From Laetmonice hystrix (Eukaryota): a stretch of DNA of 64,000 nt. The stretch spans positions 16,866,001-16,930,000 of the forward strand of contig OZ249436.1 in the NCBI GenBank assembly GCA_965235115.1. The letters are read 5' to 3'. This document shows, piece by piece, positions 1 through 64,000 of the stretch. Below the pieces are notes generated by a model that did not search any database, had not been told where the DNA came from, and was given only the letters and a program-made list of their open reading frames with translations. Numbering within the stretch: position 1 is the first letter of the stretch; each line of letters begins with the position of its first letter. The translations under genes were made by a program, and so were the position numbers.

Positions 1-409
1 CCCAAATCCGTGTCCACCCTAATATATCCTACACCCTGATGTCGGTAGGTTTAATTCCTAGCGACTCCTCATCACTATCGATGGTTTCCAACTATGTTCT
101 AACAAATAAATATGGCTCATGTCAGCTGTCAACGTTTGCTACCTTTCGAACCGATCAACGCCTCATGTCTGTCAGTTTTTAGTTCCTCCCAAACTGGAGA
201 GCAGTCGTGCTGTTATTGGTTTAGACCATGTTTAGACCCATGACGCAAAAATAGCAGACGCTATGGCGGTATCCACCCGCTGAGCTGGCTCCGGCACTAA
301 AATCCTTTTAACTATTTGAGCACCAAATGTGTTCAATTTTTTTCCAACTTGCTTAGAATTTCACGGCCTGTGTACTTGACCTGTACAAACTGGCGAATTT
401 ACTTTCGCT
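1..409 (-). mobile_element. Partial copy of a non-autonomous DNA transposon with a TTAA-flanked AG terminus (Kolobok-like); same family as 41916-43152
   Basis: Reverse complement of 1-409 aligns by eye with about 41916-42300 (e.g. GGTGGATACCGCCATAGCGTCTGCTA, CTCTCCAGTTTGGGAGGAACTAAAAACTGAC); similarity ends at TTAA 410-413. Confidence 0.75.
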
Positions 410-619
410 TTAAGACTGGAATTTTAAGACTGGCTTGTGTTATGGTCACTCATTGGCTGACTTCATTTGAAGGACCAATCATAAGCTCTGAAACAATAGA
501 TCAGTCTTAAGATTTGAATCTTAAGACTCTGTTTTTAAACTAAAAACCAGGGCCAGGGTCAGGTTTACCGAAAACGAGGAATTCGTTTCGTTATTTTGTG
601 ATTTTGTTGCGTCCCCCAG

Positions 620-3600
620 GTTTACTCCAAGTCAAACCGAGTTCCGGTCCAGGTCGGTTTCCGGTTCATCGTGCCCAATGACCTCCGGGACAGGGAATGG
701 CGGGAAAAATACGTGGAGGACAAGAGTGTCCTTGATGGCACCACCCCACCACCGACCACCACCACTACCACCACCACCACCACCACATCACCTACAACTA
801 CCACCACAACCACAACTACACCACCACCCACAACAACCACCACCACCACCACAACACCACCTATCACAACGACTTGGGAGCCCACCACCACCACCACCAC
901 CACCACCACCACCACCACAGCGCCCCCTACCGAGAAGTTGGAGCACAATATGAAGGAGGTTGTAGAGAATGAGGTGGAGAAGGTGGCCGACCATACGTAC
1001 ATGTGGCGGTTCGTCGACTGGTCACCCTGTAGTGTCACCTGTGGCGAGGGTAAGTCTGCACTCACTCATTTAATACCATTGACCAGCAAATACTTGAGAG
1101 TGGCACTTTGGTGAGATCTGAATTTGCAGTGTTCATTTAGTATTTGAGCGCTGTGGTTGTGTTCCAGGCGAACAGAGGGTGATGATGTCGTGTGTCCTCT
1201 CGGCGAACGGAGCCCCAGTGGCCGACACTGCGTGTAACCGGATCCCGCGTCCCGACACCCACGTCCAGCCCTGCGTAAAACCGGCCTGCCAGGCCCTCCA
1301 ACCCTACAGGTCAGTGTGAACCCGGCCTGCCAGACCCTCCAACCGTACAGGTCAGTGTGACCCCGGCCTGCCAGGCCCTCCAACCCTACAGGTCAGTGTG
1401 AGTCCGGCCTGCCGGGCCCTCCAACCCTACAAGTCAGTGTGAGCCCGGCCTGCCAGACCCTCCAACCCTACAGGTCAGTGTGAGCCCAGCCTGCCAGGCC
1501 CTCCAACCCTACAGATCAGTGTGAGCCCGGCCTGCCAGGCCCTCCAACCCTACAGGTCAGTGTGAGCCCGGCCTCGCCTGCCAGACCCTCCAACCCTACA
1601 GGTCAGTGTGAGCCCGGCCTGCCAGGCCCTCCAACCCTACAGGTCAGTGTGAGCCCGGTCTGCCAGGCCCTCCAATCCTACAGGTCAGTGTGATCCCGAC
1701 CTGCCAGGCCCTCCAGGTCAGTGTGAGCCCAACTTCGCCTGCCAGGCCCTCCAACCCTACAGGTCAGTGTGAGCCCGACTTCGCCGGCCAGGCCCTCCAA
1801 CCCTACAGGTCAGTGTAAGCCCGACTTCGCCTGCCAGGCCCTTCAACCCTACAGGTCAGTGTGAGCCCGACCTGCCAGGCCCTCCAACCCTACAGGTCAG
1901 TGTGAGCCCGGCCTGCCAGGCCCTCCAACCCTACAGGTCAGTGTGAGCCCGGCCTCGCCTGCCAGACCCTCCAACCCTACAGGTCAGTGTGAGCCCTGCC
2001 TGCCAGGCCCTCCAACCCTACAGATCAGTGTGAGCCCGGCCTGCCAGGCCCTCCAACCCTACAGGTCAGTGTGAGCCCGGCCTGCCAGGCCCTCCAACCC
2101 TACAGGTCAGTGTGAGCCCGGCATGCCAGGCCCTCCAGGTCACTGTGAGCCCGGTCTGCCAGGCCCTCCAACCAGCCCGGCCTACCAGGCCCTCCAGATC
2201 ATTGTGAGCCCGGCCTGCCAGGCCCTACACATCAGCCTTTAGGGATTTATATGAGAAAAAAATCCAACTTTTATTACTAGAATACCCTCTGAACGCTAAT
2301 CGTCAAGACCCCTTCATATTTAAACGTATTGTATACACCCAGACAAATTTAATATAAATTCAAGCTAATAGTATTCGCAATAGTGGACACGCCAAAAGGA
2401 GTTTATACCGCCTTTATTGTATGTCCCTACCGACTGAGGAGGGGCAGGTAGGCTGTGCCCACCGAACCCAACCCACATACAAAACGATCACTGTACAAAG
2501 GTTCACTGGTATATCAACACTCTCCCCGCTCGCACTCACGGAGACGTACCCGCTGAGCCCAACAGGGGGCGCCGTTGTAGACACAACCCTACTTGTACAC
2601 TGAGAGAGATAAACGGTGCTATAACTATGCTGGACGACTTCCGTACAGTACTCTCGGGTCGGGGGTGGGGGGGGGGGGGGTGCTGGCTGCTGTCTGCCAT
2701 CTCCTCGCCTCCCCCTCCCCTCCTTCTCCCTGAGGCGGCAGATCATATCAACGACAGGACATACCTCCTTATACTGGCCGTACATAACACTGGCCCGACC
2801 ATGGCGAGGTCGGCTTACAAAATGTCAGTTAAAATGTTTATAACAGTCGGAAACAACACTTCTAATGTAAAAAGTTACCAAAGGCCGCTACGTCGGCACG
2901 GATTCAAAAGACATGACAAAATATGAATTTCTCCTATATAAAACTGACCCGCTCTGTGAATAACCTGACCTATGTATGACCTAATAACCTGACCTTGAAT
3001 GTATGACCTGTCACAGACATCTGACCCTTGGTGCCTACGCACCTGGTCAACAGTCCAAAGTGGAAAACGGAGTATTACCAAAAAGGTTGTTAGCCCCCCC
3101 CCCCTCCTCCGGTAAACTTACCTGGAAAAACGGTTACATTTACATGGATCACACTGAAGAAAATGCTGTGGTCCTCCTGTACACAGACCCCCCCCCCCCC
3201 CACCTCCAGTACCCGACATCCATCCTACAGCAGACGGCCAGACTGCCAAGTCTGTTGTATTTGACCACCACCAGACGTCGCCAGAGACTAATCTCCGGGT
3301 TACCACACTATCAACCTCTGCCTCCTACAGGGACATGGAGCATCGAAATATTAAAACCTTTCATTTTTTTTATTTCTTTTGGAGAAATAATGGTTAAAAC
3401 TTAAGGATCCTTGACCGTGATGTCTGGTTTATTGTGAAAGTTTACAAGGGGAATAATCAGGACAATACACCACCTCTACCGCCACCTGTTGGACCCAGAA
3501 TAAATCACTGTACTGCCTTCACAGTCGGACCTCCTTACTCAAGTTTTCTTGTTCCCCTCAAACTACTGTATCTTCTTTGAGTGAACCTCACTAACGGAAC

Positions 3601-6600
3601 AGAACAAGTAAATGTAAAGTTAAATATCATAATATCGTTTGCTTTTCACTACAACATAGGGAAAAATCGATAACATAGATTACAACATTTCGGCTGGCTT
3701 ATCAAGTTATTGGTGGTCATCTCATGAAGTTTGTCTCGATTAGTGCCAGAGAGATTCTGATAAAACTCAGACTACGCAAAATTACATCTGCAACTCATAC
3801 AACGTGTATGAAGTAAAAATTGAGCGAAAAACGGTAAGATGATAATAGCCTTCAGTTCATGGAATCTGGCTACAATATAAAGGGCAAAATTTGAAAACAT
3901 AGAGGCTGGCGAACGAACTTCATCTCCAAATGGACCAGGGAACCAGGCCAGTTATCCTACTGGGCCAGGGAACCAGGCCGGAATCTCCCTTTGGACCAGG
4001 GAACCAGGCCGGGATATTCCACTGGACCGGGGAATTAGGCCGGAATCTCCCGTTGGACCAGGGAACCAGGCCGGGATATCCAATTGTATCAGGGAACCCG
4101 GCCAGGATATCCCACTGGACCAGGGAACCAGGCCGGGATATCCAACTGGATCAGGGAACCAGGCCAGGATATCCCACTGGACCAGGGAACCAGGCCGGGA
4201 TATCTCACTGGACCGGGGAACTAGGCCGGAATCTCCCTTTGGACCAAAGAACCAGGCTGGGATATCCCACTGGACCAGAGAGCCAGGCCAGGATATCCCA
4301 CTGGACCAGGGAACCAGGCCGGGATATCCCACTGGACCAGAGAACCAGGCTGGGAGCTCCCTTTGGACCAGGCAGCCATGCTTCCATGGCTCCTATAGCA
4401 ATATGTTAACTGATTTGTTCTTCAAAGTCAGTCATTTCTATTTGAATAATTTTAATTAGTCACTGAGCTATATCCAACTGATACCATTACCAGAAACATT
4501 CACCCAGTATACCAGATATATCCACCCAGTGTACCAGACACATCCACCCAGTATAGGCACTATACTAGATACATTCACCCAGTATACCAGATACATCCAC
4601 TAAGTACACCAGAAACATCCACCCAGTATACTGGTGTTTCCACCCAGTACACCAGACACATCCACCCAGCATGCCAGACACATCCACCCAGTATACCCCA
4701 CATCCACCCAGTATACCAGACACATCCACCCAGTGTATCGGATACATCCACCAAGTATACCAGAAACATTCACTCAGTATACCAGACACATCCACCCAGT
4801 ATACCAGACACATCTACCCAGTATACCAGATACATCCCCCAGTATACCAGACACATCCACCCAGTATACAAGATCCCTCCAGCAATGACACACCTAGCGT
4901 GTAATGGTGTAAAGGGGACGATGATCAACATCAGTACAATATATCGCTATGTAACAAAATCTAACGCGGTAACATCAGCTCACAGCTCTACAACCCGTCT
5001 TGGACACGTGACAGCTCATGTTTACAACCCCCATCTCCATGGTAACCACCACTTTCTATGGTTACCAACCAAACGTTAACATCAAACCATGCTGACGTTC
5101 TCCCAGTCACCCTGTGCTGCTGTGTGCCTTCCAAAAATCAAGCAATGTCATGGGAACCATGGTAACCAGGTCACCTTGTTTACATGACCACGCCACGATT
5201 AAATCCATCCTGACGTCAAATCCCACGACATCATCTTTTCCTCTCCCTGCTTCCATCAACGTTTTCACTAACTAATCCACCCATACTCCCAATAGTTCCA
5301 TGGAGATATGGTTTTTTTAATATCCCTGATATCGTTTTCAAAGCCAAGTTTAAAAATGTAACTATGGGTTTCTCGTAACCTGTCGCCATGGTAACATAGC
5401 CTCAGGTCACCTTGACCACAAGGCTACGTTACTATTATATATATCCTTCCTCCAAGCTCACTTCCTACCAGATGAGTCCATTAACACCAGACTATTGTGT
5501 CACCCTGGTATCGGCATTTACCAGGAAATTATGTTTAAAATAAATAATGGACCAATCTGAGAGAACAGCCAACCTGTGACGAACGGATCTTGTCCCTCTC
5601 TAGCAGACTCTGAGAACGCAGTACTGTTCACTGCACGTCAGACACCATAGTTCTTGAGCTGAGTTATAGAATTTCAACCTCTGACCTGGAAATGACCTTC
5701 AAACATTGGACTGTGTCCTTGGAAGGATGTCACCACATCCCTCCGCCAATCACACTCGTCGGTCACAAACACTCATTGACCAGGAATGAACAAATTAGGG
5801 CCTCCTCCACAGAGAATGTATGCGACCTTCCTTCTAACCCTTGAGCTTTAACCCATGAACCCTATTATTTTAATTCCCCACGTCCAGTGACGTCATGCTG
5901 ATTACCTGTTTAGATTCAACTCTGACTTCTGACCCTTTTCAAAAGATCAGAGGTCGCGTTTTATCCAACCATTTTTCAATTCTAGTACCACGTTCCTGAA
6001 TATTGAAACAAGTGTATTCTAATTGTTGTTTCCTTCAATGTGGAGATACCAACTGTGGTGTTCTGAGAACGACTGAGCTGCCAGCAGACCAACCCAGAGT
6101 TGGACTGTTACTCAGGGCAGTCTGAGGTAATGTTCGGGTTGTGTTAAGTAGAACCAGGTCCCTTCAGCTGCACGGCTTTCTACCCGAAAGATTATTCTAT
6201 GGGAAATCATTGTCTATTGTGTGAAAACTGAACTCTGGGAGGAGGCACTTCAAGGTCCGATGACATCACGTGTGGCATCAGTGCTGACCTCTGGCGTGGG
6301 ACTGAGGAACCGGTCGCAGTCAGTGAGATTCTCCTTCAAAAACCATCCTAGTGGCGCCACCTTTCACCTGGGAAGGAACCACATGTACTTGTGCACCATG
6401 TACGAGCCGTCGCTGTCTGTGTTGTTGGCGAAGGACGTTGAGAGAAGTTCCCAGCCATGATTGTGGAGGTGGTGAACGACGGCCATCTTGGGACACGTAC
6501 TGCTGCTGATGTTAATTGTACGATACTGGCCGTCACTCGCCTGTAAATCCTTTATTGTTTTCTCTGGCAGTGGAAGTGTCAATAAAGCAGCCTTAGCACC

Positions 6601-9046
6601 AGACAAGACCAAGCCACCATTTTTAAGTTCCGTGTGAATTCCACGTGGGGGATCGGAGTAGAACCTATAGAAGTAGGCCGTCTCCTCGAAGTCAAGGATT
6701 TCGAGGTAATAACCGGTATGTTTGGACTCCTGGTTTTTGAGGGCGCGGACGGCAGCAATCATGGCCTGGATCTGGTAGAAGTCAGCCTCAGCCTCCAATA
6801 ACTCGTGCTCTTTGAACCCCTGGGGGGTACAGAGGCGCCCTGACCTCAGAAAGTTGAGCACATGGCGGAACATTTCACCGTCACGGTCAATGAAGTAGTT
6901 TCCCTGGGTGTCAAAAGACGTTGGTACAAACTGCCCATTGAACATGGCACTGAGCATCGAGTCCTGATACTTGCAGAGTGTTGACCGCGTTGTGTTGTAA
7001 ATCACCCCGCCAACATTGAGTGTCACCACCTCGTCCGCCATCCTCCTTCTGCCTCCTCCCAACTCACAAGATCAACTCTGAAAACAAAACACAGAGTGTT
7101 TTAGTTAGACAAAATAACATGTTGACAGTGTCTGAGTTAGACAAAATAACTTATAGACATGGCATCTGAGTCTGACAAAATAACACATTGACAGTGTCTG
7201 AGTTAGAGAAAATAACATGTTGACAGTGTCTGAGTTAGACAAAATACCTTATAGACATGGCGTCTGAGTCTGACAAAATAACACATTGACAGTGTCTGAG
7301 TTAGAGAAAATAACATGTTGACAGTGTCTGAGTTAGACAAAATACCTTATAGACATGGCGTCTGAGTCTGACAAAATAACACATTGACAGTGTCTGAGTT
7401 AGAGAAAATAACATGTTGACAGTGTCTGAGTTAGACAAAATACCTTATAGACATGGCGTCTGAGTCTGACAAAATAACACATTGACAGTGTCTGAGTTAG
7501 AGAAAATAACATGTTGACAGTGTCTGAGTTAGACAAAATACCTTATAGACATGGCGTCTGAGTCTGACAAAATAACACATTGACAGTATCTGAGTTAGAG
7601 AAAATAACACATTGACAGTATCTGAGTTAGAGAAAATAACACATTGACAGTGTCTGAGTTAGACAAAATAACCTATAAACAAGGCATCTGAGTCTGATGG
7701 GTTTTATGTGCCACATTTAGTTTAGCTTTGTCCACACAGGTGGGTTGCTGATGACTGGGGATCATGTTCAGCGACATGTGGCCGCCTCGGTACAGAATCC
7801 CGCCGTGTACATTGTATGCACCAGTACTATGGGCGAGACTACCCTGTGGACCCGGTATACTGTGACATCCGCCAGATCCCACTCTACCGTCGTCCATGTC
7901 AGCGGGAACCATGCCCTGCAACCTGGCGTACTGAGGCCTGGACTCGGGTGAGTGAACATTAATTCTAATCTAAATGTCCTTTAAATCTGTCGGCTGGTGG
8001 CCACTCACCTGGAGATCTGTGTGTGATTCTATGACATTATTTATTGGACAGTGTACAATAAGTGTGTTTCAGGCACAAAAACTCATGATTCTACGGTATT
8101 ATTGATTGGTCAGTGTACAGTAATGTCTGATTCTATGACATTTTTTATTGAACAGTGTACAGTAACGTGTGGTTCAGGCACCCAAACTCGACGAGTTTAC
8201 TGTGATAAGCCATCAGATGGAAACACCTACAACTGCACTGAGAGAAAACCTTACAGTCGCCGCATCTGTAAACATCGATACTGCCGGGGTAAGCAGAGCC
8301 CTGCCTTGTTTCTGATACTGCCAGGGTAAGCGGAGCCCTGCCCTGTTTCTGATACTGCCGGGGAAAGCGGAGCCCTGCCCTGTTCCTGATACTGCCAGGG
8401 TAAGCGGATCCCTGCCCTGTTTCTGATACTGCCAGGGAAAGCGGAGCCCTGCCTTGTTTCTGATACTGCCGGGGTACGCGGAGCCCTGCCCTGTTTCTGT
8501 TTAAGGAGACAGTTAATTTTTTCCAGGCATATGCATACATTTCAAAACATTTGAGGAAACTTTATGAATAATTTCTTCAATCTTTGTTTCATTTCAGTAA
8601 GGAAAACAACAGAAGCAAAAACAACCGAGCCAACAACAACTACAACCACAGAACCTCCCACAACAGCATCCACAACAACAATTTCACCTCCAACGACTAC
8701 TACAACTACTACCACAACTACAACTACACAGCCCACCACAACTACACAGCTAACAACAACTACTCAGCCAACAACCACTACACAGGCAACATCAACTACT
8801 CCGCCAACAACCACTACACAGTCAACATCAACTAGAAGTCTGACAACACCAACTCTGTTCAGCAGCACCACGATGCCTGCACCAGACGGCAGTGAATCAA
8901 ACCCGGCCCCACCTATAGTTATCGGGGCCAGAACCCGTGCCTGCAACACAGACAAATCCTTCTTCTGCAAAATGGCTAGTCCCAAAAACTGCCAGCTGCC
9001 CCTTTACCGTAAATTCTGCTGTGCCTCTTGTGTTCCTTTATTATAA
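620..9046 (+). CDS. 3' part of an ADAMTS/ADAMTS-like extracellular protein (spacer end, Thr-rich linker, TSP1 repeats, second Thr-rich linker, C-terminal PLAC domain); 5' exons lie outside the window
   Basis: Exons 620-1049, 1168-1309, 7740-7947, 8156-8288, 8598-9046 have AG/GT boundaries and matching phases. TSP1 motifs WSPCSVTCGEG, WGSCSATCG, WTRCTVTCGSG; PLAC-like CNTDKSFFCK...CQLPLYRKFCCASC; AATAAA near 10100. Confidence 0.85.
1281..2230 (+). repeat. 41-bp minisatellite (~23 copies) whose unit spans the ADAMTS exon end and 5' splice site
   Basis: Unit CCGGCCTGCCAGGCCCTCCAACCCTACAG|GTCAGTGTGAGC; the first copy contains the true donor at 1309/1310. Confidence 0.95.
3930..4372 (+). repeat. 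~31-bp minisatellite
   Basis: Unit GGACCAGGGAACCAGGCCGGGATATCCCACT and variants. Confidence 0.9.
4488..4870 (+). repeat. ~22-bp minisatellite
   Basis: Unit CCAGACACATCCACCCAGTATA. Confidence 0.9.
6364..7041 (-). CDS. BTB/POZ (T1-type) domain KCTD protein, KCTD6/21-like, single coding exon, nested in an ADAMTS intron
   Basis: MADEVVTLNVGGVIYNTTRSTL..DSMLSAMF..GNYFIDRDGEMFRHVLNFLR..EADFYQI is a canonical KCTD BTB domain; 225 aa intact ORF; acceptor TTTTCAG just upstream (exon edge about 7077). Confidence 0.92.
   Translation of the reverse strand: MADEVVTLNVGGVIYNTTRSTLCKYQDSMLSAMFNGQFVPTSFDTQGNYFIDRDGEMFRHVLNFLRSGRLCTPQGFKEHELLEAEADFYQIQAMIAAVRALKNQESKHTGYYLEILDFEETAYFYRFYSDPPRGIHTELKNGGLVLSGAKAALLTLPLPEKTIKDLQASDGQYRTINISSSTCPKMAVVHHLHNHGWELLSTSFANNTDSDGSYMVHKYMWFLPR
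7102..7696. repeat. Higher-order minisatellite: 98-bp period made of three related 32/34/32-bp monomers
   Basis: GAGTTAGAGAAAATAACATGTTGACAGTGTCT + GAGTTAGACAAAATACCTTATAGACATGGCGTCT + GAGTCTGACAAAATAACACATTGACAGTGTCT; identical positions recur at 7201 and 7299. Confidence 0.92.
8277..8499 (+). repeat. 37-bp tandem repeat (6 copies) spanning an ADAMTS exon end and donor
   Basis: Unit GATACTGCCGGG|GTAAGCAGAGCCCTGCCTTGTTTCT starting at 8277, 8314, 8351, 8388, 8425, 8462. Confidence 0.95.
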
Positions 9047-9235
9047 CCTTGTATTAGAAACAGGAGAACCAGCAGACAGGTAACAGAGCAGCATTAAATA
9101 CAACTCTCAGAGTTCAGTAAATTATTTATCATTTGACCAGTCCGATATATCACAACTTCCAACAGCTGCCTATTGACGTTGTACCTCCAGCTTAGGAGAA
9201 AACAAAGTGATGTGACCACTTTCTATTTACCTTTG

Positions 9236-9830
9236 TCACAGTCTGAGAGATGTGACCACACTTTGGGTATCACCTCTCACAATCTAAGATCTATGTGACC
9301 ACACTTTGGGTATCACCTCTCACAATCTGAGATGTGACCACACTTTGGGTATCACCTCTCACAGTCTGAGAGATGTGACCAGACCTTGGGTATCACCTCT
9401 CACAGTCTGAGAGATGTGACCACACTTTTGGTATCATCTCTCACAATCTGAGAGATGTGACCACACTTTGGGTATCACCTCTCACAGTCTGAGAGATGTG
9501 ACCACACTTTTGGTATCACCTCTCGCAATCTGAGAGTTGTGACCACACTTTGGGTATCACCTCTCAGTCTGAAAGATGTGACCAGACCTTTGGTATCACC
9601 TCTCACAGTCTGAGAGATGTGACCACACTTTGGGTATCACTGCTTAGTCTGAGAGTGAGAGATGTGACCACACTTTGGGTATCACCTCTCACAGTCGGAG
9701 AGATGTGACCACACTTTGGGTATCACCTGTCACAATCTGAGATGTGACCACACTTTGGGTATCACCTCTCACAAACTGAGAGATGTGACCAGACCTTGAG
9801 TATCGCCTCTCACTGTCTGAGAGATGCGAC
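9236..9830 (+). repeat. ~39-41-bp minisatellite in the probable ADAMTS 3' UTR
   Basis: Unit GAGATGTGACCACACTTTGGGTATCACCTCTCACAGTCTGA; lies between the stop (9046) and AATAAA (~10100). Confidence 0.9.
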
Positions 9831-9877
9831 TACACCATGCCATCCTGTCCTAAGCCTGATCTGAAATGACCTTGCCA

Positions 9878-10030
9878 TGTTGAGAACCTTCTGAAGTGTA
9901 TCTGAGCCTGACTTGAGAAGCCTCTTCTCAAAGTTCTGTATCCAAGCCTGACTTGTGAAGCCCTTCTGAACTTTATCTGAACCAGACTTGAGAAGCCCTT
10001 CTGAACTGTATCTGAGCCTGACTGAGAGAA
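9878..10030 (+). repeat. Short degenerate ~35-bp tandem repeat
   Basis: CTGAGCCTGACTTGAGAAGCCCTTCTGAACTGTAT variants, about 4 copies. Confidence 0.7.
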
Positions 10031-10617
10031 CCCTGCTGTGTTGAGAAGTTTCTGACCTATATCTGCAGCCAGTCATCTCATGTCCCTGTCTCTCTTTGAA
10101 ATAAATGTCATTCAGCTAGCCACTGGCGTTTCTTTGATTATTACTCAATTTCTTTAAAGTACAGGATACAATTCTCTTTTCAAATTTACATTATCATTTT
10201 TTAACCTAGTTCCGATTCTTTTTCAATCTTAACTCTTTCAGTGTGTAATTTCTGTTATTCTATTCATTGAACAAACTTCAAGTTATTTTATAGGATTTTG
10301 ATTACTTTTATGTAGCGTTTCCTTGATCCCTTTGCACTGAAAGAATCAAGATGAAATTTTCACCAGATTTGGGGATAATCCCATGGGTCATTAAAATTAT
10401 TGACTAATTTTAGGGGGGTTTGGGTCTCTGGGGGTAACCAGAACTTAATGTAACTGTTGAACAAAATGTAGCAAGGCCAGTGTGTGGTTCATACCTTAAA
10501 TGTGTCAGAGCAAGTGACCTTTCTGCACCCTAGTCTTGAATCATGTCTACAACACATTACAAGATAACAAAGTCAGTTTTTTCCATTTACTTTTAAAACC
10601 AGTTGTGGGTGGGTGGG

Positions 10618-10784
10618 CAGGGGTCGAAAAAATCCAACTTTTAGCCACTAGCCCAGAGTCCTGTTGCACGGGCAAAAAGCACATTTTGTCGGACTAGTTT
10701 AATGCATTTACTTGGCTCTTGGGGGTACTCCGACCTGAAAAAATGTTAGTTCCAGGCGTCGGACTAGCAGATTTTCGACCCCTG
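10618..10784. mobile_element. MITE with CAGGGGTCGAAAA termini and 5-bp TSD
   Basis: CAGGGGTCGAAAA...TTTTCGACCCCTG flanked by GTGGG on both sides. Confidence 0.75.
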
Positions 10785-10789
10785 GTGGG

Positions 10790-10960
10790 TATTTGGGGTT
10801 TCACTTTTACATCTTGCAACAGCCAGGGTCATATCACGGCAGTGAAGATGATGATGAAAGTCAGTTTTTCATGGTGGAGGAAAGCAGAGTACATGGAGGA
10901 AACCACCGGCCTTCGGGAAGGAACTGACTGACAAACCTTCCGCACATAAACCGTTTGTGG
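10790..10960 (-). mobile_element. SINE remnant
   Basis: GGTGGAGGAAAGCAGAGTACATGGAGGAAACCACCGGCCTTCGG resembles the GGAGTACCCGGAGGAAACCAC segment common in invertebrate tRNA-derived SINEs; a related fragment lies at about 32200-32330. Confidence 0.5.
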
Positions 10961-13397
10961 GATACCAGTCCATAATTGCATAATATCTAAACAATTCGTG
11001 TGTAGAGAGATGCAGAATAAGATAGTAAGTTTAAAGAGACATCAAACTTGCTTTTTTTTAAATGTTAGTTACCAGCTATTTCCATTTGACGCCAGCAATC
11101 TCACCACCAGCAGTAGTACTTAACTAGTACAATGTATATTATATAGATGAAACTGTGCTAGCACCTGGGTACTGCCTAAAGCAGGGATGTGCCCAGAAAA
11201 AATGTGCCGGGTGGTAGTTTTGCACTACAACCGAAGGTGCAAGGTTTTCTGTTGGCAACGGGTGTGGGTGGGGGGCAATCTAATTAAAATTAGATCTCAG
11301 TTATTCCGCATGCACTCCACACTAGGATCTAACAGCATCCCGTATGGGGTCACCTCAGGCTACCCCTTGACCCAGATTCAAGTTTGACATTGAAAATACC
11401 TACGAGCCCACACCCAAGATTTCGTAGGCAGCTCTCTAATTGGCTGAATCAAAAGGTCATTCTGAGGTGACCCCTAATGGGATGTACTTAGATCGAGGTA
11501 TAAAGCACAGGCAGCACTGGCACAGCCTAGAGACATGTGGAATACCAAGATCTAATTTTAATTAGATTGGGATGGGGTGGGGCTATTTTTTTCAGATGGT
11601 ATGCTAAAAATCCTGCCGGGCGGCACGTGAACCTTTTTAGTTTTGTGCCAGGCAGCTAAAATCAGTGCCGGCGGGCCTGCCCAGCATCCCCATGGGAACA
11701 TCCCTTCTGAACTGAAGTCATATATTAGATTTCTGTGGGTAAACATTTCGATTTAGGCCTATGTAGTCTACTCTGGCCTAAAACCATTTTTAAATGTTCA
11801 CTGGAGAATGAAAATGCCACTAGTACCCATCCCTGCCACATCCCCTGGTTCATCCTCACCCCGCCCCAATACGACAGTGCCAACCGGACCGTAGCGGGAC
11901 CGTACTCCACTGCGACCGACTGTCTCCAGTGACCAGTCATGATTTCCCCCCGTACGATGCTGAGGAAAACCTATGACCCAGAAGCATTCCTTCCTGGTAA
12001 AATGGCATTTTATCCCCACTAAGCATCTTTAGCATTCTCTTTTCTCACCTTTCGTCTCCCGTCTTGTTTAGCTACCTTCGGACAAAAACCAGCCCGATGA
12101 TGAACAAAAGCAAAACCCAAGACTGCCAGAATACAGCAATCACTGGTTCCCTCTAACTTCCGGGCCTATGACAAAAGTGTAATCATCAAATAATCTACCC
12201 GTTACAACGTGGTATGCCAAACATCTCTGGCGGTGACTGTCTGAGAGCGTTTTGCGGCCTAAACAGAGGACAGCAAGTTAATCATGGCAGCATGGGGAGG
12301 GGGTCATGCTAACTGAAATTAATTTCGCTCAGTAATTAATTAGTCCGTAAACTGGTCGAGCCCCTTAGCCTGGCAGGTTTGGCTGCTTTTTTGTCGTGGT
12401 AGCACTCAGTCTGCCCCCTACCGGGAACTCAGACCGTGCATACACTCCCTGCTAGGTGGCGCCACCCCCTTCCGGGACAATCCTTGCCCAACAAACATGG
12501 AGTTTTGCTGTGAGGAATGACGACACTGGCGGAGATATAACGCAGGCCACACGGTCCAGTCGAGGGTTGGTCCGTCTCGATCAGCCAAGAGGAACCCCGT
12601 AATTCACTGTCTCGATTGGTACGTTCCAGCCCCAGTCTCCCAGATCGCCGGCCTAGCACACAGTCACAGTCACACGACAGTGAGTGACCATTGCTGACAC
12701 ACAGACACATTCACCAATCACTGACACTGGCTCAAACGTAAAAACAGTGGTTGGGGGTTACGACTACAGTCAATAGAGGGCTTTGCTACAGTACAGTATA
12801 GTCATTATCTTTGCCTTTAGTGGTCTGTTGCACAAACGAAATAAACGCCTATTACTATTACTAATACAATAGTACTATAATTTCAGAAAATTAGATTATT
12901 TAATGAATGAATACAAAACACAATAGAAATAAAGTACGGTACTGGTATCAATGCCAATGGGGGACTTACGCATGCTCAACGGGGCATTCCAGTAATATCC
13001 GCATGGCGGCATCACTGTCGCCCCGGTCCTTTTGGCTACAAATTAGTAGGACGTTAGATAGGACGATGAAATGCTAATCTGTGGCAGGATGCGTTTAGAC
13101 TTTTTATTATGAGAAATAATAACTCGATAGGCTCCACCATGTTGAAGAACTCCTAAACGCACCATAATATTTCATAACAAATAGCTCTATGGCACCCAGC
13201 GATAGATTAGCATTTTGTCGTCCTATCTAATGTCATAATAATGTGGCCCAAGGGGACCGGGGTGATAGTGCTGCCGCCACGCGAAAAAGACGGTACTGTA
13301 AGACAAGTCGCTCATTGGTAAGTCGCTAATTGTAAATTGAGGCCAAGTTGTACTCAAATTGCTAAGACCTAGACCCGTGGCTGCCTTTGATGTAATT

Positions 13398-13540
13398 CTG
13401 GGGCTCGTTTCACTAAGACTGTACGAGCTCATATATGGCCTTATAGCTCGTAAAGAAGCAAAAACTCGTACATTTTGCTATTAACATCTATTGAAAATAC
13501 GAGCTCGTAAAATACAAGTGTTTAGTGAAACGGGCCCCAG
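13398..13540. mobile_element. Palindromic MITE, GGGGCCCGTTTCACTAA family
   Basis: CTGGGGCTCGTTTCACTAA...TTAGTGAAACGGGCCCCAG; related termini at 35339-35850, 38487-38504 and 42826-42944. Confidence 0.7.
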
Positions 13541-13736
13541 GTCCAGTATATTATAACTTGATCGTGCATTAGGGCCTACCAATAATTTAGAGAGCATTAT
13601 ACTCACATTGAAAATGAAAGAAAGGATTTTTAGAATAATAAACTCTGCCAGTTTTGATGAGTTCTGTAACTTCTGTTGCATCTATTAATTGTGACAAGTT
13701 ATGATTGGATTATTTATAGAATAAACATCTGTTGCC

Positions 13737-22570
<8,834 letters not shown>

Positions 22571-24287
22571 TGCTGGGTTTGTGAGGTAGGAACTGTCGGG
22601 TAGGAACTGCCAGGGCCCGATGAGGGTTGACCAGGGGTTGGAGGGGGGTGACCCTGGGTCACAGATCTAGCAATAAAGAGGGTGACACTGTGCGTCACTG
22701 TCATACCAATCAAATATGTCACGTGACAGACGAGGAACGTGTTACTGTGGATATTCTAAATATTGTCAAAATGACTTGAAATGGAGTGAAATATGCCATC
22801 TTCTCTATTCTGTGCGAATGGTTGGATGTGTCCTGGGCCCAAGCTTCCTCTCAGCATTCTGGTTGATCTCGTCTGTTGTGCGAAATGTCATGAAGCACAA
22901 ACTAGTTGTTGATCTGCGTCTCAGCGTCTTTCATAAACCAGTGTTAAGTGTACGTTAGTGGAAACCTTTCCATAATGTAATGGAGTTGTGTGTGGGTGTG
23001 TGTGTACAGATGGTAGGTGTGTGTACGTGTATGCAAGTCAAAACGATGTGAAATGAGATCAAATGTGCCGTACTCTAAAATGTTGTACAATAAATTTTGA
23101 TACCATAATCATAATATATTATGCTGCGTCTTTACCTGAAACCACCCATACCCCCCCCCCCCCCCCCACACCTAAAAAGGAAAACTTCTCTACACTATGA
23201 AGGTCATAATCAAGGCAGTCAGTTTTGCCTGGCGTAAACCAGACTCTAATACAGACTTTGGCCTTTGCATATGGATTATGGAATGCACTATTTGTTCAGT
23301 TCACTACACAACTTGAGCTGTGTATGACCGTCACTGCCTATTGGATATGTGACAACATTGGAATTTTGAAAGCCCTAGAAACGAGTCTGAAACCTTTTGG
23401 ATTTTTGTCATTTTATTTAAGAAAAAAAAGAAAGCTTGACATATATCAGCAAGGAAAAGAAGCCTTTCTACAAGTTGACAAGATACTAAACCGGGGTTGT
23501 TCCCTTGTGATCCATGACTTCACAGACTTGATCCTCGGATCATCTGAGTACCAGCACACGGGCTACGGTCTCACAGAAAGCTAGCAGCCACTCCGCTGGT
23601 CTAATGTTAAATGTACATGACTTAGTAACTAGACAGCTGTACACATTTGGTAAATTATACATTTTGAAAAGTGTACTTTTTTACAATTAAAATTAGTAAA
23701 ATGCCAAAGTTATCTGCAGGAATATTCATGTACAATGATAGATATATAATCTGTATATTAATATAAACGCTTCCAGCATAATGAAGTGACTATCTACAAG
23801 TGAATACCAGCACAGGCCATGGCCGACTCCTGCCAGTCCCCAGAATACCATCGACTACCCAAACATAGCTGAGTAGCTGAACTTAACAGACGAGTTTCAA
23901 AACAGATACCAAAACGTGAGATCTGAGTCTCTATATCATGTGTTTCTCTGTTGTCTGTGTGTCTGACTTCACACAGACAGACTGGCTTTCATCACTAAAG
24001 GTTAAGTTTAGGACATATCTGGGTTAGAAACGAAAACCCGGCAACTCTGAACCCAAGTAGCACCATGCTGAAGCTTTAGAACCACTGCAATTGGAAGTAC
24101 TGAACACTCTCTTTCTTAAAACTTAACTATAGTAGTCACTCTTAAAGAACAGGTCCATGTAGACTGGGGGACCATGTCTCAAACTTCTCTGCCCATCGCA
24201 CTCTGCCACATCAAATCATGATCACGAAAAGTTAGACATTATGGGAACATAGCAATACCTGGCACCCTCTGGTGTCGGGCAAGGTAA

Positions 24288-24452
24288 GGGGCCGTCTATA
24301 AAATTAAATTAAGTAACGCTCTGGGGGGTGGGGGTTTATGTCCAAGCGTTACTCTCCATTATAAAGTTCATTATAAAACTCCAGTGAAAAGGAGGGGGAG
24401 TGGGGTGTCAGATTTTGGACAGAATAGTATTACGTAATTCATGGACGGCCCC
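24288..24452. mobile_element. PIF/Harbinger-like MITE
   Basis: GGGGCCGTCTATAAA...TTCATGGACGGCCCC flanked by TAA on both sides. Confidence 0.75.
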
Positions 24453-25284
24453 TAACTCGTGGATGTGACCAGCTGCACCGACCTACCCATCATCATCGGC
24501 TATGTTCCAAGGCTACCACTAGGGGGCTCGGATGTCACACGAAGCGAGAAATCAAAATGGTGGACGTGCAATTCGCCGTGCCCGCCCAGATTGCCTGGTC
24601 ACACCTTACTGAAACTCTGCAATAACCTGAGTGACGAAAAGTCAGTCACTACAGGCCTAACCCTTCCCATTCCTACTAACTCATGCCAAGGATTTCCTCA
24701 ATATTTCTACCCTGAAAATCGTTGACAACTTTGCTATGAATTACAGTCAGAAAATGACTAAATGATAACGTATAACTGAATTGTTGCAAACTTTTGTGCA
24801 ATGACAAATGGAAATGCAATTGTACAGTGAACTTTTCACTACACTATGAAATTAAGTTAATAAACGCACTACCTTCAGGCCATAACATTAAACAGTGTCC
24901 TTCAACTGATGGTGCTGATTGAATGGTGATCTTCTCATCAAGATAGGATTGTTGACTGTATTCAGATCTATTTCCATGTACGTGTATACATCCGTCTCTG
25001 TAACCTTCAAAATCCACGACAAATGAGAACAATCCAGGGAGTATATAATTACACCACTCTGGGTGTGCCCAAGGCTCTGACAGGTTGGTAATGGTAAACC
25101 AGTAAACTCCACACGGGGCACAACACAACCGAGAATATGTGAATATTTGAGAAGGTAGCAACACTACAAAATATAAGCTCTCCACTCCCTGTACAATCAG
25201 ACAGTCTATCAAAGAGTGACAGTCAAACATAGACACAGAACGTAAACTTTCCTGAAAACTTACTATTCTACTTCATATTAACAG

Positions 25285-26060
25285 CTGAGTCTGATTTGTG
25301 GCATCCACACCTGCCAGCCATGGCTGACATGGCAACGGTTGAATCTGAGTCCTGGCATCACACCTACCAGCCATGGTTGGGTCGTGGCATCCACACCTAC
25401 CAGCCATGGTTGGGCCGTGGCATCCACACCTACCAGCCATGGCTGACATGGCAACGGTTGAATCTGAGTCGTGGCATCACACCTACCAGCCATGGTTGGG
25501 TCGTGGCATCACACGTACCAGCCATGGTTTGGTCGTGGCATCCACACCTGCCAGCCATGGTTGAGTCGTGGCATCCACACCTACCAGCCATGGCTGACAG
25601 GGCAACGGTTGAATCTGAGTCGTGGCATCACACCTACCAGCCATGGTTGGGTCGTGGCATCCACACCTGCCAGCCATGATTGAGTCGTGGCATCCACACC
25701 TACCAGCCATGGCTGACAGGGCAACGGTTGAATCTGAGTCGTGGCATCACACCTACCAGCCATGGTTGGGTCGTGGCATCCACACCTGCCAGCCATGATT
25801 GAGTCGTGGCATCCACACCTACCAGCCATGGCTGACAGGGCAACGGTTGAATCTGAGTCGTGGCATCACACCTACCAGCCATGGTTGGGTCGTGGCATCC
25901 ACACCTGCCAGCCATGGTTGGGTCGTGGCATTCACACCAACCAGCCGTGGCTGACAGGGTAACGGCTGAATCTGAGTCGTGGCATCCACACCTACCAGCC
26001 ATGGTTGGGTCGTGGCATCCACACCTAACCAGCCATGGCTGAGAGGGTAACGGTTCAATC
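25285..26060. repeat. Compound minisatellite of ~31-bp and ~49-bp variant units
   Basis: GTCGTGGCATCCACACCTACCAGCCATGGTTGG alternating with copies extended by CTGACAGGGCAACGGTTGAATCTGA. Confidence 0.92.
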
Positions 26061-27109
26061 ATTTATCTCAGTATAAAAAGTTCAAACCAGCATCATGGCC
26101 GTTTTGCATAAGCATAATCTCAGGGTAACACTGAACCGAGCTGTATTATATGCAGAGTGACCCGACAGAAATTTTCAACGTTCCGTGCAAACACCAGAAA
26201 ACATTTGGTAATCACTTAACAGCTACAAGAGGCTCTTGTAGTCATTTATCCATTCACAAATGGTGTTATTCTAGCTTTGACTTGTTCAAAAAGTAATGGT
26301 AACAAACAGGAGCCACGATAAACTGGCAGCAGACGGTATCAATCATGTTCTCGCTTGACAAGGCATGGCAGCTGCTGCGCCAAAGGTCCTTCACAGCTAG
26401 TATGCTTCAATGATCATGAGCAATATACAGTAGAAACAGAATTGTGTATGGGGAACATGTAATTGCTATATTGGCATTTTTCAAATGAAGGTTGTGCATG
26501 ATATTTACGTTGCCATCAAAGATCATTTGATTACTAGGACGTAGCTTCTAGTTATACTTTTCAATTATACTGCCAGCAGGTGGCAGCAGAGAACTTGTTT
26601 CTGGGTCCGGATCTTTAGGGAGGAGCAACATGTCAGCATGACCTGCTGTTAGGCTGACATTCTGGACAAGGATTGGTATTAGTCCACGGTACGGAACCAA
26701 CTGAAATGTCACGTTTCTGACTTTTAGCAGTGAATACACATACAAGGAAGAAAGTACAGAAGTTGTTTCTACACACTTACCAAAGGTTGGATGATCTACC
26801 TTCAAAATGTTCAAAGACAATCCATCATGGATCGAGGCAATGACTACACCCATCCAGGAGGGTGACAAACCACATGCACTCACCCTGATCTTCACAGATT
26901 CACACACACACAGAGTACAACCAGCATTAAGACAGCTTGCCACTCTGAACGCATCCAGCCACATCGCATTCACAGATTACTGGTTCACAAAGAGGCATGG
27001 TTGACAAGTCTGCAGCTCACACCAACACGAGATAAACATGGCATCTCAATCACGTGACAACACACACCCTCAACAAGACACTGGCGGGCCATATCATGCC
27101 CCACCAACA

Positions 27110-27207
27110 CCTGCTGAGTGGGGCGACGCCCGCCGAGTGGGGCGACACCCGCCGAGTGGGGCGACACCCGCCGAGTGGGGCGACGCCTGTCGAATAGGGG
27201 GACACCC
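27110..27207. repeat. 19-bp GC-rich tandem repeat immediately 3' of the ARL6IP1 stop
   Basis: CCGCCGAGTGGGGCGACAC, about 5 copies. Confidence 0.85.
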
Positions 27208-27212
27208 ACAGT

Positions 27213-30200
27213 TTAGTTTGTCTTGGTCTTGTCTGCCTTCTTCTCGTCTTTGCCCATGAGCAGCCGCTTGACGATGACGGCAGTGGAGTTGGTGAAGCGC
27301 TGAAGGATGCCGTGCTTGCGGAGTCCAGGAAGTAGCATGACGAACACCACTGAAATATGAAAGAGCGGTCAGTTTGACAGACAGGGGAGAAAACTTTTTT
27401 TCACAATCACAACCTCTAGACTCCCTGCACATAGGATATAACTGATATGTGTTGTGAACAATTAAACGATTAAAATGAAAAGCAGCAATTGTGGAAAGGA
27501 CATGACATGATCACAATAAGTGATCACAGGTGGGGCAGTGACAGAGTATAAGGTATCATACAAGTATGGTAATGACTGAGTAAACTATCATACAAGTGGG
27601 GTAGTGACTGAGTAAATTATCATACAAATGGGGTAGTGACCAAGTAAATTATCATACAAGTGGGGTACTGACCCAGTATAGGGTCTCATGCAGGTGGGGT
27701 ACTGACCGAGTAAATTATCATACAAGTGGGGTTGTGACCGAGTATAGGGTATCATCCAGGTGGGGTAGTGATCAAGTATACGGTATCATACAGGTGGGGT
27801 AATGACTGAGTAAACTATCATACAAGTGGGGTAGTGCCTGAGTAAATTATCATACAGGTGGGGTAGTGACCGAGTAAACTATCATACAAGTGGGGTAGTG
27901 CCTGAGTAAATTATCATACAGGTGGGGTACTGACCGAGTAAACTATCATACAAGTGGGGTAGTGCCTGAGTAAATTATCATACACGTGGGGTACTGACCA
28001 AGTAAACTATCATACAAGTGGGGTAGTGCCTGAGTAAATTATCATACAGGTGGGTTAATGACCGAGTAAACTATCATACAAGTGGGGTAGCGCCTAAGTA
28101 AATTATCATACAGGTGGGGTACTGACCGAGAAGATAGGTGAGGAGAAGATTGTCAATGAGACTGCCGACCCAGGCGAGCACTGCGAAGGCCCCCATCATC
28201 ACCAGCAAATACTGAAACACAACGTTACATTTACAAAACCTAAACCACAACCATATTCCTAAAAACTTATATTCACAGTCTAAAAGTTTGCTTACAACCA
28301 CAACAATGATTACATGCCAAAGACTGCAAGATTTGTTACATTTATACAAAAGTCAATTGTAATGTCTCATGACTACAGGTTTCCGATTTTCCTGGTCTTA
28401 ACAAGTAAGCGTCACCCACTGCCTTAGGTTTATCCCTCTTCAGCTTCACCATCGAGGTCTTCAGGTTGATGGTGTGGGTCTTGGCGTTCATGAGACGGAT
28501 ACAGATGGATTCATACTGACGCTCCTGAATCACCGTCCTGAAAGATACAAACAATATGACAGATGGATTCATACTGATGCTCCTCTCTGCTGAAACATAC
28601 ACAGAAACATGATAGATGGATTCATACTGAGTAACCGTCTGACGCTTCTCACCGTTTTCGAAATACTTTTGATGTATGATAAGAAGGTATTTTGACCAGT
28701 TTTGCTACTCAACCGCATGCAGTACCAATTTGAGCATTATGTGATGTAACAGTCAATCAGTTCTGTTCACTTCTGTTCACACACCACTGGTTTGCATTTT
28801 TTGCTGGACATACTGTATAGTACACTTTATTACTTCTATTACCAAAGAAATGTAACTTTCATCAGAAATCCTGTAACTAAGTGCTCTGGGCCTGGTTTTT
28901 TTTGCTTACTTTTCCACCGTGAGAAAGGGTGAGCTGAGCTGGGCAAGGGTGAGCATATGCTCACAGTTTTCACATTTTTTGGGGTTTCCCCCCCCCCCCA
29001 TGAGGCATGCTCGTGAAAAAAAGGATGCTCATGCTCACCCTTGCTGAGCTCAGCTTGCCCTAAGTAAACCAAACCTGGTCCACCAGAATGACAGTAACAT
29101 CCCTAAGGCCAAAAAAAATCCCGGTTTCTGGTCCGTGCGCGCCTCACTTTAGGTGCTGCGCATCAGTGCTTTTTTTCTTGCCCTCACCTTGGATGACTGG
29201 ATGACTGTGAATTGTGCTGCCACCTAGTGGTAAGGCTTGAAACTAACCATTGTTGTAAGGGATATTTCATTAACACTGTAACGGAAGTGTGTTGTAGTAG
29301 TATTCAAAGTGATGACAGCAAAGGTCATGGCCCTTGTTTATGAGTTCATTTTACATGATAATTCTTATGAGGTTTACCATTTTAGCCAGCTGTCACCAAA
29401 AAAAAAACAAAAAACGTGTCACCACACCACTTTTGAAATGTTCTTCGGACCAGAATCCGGGAATTTTTTTTTTGGCCAAACACACTGCCAACTCCAGACC
29501 CCCCCCCCCCTCCTCCACTTGGTTCCCCTTTCCAGTACTGCTCACGGGGGTTTGCTCCGTAAATCAGGACGCTCAGAATCATTCGCCGTGATATGACCCT
29601 GGCTGTTGCAAGGCGTAAAACCCCAAATACCCACCCACCCACCCTGTCCGGGCCCAGCTGTCGCAAGGATGAGGTAATGACCTGGGTGGCCGCCAGGAGG
29701 CTTCTGGAGCTGACCCGCTGACCCCAGAGGTCACTACCTGGGGTCAGCACGCTCCAGGTACAGCTTGTCAATTATGTTTTTCAGTTGATCAACATTACAG
29801 ATACAAGTAAATGTGAGAGTCTAAAACAAATAACACACCACTAGCATTCTAACTGCACACCAAGTTTCTAACAGACAGCCTGTGGCAACGTGCCTGTGCA
29901 TAAAAGAAAAGGTGGACTCAGCCAAAACCCTGGATGACCTACTACGTTTATAACAGCCCACTGACGACACAGCAAACATCCCTGGGAATACCCTGTAATA
30001 GTGTTGTCTGATATTATCAAATCCCCATGGGAAACCCCTGTAACTACCCTACCATGGCCCAGTCCATGCCCCCCCCCCCCTCCTGAGCTTTGCCTAAGAA
30101 GAACCCGGCAACCCTGCCACCGGACTCTAACTTAATCTTCCTATCTGGTATGTCAGAGGTCACCTAGAGGCTGCCCAAGTACCGGCGGTCACCGGGACGC

Positions 30201-33200
30201 TGCCCAAGTACAACCTTGACGGCAGGTCCCTACATCTGACCTTCACCATGAAGTGGCCTACGGAGCTGTTTCCAGCATAGCATCCCATCCCACAACACTC
30301 CGCACCCCCCCCCCCCCCCCCCCCCCCATGAGGCGGCAGACGGCAGAGTAGCAGGAGCCCCCACCCCCATCCAACCCCGCCCCCACCCCAAGGCGCCCGG
30401 CACGGCCCAGGTAGAGCCGGGAGGGATGCTGCCACACCCGATCTGGCCTGCACTCATCTTACACGGCACATACTCTTCCCTCCGCACCCTGAACAGGCGG
30501 GGTGGGTGTTCAGTCACCTTAATACACACTGGGCTGGCGGCAGGGTGGAGGGCTGGCAGTGGGCAGGCGGTGGGTCCGGTCACCTCCTCAGTGTATACGG
30601 GACAGGCCTTGTCCCGCGGGCCCGGTGGACAGGGGTGGATGGCGGGGCCGCGTGTGAATTGGGAGATGGGGGGGGGGGGGGGGCAAAGAAACCGCCCCGT
30701 CAAAAGATGATACTGTGAATTTTTTGGGTCAATTAAATATTTAAAATGGGAAGATTTTGAGATCAGAAAAAAAAGATAACGGCTCGAGATAGCTTTCCCG
30801 GTGAAGTTTTTAAGTGATCTCTGGCTGGTTTTAAGCAATATGATGCAAAGTAACAAGTAACATGTTTCTAGAAACAGGTATAGGATTTGATGAGTTAAGA
30901 GTCCTTCCATCTAAAAACATACATGATGACCCTGTTTGTCTAACAGATCACAAGGCCTGAAATACACAACATCACATGACATGTACAGAGTTTTCCCTTC
31001 ATAAACTCTCCAGGACCAGGTCATCTGTCAACTTTGACCTAGATCTGATCCAGGCCCCGGTCACAGGGTGCCTCAGGCTGAGTGGTCACCTGGACACAGC
31101 CCCCTCCCACCCACACCCACCGATCTGGCCGCCCACTTCTCCCCAACCACTGTCACTTTTTGCTTCCACTATGCTGTCAATAACTTTTTACTTGAGCACA
31201 GAATACCAGCGGTACACTTATTGTGAGGACTATTGTCTATTGTGAGGTTTGCCCGATGATAAATCTTGTGTGCATCCCACTTACTATTTGTTGCTGGTGA
31301 GTGATCCTCTAACTCTGGGAGTCGGTTAGTTGGTTAGACCATGAAATAGTCACTCTGGAACTGATAGCTGAGACTCTGAGAGATACCGCTCAGGTCAGGA
31401 GACTGAGTGTCGACTGCAGATCTGTGGTACGGTCGGCCTCTGGTCGCCGAGAGGGTGGCCGCCAACAAACCTATTGTATTCAGACCAGACACACACAATG
31501 TATGGCCTGCTTCTGACAAACTCAGGACCTGCTCTGGGGAGGACCAATCCTTATAACAACCCCCACCCGGCACCCCCAACCTCCCACACCCCCACCTTGC
31601 ACCCCCTATCCTCACTCCCAACCCAACCCCCCCCCAGTCAGTCACCCCATTATGTCACCTTGTGCCTTCAAGTTTGTACAGCGCAGCTCATTTCAAGTGT
31701 TTTGTGCAGAGCTCCCGAAAAACTGTTGACATGTGACAGGTATAACGTGCGGCTGACGTACACCCAAGTGTGTCATGGGGCCACCTCACATTTCTACCTG
31801 GGATATAATGATAATTCTGACTGGACAGGTTCTTCCAAGGGAAGGCAAGCTTTATTTCCTGCCAAGAAATTGGTCCCCCAATGTAATAACAGATCTGTGC
31901 CAAGGAGCAGAATAAAGTCTCATAAAGGCATCACGTCATTAGTCAGCCTTGGTACAGCTTGCTCTATTTTCTAATGTCATCCTTCACTATATCATTTTAA
32001 GTAAGTCATCCCATCATGACCTACTTAACAAAGTCATCCCATCATGAAAGTAAGTCATCACATCACCATTCAACAACATTCCTAATATAGACTCAATCTC
32101 CTGTGGACTTTTCAGTGACACATTTCAAGAGCTGGTGGACTAAATATTTCTAAACTGAAATACACATAATATTATAAATATTATATAATATTATAAGTCA
32201 CTGTGGTGGGGAAAACGACTGATCTTCTGGCAGGAAACTGACAAACCTCCAACCTTTACCCAGATTGAAACCCAGAGGTACCGGTAAGAGGCCCTGGGGT
32301 CATCAACCACTGGGCCACCGAGGTCCCCTATTCAGAGCTGGATACTGGGCACAGTGTGGGAGAAATCAACAAGTTTCTTGCCTCTCAGGGGCAGTCCAGT
32401 GATCTGCAGCGGCTGGGCATCTTTTGGCAACAGTCTCTGCTGTAGTAAACACACTTGTAGCCAGACTACAGACACCACCCACCTAAATCTGCTTGTCAGT
32501 ATTCCACCCTTTATCTTAAAATGTATTAGAAGGAAATATATGAACTAACCATTCTGCTGAGCTGAAGAAATATGAGCTGATGGTAGGTACGACAAAGTCT
32601 ATGAGGCACAGGATAACTCCGACCAATGAGAAACAGGTGAGAACCGACGGCTCCAGGTACCAGATGATCCTGAAACATAACCATTAGCTGGCAACCATTA
32701 TATATCTCAGGTATGCGGGTCTATACACTTTGTAATTCCAAACAATTTTCAAATGAAATATTGAAATATTGGCAACAATCAAGACAAAATATGCTAGAAA
32801 CCAGAATTTTGGAAACATGAGCCGAAAAAAAAGGTTTGACAAACCAGACAAAAAATTATCTGGGGAAAATGTTCCAGATTATACTTAGCTTCATGAGGTG
32901 GCCTACATTATAGATACACTAATTTGCACCTAGGGTCAATGAATTTCGAACATGCATGTTAGGGCAAATCTCAAAACTACGTTATTTTTCCCTTGTAAAC
33001 CTTGTACCTGTATTTGGTTTGCAGTGTGTCATCTTTAACACAGATATATGTGAATATCTTTTTGTAATATCTTCAGAGTTACTTACGCGAAAATGAGGGT
33101 TATGACCGCTATCAGGATAGCTGGGTAGTGATTCTTTTCCCATTCTAGTACCTTGTTGAGGGGCAGGATGAGCTCACGGTAACCCTCCAAGTCCCGCTTC

Positions 33201-36200
33201 AGTTTGCTGAGCTCAGCATTTGGCTACAACATCACAAGTGTCACTCATATTAGGGGTGATTCAACAATTTCACAAACGTACAAAGAGTACTCTTTTTGAT
33301 GTTAACCCCCTGGGTGTTTCGGGTGTTAACCCTCTCCCCAACGTGCAGTTTGTATGATTGTGAAAATGTTGAACCACCCCTTATCGGTTTCATTCTTTGC
33401 GTACACATCACACAAACACAGTTTAATGACTCAGGTTTGTTCCCCTAAAAGATGAGTGACAAAATATCATTACTGTCACTATACAGGGTTCTCACTAATA
33501 ATGTTCGACAGCGTAGCTTGGTCAAACCAAGGGCAGAGCCCTGGTTAGGGGTGCAGGCGGGGCAAAGTCCGCCCCCCCCCCCCCCCAAGCTCTGGTAACT
33601 TAGGCTATTTTATCTTGCAGTCTAGATGGTCAGATGAAAAGTTTTCTAAACTGGACAGTAAAACGAGCGACATTTTACAGGTATTCCTGTGGGTTCTGTT
33701 AAATTAAACAAGTTTTTACCACTACGCTGTTTAAGAGACAGTGTAGCGGCCTCAAAGACAGTGCCCGCTATGCAGAAAAAGGCTGGCGAGAACACTGGTA
33801 CATATTCGTTTTTAGAGTTTACACTGCCACCAGATTTTAACTCCTGCCAAAAGCAATTCTGATAGAGAAATTGCTCCCTTGGTACTAACTTGACTGATAT
33901 CTTCCATACAGGGCTTACAGTAATAGCAAAGAGTGTAATGGCACCACATCCCATAGCTTTTAGTAAACAAACGAGGGCAGCTCTTATCATACACCCAGCA
34001 ATATAAAAAACCCTACAATATGGATTTCCTACAAAGGGCATAATCAAAGAGGTGAAGGGTAATTAACTATATTTTTGATACATCCTGTGCCTTTCTGCGC
34101 TCCTGCCTGTTCTTGTTCAGGTCGGAACCAGCGCTCCAAACGACAGCATAACACCAGATCAGCTTTGTGTTGGGAGTTCATAATGGAAATTCCTCTGTAA
34201 TTATCGCACTGTTTTCTTGCTCCTTCTTTAAATATTAAACAAGATGGGAGAATGCCCCCTGCGCTGGCATGACAGTTGTAAAAAGTATCAGTTTGAAAAA
34301 CCAAGCAAGGAATACAATCCAAGTGGGTCTCAGCAATTTCATCAGACCTGGGGCCGTGGGTACTCCGGATGGGCCACCGCTGCGATCACTCTTGATGGTC
34401 TCCCTGGCTTTGTTAAACTCTGCAGGTGTGATTGTCAGAGGGCATCTCACCAGGTTTGGAATACTTGAGTTTGCCACTCTATACTGGTGGGATCCAAGTA
34501 CTGTACTGGGTTGTTTTCCTTTGCTAACCATTTCCCCCATTTACCTTCGCACTGCACAATGCGTGCATGCGTAGCACAGGCGCTCATAGCCTGATCGAAA
34601 TGTTCAGCGAGCATGGCAGTGTAAACTCTAAACTCTCCATGAATTTTGTAATGTTCATCTATCTGATCCATTTGATGCTGGCAGTGTTGTACTGGCATCT
34701 TGTAGCATGGAGCAGAGTAGTCGATCCTTCCCAAGTCTAAGTAACCCCCATCATAATGAGATTGGCCAAGTCCTCTTTTGAGATCGTTAACGACGACAAC
34801 AATTTGCCATTTGGGTTACCTTCCAAAGCCTTGGTGCCGTAACTCCAGTCAGTGGCTTCAGCCTTGGAAGCTAAGAAAGAACTGCGCAGTTTGCCGAAAT
34901 GGCAACTTATTAATATAGATCTCAGAGTATCACATATTGGAAGCAGGGATTGGCCTGTATTTTTGCATTGATATTGGCAATATTGGTGGAAGAATAATAT
35001 GGTGAATTGCTTGGAGTCAGATAGCAACTGAAGCAGTGAAGGACTCTGAATTTGGTAAAGGTTTGAACTGGAATGAGATGTACCCGTACAGTCAACAATA
35101 GCATTGTCAACACAGGCAATGTCACTGAAGACGAGTAGGGGGCCTAGGCCTAGTAGGCCCATACATGCCAAGGGTCACTATCCATCGCTGCCACAGTCAA
35201 CCTCTGCCTCCATGCATTGAAATGGGCGGGCACTGCCCCACCATCGCCGAAGCACCTTCCACTCACTGGCGAAGCCCCTCATGCCAAGCACACAGCATGG
35301 GATGCAGGGACGGTAACGTTTCGTGAGTGGGAGCAGACCAGGGGGCCCGTTTTACTAAAGAGTCGATAATAACAACGTCGATAAATTAACATAGAAGTGA
35401 ATGGGTTGCTAGGTCGAAAACACCGACCTAACAACCAGTCACTTCTCATAGGCATAGGAAGCTCTTTTTGGTTGGGGGGCTGAAGGTTGGGGGGGGGATA
35501 ATCCCTGCCCACTGTAGGCGGGCCCTAGTGGGGGGTCTGGGAAATTTTTTTTTCAGGAATGCCAGAGACGCGTTTTCTGAGTATCTCGTAGCAAAAATCT
35601 CTCTCAAATCTATCAACAAAATTCCATCATTTTTATGCGTGATACAGAAAATCGGCATGAAACCCACCTCGACCAAGAAAAGCACCCAAATGTTGGGGGG
35701 GGCTGAAACACACTTCAGCCCCCCCCTACTTTAAATATTGGGGGGGGGGGGCATCAACTGACGCCCCTGCCTCCCCGGTTCCTACGCCAAAGCTTCTAAT
35801 GTTAAATTCTAGATGTCGTTATTATCAACCTTTAGTAAAACTGACCCCTGGAGAGTAAGCAATTTAAAAGTAAGTCTACTCAATATAACAAGGAAATAAT
35901 GTCCTGAGAACACAAGATCTAAGTTCTAACATGAGCACTTCTAAACATCAATCTACTTGGAAACTGTTGACTGGCTTTTATATACTCACTTTCATAAATT
36001 TCTTCTAGAACCAGCCAAGCAGCATAAGTAAAAGTGAAAGCAATGAAGTACTTATATTCAATGAGAAAATGTTCACTCAACATGATCAATGTTTAAACCT
36101 ACAATTAAGATTTCATCATGAAATTAATATTAAATTAGTTTGTCATAATAATATCAATTCTATCTACCGTACATGCGAAACACTGTGCACAGGGCTTTCA

Positions 36201-37026
36201 AATGCTGGAGGCCAGTGGGATCCCTGTCCACAAGGACAATCTGTGCCACCTACTTTCAACTCAGCTGACAACAAATTTTGACACGTTTTTTTCATGATGC
36301 CAAAATTACAAGTTCATGCGCTCAACTTTGCATAATCACAGTTAGCAATGCGAATTAGGGTAGGCGGCGAATTAGCATCCTGTGACGTTACACATTATTT
36401 TGTCCTTTATGTAAAAAAACTTGTGGCATTTCTCAGGGCAAGCAGAAATTTTGGCGGGCAAGCTGATTTGTTCTGTAGGTTTCCCCACTGAGCAACCTAA
36501 TTTTTTCCTTCGTTCGAACACTGTTAGGCCTATATCTCAATCAATTTAAGTTGTTGCAACACGTCAACACACACTGAACACAGCCACGGCACAGCCACAG
36601 GGCGACAGGCAACAGCCGCCCCCAAACAGGTCTTCAAAACTTGACTTCAGCAACTGATACTGGTGACAGCAGATGAAATGATACCGGTGCCAGTGTCTGA
36701 CTGCGGCTGGTGGCAGTCGACCGCCCCCGCCGTCTGAGGCTCGGGTCCGGGTGCGTGCCCCTAGGCCCTACCATCGCATCGCCATCGGGCGACCTCGCCA
36801 ATCTTCGGGGTCACGAGCACTCCACTCTCCCAAAACGAGCTGTCAAAACCTTAGATGAAAATATCTGCACGACTTGATGTCGAGTCGGTAAATTTTTATA
36901 CCGTACTAATCAGGCACATGGCATGAACCGTCGCAGCGCTTTAATATGATCTCAAGACGTGGGGACTGATTAAAATAAAGGAAATACCTGCTCCTGGGGC
37001 ACCTGGGCATCTCGCACTTCCGCCAT
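27213..37026 (-). CDS. ARL6IP1: ADP-ribosylation factor-like protein 6-interacting protein 1 (reticulon-like ER-shaping protein)
   Basis: Exons 37026-36988, 33223-33087, 32669-32550, 28537-28420, 28211-28127, 27349-27213 are in phase: MAEVRD..LEGYRELILPLNKVLEWEKNHYPAIL..IWYLEPSVL..CLIDFVVP..EWTVIQERQYESIC..LKRDKPKAY..LAWVGSLIDNLLLTYL..LLPGLRKHGIL..KTKTN*, matching the ARL6IP1 pattern. Confidence 0.93.
27525..28130 (-). repeat. 32-bp minisatellite (~18 copies) starting at the ARL6IP1 exon 5 donor
   Basis: Minus-strand unit CTCG|GTCAGTACCCCACCTGTATGATAATTTA; the first copy is the true donor at 28127/28126. Confidence 0.92.
28890..29078. mobile_element. Degenerate palindromic MITE
   Basis: GGGTGAGCTGAGCTGGGCAAGGGTGAGCAT is the inverse of ATGCTCACCCTTGCTGAGCTCAGCTTGCCC. 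Confidence 0.55.
33253..33380. mobile_element. PIF/Harbinger-like MITE
   Basis: GGGGTGATTCAACAATTT...AAATGTTGAACCACCCC with TTA on both sides. Confidence 0.7.
34044..34930 (-). mobile_element. Decayed non-LTR retrotransposon (LINE) fragment in ARL6IP1 intron 1
   Basis: Frameshifted pieces NPNGKLL (endonuclease-end-like), KSDRSGGPSGV, IFKEGARKQCDNYRGISIMN, EQAGAQKGTGC (RT domains 0-2). Confidence 0.8.
35339..35850. mobile_element. GGGGCCCGTTT-family MITE interrupted by a second MITE (35447-35792)
   Basis: Outer CAGGGGGCCCGTTTTACTAAAG...CTTTAGTAAAACTGACCCCTG; inner CATAGGCATAGGAA...TTCCTACGCCAAAG flanked by a CTTCT direct repeat. Confidence 0.7.
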
Positions 37027-37564
37027 TTTGAATTTCTGCTACTGAGAATAGAATCTCGCGTCTGGGATAATACTGACACAACTCCTGGTATTTCAGAGAA
37101 AGTATTGAAGTGTTATGTTTTTCACCCAATTGTTCAAAAGAGCCTATCTGAAATCCGTCTTATGATATTTCGTAATATGATGATTAAACCTGTCCAAATT
37201 ACCCGTGAGTCAATCGAAGCGTTGTGATTGGTCCGTTTGGATGTAGCCTACGCTGGACCCGTGTGAGGTCGGTTAAAATTAAATCGCTGAAATTCCTCTT
37301 TATTTCAAAGTTTATAACGACAACCAAACTACATTTGGCATCTTCATTATTTAAAGAAATGTCCACGGTAAGTATTGGTCTTTGGTTTGCTTCATATCTT
37401 AAACCGTTGACCATTATGTGGTCCATAACCCGAAGGGACCCAATCAAAACAATGATGGCTTCCTTTTTGAAATTCTGTCCCGACTTAGGTTGTGTAGTTG
37501 TGACAACTTTATTCGCCAGTTTTTGTTGAGTTTTGGATTATTTTAAGCATGATTTTTTTTCAGT
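37027..37564. promoter_or_regulatory. Bidirectional promoter ARL6IP1/UBE2S
   Basis: Divergent start codons ~540 bp apart; CCAAT/ATTGG boxes at about 37226, 37374 and 37440; CHR-like TTTGAA at 37466-37471; YY1-like AAAATGGCG overlapping the ARL6IP1 ATG. Confidence 0.65.
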
Positions 37565-40540
37565 ATGGTAATGAATTATATGGAGCCTACGGTTAATCAA
37601 AAATATGAAGACATTTTGTCTGTTGGTGGCCACTAAAAAGTGCGCAATAAACGTTAGCCGCGTCGGGCCTGCAACCCCCGATTATAACGCAACGTTCGTT
37701 CGACACAGTGACACACACCGTCTATGAGAGCGAGACTGACTCACTTGACTTGGTTTTACTTTTAGCCAAAGCCAAGGCAGGGGCTACAACACAGTTTAGT
37801 AGTCCGAGTCTGATAGACCACGCACTGATTCAGCGGCTGACACAGGCCCTACCCTGGGCCTATGTAATGGCAATGTAATGGTTCACAGTGACAGTGTTCG
37901 CTCACCCTGCAGGTTTTCCAGCCAGTCTGGAAATAAGAGGAAAATCTTAGGCTGAGACATCTAGTTCAGTTTTTTTAGTTGGCGAGTTCCCCTGGCCAAG
38001 CTCTGAATAGGGGACCTCAGTGGTTCATGACCGCAGCCGCGCAGGGCCTCTCACGAACTCTAGGGCTGAAACGATAAAATTATGTAACAACTTACAAGAC
38101 AAACGATACGATATGTATCACGATATTTCTCAATGAAACTATAAATGTGTCCTACTAGAAAAAGAATAAAATGCATCTGTTTAAATTTCAATTATATTAT
38201 AGGCCTAATGTACCAAATTGCGGAATTCAGACACATAGGTCTATAATTTACTTCTTTGCATGTGTCCCACAGGGGTCAACACGGAGAATAGGGTTACCTA
38301 GATAGTGCCAAATCCCCTGATTTAAATAATTATTTGAATAATATCCCAAAGGTTTTATGGATAGAGGTAGGCCTAATTATTCTCATGTCACTTATAGACA
38401 GAACTTCCTTCACCTCCCACTTGTTGTTTAGATGAGATACTGACAAACGTAGTCCATTTTACATTCTTATCCTTTACAATACAATATTAGTGAAACGGGT
38501 CCCTGTATCCTTTCATACTGTTAGCTTGGGGTTTTCGACTCTTGCAGGTAGACCAACCTGTCAAATATATTGTCACGGGTGTCGGACTCATGGATTTTTC
38601 AACCCTAGCTGGCGAGCTGCTCAAAGTGAACAAATATGTGTTTTTATCTTTTTTCAGAGCAATGTGGAGAACTTCTCGCCACAGATAATCCGTCAAGTGG
38701 CGAAGGAGTTGAGTGGATTAGTATCGGACCCCCCAGAGGGGATCAAGGTCTTCCCGAATGAAGATGACATCACGGAAATCCAGGCCACCATCGAGGGGCC
38801 AGGTAAGCATGAAACGAAACCAAAAATAAAATATGATTAAAATTCTCATGGAGTTTTTGCTGAGACAGATTTTTGGTGAATAAGACTTCATAAGCACAAG
38901 CCCTTGGTGCCTTATTATGCATAACCACAAGACTGTGGCAAGCCTGAGATTAACAGGCGAACGGTTGTTTCGTTCGCCTGTCAGTTACCTAAAATAAAAA
39001 TCAGGCGAACGAAAAATGGGTTACGCAAATTTCCCTTAATCTCAGGCCTGGAGAAGGGGTGGTGAATGAGGCAGGCCCAGGGGACACTAGGAGTTGGTGG
39101 TAACTTTAGTCCAGTATTTTTTGGCCACCGCCAGAGCCTACATCTAGCCAGTTGAATTCTGAATACAGTAGCAAGGGTTTATAAATTATATTTTCTGTGT
39201 AACCCACTAGGTAACCTTCGGGTTACCCAGAAAGTTTTCAGGGAACCGAACGATGGGTTACCATGTCACTTTTCAGGTGAACAGAAAATGGGTTACGCAA
39301 ATTTCCCTTATTCTCAGGCCTGCTGTGGTGCCTTATTGTGATTTCCAAACATGCTTAGACCATCACCCTTTTGTTCCACATTAAGCCAGTCATTATGACT
39401 CTGAGGCATTTAAAATCTTAGAATTTTTAGCCTGGGCCCAGCATAGATTAAGAATATACCAAACATTGCATCGATTGTTAAATTTACCTTTCCCAGTTTG
39501 ATACCCTATTTTTTTTTTGGATGATTGTAAGATTGTGCTTTTCACATTTCCAGCTGGCACACCATATGCAGGAGGCATCTTCAAGATGAAACTTGTGTTG
39601 GGAAAGAATTTTCCAAATGAGCCACCGAAAGGATTTTTCCTCACAAAAATCTTCCATCCAAACGTAGCAAAGAACGGAGAGATCTGTGTCAACACCCTGA
39701 AGAAGGACTGGAAGGCAGAAGTTGGCATCAAACATGTTCTTCTGGTATGTGTTCTGCCTCTATCAAGGGGTGAAGTAATTTTTCTCCAAATGTATTGTAA
39801 ACGCCTGTTATATTTGGTGAGAAAACAGCAGTAGCATAGACACTTCTTTGCCCAAAGTATATTGTACTGCATAGCAATATGTTGATGCCAGATATTTCTT
39901 CTTTCAGACAATAAAGTGCTTACTGATTGTCCCAAATCCTGAGTCGGCCCTGAATGAGGAGGCAGGCAAACTGCTCTTGGAACAATATGATGACTATTCC
40001 ATGCGAGCCAAAATGTATACAGAAATCCATGCAAAACCACCAAGGTTTGTAAATTTATGAGTTTTACACTTGTACATGTACCCTTTCACCATTTAGTAGA
40101 CCAAACCATGCAAATTCGATACAAAGTCACTGTATTTCTAAGTTTGGACAAGTTGAAGGAGCCACAAACTTCAGAGGGCCTCCTTTTAGAAAATGTTGAC
40201 AAATTTATATGCTGAGAAACCGTCATTTGTAAGGTTTGTAGAGTCATGAGTTGTACTTGTCTGTGTATCCTTTAATAATCAAACCCATTCAAAATTAATA
40301 GGAAGTCAGTTGATTTCTACACTTAAAAGATAAGTAAAAAGACATGAAAAAAGAAGGGATGAAATTAATTTTTATGATGTGTATGTTTGGTAAGAGGTGG
40401 TTTTCTGTTTCAGGTCTTCTTCCCACGAGTCGACATCAGAGAAGTGTTCAGAAGGTCCGCTCGCAAAGAAACATGCAGGGGACAAAAAGGTCATTGACAA
40501 GAAGAAAAAAGAGAAAAAGAAAACGCTGAAGAGATTATGA
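37565..40540 (+). CDS. UBE2S: Ubiquitin-conjugating enzyme E2 S (APC/C K11-chain E2)
   Basis: ATG 37565-37567 followed by GTAATG (start exon inferred), then 38658-38802, 39554-39744, 39908-40044, 40414-40540: [87 protein letters not shown]. Confidence 0.96.
38939..39322. mobile_element. MITE with CA(A/G)GCCTGAGA termini and 6-bp TSD
   Basis: CTGTGG|CAAGCCTGAGATTAA...TTATTCTCAGGCCTG|CTGTGG; the right end is also duplicated internally at about 39015-39050. Confidence 0.72.
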
Positions 40541-41915
40541 TATTTTTCACCCATACTGAAATCATGAACAGTTTACATACCCATCACAAAGAATTTGTAC
40601 AGAAAGATATTTATAAGAGGTAAAAAAGAGAAAGTATCATGTATAAATGCTTTTTTCTTCTTTCCTTTTCTTTGTCCTTTTTGTTCCTCTTTCAAGAATC
40701 CCTCACTGCTGCATACATGTGTGGACATTCTCAGACTGAACGAATGGGCAGGTGTATATGTGTCACTAATCACCACAGTTCAACTTAGAAATTTCAGAGT
40801 GGATGAGAAAGTTAGTTAATAATCTCTAGTCTTTGGTTCTTACTGCACTGTGTGCTTGGGTGGCGAGATTCTGACAGTGTGAAAGGTGTGAGAATGGACT
40901 GGCATCATTCTGTTGTATATGATGATCTTGTTTCGTGACATTACATGTGTTCATCTTGTGTTCTCTGTGTCTCTGCTATCGCTCCCTACCATTTACATCA
41001 ATCAGCTGGTGAGCAGCAGACGCCACCAAGACATTGTTTCAGGACGGTAGAAACAGAAAATTAAATAAACGTTTCATAATTAGTTGACCTGTTTAATGTC
41101 CTTTATTTGCTTAGTCAAAACAAGCGTAGAGGTCTATATAATTTGGTTTTTATGTAGTTTCATTGGTTTCGAAAACCAGCACCTTTCACTGATCCTATAA
41201 TATATTGAATAATTCTGACCAAAGACTGAAAACTCGCATCTCCAAACCCCTGCACATATGGATCCCGCTTGCTAAGAATGGCACTCCCCAAATCGGGGGC
41301 ATTCCTATATTGGGAACATCTCCTTCACACACTTTCATTGGAGGGACTTTTTTGTAAGACGCCTCACAACGGGGATATCCCTGACCTAGGGACTTTGCTG
41401 GGGATCAACCATCTGCACCGAGCAAGAGACTGTGGCAGTTTGCGAACTTTGAGTCAGATTATTTTTTATGAGTTATGCGATTTTATTTTTTGAACCAAAT
41501 CTGCAGTTTCAATATAAAGTGTAAGGAAACTGCAGTTTCAAAATATTATTTTGGACAGTTTAGTTACACATTGAATCAAGTCCATATGGCAGGGGAGATT
41601 GTAAATACATGTACATGTATTAAACGGGTCTGGGGTGTGGTCGCAGGTTAACCGATTCAAGAGACAGCCAGACTCGTTATCACTGCAACCACTCCGGACG
41701 ATCTAATAAGTAACACACCCAAGTGGTCTCAAAGTGTTTCTATTAAAATTGTGTAGAATTTTGGGAGAATGTTGGATAATCTGCGATATTGGGCACCAAG
41801 GGGTGCATGGAAAGTTAGGGGCCCTGGCTTTGTGTGAAAACATCAAGTACACACATTGCAAACGTTGGCGCCGGCACAATGTATCAATTGTAACCAAGAT
41901 ATGCAATTTTATTAA

Positions 41916-43152
41916 AGAAAAGTCTTTCGTCAGTTTGTACAGGCCAGGCACACAGGCCGTGAAATTCCAAGCAAGTTAGAAAAGATTTTAACACAATTGG
42001 TGCTCAAATAGGCTAAGCATTTTTGTGCCGGAGCCTGCTCTGTGGGTGGATACCGCCATAGCGTCTGCTAATTTTGCATCACAGGGCTTAACCGATCACA
42101 GCATGACTGCTCTCCAGTTTGGGAGGAACTAAAAACTGACACGCACGTGGCGTCAAACGATTCGGAAGGTACGGACGTTGACAGCTAATAGCTTACATGA
42201 GCCAAATCTGTTAGAACATAGACGGAAACCAATAGTGATGAGGAGTGGAAATTGGAAGGACATCAAGGTGTAGGATATATCTGGGTGGACACGGATTTGG
42301 GCTGCCATGGGTTTCGGCCGGCTGATTCAATTCATTCTATGCTCGGAGGTGTGATGTTGATGGAGCTCAGCCCAGCTGGGCCCCCACCCTGACTACAAAC
42401 GGGCACTGAGATCCGTGCGATATCAGTGCAGACCTGTTGCATTTAGTTAGCCTTTTCAAAAAGGTTTAGGGTTTACCATTATGGATAGTGATAGGGCCTA
42501 ATTACATTACAAAGAAAATTCTTCGACTCAGGGATTTAGCCGACATCGCTCTACCCCGATGGCGAAGAGTTGTACTTGTACTCGTAGGCCTACGGCCTGG
42601 CTGCATTCACCCGGCCGTCAAGACGCGCGTGCTGGGACACCCGGGCACGCCCGGACCATCGGCCAACCACCTGGCCCTCCCTGTCTGTCTGCTAGGCCTC
42701 CTCGTCCAGCCTCTTGTGGGACTGGCCACCTCTAGCCTGGCCCCGACAACCCCAGCCTCAATCGATTCAGGATCGGTCCGCTCACTTGCTGGCAGACAGC
42801 ATGCTCAAAAAAATTTAATATAGACCAGGGCCCGGTTCACAAAGTCAAGTCAATTTTAATTAACCCTGAAATCCATTTTAACCAATCAGATTCAAGTATA
42901 ATAGACTTCAAGTCAATTTGACTTTCTTTGTGAACCGGGCCCAGAACTTTACTAGCACTGTGACGTCAAGGACTTCCGGGCAGTGCCACAATGGCTCCGC
43001 TGCTGAAGCCAGCGATTTTGACACAGTTGTCATGTTCGACATAGGACATTGGAGGGGGGGGGGCATTCATTTCCAACCACTACTGTGTGAAAGGCGAGTA
43101 TACATCGAGGCCTTGCGGCAGTCCAAATGTGTTTTTTCACAAGTCTTTGCCT
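41916..43152 (+). mobile_element. Non-autonomous Kolobok-like DNA transposon (right end tentative)
   Basis: TTAA|AGAAAAGTCTT...AAGTCTTTGCCT|TTAA; the first ~390 bp match the copy at 1-409; contains a small nested palindrome at 42826-42944. Confidence 0.6.
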
Positions 43153-43898
43153 TTAAATGAAAAATAGGTAAACTCAATTTTTTCATGCTTGACCTCTTCC
43201 AACTGGGGAAACAAATTTTCCTTCCTGCCTCAAACTTTTACAAGAAAATTCTTTGGAACAAACAATTTTTTAAGGCCCGTCTAACTCGGTATGGTCTGAA
43301 TGTATAAAAATTAAATATATTTTGCCTTTGTGACGCCAAACTGAACGATGACATAATTTAATATTAATTTATCATGCAAATTGAAACAAAAAGTCCAGCA
43401 AGTTTATGTATCCACAAATTTTATTTTAATATTCCAATAAATTTATGTTTAAAAAAAAGCGACAAAAAGATTATTATAATACATACTGTCCACTTAACAT
43501 CTGCTGCACATCCCAACTTACTCCTCACATTAAAAACATCAAGTTAATCAAGACACAACGATTAGCATTCTGTTATCAGTGTATGCCCTGACTAAAAGTG
43601 CGACGACATGAAAACAGTGCATTACGACTCCCTCCTGAGAGCTCAGCATCCTTGTACCGAGAGAGCCAAGTTTCTGCACATCTATCTCTGTTACTATCTA
43701 TCTGTTACGTATGTCATCACCACCAGGTGTCAGCCCTGCTGATGGGGTTTAAACGAGTCACTCGGTCACCGTTTGGTCATCACTGCTGCATGATTTGTCA
43801 ATATCTTCGTTGATAATTCAAACATGGCGTACACAAGTTCAACTTATCAACTTTCAGTTTTAATTAATGTTGAGCCTTCCTGCACTGCTTTTTTTTTA

Positions 43899-46800
43899 TC
43901 AGCGGGATGAGCTTGAACTTGACCGACTATATCTTCGTCTACGTGGCGACCTCGACCGTGACCTTCTCCTTGGTGGTGGTGACCTTCGTCTTGGTGGTGG
44001 TCTCCTGATTGAGAAAAATTTTTATATACTGAATTGTCGAGGTTACGAGTCTGGAGATCTGTTCTATACAGAATTGACGAGGTTACGAGTCTGGACAGCT
44101 GTTCTATACAGAATTGACGAGGTTACGAGTCTGGAGATCTGTTCTATACAGAAATGATGAGGTTACAAAGTCTGGAGATCTGTTCTATACAAAATTGACG
44201 AGGTTACAAGTCTGGGGATCTGTTCTATACAGAATTGACGATGTTACAAGTCTGGAGACAGAACTGAAGAGGTTAAAGGGAGTCGTAAAATTCATTTTTT
44301 TCGATTTATGTCAGTCTTAGAAACATACGATTCGCATACCTTGGACTCCCAGTAACATCATGTGAGACTGTTATGGCCCAGCGACCAGTATTTAGTAAGG
44401 AAAATATGCAAAATCTCTCGCAAATACGTAGCTCAGAATTAGCGAGCGGCCCACAGGATATCTGAGTTGGCCGCGGTCGGGCGATGATCACGCGTGATCA
44501 CGTGACTTCCGGGTGTACATGCGGTATTTAGGTCAACGCTAGACTAAAGGGAGATTCCCTTCCACACCCGGAAGTCACGTGATCACGCGTGATCATCGCC
44601 CGACCGCGGCCAACTCAAATATCCTGTGGGCCACTCGCTAATTCTGAGCTACGTATTTGCGAGAGATTTGGCATATTTTCCTTACTAAATACTGGTCGCT
44701 GGGCCATAACAGTCTCACATGATGTTACTGGGAGTCCAAGGTATGCGAATCATATGTTTCTAAGACTGCCATAAATCGAAAAAATGAATTTTACGGCTCC
44801 CTTTAAGAGTATGGAGATCTGTTCTATACAGAATTGATGAGGTTAAGAGTATGGAGATCTGTTACAACACTTACTTGACTAACACTCATTGCAATTCATA
44901 TTATTGACAGACTGTAAGGACTTACATCCATCACATTTTTTAACGGGAAGATAAATTTTGGTAAATTCATAAAGCCAGAGCAAGAGACCATCCTCGTTTT
45001 ATTAATCTGTTTAAAATACTGGAAGATTTAGGGGGTCTAATAAATACATTGTGGACCTTTTAATGCAACAGTATGGACAGATAGTGGATTTACATATTTT
45101 TATAATAGAACTTTAGTTATCTTCTCACCCCCTGTTGTCTCTCTGAAATCTTGGAGGTGATGCCCTCCATCTCGGTGGTGGCCCTCTACGGGGTTGGGGA
45201 CTCCTGCGTGGGGGCCGGGGCACAATGCGCGGGGCCAACACTGCTGCTGCTGTAATTTCTTGGCCGTCAATTTGACCTGTACATAATTTAATATAAATCA
45301 ATGTATTTATTTAAAAACTATTTTTAAACTGAATGATTACTTAACACACTCAAGTTCGGCCAAGTCTTGTACTTGTAAATTCAGGTTATATCTATCTGTG
45401 AATCAAATAAGTAACTTCCTCGAGAGCACAATCATCAGCAATTTGTATCTTGGAACCTACCTCCATCCATGTGCCTTATTGCCTTGTCTGCATCATCTGG
45501 GTTCTCATATTCTATGTAGGCGAAGCCGCGTGAAAACTCAGGATGAGTTCTGTCCGGGGGCATGTCGATTGATTTGATAGCCCCATAATTAGCAAAGATC
45601 TCGTGCACGTGTTCCTTAACAACATTGCGGGTGAGGCGTCCAACATGAACCTTGCATGGACGTGGTGTGGGGCTGCGCTTCTTACGGCGTGGTGACCTAG
45701 ACCTGGTAAATAAGATACAGAATAAGATTAGTGGCTTGATATTAAAAAGAACCTAATTTCAACAAGATATACGTACCCTTCAACAGTGCAGTTCAAATGG
45801 ATTACTGTTCTGTCCCCATTATTGGAAGATCCTATTTTCTATTACAGTGTACAGGCTTGTCTACGACTGTGATTGGGGGGGGGGGGGCATGTTTATATGT
45901 GAAATGTGGACTAAATGATATGATAGGTAGCCTATTCTTCCTATAGGGAATGCTGTCCATCTTCATCAATTTGCAGAATTTCTTCTTTTTTTTTCTTTCT
46001 AAGAGGCCTAGTATAAAAGCATCTTTGCTATAATTTTGCATGCTTTAAGCCTATGCCATGAAACCTGTTAAATTACAGTGCTTGAAAATAACACTAGCTA
46101 CAAATTACAGGCCTGCCTAAATTTAGGGCTGGGGGGGGGGCTCAAGTATGAAAACTTGAATTTGAAAATATCTTAATTAATATTAAGGGCTAATCATCCC
46201 TTAAGACCGGTTATCATGAACACTTACTACTAATTCAATCATGATCAGACTAGCGTCAACAGGCAAGAAAAAGGAAAATTTGATATGGAATTTGGTAACA
46301 GGTGTTAAGTCATCTTGGTTGGATGGAACCTCATCGGACAGCACACTTTATAAGTTTCAGTTGCAGGTTTGATAAAACAGACCAAAGTTCATACCGTACA
46401 GTTTTAGTTCAGCTGGTAGATTGTTTTATAGACAGTTTTGGGAAAAGGAAAATTATGGCCGCAGTGTTTTAACATGTTTGTCCCTGAATTTTCTCTCCTC
46501 TTTTTCCGATTTGCTGTCCCATGGGTCACCTGGCCCATTTCATCCAGTTTCATAGTCTGATAATACAGGCGTTTAATTCAGTGTGCAAGCCATGAAAAGC
46601 ACAGTGAGCACACCATTGTCATGTTTTGGAGCATGAAAAATTTCACAGTCCCTGCAGACATTCCATCCTTCTGCACATGAACCAATGATGCACAATGTTT
46701 GTTTGTTTTTAATCTGAATTAAGAAAGGTTACACTATTCACTAGAGACATTGATTGCATTCCTAGGCATGTTGTGCAATGCTTAACTATGACGGCAAGGA

Positions 46801-49800
46801 CAGGTCTCTGACCTCAGAAGGTAACACCACCCTTTCACCAGAATGATGACATTTCCAGACATACTAAGTTACAAAATGCACATCACCACATTACTTGCCA
46901 TAGAGAACAAGTTTACTGTACCTTTCTTGTGCTTGTTGCCTATGGACAAAAATGCCAATAAAAATGGATAAGTTTGAAACTGCTATCATAAGTAATAAGT
47001 AACTCTCAATGAACACATTCATGAGAAATTTTACACCTTATCATATGAATGTATTATGAACAATGTCTTTACTAGCCTAATTCAAACAATGGGAAAACCT
47101 TCCTTTAAAATGTCTCTATGAAAAAATGTTGTTAAGAGGACTTACCTGGATTTACGACGATGACCTCCAGATGATGAAGATGAGCTAGAGCTGCTGGAGG
47201 AACTACGGGAGCTACCTGAGCTTGAGCTTCCACTTGAAGAACTACTTCCAGAGCTGCTTGATGAACTTTTAAATGGAAAAGAAACATTCACCTCAATTAT
47301 CAACTAACAAGATAACAAAAATTAGTCAAAAATTGTGTTAAAAATCATTTTCGTTTTACTGGACCTTAAATCAATATTTTCAGTAATGTACCCTATTGGC
47401 CGTAAGCAAGAACGTTTTGTGAAGTTAATCCCAAATATGGCTTAACTTACTTCTATCTAGCCTAAATTTACGGTTGGGTACGTTTGGTAGTCATGTTTCA
47501 TAGAATTCTATCCCGCTTGGCCAGCAAAATAAGGGCCATTCTCCAAAAAGGAGAAAAGGCTAGAATATTCTGACTTTATGGCCATGGGGAATAGGCGTAA
47601 ATCCACAGATTGGGTTAATCTCGGGTTAAGTATGTTCTTGCATACGGCCATATTTTTTACGCAGAAGTGGAAAAGCAAGATCAAACACGAGTTACACATA
47701 CATGTTATGTACTTAAACTACAGTTACAGCTTCAAGACCTTAAAGGAACTCTGTCTAACGGAACTGGATTATTTTATTCTGCAGTGAAGAATTATGGCAA
47801 TCTTGGGGTTGATAAATTTCCTGTGACTAGTGATTATTCAGGTCCTACAAGCCATTAGAACAGCTTGATATACTCATACAAGTTGCACAACACGAGTCCC
47901 AAAATCATGAATCATGGATTTCACAAACCCACCAAACTCAGGTGAAATTTAGTACTAATCATCCTCATTTACTTTGAAATCACTTACAATTTGTTTTATT
48001 CAAACTCAAGCCCACAGAAATCATTGAATTTCAACATTCCAAAAGTCACCAGCATACTCTCAACTCTTACCTGCTAGAACTACTGGATGACCTCTTTCTG
48101 TCACGAGCCCTGTCAGAGCCCTTCTCTTTCTTACGCTCACGACTTTTACTACGACTACGAGCCCTAAACAGAAGTAACATGCCATAAAATATGAGTCACT
48201 GCCCTAAGTCAAGGTAAAATACTGCCACTCTCACCCTTTCTCCAAAGACAACATGATCATGGGTTACAAAGGTGCATTTTTTAGAAAATTCTATGCACAT
48301 CACCTTTTTATTCATAAGGCTTTTCTTCTCAAGGGGAATTTCAAGTTCAGAATAACACCTGCACAGTTTAACCTTTTTAGATGAGCTCTGGAAAAATACA
48401 TTTCTACACCAATGGGGAAAAAATGCGTAGCAATTTTTTGTGACGTCTGTCAAGTCTGTCAACAGTTAGTGAATGGTTGTGAGGAAGGAATTTTAACGTG
48501 TTTCACATTTTTTAGTGAGTGAGTGAGTGAGTAGTTGGTGTTTAACGCCCAGTCAGCAGTATTTCAGCTATTTCAGGGCGAGAACAAGGTAACTAACTCA
48601 GTCGGTGAAATCCATTGGGTGATAATGAGATGATAGGAGGAAACCTGGCATCGGGGCGAACCCCTACTCTTATCGATAGGTGCCAAGGGATCTTTAACGT
48701 GCCCCTCCACATAGACGTATCGTGACATGGCCGGCCTTTGATAAAGCAGTCGGCAGCACTGCTCACATTTTTTTAGCGACACAAAGGTAGGAATGCATCG
48801 CATAAGTGGTAGTTTTACATTGCAAATTGCAATGCGATACCAAACATTTCGGACCCTGATCTACATACATTATAAAATACCATTCATAACTGATCAATCT
48901 ATGGCATTAAATTCAGGGGAAAAAAAAGAAAAAAGTAAACTTTAATTTCCTTTTCTAAAAATGTTTGACCCAGCCTTTTGATGTATAATGTATAACCCAG
49001 CTCCCTCTCGATAACACTTCATTCCTCTGGCCCTTGGCCTTGCCACAGGTAAGCCTTCAAGTAGGCCTAACTTCCAAGGAAAACATGCCCCTTCTTCAAC
49101 ACATTGCCCTTCCTTCCCGAAATCCTGGGCGGGAGGAGGCACTGCAATCGGGAACATGAAACTATAGTACTAGAGAGCAGGCCTCGAATTACACGACGGC
49201 ATTTGCCATCGTGCCTTTTTCAATTTCATGCATCGTAAATTTGCCGCCGTGCCCTGGAAAAATGTGACGTTGATTCTTATGTATACATCGACAGCAGTTT
49301 TTGCCATGCCCCTTTCAACTTCTAATTCGAGGCCTGAGAGAGCAATCGCCCATCATGAGGACCAAGTCGGGCCGTGACTGATCTGGTCAAGGACGCTGAG
49401 GGGTGCAGGGTTTCCGCCAAGGGGACAAGAAAAACAAATTCAGTGGGCGATAAAAGGGGGCATTACAAACATTAACAAAGATGCAGCTAAGTTACAGCTC
49501 CTGCTTATTATAAATATTTCAAAGATACGAGCACTGCAGATCATACGGATGTATACAGCAAATCTGCTTTACGCTGTGTTCCAGCCCTCATTAAATTTGA
49601 TTTTCCTTTAAAGCATTTACTATAGGCCCTACCATTAGTATTACATCTACTTGGTCCCGCAGGATCATGAAGTTTACATACCAAATCTCCTCTTATTTCA
49701 CTAAACAAACTTGAAAACCTTTAACAAATATACTGTTTTCATTATTTTCGTTAAGATTAGTAATGGATGCAACCAAATATTCAAGATTTTAGTCGATTTC

Positions 49801-49808
49801 ACTTACAT
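43899..49808 (-). CDS. RNPS1: RNA-binding protein with serine-rich domain 1 (EJC/ASAP component)
   Basis: Exons 49808-49807 (AT), 48163-48071, 47265-47146, 45702-45461, 45276-45129, 44004-43899 are in phase: MARSRSKSRE.., Ser-rich block, RSPTPRPCKVHVGRLTRNVVKEHVHEIF (RRM), MDGGQIDGQEITAAAVL, RS/P tail ending SRSSSSSSR*. Confidence 0.95.
44030..44865. repeat. 40-bp minisatellite in the last RNPS1 intron, interrupted by a MITE
   Basis: Unit GAGGTTACGAGTCTGGAGATCTGTTCTATACAGAATTGAC at 44030-44276, resuming at 44803-44865. Confidence 0.9.
44277..44802. mobile_element. 526-bp fold-back MITE with TTAA TSD and AG...CT termini (Kolobok-like)
   Basis: Arms 44277-44516 and 44564-44802 are near-perfect reverse complements; TTAA at 44273-44276 and 44803-44806. 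Confidence 0.92.
48515..48790 (-). mobile_element. SINE with an (ACTC)n tail, resembling mollusc SINEs
   Basis: GTGAGTGAGTGAGTGAGT-AGTTGGTGTTTAACGCCCAGTCAGCAGTATTTCAGCTAT tail and an internal GGGATCTTTAACGTGC segment. Confidence 0.6.
49178..49336. mobile_element. MITE with CAGGCCTCGAATT termini and 6-bp TSD
   Basis: AGAGAG|CAGGCCTCGAATTA...TAATTCGAGGCCTG|AGAGAG. Confidence 0.8.
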
Positions 49809-50062
49809 TTAGCCGGTTTCCCAAACTGATGCCACAGACGCTTCAACAACCAAGTCGGAATTGAAACGGTTCCTCTGATTGGTCAATAATATTCCATATA
49901 GCCAATGGTGCAGTGGCTTACAGAAGCGGTGGGCAGGGCCGGCCGTCGGCGGCGACCGACAGGGGACCGGGAGGGAACCGGGGACCGGACTCTCAAAAAG
50001 CGGGGTGGGAAATATTAAGAGAGTCATTGTTTAAGCTTTGTTTCACTCTTGCCTTGGACGAG
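49809..50062. promoter_or_regulatory. Compact bidirectional promoter RNPS1/EEF2KMT
   Basis: Divergent starts ~255 bp apart; ATTGG at about 49878, CCAAT at about 49902; GC-rich 49925-50010. Confidence 0.7.
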
Positions 50063-53000
50063 ATGGAGATCCAAAGTAGTTTCTTTGCAATGGTGCCTGT
50101 GAAAAATATTGATTTTGAGGTAGGCCGAAATGTTGGTTTGTAATGAAGCCACAAAATTTGGTCGCGTGTATCGAGCGATAATACGGGGTTTTGGAGCTTC
50201 AGTATTTGTAAACAACCGTGCACTGTGCACATGGCCACCTGGTCCGAGATACAGGACGGGGTCAGGGTATCTCGGACTAATGGGTCTAATGGCCACCAAG
50301 CCATTAAACAAAGCTTTGACTGTGGCTCTGAGCTTTGACTGTGGCTCCGAGCTTTGCCCATGGCTCTGAGCCAATTAAGTAGGCCTACTACTAAGTAGGC
50401 CCTGCCCGGTGTAACCCACCCGGCCCCACCTACAAACATACTCACTGCCTACTACTACCTGGTATACATGTAAACACAAACACGCTGTTAAACCAGTCCA
50501 TGTTATTACAGGTCATATGTAACAATTATATATTCATTATTGTAATTTGTAAATTGTATGAAGAGGTTGACCGTTTTTGGCCACCACCCCTAAAAAAAAG
50601 AACTTCTTATGTCCTGGACCTGTGTCTGCACAGAAACAAAGTGTAGGTAATATTGTGCTTTAAATGGGGACACTATAGGTTCCTGATGCATGATACTTGC
50701 ACTGTCTGACTGTCATATTTAAATATCATGTCGTATTTTTCCCTAGAGTGTGTATGGAAACTGGGAGGAGATAACAACTATAAAACAAGAACAGCTTCTT
50801 CAGCAAACTGTTCTACATCCAAGGGCAAAGGACAGGCCTCCATCCCTTAACTACAGGCAAAGATTTCTCAAATTTATCATTAACAGGGTAAGCTAGAATG
50901 AGGAAAGTTGGACAAGCAGTAAATATGTCTATTCTTCAAAGAAAGCATGAAAACTTTTCGTTTTAGAAAAAAAAGAATTAAGGGTTAAATCCATGGGCCA
51001 AGCTCCATTGAAACCAGAACTTATAGTTTGTTACGTTACCCTCTGTGGCCCATGGGCCTGAGCCTGCTCTCCTTTTGTGTAGTTTCTAGTTGGACCCCAG
51101 TTTTCCCAAAGCCTGGATATTGTGCTCCTAATGTAGCATATACATGTATGTACATATATAGTGATGTTGCACAATTGCAGTTAGAACAAGCTGGTGTGGA
51201 GGTCAGAGATGCTGTCTATGATGAGTTTTCAAAGCTGATGATACTCTTAGATGAGACAGAAAGGAAATTCTGTTATAAAACCTACACTTTGGTGAGATAT
51301 ATGGCATTTCTAGGATTAAGAGATCTAGGGTATTTAGCATCTCTAGGATTAAGAGATCTGGAGTATTTAGCATCTCTAGGATTAAGAGATCTAGCTAGGG
51401 ATTGTGCAGATGTTAACAACTTTTCATAAAATTACACATCTTATATAAAAGAATGATCACTTTTAAGGTCTGTATCTCTCTGCTTTCATAATTTTATTTA
51501 GTTCAGTTTAGTTTTATTTAGTTAGTGTATATAGCTGGGGAAAAAAAGTAATGCTCAATAAACTGCCACTGGGTGGTTCTATAGGTGCGGCAAAGACCCA
51601 CTAATGAGGGTTACAGAGACAGCTAGGGCCAGATAGGGTGCAGCTTAGGAGAATTACTGGCTAAATATACACTGCCTTTTATTTAATGTTTGATTATATA
51701 GTTTGCCCTATAGTTTATATAGTTTGCCCTGTGTGTCAATTTCTTTTGTTTTGTTTTGTAGCCTGGTGGTCAACTGGTCACCCTGCAAGAGTCCAAGCAA
51801 CTCATTTCTGAAGGAACCACAGGTCTAAGGACATGGCAGGTCAGTTTGTCTTAAACCAAAAGTAAATTGTCAAATTCAACCTGATTTGAAAGATACTGAG
51901 ATTAGCACGAGAACCTTCTTTCTTTTTCTATTATTTGTATAGATATTTATTTTCTAATTTTTTTCATACTGAATACTAGCAGAGTTAGTACATTGTATAT
52001 ATATTGAAGGTCTGGTGTTGTGGATTGGTTGTTGCCAACAGGCTGCACAGTACATGGCTGAATTTATCCTGGAGAGGCCAGACCTTTTCACAGGAAGCAG
52101 TGTTCTGGAGCTGGGGAGTGGACTTGGCCTGACCGGACTGGTAGCACAGTGTTGTCATCCACAGAGTTACACCTTCTCTGACTGTCACAGCAAAGTGTTT
52201 GAGCTGCTTCGTGAAAACATCGAAAACAACCTGTCACAACCGGCAGGTACCACTACAGCGCCATCTTCGGGAGGAAACAAGAAACATGGCCAAGTTCACC
52301 GAACAGTTTTACCTGACTTACAACAGGTGGCAGCCCATGTCAGGAAACCACGGCAAGCAGTCCCGGTCACGCTAGTGGCGCCCACTGTAGGAGCAAACCA
52401 AACGCACGACCACATCCACCGAGGAGTATCACCTGACTCCCGCCAGGTGGCAGTCGCTGCCCCTGGCTCTGGCGGGCAAACAGATGGTACTGCCCCCAGG
52501 TGGGATAGGTGGAAGTTACAAGAAACCGACAGTGGTGATGATGTGGCCGTGTGGCAGTACAGAGCTGATCCTGTCGTCAGGTTGGCCGAGTTAGACTGGG
52601 ATAGGGTGACGGCAGAGACAGCCGGAGAGCTATTTGGTGAAGTCAGTATAGTGCTGGCAGCTGATGTTGTCTATGATACAAGTATCATCCCCTCACTTGT
52701 CAAACTATTACACATTCTACTCACACTCCCGCAACGACCAACAGCGTACATCGCCTCAACAGTAAGGAACGAGGCCACGAATGAGGCATTCATTGCATCA
52801 CTCGGTAAGTGACACTGGAACCGTGAATTGGTAACTCAACACTGAAGTATTCAAAGTTAACTTCGATGTTGTCAGCTCTCAGCTGGGATAATGATAGAGA
52901 GATGTATATGTGGATTAATGTGGCTGTACTGTCGTTTTACAATATATAATTATAATTAGCCACTTATATTTAGATAGACACAAGCCAAATAAATAACTGG

Positions 53001-53172
53001 ATCACAGTTAGGCCTACAGTTTTACCAGGATCATACTGACTGAACTCTGTACATTTCAGGGGAGTACGATCTTCAACACTCAGAATTGGAAGGCCCACTG
53101 TCCAAGATTTTTTATTATGACAGAAGCATACGTATTCAGCTACTCAAGGTTTTCGGGAAGAGGAAAACATGA
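50063..53172 (+). CDS. EEF2KMT: Protein-lysine N-methyltransferase EEF2KMT (FAM86A)
   Basis: Exons 50063-50119, 50747-50887, 51181-51291, 51762-51839, 52042-52804, 53060-53172 are in phase: FAM86 N-domain (TVLHP..PPSLNYRQRFLKFII), VTLQESKQLISEGTTGLRTWQAA, VLELGSGLGLTG, YTFSDCHSKV, LDW, VLAADVVYD, AYIASTVRN. Confidence 0.93.
51297..51395 (+). repeat. 30-bp tandem repeat (3 copies) immediately after the EEF2KMT exon 3 donor
   Basis: TTTAGCATCTCTAGGATTAAGAGATCT variants (period about 30-33 bp). Confidence 0.75.
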
Positions 53173-53179
53173 ATGGTAT

Positions 53180-53356
53180 CACTGGCGGATCCGGGGGGGG
53201 GGGGGGCTTAGGGGGATCTAGCCCCCCTAAATTCTGGATGTTGTTATTTTTATCACCCACTTATCATCATATTTATTATATGTTTTAGGCCTATGCCTAA
53301 TATGTTTTTGGCTGATGGTTAGCCCCCCCCCTAAAAAAATCTTGAATCCGCCCATG
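53180..53356. mobile_element. MITE (GGCGGATCC type) with 5-bp TSD, 7 bp after the EEF2KMT stop
   Basis: GGTAT|CACTGGCGGATCC...GAATCCGCCCATG|GGTAT. Confidence 0.75.
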
Positions 53357-56227
53357 GGTATGACGAAAAAACATTCACTCCCGACCCCCTTCTCAAACAA
53401 TAAACATGTCAGTGTGGCAGTACGGGGCGGGGTGTATGAAGCTCCGGGCAGTTGGAAGGGTGGGCCTTATTACTTGTCAGAGTTTTAATATAATAAGATG
53501 CCAAATAAACGTTAAGTATGGGCAGAATGTACCCAGGCCAGTATGGTCAGAATACTGAGTGTTGCAGAACGCCACCCAATAAGACATGCCACATGGAAAC
53601 ATTTTGTTTTCTAAGCCTTGCCGCCACTTCCCAAAATGCCACATGGAAACATTTTGTTTTCTTTATAGGCTTGCAGCCACTTCCCAAAATAAGCATGATG
53701 GACCTTCTAGTCCTTCAAGTTGTAACTCTCATGTACGTGGACACTTCGATTTCTAATAAAAGCGTCTTTAAAGGTAATCGATCACCCTACGGCCGCCGAG
53801 TTTTGTCCCCATATCCTACGAATCCGCGTATTTCAAGCTTACCTGATCTTGAATCTATCCCACTGGACTGATAAAACATTCTGTCGTATCCATAACATTG
53901 TTGTGCTAGGTCTCTTGTTGATTATGAGCCATAATGAGGCGATACATCCCATATTTTTCATCTCATTGGACTTAGAACTGAGAACGACCGGCATGACCAC
54001 GTTAGCATTGTTAGGGCAGTCGTTAATAAGCCGTTAATAAGCAACGGGATTGGGCGCATGCGTTGCCTCGCACTGCTCCGCCCGCCCTCCCCCATAATCC
54101 AAATAAGGGCATGATTTGATTCGCGTGCTCTCGTCCCTAGCCAAATAGGTAAACGCTTAATTAATTAATTACAAATATTGTCGATATGGACGCGCCATGG
54201 TACCAGACTGCTAGAAACCCCTTAAAATAATTGTTTTTACTCAAGTTTTGTTGAATTGACGTTTATTTCAATTTTCGGACAGATTTCCTTTAAGTTATGG
54301 TGCCATAAACTTATGAAGGTTCTAAAGACATGGTGTTATACGGAGTCTGTTCCAAACGACATGTAAGTAGAATAACAGCAGGCATAATGTGTCGGTAATT
54401 CACTTTATTTTTCCTGGCGTCCGCTCGTACATAGATTCAAGCCAGTCTGACGTCTGGGCTGAGTATTCTGGGTATACCGGAAGTAGCCATAACAAGCAAT
54501 TGTGCTAAAAGAATGTAAAACTAGAGCAATAAATAACTTGCAATCATCAATAACAATGGAATAATAATAATAAAGAAACTTATTGACTAATTTGATACTA
54601 CATGTATATACAAATGTTGCAACGATACATGCGACAAATTATGTACATTTGGTGGTAGCTGATAACGATTTGATCTTTGTGTGGATATGTGTAGATGAAA
54701 TATTGCCCACGTAATTTACAGTGGCACTGTAACCACAGCAAAAGTCGACAAACAATATTACAAATGCCTACATTTACTGTCAGAGCTGAATAATGGTACA
54801 AAGGTCGAAACGATTACTGACAACTGATTTGAGAAGCCCCTCTTTGGATGAGTGTATACAAACTAGTGAAGCCACTTCTGAGTTAGAGCTAATTTGGTGG
54901 AGTCATCATTTACAAATATACTAACCAATTAAGGGAAGCCACATTTGAGTTAGTGCTGATTGGGCGACTAGTGCTACTGACCTGGAACCAATAATTTTAA
55001 AGTTGCAGGCTCATGGGGAGAAACCAGTTTAATGCTGGGGAAGCTCCTATACCGAGCGAGTTTGCAAACTACTTCACTTTTAGAAGTCAGTGACTGTACG
55101 TGCTGTCATGTCTTGCACAGTGAATGCCATATTCCCGACAGTCGTACATGCTTGAATCTCTCATTATCTCGCACTTAAAATGTATAGCTATTATCTCGAA
55201 CTTAAAATGTATAGCCAAACTACCAATGCATTAATAGAATTTTAGCAAATATTTTGGTCAACTGTCAAAGCAAATTGTTTAGTTGTGAGGGCATCCGTGA
55301 AAGACCACCTGGGCCGAGGACCAAGCTCTCGCTACCACTAGTCGTGCCCCCCCCCCCCCCCCCTCATAGTGGCTGGTTTGGTAAATGTCCGTGGTCTTTG
55401 GGTCATTTCATGACGAACCAACCGAAACAGGTTGAGAAAGGCAATGGAGTTCAGCAAAGAGACACCAGATGGCAGTTCATGGCCCACGACGGTGACGACT
55501 TAAAGACCGGTGTATTTCTTTGAACACCGTGTTGGCCCGCGCTGTTGTGTACATCCGCACAGAACATAGCTCCCTGAAAAATGAATTGTAGGCGCAGCTA
55601 CCACTAGGCCGCATAGTAAATAGTATTACGTGCATTATATGAAACAGGTAAGCGGAGTAGGTTATGAAACCAATTTGGGCCGGATATCCAGGGGGCGCCA
55701 CCCTCTTCGACACGAATACACTGGTCCTTTAAAGCCACGTCCTGCCTGGTGTCATGAGGACACGCTGATCTGCCTGTTTAGATTGTGCCACTCATTATGG
55801 GTTTCATGGGTTCAGAAAATGTTATAACGATCTTCTGATACATGTATTTTTTAACTGACTTTACGGTAATACATTTGATCAAAGTTGCATAAAGGCCTTT
55901 CCATAATCTAGTTACCGGTACATCTTTTTACCCTCCCAATGCCAATACAAGTATACCACAATTTCATTCACATTTGTCTATGTTTAGGGTCTGATATCAC
56001 AGGCATGTGTTTTCGGAGGAATTCTGGTTGTTTCCCTTCTAAAATTTACATAAATCCATTGAGATCATAGGGTAAACTGCAACAGGGGTTTTTGGGAGAG
56101 GAGTTAGTCAGAAAATGTCACCGCTGGCCAGAACATATTACTGACTCCACTACATTACATCGAATTCTTCTAAGGGAAATGGCTTCACGTTCATGGATTG
56201 TTTTTCTATCACAGACTCCTTTTAAAA

Positions 56228-56420
56228 GCTCTGACCCCCTCCCCTTACTCACCCTGGAGATTCTGACCCTTCCCGCTCACTCACCCCGGAGATTCTGATC
56301 CCCTTTCCCTCACTCACCCTAGCGATTCCGACCCCCCCCCCCCTCACTCACACTGGAGATTCTGACCCCTCCTCACTCACCCCGGAGATTCTGAGCCCCC
56401 CCCCTACATACCCCGGAGGT
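56228..56420 (+). repeat. Degenerate ~30-bp tandem repeat
   Basis: CACTCACCCCGGAGATTCTGACCCC, about 6 copies. Confidence 0.8.
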
Positions 56421-57586
56421 TCTGTCTGAATCCCACACCCTTCCGGGTGAGAAATACATTATTGGGGGTTGGGGGGGGGGGTAGCTAGATGTCTCAGCCC
56501 CACCCCACCCCCACGCAGCACCACCACGTGATAACCAAAGCTGAGCCACGGCTTTACCGAACACAACCATGGCACAACTGACACAAAACAAACAGATATC
56601 AAGCTTCATTAAAACGATGCTCTAGACAGCACAACCCCCCTCCAATGTCACCTTGGTGTCTACAGGAAGTCTTTGTACAGGCGTTATTTTTACATCACCA
56701 CTGCCCGACCCACTGGACATCGTAGAGATTCTCCGAGAGTTTGGAAAACATTTCACAAGTTTCGGTTGTAATTAGGACATCCACGGTTCGTCACCCAAAC
56801 AGCGACCGGTGATGGCCACCCGAAATGTTTCCCGCCCTATTGTCGGCCTAGACTGTGCGTCTCATCCACGTAGGTCTGTTTTGCTAAATCGTTTGCGTTA
56901 TGATCATAATATACCGTAATAATATGTATATAGGGCCTACACAGGCAACGTGTTGATATGGCAACCACCCCGAGATGGCGCGCCGGTCGGAGTAGGTGTG
57001 CATGACGTGACGACGTAGGACGTACAGCTACCGGTATGACGACACGACGTGTTGAACTAACGCTGTACAGTAGTGCTGTGTGTGTCACACTGGGCTAACA
57101 GTACCAAGTTGTGAAGGCTTTACCACGTCGCTAAATCGTGAAGTACTTTGTGTGCACTCTGATATTATGTATAGATCTAATATGAGGCGCATGCTCGACC
57201 ATTCCTCCTATATTTTATAGAGACCGTTTTGTCACGAGTTAGGCCTATTTTGACCGGTATGAACACTATAATGTAACTAGACATAGGCCTAATAGTGTCT
57301 TCAAACTAGAAATAGACATTTAAGACATAACATAGGCTAAAGAGATCCCAATCAAAGGTATAAGCACCGGTGGTTACAAAAGATCATGTAGGCCTACTGT
57401 AACAGCTAGACTACAGAACAATAATTAGGCCTATAGGTAGGCCTATTCACCCTTCACTAATATTAAGTCAATCAGTAGGTTAGGCTACTCCCAAATTACC
57501 GCCATTGGATGGGCATAAACTTCAGTAAAAGTTCACTCTGGTAATTATACATCTCGAACAAACAGAAATAAACTTTCAGATACTTA

Positions 57587-58092
57587 GGCTAAATAAAAAA
57601 AGTTACTTGTTTAGCGTCCCCCTCGTCAATTTTTTCCAGGTCGGGGGGGGGGGTATTTTTATTTTTTATTCCATGAATGGAGTGGCGGCGTGGCTGTAGG
57701 AAGAAGACACCCATGGTAGGCCCCCTATTCATGGTCAGACGGCAAGTTAGGAAGGTATAGATGACTATGAAAACGTCCAAGCTAGAATTTGAAGAAGAAA
57801 ACATGAAAATTCTATTTAAGTCGTTGTTCAAGTCAAAGTTAAAGTTGTGCACATGTTCCACACAGACCACAGTTCAAAACATGAGGCTTGTTTTAAATTT
57901 CACAGGTCGTTAATGGGTTTATAAAGCGCATTATACACTGTTCTTAGGCGGGAAGACTTTGTTTTGACAGTTTTTACACTTTAGGCTATTTTGTTTTGTT
58001 TTTTTTATAAAAAAAAATTTAAAAAAATCCAGGTCGGGGGCATTTCACAGGTCGGGCGGGGACGCTAAACAAGTAACTTTTTTTATTTGGCC
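57587..58092. mobile_element. PIF/Harbinger-like MITE with ~35-bp TIRs
   Basis: TTA|GGCTAAATAAAAAAAGTTACTTGTTTAGCGTCCCC...GGGGACGCTAAACAAGTAACTTTTTTTATTTGGCC|TTA. Confidence 0.85.
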
Positions 58093-59054
58093 TTAGGAAG
58101 AAATCTCTCAACTGTTGTAGGCGTAATATAAAATGGTTTCCTTCATATAGGCCTAAACAAGAATTGGATATCCTAAATGAAATGGATGTCCACCGTACGC
58201 AAACTTTAAACTTAGAAACAATAGGCCTATTTTCTCCGAAAGTATTTGAAGTCGGCCCATCCGCAGTGTGCTTTCAGTCAGTCTCACACGGGGGTCGTGT
58301 GTTCACGCGATGCACTCTGAGGTGAGCACTCATGGAAGCATGCTTTGTCTGGCGCCCCCTGCTGGCGACCACGGCACAGTGCTGACACCTAGTGTCTTTG
58401 TGAAGTACTAACGCCCCCTTGAACACACGGTGATTGTACGGTTCTTTCCATGCACTGGAGGCAGCCTACTTTTTTTAACCCCAAAACATATCTTATATCA
58501 AGTACAATGCACTTTGTTCCACATGGGGGAAAATAGTTGTGTAGATGTAACCATGGAATAAGGAATACCTTATTCTCTGGTCTAACAAACCTCAACCAAC
58601 TTCTTACAATACACACTGGGCGCCCCTGAGACTGGGACTGGGTTCTCTCCGCTCCGACTCTTTCCCACATCTAAATGTATCCTGAATACACTCATCTCCT
58701 GGCAGTATACATAATAAATAGTCCATGACATCTCTGGTAGTTTATATCCACCTTGCACTGTCAGGGCCCGATACTTTACATGAAAGTGATACATATTTTC
58801 TTTCAATTGCAAACAATAAAAATTACCTGCTAAAGCGAATCCCCCACCTGATCGATAAGCGATATCTCCCCGCATCACGTGCTTCCTTTATGTACAACCT
58901 ATATCTACCACAGATGTGCAAATGATATGCTCTGCTTTACACTGCGCAGCCGGGACGAGAACTCTGGCTTCAGACTACGTCCCATAATTCCAATCAGGCT
59001 CAATACAGATCTGATACATGTCCTAAGAAGTTGAATAGATATGATGTATCGAGC

Positions 59055-59565
59055 ATATAGACACTCCACACAGGGGCCGCACGAGCGTATAGACACCGCA
59101 CGAGCGTATAGACACTGCGCACAGGGGCCGCACGAGCGTGTAGACACTGCGCACAGGGGCCGCACGAGCGTGTAGACACTGCGCACAGGGGCCGCACGAG
59201 CGTGTAGACACTGCGCACAGGGGCCGCACGAGCGTGTAGACACTGCGCACAGGGGCCGCACGAGCGTGTAGACACTGCGCACAGGGGCCGCACGAGCGTG
59301 TAGACACTGCGCACAGGGGCCGCACGAGCGTGTAGACACTGCGCACAGGGACCGCACGAGCGTGTAGACACTGCGCACAGGGACCGCACGAGCGTGTAGA
59401 CACTGCGCACAGGGACCGCACGAGCGTGTAGACACTGCGCACAGGGACCGCACGAGCGTGTAGACACTGCGCACAGGGACCGCACGAGCGTGTAGACACT
59501 GCGCACAGGGGCCGCACGAGCGTGTAGACACTGCGCACAGGGACCGCACGAGCGTGTAGACACTC
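59055..59565. repeat. Highly homogeneous 32-bp GC-rich minisatellite (~15 copies)
   Basis: Unit GCGTGTAGACACTGCGCACAGGG(G/A)CCGCACGA, with no spacers. Confidence 0.95.
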
Positions 59566-59727
59566 ATGGGATTCATTCACCTACAAATCAGTCTATCGTT
59601 GCATTCAGCTGTTAAATGTCTACCGAACTTTTAAATTCACCTTACGAGTTTTTGTAGTTTTGTTAACTGCAATGTCACCATGACACTCCTCAAGATTTTG
59701 ACGTGGTTACAACAAACACGTTAAGAA

Positions 59728-59884
59728 TAAAGCCAGGAATCCATGTGTCCGTAGTGCGTATTGCGTAATCAAAGCAATGAAAACATGCATTACGGACTCA
59801 TGGAATCACTTGTTTTCATTGAATTTGATGAATACCCATTACGCACTACGCCCACACTACGTATACATGGATTCCTGGCTTTAG
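59728..59884. mobile_element. Small palindromic MITE
   Basis: TAAAGCCAGGAATCCATGTGTCCGTAGTG...CACTACGTATACATGGATTCCTGGCTTTA. Confidence 0.75.
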
Positions 59885-61681
59885 CCACGATTTTTTTATC
59901 GTAATTTCTAGTCAACGATATTTGCATAATGAAAGGTAACGTGTGAAATGGGGTTTTCTATTTATACCTCCAACGGAGACTACCCACTTCTTTCTCTTCT
60001 TCAATTACTTAATGTGTAAATGCACCACCCTTCCTTTCTTTCCTTAAATACATGTGCCTGATTACAGCTCATTATTAGCGTTCTGGCCAAATAATTTGCG
60101 ACCGTTGCCCAGAGGTCACTAAGAGGCGGCCTTGACCCTCATCTCGGTCCTTAATTATAAACAGTATATACAGTCTAAATATAGAAACTCCAGTAACCTT
60201 GGAAACCTGAGAGGAGGTATCTAAACGCACTTCTGCTGGACAGCACCTGAAAACACGTCTGTGGACACAAAAATACATGATCTAATCTCAGTCTACCTCG
60301 CCGAACGTCTTCAACACGTCACCAACTGCTACAACAGATGGAGAAAAGATTTTGAACTCGGACTCGCAGACTTACTGCTCCAAAAACGTGGGGTTTGTAT
60401 CATGTCAATCACTCCATCCCTTTCCAGCGCAGAGCTCACAACCTTTGTGTGTATTATACACGAGTAACGGATACATCTGTGTAATAATGCTGTAATCTTG
60501 ACATTGTTTTGGAGAAGGACCAGTTAAAACATCGCTAACAGGTCGCAAGAGGACCTTCACATCGGAGACCTAGAGCCAGTGAAACATAGGAATGTTCTCA
60601 AAAGCGTACACTATAAACCATATTATATATTTTTATAGATATTTTATAGATATAGCTGTTCCTTGAGAAGAAATTCACTGAGAGGTTCGACCGTTTACAG
60701 TCCGAGGGACATGTTAGTGCTTAGTTGACTTTGGTAGTTCACTGTGCCCAATTGATGCGCCCACCCTTCGCCTCCATGCTAGAGCTCTGTGACATCAGGA
60801 ACGAACTACAGGCGCACGTGACATGACATACCGCAGTGAAGACCAAAGATGAGGTAATCTACGTGCGTACTGGAGCCTATAACGTAGTTGCAAGGATACG
60901 TTTTATGTTTGCCGATGTCATCAAGCATTAGGAGTATTGACAAAGCCCCCTGACCCCCAGCGACCCCTCATGACTGATTGGTTAGCTGGGCACTGAGAGC
61001 AAGGCTCGTTCTGTCTAAACTGTTCGTCTGGTGACGATGACGTCACAATGGCGTCCTGTTTCTTGTTTGACGTGGCAGACAATGGGAGTCACTATAGTAT
61101 TAGGCGTGTTCGCCGTGAGAGTGTTAGCCAACCCACCACTACCACCCGCCATCCAATCACAGACATCACGCCCTCGTTGGAGTTTGCACCTTGGTTCCCA
61201 CCCACAATATTCGGTTTCTCCGGAAGTTCTACATGAAGACTTCCGGTCAGGCGTTATTGGGTAAATGTCCTGACGTGACGCTGCCACGACGTAACGTCAC
61301 GCGCCCTGCCGTGGGTAGGCAGCGTCTTTCATCACAGGTCGCTGTCTGTGTCTGTTGTAAACCGGACATGTTACACGTGTCCGACCATACCTTGAACAGC
61401 TCACTCAGGGAGAGACAGTGGGCCCTTCTAATCTCCTGTACAATTTGAGGGCCCTGCTGCTCAATATACTTGCGAGATTTACATGAACCGACCAGTTTTT
61501 ATATACTCCTTGTATTGTCAGAAAGTGATACATAGGCCCTATCCTAAACATATGGTCATAACAATGTGAGCCTCACCCAAAAAATGATATCATCATTAAA
61601 CATCACATGAAATACTGGAATAAAAAAATACAATGTGATCGTGCAAACCTACACTGTCCCTCAGTGCCCTCCCAGTGAGTT

Positions 61682-63360
61682 CTAATCCTCATCTTCCCAG
61701 GGTGCAACAACATTTCCCGGTTTCCCCCCATTTTCCTCATCTTCCCAGGGTGCAACAACATTTCCTGGTTTACCCCCAATTTCCTCATCTTCCCAGGGTG
61801 CAACAACATTTCCTGGTTTACCCCCAATTTCCTCATCTTCCCAGGGTGCAACAACATTTCCTGGTTTACCCCCATTTTCCTCATCTTCCCAGGGAGCGAC
61901 TACGTTAGATACCTTGTGGTTCGCCCCACCCTCCCCCTCCCCGTCCTCCTCCTCGTCGTCGTCGTCCTCCTCCTCGTCCTCCTCCTCCCATGGTGCCACC
62001 ACGTTATTGCCAGTGGTGCTGGGCACGGCGATGTTAAGGCTAAGGTTTTGGTCGTGCTTGGTGACCCGTTGGGCGAGCGCCTGGTGTTGGTGGGCGGGTA
62101 CCTCCAGCGACCTCCTCCCGGGGCTCCCGTGACGCATCAGGTCCTCCAGCTTGTTGTGGAGCGTCTTCATCGACAACCTACAATATCACGTGGTGCAGTC
62201 TCAGCTAATCACCTGCTAGACGGGTTCATGTTTATAATATACCATCATTCACAGTTATGTGTGTGCAAGATGTCGACTGAAAGATTATGGAAGGAGAGAA
62301 GACTTAGCCTTAAGATTATTCATGTCCAATTGTTTATGGCCAAAGCCAAAGCGAAGAGCAATTCATTGCCAACACTTTCCAATGATTTAATGCAATAAAA
62401 AAAAAATTAAAAATAGAGCCAGTTTGAGGGTCCGATGATATGTATGAAGATCACGTGATACGTTAGATGATATCTCACTCACCCCTTCTTGTTTTCACCC
62501 TTCACATCGCCAGTACTCCTGCAACGTGACAGTTCAATGGATCAGTTCCCACGGGTTGAGGTTGTAGGTTGATTAACAGGGTTAATTAACATCCCAGCCC
62601 TGACCTACTACAGGCTTAATGAGGGTTGACCTGTTAGAGCCTAGAGCAGTCCCGTCTCACCTCCATTAATAACACCTCCTATACCCAAATCATGATATGT
62701 TTAAACCTTCTATCGTCATCAATATAGGAGTATAAGACTGTCGGACAGGAGCACACCAAGGATTAACCTCGGGTTTAGGTCAAAGTGGAGGTTAACCCTT
62801 GCTGTCCTCACCCACCCACAGCCACACTCACCCAAAGGGCGACGACTTGTTCGACTTGCCGTTGATATCTAGCTCATGGAGGTTTCCGGTGCTGAAGGAA
62901 TGCTGGGATAGCCCGGCTTCCGTCGTCATCTTGGTTGCGACGTTCATGTCGTCCGAGGCACTACCGCGTCGTTTGGGCTTCGGGCTCGGGTTGGGAGACT
63001 TCTTCTTGGTTCCTCCAAAATTAAAAAATCTTCAAACGGAAAAACAAAGTCGTAATGTTTAAATATATCATACTGGAATGGAAGGTCTTTACCTACGGTT
63101 ATTCTGATAAATTAAAGCTATATTTAGTATCTGTAACCTTTCTTAAATCTTCGACTACAGAGAGTCTGACGTGATTTGACTGACAGTGAAGAGGAGTTTA
63201 AAAAAAGAAAGAAAGAGAGGCACAGACTTACTTTTTCTTCGGGCATGGGTTGACAGCATTAGCGAGGAGATACTTAAAGTGGTCGGACCGAATGAAGCGG
63301 TTATAACTGTCTTTCTTCATCAGCGTGTAAATATGGTCCTGGGCCTTGTCCATGGTAAAC
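61682..63360 (-). CDS. 3' part of an R7-family regulator of G-protein signalling (RGS9/11-like); 5' exons lie outside the window
   Basis: Exons 63360-63232 (RFTMDKAQDHIYTLMKKDSYNRFIRSDHFKYLLANAVNP = end of the RGS domain, RGS9-like MKKDSY), 63029-62832, 62518-62483, 62177-61682; all junctions are phase 2 GT-AG. Confidence 0.88.
61685..61905 (-). repeat. Coding 48-bp repeat encoding GNVVAPWEDEE(I/N)GGKP
   Basis: Five tandem copies plus a sixth NVVAPWE motif at about 61986-62006. Confidence 0.9.
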
Positions 63361-64000
63361 CTGGGCCAGAGACACACGTAATTATATCAGGGCCTTGTCC
63401 ATGGTAAACCTGGGCCAGAGACACACGTAATTATATCTGGGCCTTGTCCATGGTAAACCTGGGCCAGAGACACACGTAATTATATCTGGGCCTTGTCCAT
63501 GGTAAACCTGGGCCAGAGACACACGTAATTATATCAGGGCCTTGTCCATGGTAAACCTGGGCCAGAGACACACGTAATTATATCAGGGCCTTGTCCATGG
63601 TAAACCTGGGCCAGAGACACACGTAATTATATCAGGGCCTTGTCCATGGTAAACCTGGGCCAGAGACACACGTAATTATATCTGGGCCTTGTCCATGGTA
63701 AACCTGGGCCAGAGACACACGTAATTATATCAGGGCCTTGTTAATGGTAAACCTGGGCCAGAGACGCACGTAATTATATCAGGGCCTTGTCCATGGTAAA
63801 CCTGGGCCAGAGACACACGTAATTATATCAGGGCCTTGTCCATGGTAAACCTGGGCCAGAGACACACGTCATTATATCAGGGCCTTGTCCATGGTAAACC
63901 TGGGCCAGAGACACACGTCATTATATCAGGGCCTTGTTAATGGTAAACCTGGGCCAGAGACACACGTAATTATATCAGGGCCTTGTCCATGGTAAACCTG
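63341..64000 (-). repeat. 49-bp minisatellite (at least 13 copies, runs off the window) spanning an RGS exon acceptor
   Basis: Minus-strand unit TGATATAATTACGTGTGTCTCTGGCCCAG|GTTTACCATGGACAAGGCCC; the last copy holds the real acceptor (63361/63360). Confidence 0.95.

What the first reader, a model, noticed from the sequence alone, without database searches (positions are those of the whole stretch)
1281..64000. Recurrent splice-junction minisatellites: exon/intron boundaries amplified into arrays in four unrelated genes
Seen: at least seven tandem duplications have a unit that straddles a real splice site. Donors: 1281-2230 (41 bp, ~23x), 8277-8499 (37 bp, 6x), 27525-28130 (32 bp, ~18x). Acceptors: 8030-8167 (3x), 21886-22163 (40 bp, ~7x), 28499-28640 (3x), 63341-64000 (49 bp, 13x or more). 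The arrays always extend into the intron, and the exon-proximal copy is the one that preserves the frame. Further arrays start within about 5-45 bp of a junction (7102-7696, 44030, 51297). Inference: this looks non-random, implying either a junction-biased duplication process (splicing/R-loop or nucleosome-edge linked slippage) or a spliceosome that robustly picks the exon-proximal site among dozens of identical decoys. It could also be a copy-number-variable knob for nonproductive splicing.
Basis: partly seen in the sequence, partly recalled or inferred. Interest (0 to 1): 0.8.

Follow-up and report, generated by a model that had tools for sequence, protein, structure and literature searches.

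The report
Splice-junction "mirage" minisatellites, four genes
In four genes of a lophotrochozoan invertebrate, short stretches holding an exon edge and its splice signal are repeated 3 to 23 times into the intron; the two junctions checked are spliced at the exon-nearest copy, so these are likely harmless repeats of a kind already described in lancelets ("mirages") and in the human F7 gene.

Summary
Real, but a known kind. All seven arrays are confirmed and an eighth was found (ERCC6, 16975-17050). Hosts: an ADAMTS-like gene, ERCC6, ARL6IP1 and an RGS7-like gene. The ERCC6 tree places the animal in Lophotrochozoa, not with amphioxus. The structure matches amphioxus "mirages" and human F7/CBS junction minisatellites. 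This scan has noted it many times, in this genome and others.

One RNA-like run joins both ERCC6 decoy-bearing junctions at the exon-nearest site. Decoy GT/AG decay at the same rate as the rest of the unit (0.36 vs 0.33 alleles per column), and units are unrelated, so they look neutral and locally born. "Always into the intron, frame kept" follows from geometry and survival.

Enrichment is moderate. Seven of 17 intragenic arrays span a junction; 1.7 are expected per base (P 7e-4) and 3.2-3.7 when each array is kept in its own intron (P 0.015-0.04). Twelve of 17 lie within 30 bp (6-7 expected, P about 0.001; threshold chosen post hoc, window selected for the pattern). A bias toward intron ends stays open; nothing supports a regulatory knob.

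The parts
1281..2237 (+). ADAMTS-like gene: donor array, 41-bp unit (29 exon + 12 intron bases), true donor 1309|1310 plus 22 decoys, 18 keeping GT; every decoy meets a stop 3 codons in
8026..8190 (+). ADAMTS-like gene: acceptor triplication, true acceptor 8155|8156; decoys at -42 (in frame, weak) and -104
8277..8499 (+). ADAMTS-like gene: donor array, 37-bp x6, true donor 8288|8289, 3 of 5 decoys keep GT
16975..17050 (+). ERCC6 exon 5 donor array (not in the finding), 32-bp x about 2.5; true donor 16980|16981 used in run X4
21893..22163 (+). ERCC6 last-exon acceptor array, 40-bp x7; true acceptor 22153|22154 used in run X4; all 6 decoys keep AG and 3 score above the true site
27526..28130 (-). 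ARL6IP1 exon 5 donor array, 32-bp x19 (4 exon bases per unit, 64-bp higher-order repeat); true donor 28127|28126
28499..28660 (-). ARL6IP1 exon 4 acceptor, three degenerate copies; true acceptor 28538|28537
63341..64000 (-). RGS7-like gene: acceptor array, 49-bp x13 or more (20 exon + 29 intron bases), 97% matches; inferred true acceptor 63361|63360; all 12 decoys seen keep AG and meet a stop at codon 8
7095..7676 (-). Junction-abutting array, 32-bp x18, 17 bp upstream of the inferred 5'-UTR acceptor of the nested KCTD gene; carries 13 CTRAC branch-point-like motifs
16667..16813 (+). Junction-abutting array, 23-bp x6.4, 26 bp before the ERCC6 exon 5 acceptor; two extra units in runs X2 and X3
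21650..21709 (+). Junction-abutting array, 21-bp x3, 13 bp before the ERCC6 exon 15 acceptor
44025..44258 (-). Junction-abutting array, 40-bp x6, 20 bp upstream of the RNPS1 last-exon acceptor
51304..51394 (+). Junction-abutting array, 33-bp x3, 12 bp after an EEF2KMT-like donor
620..9046 (+). Host: 3' part of an ADAMTS-like TSP1/PLAC gene, 5 exons
13737..22570 (+). Host: ERCC6/CSB, 16 exons, 1843 aa; 12 of 15 introns seen joined as modelled
27210..37026 (-). Host: ARL6IP1, 6 exons
61682..63360 (-). Host: last three exons of an RGS6/7/9-like gene

Best explanation
These are eight unrelated minisatellites whose 32-55 bp unit includes an exon edge and its splice signal ('mirage' type); they likely arose as local tandem duplications and likely persist as neutral passengers, because the spliceosome uses the exon-nearest site (seen at two ERCC6 junctions, inferred for the other six). 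Steps: (1) a short local duplication occurs in a repeat-rich genome (inferred; each unit is a copy of its own locus, shown); (2) the array grows and shrinks by slippage or unequal exchange (inferred from sub-variant blocks and higher-order repeats; copy-number variation shown for one neighbouring array); (3) exon definition or oriented scanning picks the site that keeps the exon its old size, so all other copies become intron (shown at 2 junctions; mechanism taken from PMC1557585); (4) alleles where a decoy won would break the protein and be lost (inferred); (5) decoys then drift (shown by equal decay rates). The 2- to 4-fold excess at intron ends is partly explained by short introns and window selection; a remainder is unexplained.
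For: No two of 19 array units tested are similar at E<0.1, and none of them folds better than its shuffles (z from -1.15 to +0.91). Decoy GT/AG columns carry 0.36 variant alleles per column against 0.33 elsewhere, over 7 arrays; 54 of 67 decoys keep GT/AG. Run X4 skips 12 of 15 ERCC6 introns at GT..AG exactly as modelled, including 16980>17162 and 21810>22154, passing over decoys that score the same or higher. 67 of 68 decoys would frameshift or stop; ERCC6 decoys give 18-39 aa in place of 138. The genome is repeat-rich away from junctions too: 13 of 25 non-coding arrays are more than 30 bp from one. Same anatomy and silent decoys are described in PMC3087553, PMC3902484 and PMC1557585.
Against: An excess at intron ends survives the strictest null: 7 vs 3.2-3.7 spanning (P 0.015-0.04; 6 vs 3.1, P 0.05 without the RGS array) and 12 vs 6-7 within 30 bp (P about 0.001); P is 0.0006-0.09 over tolerances of 0-100 bp. 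Pure random landing is therefore not a full account. RNA evidence is one run whose type is not on record, as contigs that drop rare forms, and covers 2 of 8 arrays. In human 6-16 and CBS nearby pseudo-sites are used (PMC1557585), so leakage is possible. The decay test is small (14 core columns).
Confidence: 0.75

Rival explanations
1. Junction-biased origin: short duplications would arise preferentially within about 60 bp of exon edges (splicing-coupled R-loops or pausing, nucleosome edges, or repair stalling where conserved exon meets polymorphic intron). Compatible with neutrality afterwards.
For: 12 of 17 intragenic arrays within 30 bp of a junction vs 3.2 per base, 4.9 per gene, 6-7 per intron. 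In introns of 400 bp or more after collapsing, 4 of 8 vs 0.83 (P 0.004). Five of 10 non-spanning intragenic arrays abut a junction vs 1.0. Adding 10 weaker events gives 8 of 27 vs 3.7 and 13 of 27 vs 7.1 (units for the extras assumed).
Against: The window was chosen for this pattern and the 30-bp threshold after seeing the data. Breakpoints vary (4-35 exon bases) and are not at the junction. No shared motif or hairpin. Divergence between runs and window is only about 0.6% (26 in 4463), weak for a heterology model. Two earlier scan notes on this genome report near-chance levels (unchecked by me).
Confidence: 0.35
2. Retention bias: duplications would arise evenly, but copies next to an exon would be shielded from large deletions and insertions because one flank cannot be lost, and long intron interiors would be younger transposon-derived DNA.
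For: The residual excess is about 2-fold, the size a one-sided shield would give (inference). The two ARL6IP1 introns of about 4 kb hold no TRF array in their interior. An inverted-repeat element sits inside the 44025 array.
Against: Collapse in unit register would remove junction arrays as easily as others (inference). Several junction arrays look young (RGS 97% matches).
Confidence: 0.3
3. Regulatory knob: decoy sites would divert a copy-number-dependent share of transcripts to non-productive or truncated forms.
For: 54 of 67 decoys keep GT/AG; many score like the true site; a neighbouring array varies in copy number; nearby pseudo-sites are used in human 6-16 and CBS.
Against: No selective retention of GT/AG; only exon-nearest joints listed at two junctions; host genes share no function; junction arrays are unrelated in sequence.
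Confidence: 0.07
4. Assembly artefact.
Against: Copies differ in patterned ways (77-97% matches). Contigs of three DNA-like runs enter the 21893 array from both sides (ending 21922, starting 22058 or 22075) and depth doubles in that bin; single contigs cross the 16975 array. These runs are on record as one sample and may be the source, so they are not independent.
Confidence: 0.02

Closest known systems
Amphioxus 'mirage' minisatellites (Adh3, globins BflGb6/BflGb9, troponin C, PGBD5); passages of PMC3087553 and PMC3902484 read; Canestro 2002 not held, known only as cited there
   Same: Tandem units spanning donor or acceptor boundaries; unit sizes within the 10-160 bp reported; many but not all copies keep AG/GT; normal splicing; sub-variant blocks inside arrays.
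   Different: Host is a lophotrochozoan. Here several unrelated genes in 64 kb carry them (8 of 84 junctions), with five more arrays abutting junctions.
Human junction VNTRs: F7 intron 7 (37 bp), 6-16, CBS intron 13, lamin B2, PDGF intron 4; abstract, passages and Discussion of PMC1557585 read
   Same: First monomer spans the exon-intron boundary; identical pseudo-sites follow and the most upstream donor is used. F7 also has 4 exon bases per unit, like the ARL6IP1 array.
   Different: Those are scattered donor cases; here half are acceptor arrays, where the exon-nearest (most downstream) AG wins. Silence of decoys was tested by mutation in F7, not here.
Intron gain by tandem duplication of splice signals (Rogers model, as drawn in PMC3087553 Fig. 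7 legend)
   Same: The ERCC6 acceptor array holds acceptor + 9 bases + donor-like signal in frame, the raw material for that model.
   Different: The only joint listed skips it; no new intron is shown.

Membership tests
mirage minisatellite | Tandem unit spans a real exon-intron boundary of its own gene | tested here: met
   8 arrays; junctions from open gene models, homologs, Pfam, and RNA-like joints for ERCC6
mirage minisatellite | Minisatellite-sized unit (10-160 bp in PMC3087553) | tested here: met
   32-55 bp
mirage minisatellite | Many but not all copies keep GT/AG | tested here: met
   54 of 67 decoys in 7 arrays
mirage minisatellite | Regular splicing is not disturbed | tested here: inconclusive
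   Exon-nearest joint at 2 of 8 arrays in one run's contigs; six not covered; rare forms invisible
mirage minisatellite | Length polymorphism or instability | tested here: inconclusive
   Shown for the abutting 16667 array (+46 bp in X2, X3); no contig spans 21893; no change listed at 16975
F7-type donor VNTR | Pseudo-sites are functional when the upstream one is mutated | not testable with these tools
   Needs a minigene assay
mobile element or introner family | Shared sequence among loci | tested here: not met
   No cross-array similarity among 19 units at E<0.1
mobile element or introner family | Hairpin or terminal-repeat structure in the unit | tested here: not met
   Folding z-scores -1.15 to +0.91

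The most novel reading that the evidence does not exclude
In this lophotrochozoan lineage a mutational process tied to exon edges makes 20-55 bp duplications two to four times more often at intron ends (donor, branch point, acceptor) than elsewhere, so mirages are the visible tip of a general exon-edge duplication bias across invertebrates, and hundreds of natural decoy arrays form a ready genome-wide test of exon definition in an animal with short introns.
Probability: 0.3. Interest if true: 0.55.

Novelty: new member of a known kind. Interest (0 to 1): 0.25.

Why it matters
As a structure it is ordinary: named in lancelets and used as a splicing model in humans. What is left of value is (i) range: my two lophotrochozoan-directed searches returned no papers, in a library that lacks most subscription journals; (ii) a natural experiment on acceptor choice: at the ERCC6 last exon the most downstream AG is used although six intact acceptors lie upstream and the first would give a normal 96-nt intron, which favours exon definition over intron definition; (iii) an open question whether duplication is biased to exon edges, which PMC3087553 calls unclear. 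Practically, such arrays can mislead gene predictors.

Tried and rejected
Amphioxus as host: rejected; the ERCC6 tree puts the window with 12 lophotrochozoans (100/98), apart from three Branchiostoma (28 rows, 27 of 120 hits chosen by hand for taxon spread, one gene, position inside the clade unresolved). Genome-wide test: not possible, no genome held. Shared mobile unit or hairpin trigger: rejected. Polarity (copies diverging with distance from the exon): no consistent trend, rho -0.34 to +0.62 in five arrays. 9-nt in-frame mini-exon in the ERCC6 array as the main splice route: not seen; X4 joins exon 15 straight to 22154; rare use not excluded. High heterozygosity as driver: not supported at about 0.6%. 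Branch-point motifs in three of four acceptor-abutting arrays: a consequence of position, not independent evidence. Homolog search for the ADAMTS-like exon: none at E<=1e-8, weak evidence. No RNA holder was on record; X4 is called RNA-like only from its joints. Literature searches; none listed a genome-wide mirage survey by title or abstract start. PMC4039745: abstract and outline only, a different case (a C. elegans minisatellite near alternative exons). No supplements were opened; those of PMC3087553 and PMC3902484 hold mirage alignments that could refine the comparison.

Full report
Setting. The window is a gene-dense animal region. I built eight gene models by hand; seven translate without internal stops and the EEF2KMT-like model was fixed at its junctions but its 5' end is unresolved. 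They are: an ADAMTS-like TSP1/PLAC gene (+), a nested KCTD/BTB gene (-), ERCC6 (+), ARL6IP1 (-), UBE2S (+), RNPS1 (-), an EEF2KMT-like gene (+) and an RGS6/7/9-like gene (-). Domain support is from Pfam (8 of 11 exon translations hit), PDB and homolog searches. The names UBE2S, RNPS1, EEF2KMT and ARL6IP1 are my recall from the translations and domains; one search names only a RETREG/ARL6IP-like family. They give 84 junctions. A tree of the ERCC6 ATPase region places the animal among lophotrochozoans with support 100/98, outside the sampled gastropods and bivalves and apart from Branchiostoma. No genome is held, so all statistics are for this window.

Observation. All seven arrays exist and contain the stated splice signals. 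An eighth spans the ERCC6 exon 5 donor (16975-17050). Five more arrays end 12-26 bp from a junction (7095, 16667, 21650, 44025, 51304). The exon share of a unit ranges from 4 to about 35 bases, so breakpoints are near, not at, the junction. Of 68 decoy sites, 67 would shift the frame or meet a stop; one weak acceptor is in frame (score 2.2 against 4.1 for the weakest real acceptor).

Is it more than chance? TRF gave 32 merged arrays; I dropped 7 wholly coding ones, leaving 25, of which 17 are intragenic. After collapsing each to one unit, 7 span a junction. Expected: 1.4 for all 25 (P 4e-4), 1.7 in gene bodies (P 7e-4), 2.5 within the same gene (P 0.005). Because two earlier scan notes blamed short introns, I added a null that keeps each array in its own intron: 3.2-3.7 expected, P 0.015-0.04, depending on the assumed RGS intron length; without RGS 6 vs 3.1, P 0.05. 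Within 30 bp: 12 of 17 vs 6-7 (P about 0.001); across tolerances 0-100 bp P runs from 0.0006 to 0.09. The 28499 array was left out of the TRF counts; with it and nine other weak events the excess remains (8 of 27 vs 3.7). The window was selected for this pattern among at least 37 noted windows of this genome, so the spanning test alone would not survive correction under the strict nulls. My reading: a 2- to 4-fold excess at intron ends, suggestive and not proven.

If a unit holding a donor is duplicated and the first donor is used, all later copies are intron by definition; the same holds in mirror image for acceptors. Alleles where a decoy won would break the protein. So direction and frame are expected (inference).

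Splicing. Four runs were laid on 15000-25200. X4 has no type on record but skips 12 of the 15 ERCC6 introns at GT..AG exactly as modelled, where X1-X3 read through, so I treat it as RNA. It joins 16980>17162, past a decoy donor of equal score, and 21810>22154, past six intact acceptors of which three score higher than the true one. The first decoy would give a 96-nt intron, a normal size here, yet the exon-nearest site is used; this favours exon definition (inference). Contigs hide rare forms, and six of eight arrays were not covered.

Reality and variation. X1-X3 contigs enter the 21893 array from both sides and depth doubles there; none spans it. X2 and X3 carry two extra 23-bp units in the 16667 array relative to the window and X1. 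The four runs are on record as one sample and may be the source of the assembly.

Neutrality. In seven arrays, 54 of 67 decoys keep GT/AG, and the core dinucleotide carries 0.36 variant alleles per column against 0.33 elsewhere: no sign of purging or preservation, on a small sample. Nineteen units share no sequence and form no unusual hairpins, so each array is locally born.

Known cases. PMC3087553 (passages) describes 'mirages' in amphioxus globins and Adh3: donor and acceptor boundaries in tandem, AG/GT mostly kept, splicing normal, length unstable, origin unclear. PMC3902484 (passages) adds PGBD5 and troponin C. PMC1557585 (abstract, passages, Discussion) shows that in human F7 a 37-bp VNTR repeats the donor, the pseudo-sites are functional but silent, and the most upstream is chosen; it lists 6-16, CBS, lamin B2 and PDGF, with leakage in the first two. 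Canestro 2002 was not held. Searches for a mollusc or annelid case returned no papers. This scan has recorded the same pattern repeatedly in this genome and in annelid, urchin and shark windows (unchecked notes).

Verdict. A dense, clean example of a known repeat type in a lophotrochozoan, most likely neutral. The open point is whether duplication or retention is biased toward intron ends; that needs an unselected genome-wide test. Interest 0.25.

Noticed in passing
window 21907-21915 (and copies to 22080): Five of six decoy ERCC6 acceptors are followed 9 bases later by a donor-like GTATGT; four have the same 9-mer as the real UBE2S exon 3 donor. This is an in-frame mini-exon candidate; the listed X4 joint skips it.
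   Followed up: partly
window 44277-44802: A 526-bp element with 221-bp inverted arms (98%) flanked by TTAA sits inside the 40-bp array of the RNPS1 last intron; the array resumes after it. Looks like a MITE.
   Followed up: partly
window 6364-7077 (-): Single-coding-exon KCTD/BTB gene nested antisense in the 6.4-kb intron of the ADAMTS-like gene; its upstream exon was not located.
   Followed up: no
window 14240-14871 (+): ERCC6 exon 1 has an in-frame 48-bp (16-aa) x13 coding repeat near the N-terminus, upstream of where three homologs begin to match.
   Followed up: no
window 61686-61894 (-): The RGS-like gene ends in a 16-aa x4.4 coding repeat that abuts the stop codon.
   Followed up: no
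window 7095-7676, 25291-26060, 27526-28130: Higher-order repeats: 98 bp from three 32-bp units, 119/270 bp from 33-bp units, 64 bp from two 32-bp units.
   Followed up: no
window 37026-37359 and 49808-50089: Two head-to-head gene pairs with starts about 300 bp apart (ARL6IP1/UBE2S and RNPS1/EEF2KMT-like), likely bidirectional promoters.
   Followed up: no
window 21043 and 21148: Runs X1-X3 carry two 8-bp insertions of related sequence in ERCC6 intron 13, in and next to the 48-bp duplication.
   Followed up: no

Follow-up and report, generated by a model that had tools for sequence, protein, structure and literature searches.

Six copies of a candidate PDE-gamma-like motif at the end of an R7-family RGS gene in Laetmonice hystrix

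The terminal exon of an R7-family RGS gene in the 64,000-nucleotide stretch of Laetmonice hystrix DNA analysed here (the window) encodes the motif NVVAPWE six times just before its stop codon. With moderate confidence we regard this motif as a PDE-gamma-like (PGL) adapter for G-alpha, which was ancestrally present in one copy in the R7 RGS tail and was multiplied to six in this gene. The copy number and position given in an initial annotation of the window were confirmed, as a back-translated NVVAPWE pattern matched six times in the window, always on the minus strand, and never in 100 dinucleotide shuffles. The features of the locus are as follows.

61682..61684, minus strand: stop codon TAG, three codons past the last motif
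61685..62177, minus strand: terminal coding exon of the R7 RGS gene, delimited by its open frame and the acceptor ttgtag/G at 62178/62177
61686..61894, minus strand: 48-bp tandem array, 4.4 copies, 97% matches (Tandem Repeats Finder)
61838-61858, 61790-61810, 61742-61762 and 61694-61714, minus strand: motifs 3 to 6, identical in DNA and wholly within the array
61886..61906, minus strand: motif 2, NVVAPWE (AAC GTA GTC GCT CCC TGG GAA), preceded by HKVS; the parent copy of the array
61930..61988, minus strand: acidic linker (EEEDEEEDDDDEEEDGEGEG), a GAG/GAC-type triplet run (Tandem Repeats Finder, period 3, 19.7 copies)
61985..62005, minus strand: motif 1, NVVAPWE (AAC GTG GTG GCA CCA TGG GAG), after an NIAVPSTTGN box and upstream of the acidic linker
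62178..63231, minus strand: last intron, 1054 nt, donor AA/GTAAGT, acceptor TTGTAG/G
63232..63360, minus strand: penultimate exon, C-terminal part of the RGS domain (FTMDKAQDHIYTLMKKDSYNRFIRSDHFKYLLANAVNPCPKK), Pfam RGS positions 87-115
63361..64000, continuing past the window end, minus strand: intron with a 49-bp minisatellite, comprising the real site and 14 exact decoys of it

An open minus-strand frame of 167 codons, at 61682-62185, closes with NVVAPWEDED and the stop TAG. Within it, the terminal exon consists of one base that finishes a split AAG (Lys) codon and 164 further codons, which encode the conserved boxes KLEDLMR, SLEVP and NIAVP, then the acidic linker and the six motifs. Because a TGA lies three codons upstream, the acceptor at 62178/62177 is the sole usable AG; it is compatible in phase with the donor at 63231, and the tail exon is joined in this way to the last RGS-domain exon. 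DNA-type contigs from runs X1-X3, which stem from one sample of one study and are uninformative on splicing, expression and copy number, were continuous through the last intron and broke at the repeats, at positions 61715 and 61993. The first, non-repetitive 57 residues of the exon were found to be conserved solely in the coding frame. As judged from sequence, 61685..62177 is genuinely the 3' coding exon of a gene of the R7 RGS family, its coding status and its membership of the gene both being established.

The remaining exons extend ~27 kb past the window. On one strand of the same contig (C1), Pfam matches were obtained for RGS (16929273-16931294), GGL (16931771-16931884), DHEX (16945666-16954954) and DEP (16957058-16957231; 44 bits). 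For the RGS domain (PF00615), two exons scored over the cut-off (16931136-16931294 with 40.5 bits and 16929273-16929359 with 28.3 bits), and a third was identified by eye. DHEX gave four exon matches, two of them over the cut-off, and the DEP and DHEX exons matched only RGS7 and RGS9 in the PDB. The 3' part of GGL reached 22.2 bits, under its 27.1 cut-off, and carries EQFYEHDPFLCQPQPSNPWITDD, which aligns to a paralogue on contig C3 and to L037, an unrelated 39.6-kb contig from another organism; a 5' GGL exon was not found at the locus. Word-index protein searches for longer proteins, using the tail or RGS exon 1 as query, gave no matches in a collection that seemingly holds no annotated eukaryotic RGS proteins. 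The domain order DEP-DHEX-GGL-RGS read from these exons places the gene in the R7 RGS subfamily, whose members form obligate dimers with G-beta-5. In the intron ahead of the penultimate exon, each 49-bp minisatellite unit duplicates the acceptor site together with ~24 nt from the start of that exon.

The description of the gene as RGS9-like held at the level of the R7 family, given its DEP, DHEX, GGL and RGS exons, and is tentative with respect to RGS9 itself. The RGS exons favour RGS9 in the PDB (phmmer E 3.6e-19 against 3.3e-13 for RGS7; 71.7 versus 52.7 bits), as does the penultimate exon (37.4 versus 32.4 for RGS7), whereas the DEP and DHEX exons favour RGS7 over RGS9 (57.5 versus 38.8 and 26.7 versus 25.2) and the RGS exon of L037 gives a near tie (66.9 versus 64.3). 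The second R7 gene of the genome, on C3, has an RGS exon that favours RGS6/7 (49.5 and 47 versus 39.2 for RGS9), and no [AC]PWE frame was found within 38 kb downstream of it. The window gene is probably the RGS9/11-type paralogue, an assignment that is tentative because of the DEP and DHEX scores and the L037 near tie.

Five of the copies had been placed within the 48-bp repeat. Four of them, starting at 61858, 61810, 61762 and 61714, do lie wholly inside, where the array encodes identical NVVAPWEDEE units separated by N/I-GGKPG spacers; of the fifth (motif 2, 61886-61906), just the PWEDEE part is inside. Motif 2 matches the terminal KVSNVVAPWEDED of the relatives P0001 and P0014. Motifs 1 and 2 differ in five codons, and motif 2 differs from motifs 3-6 in four; all nine differences are synonymous. 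A shorter VVAPWE pattern matched seven times genome-wide (the six of the window and one elsewhere), versus three matches for a reversed-pattern control. This lineage thus has three old copies, the last of which was recently amplified by 48-bp tandem duplication to a total of six.

Counting the motif in relatives, as had been proposed, identified 20 further tail exons in public data, with one copy in 15, two copies in two, three in two and four in one, so that the six in the window are the highest number seen. Such tails made up 4 of the 10 matches in a full HMMER scan, all 15 matches in a profile search, and 5 of the 8 loci in a DNA pattern scan of metagenome contigs; of 66 stretches matched in an earlier alignment-based search of metagenome contigs, none was confirmed by tblastn. 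We tabulated 16 tails (that of the window and 15 from the HMMER scan and profile search) with 30 motif instances, in which N, A, P, W and E each occur 30 times, the first V 28 times and the second V 29 times. The stop codon follows the last motif by 2-7 residues in 12 of these 16 tails. The L037 contig carries the GGL end, RGS exons 1-3 and the tail exon on one strand in the same order as the window gene, with an identical AA/GT...AG/N splice phase and a tail that ends in NVVAPWEDEA and a stop. Since N, A, P, W and E are invariant across tails and the old copies differ only synonymously, NVVAPWE is, by its sequence pattern, a selected short linear motif. Its ancestral state is one motif per tail, and the six copies are a lineage-specific expansion of that state.

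A selected motif does not need six copies to function, as a single one is present in 15 of the other 20 tails, and the multiplication could therefore be neutral. We consider it a substantial possibility, though one we do not favour, that, although the motif is functional, its four extra copies arose recently in a neutral and possibly polymorphic minisatellite expansion with no added function. The four array units are young, because they are identical in motif and 97% identical overall. In addition, the intron minisatellite and the triplet run of the acidic linker, both in the same gene, indicate that the locus is prone to slippage. Against neutrality, the motif was multiplied independently elsewhere, in tails whose spacers have diverged (four copies in P0014, three in P0001, three or more in P0020, and two each in P0007 and P0018). 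Diverged spacers around an intact motif imply that additional copies are retained over times sufficient for divergence. The reading frame and the terminal ..DED-stop were also kept in the window gene.

We also asked whether the repeats are present in the mature protein at all. They would be absent if the weak AAG/GTATCT site near 61912, which the initial annotation had singled out, served as a splice donor, if the transcript had another 3' end, or if the open frame were accidental. All three frames on both strands are open across the array, and such accidents do occur, given that a VCPWE array elsewhere in the genome is the antisense of another ORF. These scenarios nevertheless seem very improbable to us. 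The putative donor is without the consensus +4A and +5G, and its K-V-S codons are coding in the close relatives P0001 and P0014, in frames that continue to NVVAPWEDED and a stop. Moreover, the conservation of the first 57 residues is confined to this frame, the old copies differ synonymously, and the array ends in the same ..WEDED-stop as the relatives.

Genome-wide, a VCPWE-coding pattern gave 115 matches versus 107 for the control, and four clusters; no receptor of the GPR158 type was recognised. At C1:21.097-21.107 Mb, three arrays of 12 units that read GSDDWVCPWEVQME lie antisense to a minus-strand ORF of 457 codons and were not taken as PGL elements. An array on C7 has a stop in every unit, and two on C6, with periods of 61 and 94 bp, were likewise rejected. 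As a side observation, the G-alpha-i/o-type genes of this genome are split into many exons, and its only two-exon G-alpha gene is G12/13-like.

PGL motifs in PDE6-gamma, RGS9-2 and GPR158/179 tune the speed at which G-protein signals are shut off in neuronal and visual signalling. An action of the long RGS9 tail comparable to that of PDE-gamma on RGS9-1 has been postulated (PMC5795056); Martemyanov et al. (2003) is cited on the subject. Bovine PDE-gamma reads ..DITVICPWEAF.. (bioRxiv 10.64898/2026.04.01.715611) and VCPWE motifs of GPR158 are reported to bind G-alpha-o (review PMC9027133). The core of NVVAPWE agrees with PDE-gamma VICPWE and GPR158/GPR179 VCPWE, as had been suggested, in V, P, W and E; V-x-x-P-W-E is common to NVVAPWE and VICPWE, with four of six residues identical. 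The Cys of the PGL core is replaced by Ala in all 30 motif instances, and the V/I change is conservative. In two organisms the motif was found where a PGL element is expected, in a tail exon after the RGS domain. None of the 16 tails matched Pfam PDE6_gamma at E<=10, the scan giving sub-threshold noise alone, and PDB searches with the tail, one repeat unit and a 14-tail profile returned no PDE-gamma or GPR158 at E<=10; a literature search for the term VVAPWE had no match among ~8.4 million papers. The suggestion that a multivalent architecture of this kind was undescribed is weakened, as GPR179 is described with tandem PGL repeats, whose mutation alters basal G-alpha-o signals (PMC11437087).

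It is also conceivable, though in our estimate unlikely, that NVVAPWE[DE] serves a partner other than G-alpha. By the usual definitions of such motifs, the Trp with its acidic flank, in a motif that lies 2-7 residues short of the C-terminus in 12 of the 16 tails, would suit kinesin-light-chain tryptophan-acidic cargo binding, and VAPW fits the VxPx of ciliary or rhabdomeric targeting. PWEDEE further fits the TRAF6-type PxExx[acidic/aromatic] pattern, and the GPR179 repeat EVCPWEVTE is listed as a TRAF6 match in a preprint (bioRxiv 10.1101/2024.07.23.604860). The +5 position of the TRAF6 pattern is, however, missing in at least 4 of the 16 tails (P0016, P0018 and P0021 end earlier and P0015 has Ile), and none of these motif classes accounts for N and A being invariant or for V-V being nearly so. 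The context of an RGS protein, which acts on G-alpha, and the presence of PGL elements in RGS partners favour G-alpha.

A PGL-element function seems the most likely one for the tail, and we infer its partner and the effect of copy number. After the RGS domain, a disordered tail of ~60 residues with three small conserved boxes leads to N-V-V-A-P-W-E-[D/E] near the C-terminus. The Trp may then dock in the switch II / alpha-3 effector groove of GTP-bound G-alpha-i/o, the groove that Trp70 of PDE-gamma occupies in the RGS9-G-alpha-t/i1-PDE-gamma complex (PDB 1FQJ), while the adjoining RGS domain binds the switch regions of the G-alpha. In this way the tail would raise the affinity of the GAP and its selectivity for substrate, as is described for PDE-gamma with RGS9-1 and has been proposed for the tail of RGS9-2. 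With more copies, the motif would be locally more concentrated, which could give avidity, rebinding or the capture of several G-alpha-GTP molecules.

If the motif is a relative of PGL elements, the cis-acting 'affinity adapter' would be old and widespread in invertebrate R7 RGS proteins, and the series from one to six copies would offer natural material for the effect of valency on GAP kinetics. The published search for PDE-gamma found no invertebrate homologue, and a de novo origin was therefore proposed (PMC4906994). The tail motif could be a candidate ancestor for the G-alpha-binding core of this protein. A broader reading, which we rate as quite doubtful, is that NVVAPWE is the ancestral bilaterian PGL module for G-alpha-GTP docking, that it was born in the tail of an RGS9-type GAP, that the RGS9-2 end, the GPR158/179 repeats and the PDE-gamma core arose from it through duplication or capture of exons, and that copy number acts as an evolvable dial on GAP avidity. 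Were that descent true, the origin of PDE-gamma as a vertebrate gene would not have been purely de novo.

Among related known systems, invertebrate R7 RGS proteins such as EGL-10 and EAT-16 of C. elegans occur as two paralogues per genome, as with the C1 and C3 genes here; in the literature searched, a PWE motif in the tail of EGL-10 or EAT-16 was not mentioned. RGS9-2 resembles the window gene as an R7 RGS with an extension after the RGS domain, and its vertebrate tail is generally given as ending ..VICPWESL, compared with ..NVVAPWESL in the invertebrate tail P0021. It differs in having one copy with a Cys core, whereas the invertebrate tails have one to six copies with an Ala core and an invariant preceding Asn, and outside the motif no similarity between the RGS9-2 and invertebrate tails was detectable. 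In PDE6 gamma (PDE6G/PDE6H), the transducin-binding segment around Trp70 reads V-I-C-P-W-E versus V-V-A-P-W-E here, and the D-I-T-V before this core resembles the invertebrate N-I-[AT]-V-P box, which lies 0-25 residues upstream of the motif. PDE-gamma is, however, a protein in its own right, of 87 residues, whose polycationic region and PDE6-inhibitory C-terminal end are both absent from the tails; these are also without its C-terminal half. GPR158 and GPR179 share with the tails a short motif in a disordered cytoplasmic tail, acidic surroundings and an R7 RGS complex, and the GPR179 motifs are tandemly repeated as in the window tail (PMC11437087). They differ in that the motif, with Cys in its core where the window gene and its relatives have Ala, is carried by an RGS7-anchoring orphan receptor of class C and so stands in trans to the GAP, whereas here it stands in cis.

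The initial annotation had described six NVVAPWE copies in the terminal exon of an RGS gene, running nearly to the stop and with five of them inside a 48-bp tandem repeat. The six copies were borne out by a scan with a back-translated NVVAPWE pattern, which gave six matches in the window and none in 100 shuffles; across the whole 627-Mb genome a VVAPWE pattern gave seven matches (the window's six and one elsewhere) and the reversed control three. The open frame (minus strand, 61682-62185; 167 codons) indeed closes ...NNVVAPWEEEDEEEDDDDEEEDGEGEGGANHKVSNVVAPWEDEENGGKPGNVVAPWEDEEIGGKPGNVVAPWEDEEIGGKPGNVVAPWEDEENGGKPGNVVAPWEDED and then TAG. The placement of five copies within the repeat held for four, which are identical in DNA, whereas a fifth copy is the parent from which the array grew; the remaining one, outside the array, precedes the acidic linker.

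Features of the gene carrying the tail exon
61686-61894, minus strand: 48-bp tandem array, 4.4 copies, 97% matches (Tandem Repeats Finder)
61930-61988, minus strand: triplet run encoding the acidic linker (Tandem Repeats Finder)
61685-62177, minus strand: terminal exon
63232-63360, minus strand: penultimate exon, encoding FTMDKAQDHIYTLMKKDSYNRFIRSDHFKYLLANAVNPCPKK; RGS domain end, Pfam positions 87-115
Beyond the window on G000:C1, minus strand: two further RGS exons
Beyond the window on G000:C1, minus strand: GGL domain end, EQFYEHDPFLCQPQPSNPWITDD (22.2 bits, under the Pfam cut-off)
Beyond the window on G000:C1, minus strand: DHEX, four exon matches
Beyond the window on G000:C1, minus strand: DEP exon

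On contig C1 of the Laetmonice hystrix genome (G000) the window occupies G000:C1:16866001-16930000, and the RGS gene extends past its right end, with the RGS, GGL, DHEX and DEP exons beyond the window all inside about 29.5 kb. RGS9 was the top PDB match of the penultimate exon, and the DEP and DHEX exons, when searched against PDB, matched RGS7 and RGS9 only. By its encoded domains, the gene carrying the tail exon is an R7-family RGS gene. The narrower label 'RGS9-like' is plausible but not established, since the two RGS exons tested favored RGS9 over RGS7 (71.7 vs 52.7 bits; 37.4 vs 32.4 bits), whereas the DEP and DHEX exons favored RGS7 over RGS9 (57.5 vs 38.8; 26.7 vs 25.2), and the RGS exon of a paralogue was closest to RGS6/RGS7 (49.5 and 47.0 vs 39.2 for RGS9). 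This second R7 RGS gene of the genome (G000:C3:9044926-9062110, plus strand; L017-L019) has DEP, DHEX, GGL and RGS, and no [AC]PWE-containing frame was found within 38 kb downstream of it.

The donor AA|GTAAGT (63231) and the acceptor TTGTAG|G (62178/62177) are phase-compatible, with Lys as the split codon and the frame going on LSMKTLHNKLEDL..., and because of a TGA three codons upstream of this acceptor no other AG is usable. The weak donor AAG GTA TCT, initially feared to remove the repeats, is read as K-V-S in the relatives P0001 and P0014 and deviates from the donor consensus at +4 and +5. A separate small gene for the tail is disfavored: the internal Met of the window's exon is unconserved, and conservation reaches the exon start upstream of this Met. 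The terminal exon is real.

Several other elements surround it. The sole canonical AATAAA/ATTAAA within 3.6 kb downstream of the stop (61682, minus strand) lies at 58087, which points to a long 3' UTR or to a non-canonical polyadenylation signal. Downstream of the RGS gene, 59668-60001 is a very high-copy repeat, with a word depth of ~1,700-9,400 vs ~40-65 in the flanks (three DNA runs) and with numerous loose ends and contig breaks. A 49-bp minisatellite fills the intron that precedes the penultimate exon (63361-64000 and on past the window to about 64,500; G000:C1 ~16929361-16930500), and every unit repeats the 3' splice site together with the exon's first ~24 nt (..TCTGGCCCAG|GTTTACCATGGACAAGGCCC..); the minisatellite holds 14 exact decoy copies besides the real site, every decoy meeting a stop after ..FTMDKA[QL]I.

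HMMER scanning of the tail against 1.84 billion representative proteins (E<=0.001) gave 10 matches, four of them homologous tail ORFs and six unrelated repeat proteins, and in a profile search of a 5.8-billion-cluster collection 15 of 15 matches were homologous tails. Homologous tails besides the window's numbered 20, five metagenome loci included. Motif counting in homologues, proposed at the outset as a check, was run on these 20 other tail exons and gave one to four copies each.

Motif copies per tail
1 copy: 15 tails
2 copies: 2 tails (P0007, P0018)
3 copies: 2 tails (P0001; P0020, truncated within a fourth, partial unit)
4 copies: 1 tail (P0014)
6 copies: the window's tail

The layout common to the 20 consists of S-x-x-K-L-[ED]-x-L, [NS]-L-[ED]-V-P, [NA]-I-[AT]-V-P and NVVAPWE[DE], except that P0020 is without the LEVP box and the third box is variant in P0007 (NISMP), P0019 (KITVS) and P0022 (NIEVP). 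Over 30 motif instances from 16 tails, the motif positions were kept as N 30, V 28, V 29, A 30, P 30, W 30 and E 30, the next residue being D in 22 and E in 5, and the stop came at most seven residues past the last motif in 12 of the 16. Mean column identity of the tail alignments was no more than 24-38%.

Scanning metagenome contigs with a DNA pattern gave eight loci, five being tail exons and three chance matches in unrelated frames. One 39.6-kb contig from another organism (L037) carries, in order on one strand, the GGL end (SEQYSEHDPMVCPPQPSNPWISDD), RGS exons 1, 2 and 3 and, ~1 kb past exon 3, a tail exon ending ...ISIAVPNTTHNVVAPWEDEA-stop; its splice phases match the window's (..AAG AA|GTGAGT and ..CGCAG|A TCC). 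At the sequence level, comparative support for the gene model is good. No RGS exon was found in the 2.9 kb of upstream flank of another locus, L040. In the tails at L038:836-1072 and L041:827-1021 the NIAVP box directly adjoins the motif (..NLNIAVPNVVAPWEDEA-stop), which shows that the spacer between them can drop to zero.

Codons of the window's motifs
Motif 1: AAC GTG GTG GCA CCA TGG GAG
Motif 2: AAC GTA GTC GCT CCC TGG GAA
Motifs 3-6: AAT GTT GTT GCA CCC TGG GAA

Motifs 1 and 2 differ at five codons and motif 2 differs from motifs 3-6 at four, and all nine differences are synonymous. Since, by our count, only ~22% of single-base changes in the motif codons are synonymous, nine out of nine would be highly improbable unless the peptide were under selection. 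As judged from codons and alignments, the NVVAPWE motif is conserved and under selection.

The close relatives P0001 and P0014 end ..[NG]KVSNVVAPWEDED-stop, so the window's motif 2 (HKVSNVVAPWEDEE) is the counterpart of the ancestral terminal motif, with four NGGKPG-NVVAPWEDEE units added behind it. Six is the highest number among the 21 tails, and the expansion to six is lineage-specific. Several lineages gained additional copies independently, with spacers diverged and the motif unchanged, which argues that such copies are tolerated at the least and may be useful; it also weighs against neutral slippage. Slippage is a serious alternative origin, and the locus also holds a triplet run and an intronic minisatellite. 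The four youngest copies are of too recent origin for selection to show. Useful copies might act through avidity or rebinding, by capturing several G-alpha-GTP molecules, or by competing with effectors.

Elsewhere on contig C1, three 5-kb tandem units each contain a 42/45-bp array in which GSDDW[VA]CPWEVQ[MV]E occurs 10-12 times, its VCPWEV being identical to that of the GPR179 repeat.

VCPWE arrays, plus-strand reading
G000:C1:21097196-21097699 (L023:7196-7699): array 1
G000:C1:21101961-21102464 (L024:1961-2464): array 2
G000:C1:21106991-21107491 (L024:6991-7491): array 3

The array lies within a 457-codon minus-strand ORF whose flanks are non-repetitive and which reads SICTSHGQ[AT]QSSLP there, so the VCPWE reading is most likely an antisense accident and was rejected as a PDE-gamma-like (PGL) repeat. 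Also on C1, at G000:C1:21060709-21074294 (L030:709-2850, L030:5946-8129, L031:2090-4294), three tandem uninterrupted ORFs of 714-735 codons, each with a protein kinase domain and the PLK4 polo-box domains 1 and 2, seem to be copies of one intronless PLK4-like gene, triplicated in units of ~5.2 kb. A G-alpha gene with two large coding exons only (G000:C1:48233534-48234115 and 48265888-48266427; L035:1034-1618 and L036:1388-1927; minus strand) has the C-terminus ..NLVSIMLQ and an N-terminal region that we take to be typical of the G12/13 class.

The vertebrate RGS9-2 C-terminus is ..VICPWESL, and the invertebrate tail P0021 ends ..NVVAPWESL. With the protein family and the position (at the very C-terminus, past the RGS domain) the same and the core shared in V, P, W and E, we read the tail motif as a putative cis-acting PGL-type adapter, likely with G-alpha adapter function. 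The RGS domain would engage the G-alpha switch regions and the motif Trp would at the same time dock in the effector groove of the GTP-bound G-alpha-i/o subunit, and this combined docking, for which the ~57-residue linker from the RGS domain to the first motif would be long enough, would raise substrate affinity.

The motif class is already known, and so is its tandem repetition (GPR179). This weakens the initial suggestion of an undescribed multivalent architecture. In the open-access papers searched 'VVAPWE' does not occur, queries combining PGL, RGS9-2 and PDE and, separately, 'PDE-gamma-like' variants returned the GPR179 paper alone, and a near-invariant invertebrate motif on the RGS itself, in one to six copies, was not found in print.

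Profile methods (tails vs Pfam; tail profile vs PDB) detected no relation to PDE-gamma, the Cys of its core is always Ala in the tails, and its PDE6-inhibitory half is absent from them, so that the tail does not belong to the PDE-gamma family. Lagman et al. state that PDE6-gamma was sought in invertebrate genomes and not found, and propose a de novo origin (PMC4906994). The ..DITVICPWE.. of PDE-gamma recalls the L038/L041 arrangement, and, purely as a hypothesis, the conserved ..NI[AT]VP..NVVAPWE tail would be a candidate source of this core (six residues). One passage postulates the role of PDE-gamma for the long RGS9 tail (PMC5795056). The original work on RGS9-2 is reportedly that of Martemyanov et al. 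in 2003. The bovine PDE-gamma core as quoted in bioRxiv 10.64898/2026.04.01.715611, V-I-C-P-W-E, shares V, P, W and E and a conservative V/I with V-V-A-P-W-E. The same V, P, W and E are shared by the V-C-P-W-E of GPR158/GPR179 (as given in PMC9027133 and bioRxiv 10.1101/2024.07.23.604860), of which the GPR158 motifs, according to the review, bind G-alpha-o (PMC9027133), and the tandem PGL sequences of GPR179 are described as altering basal G-alpha-o signals when mutated (PMC11437087).
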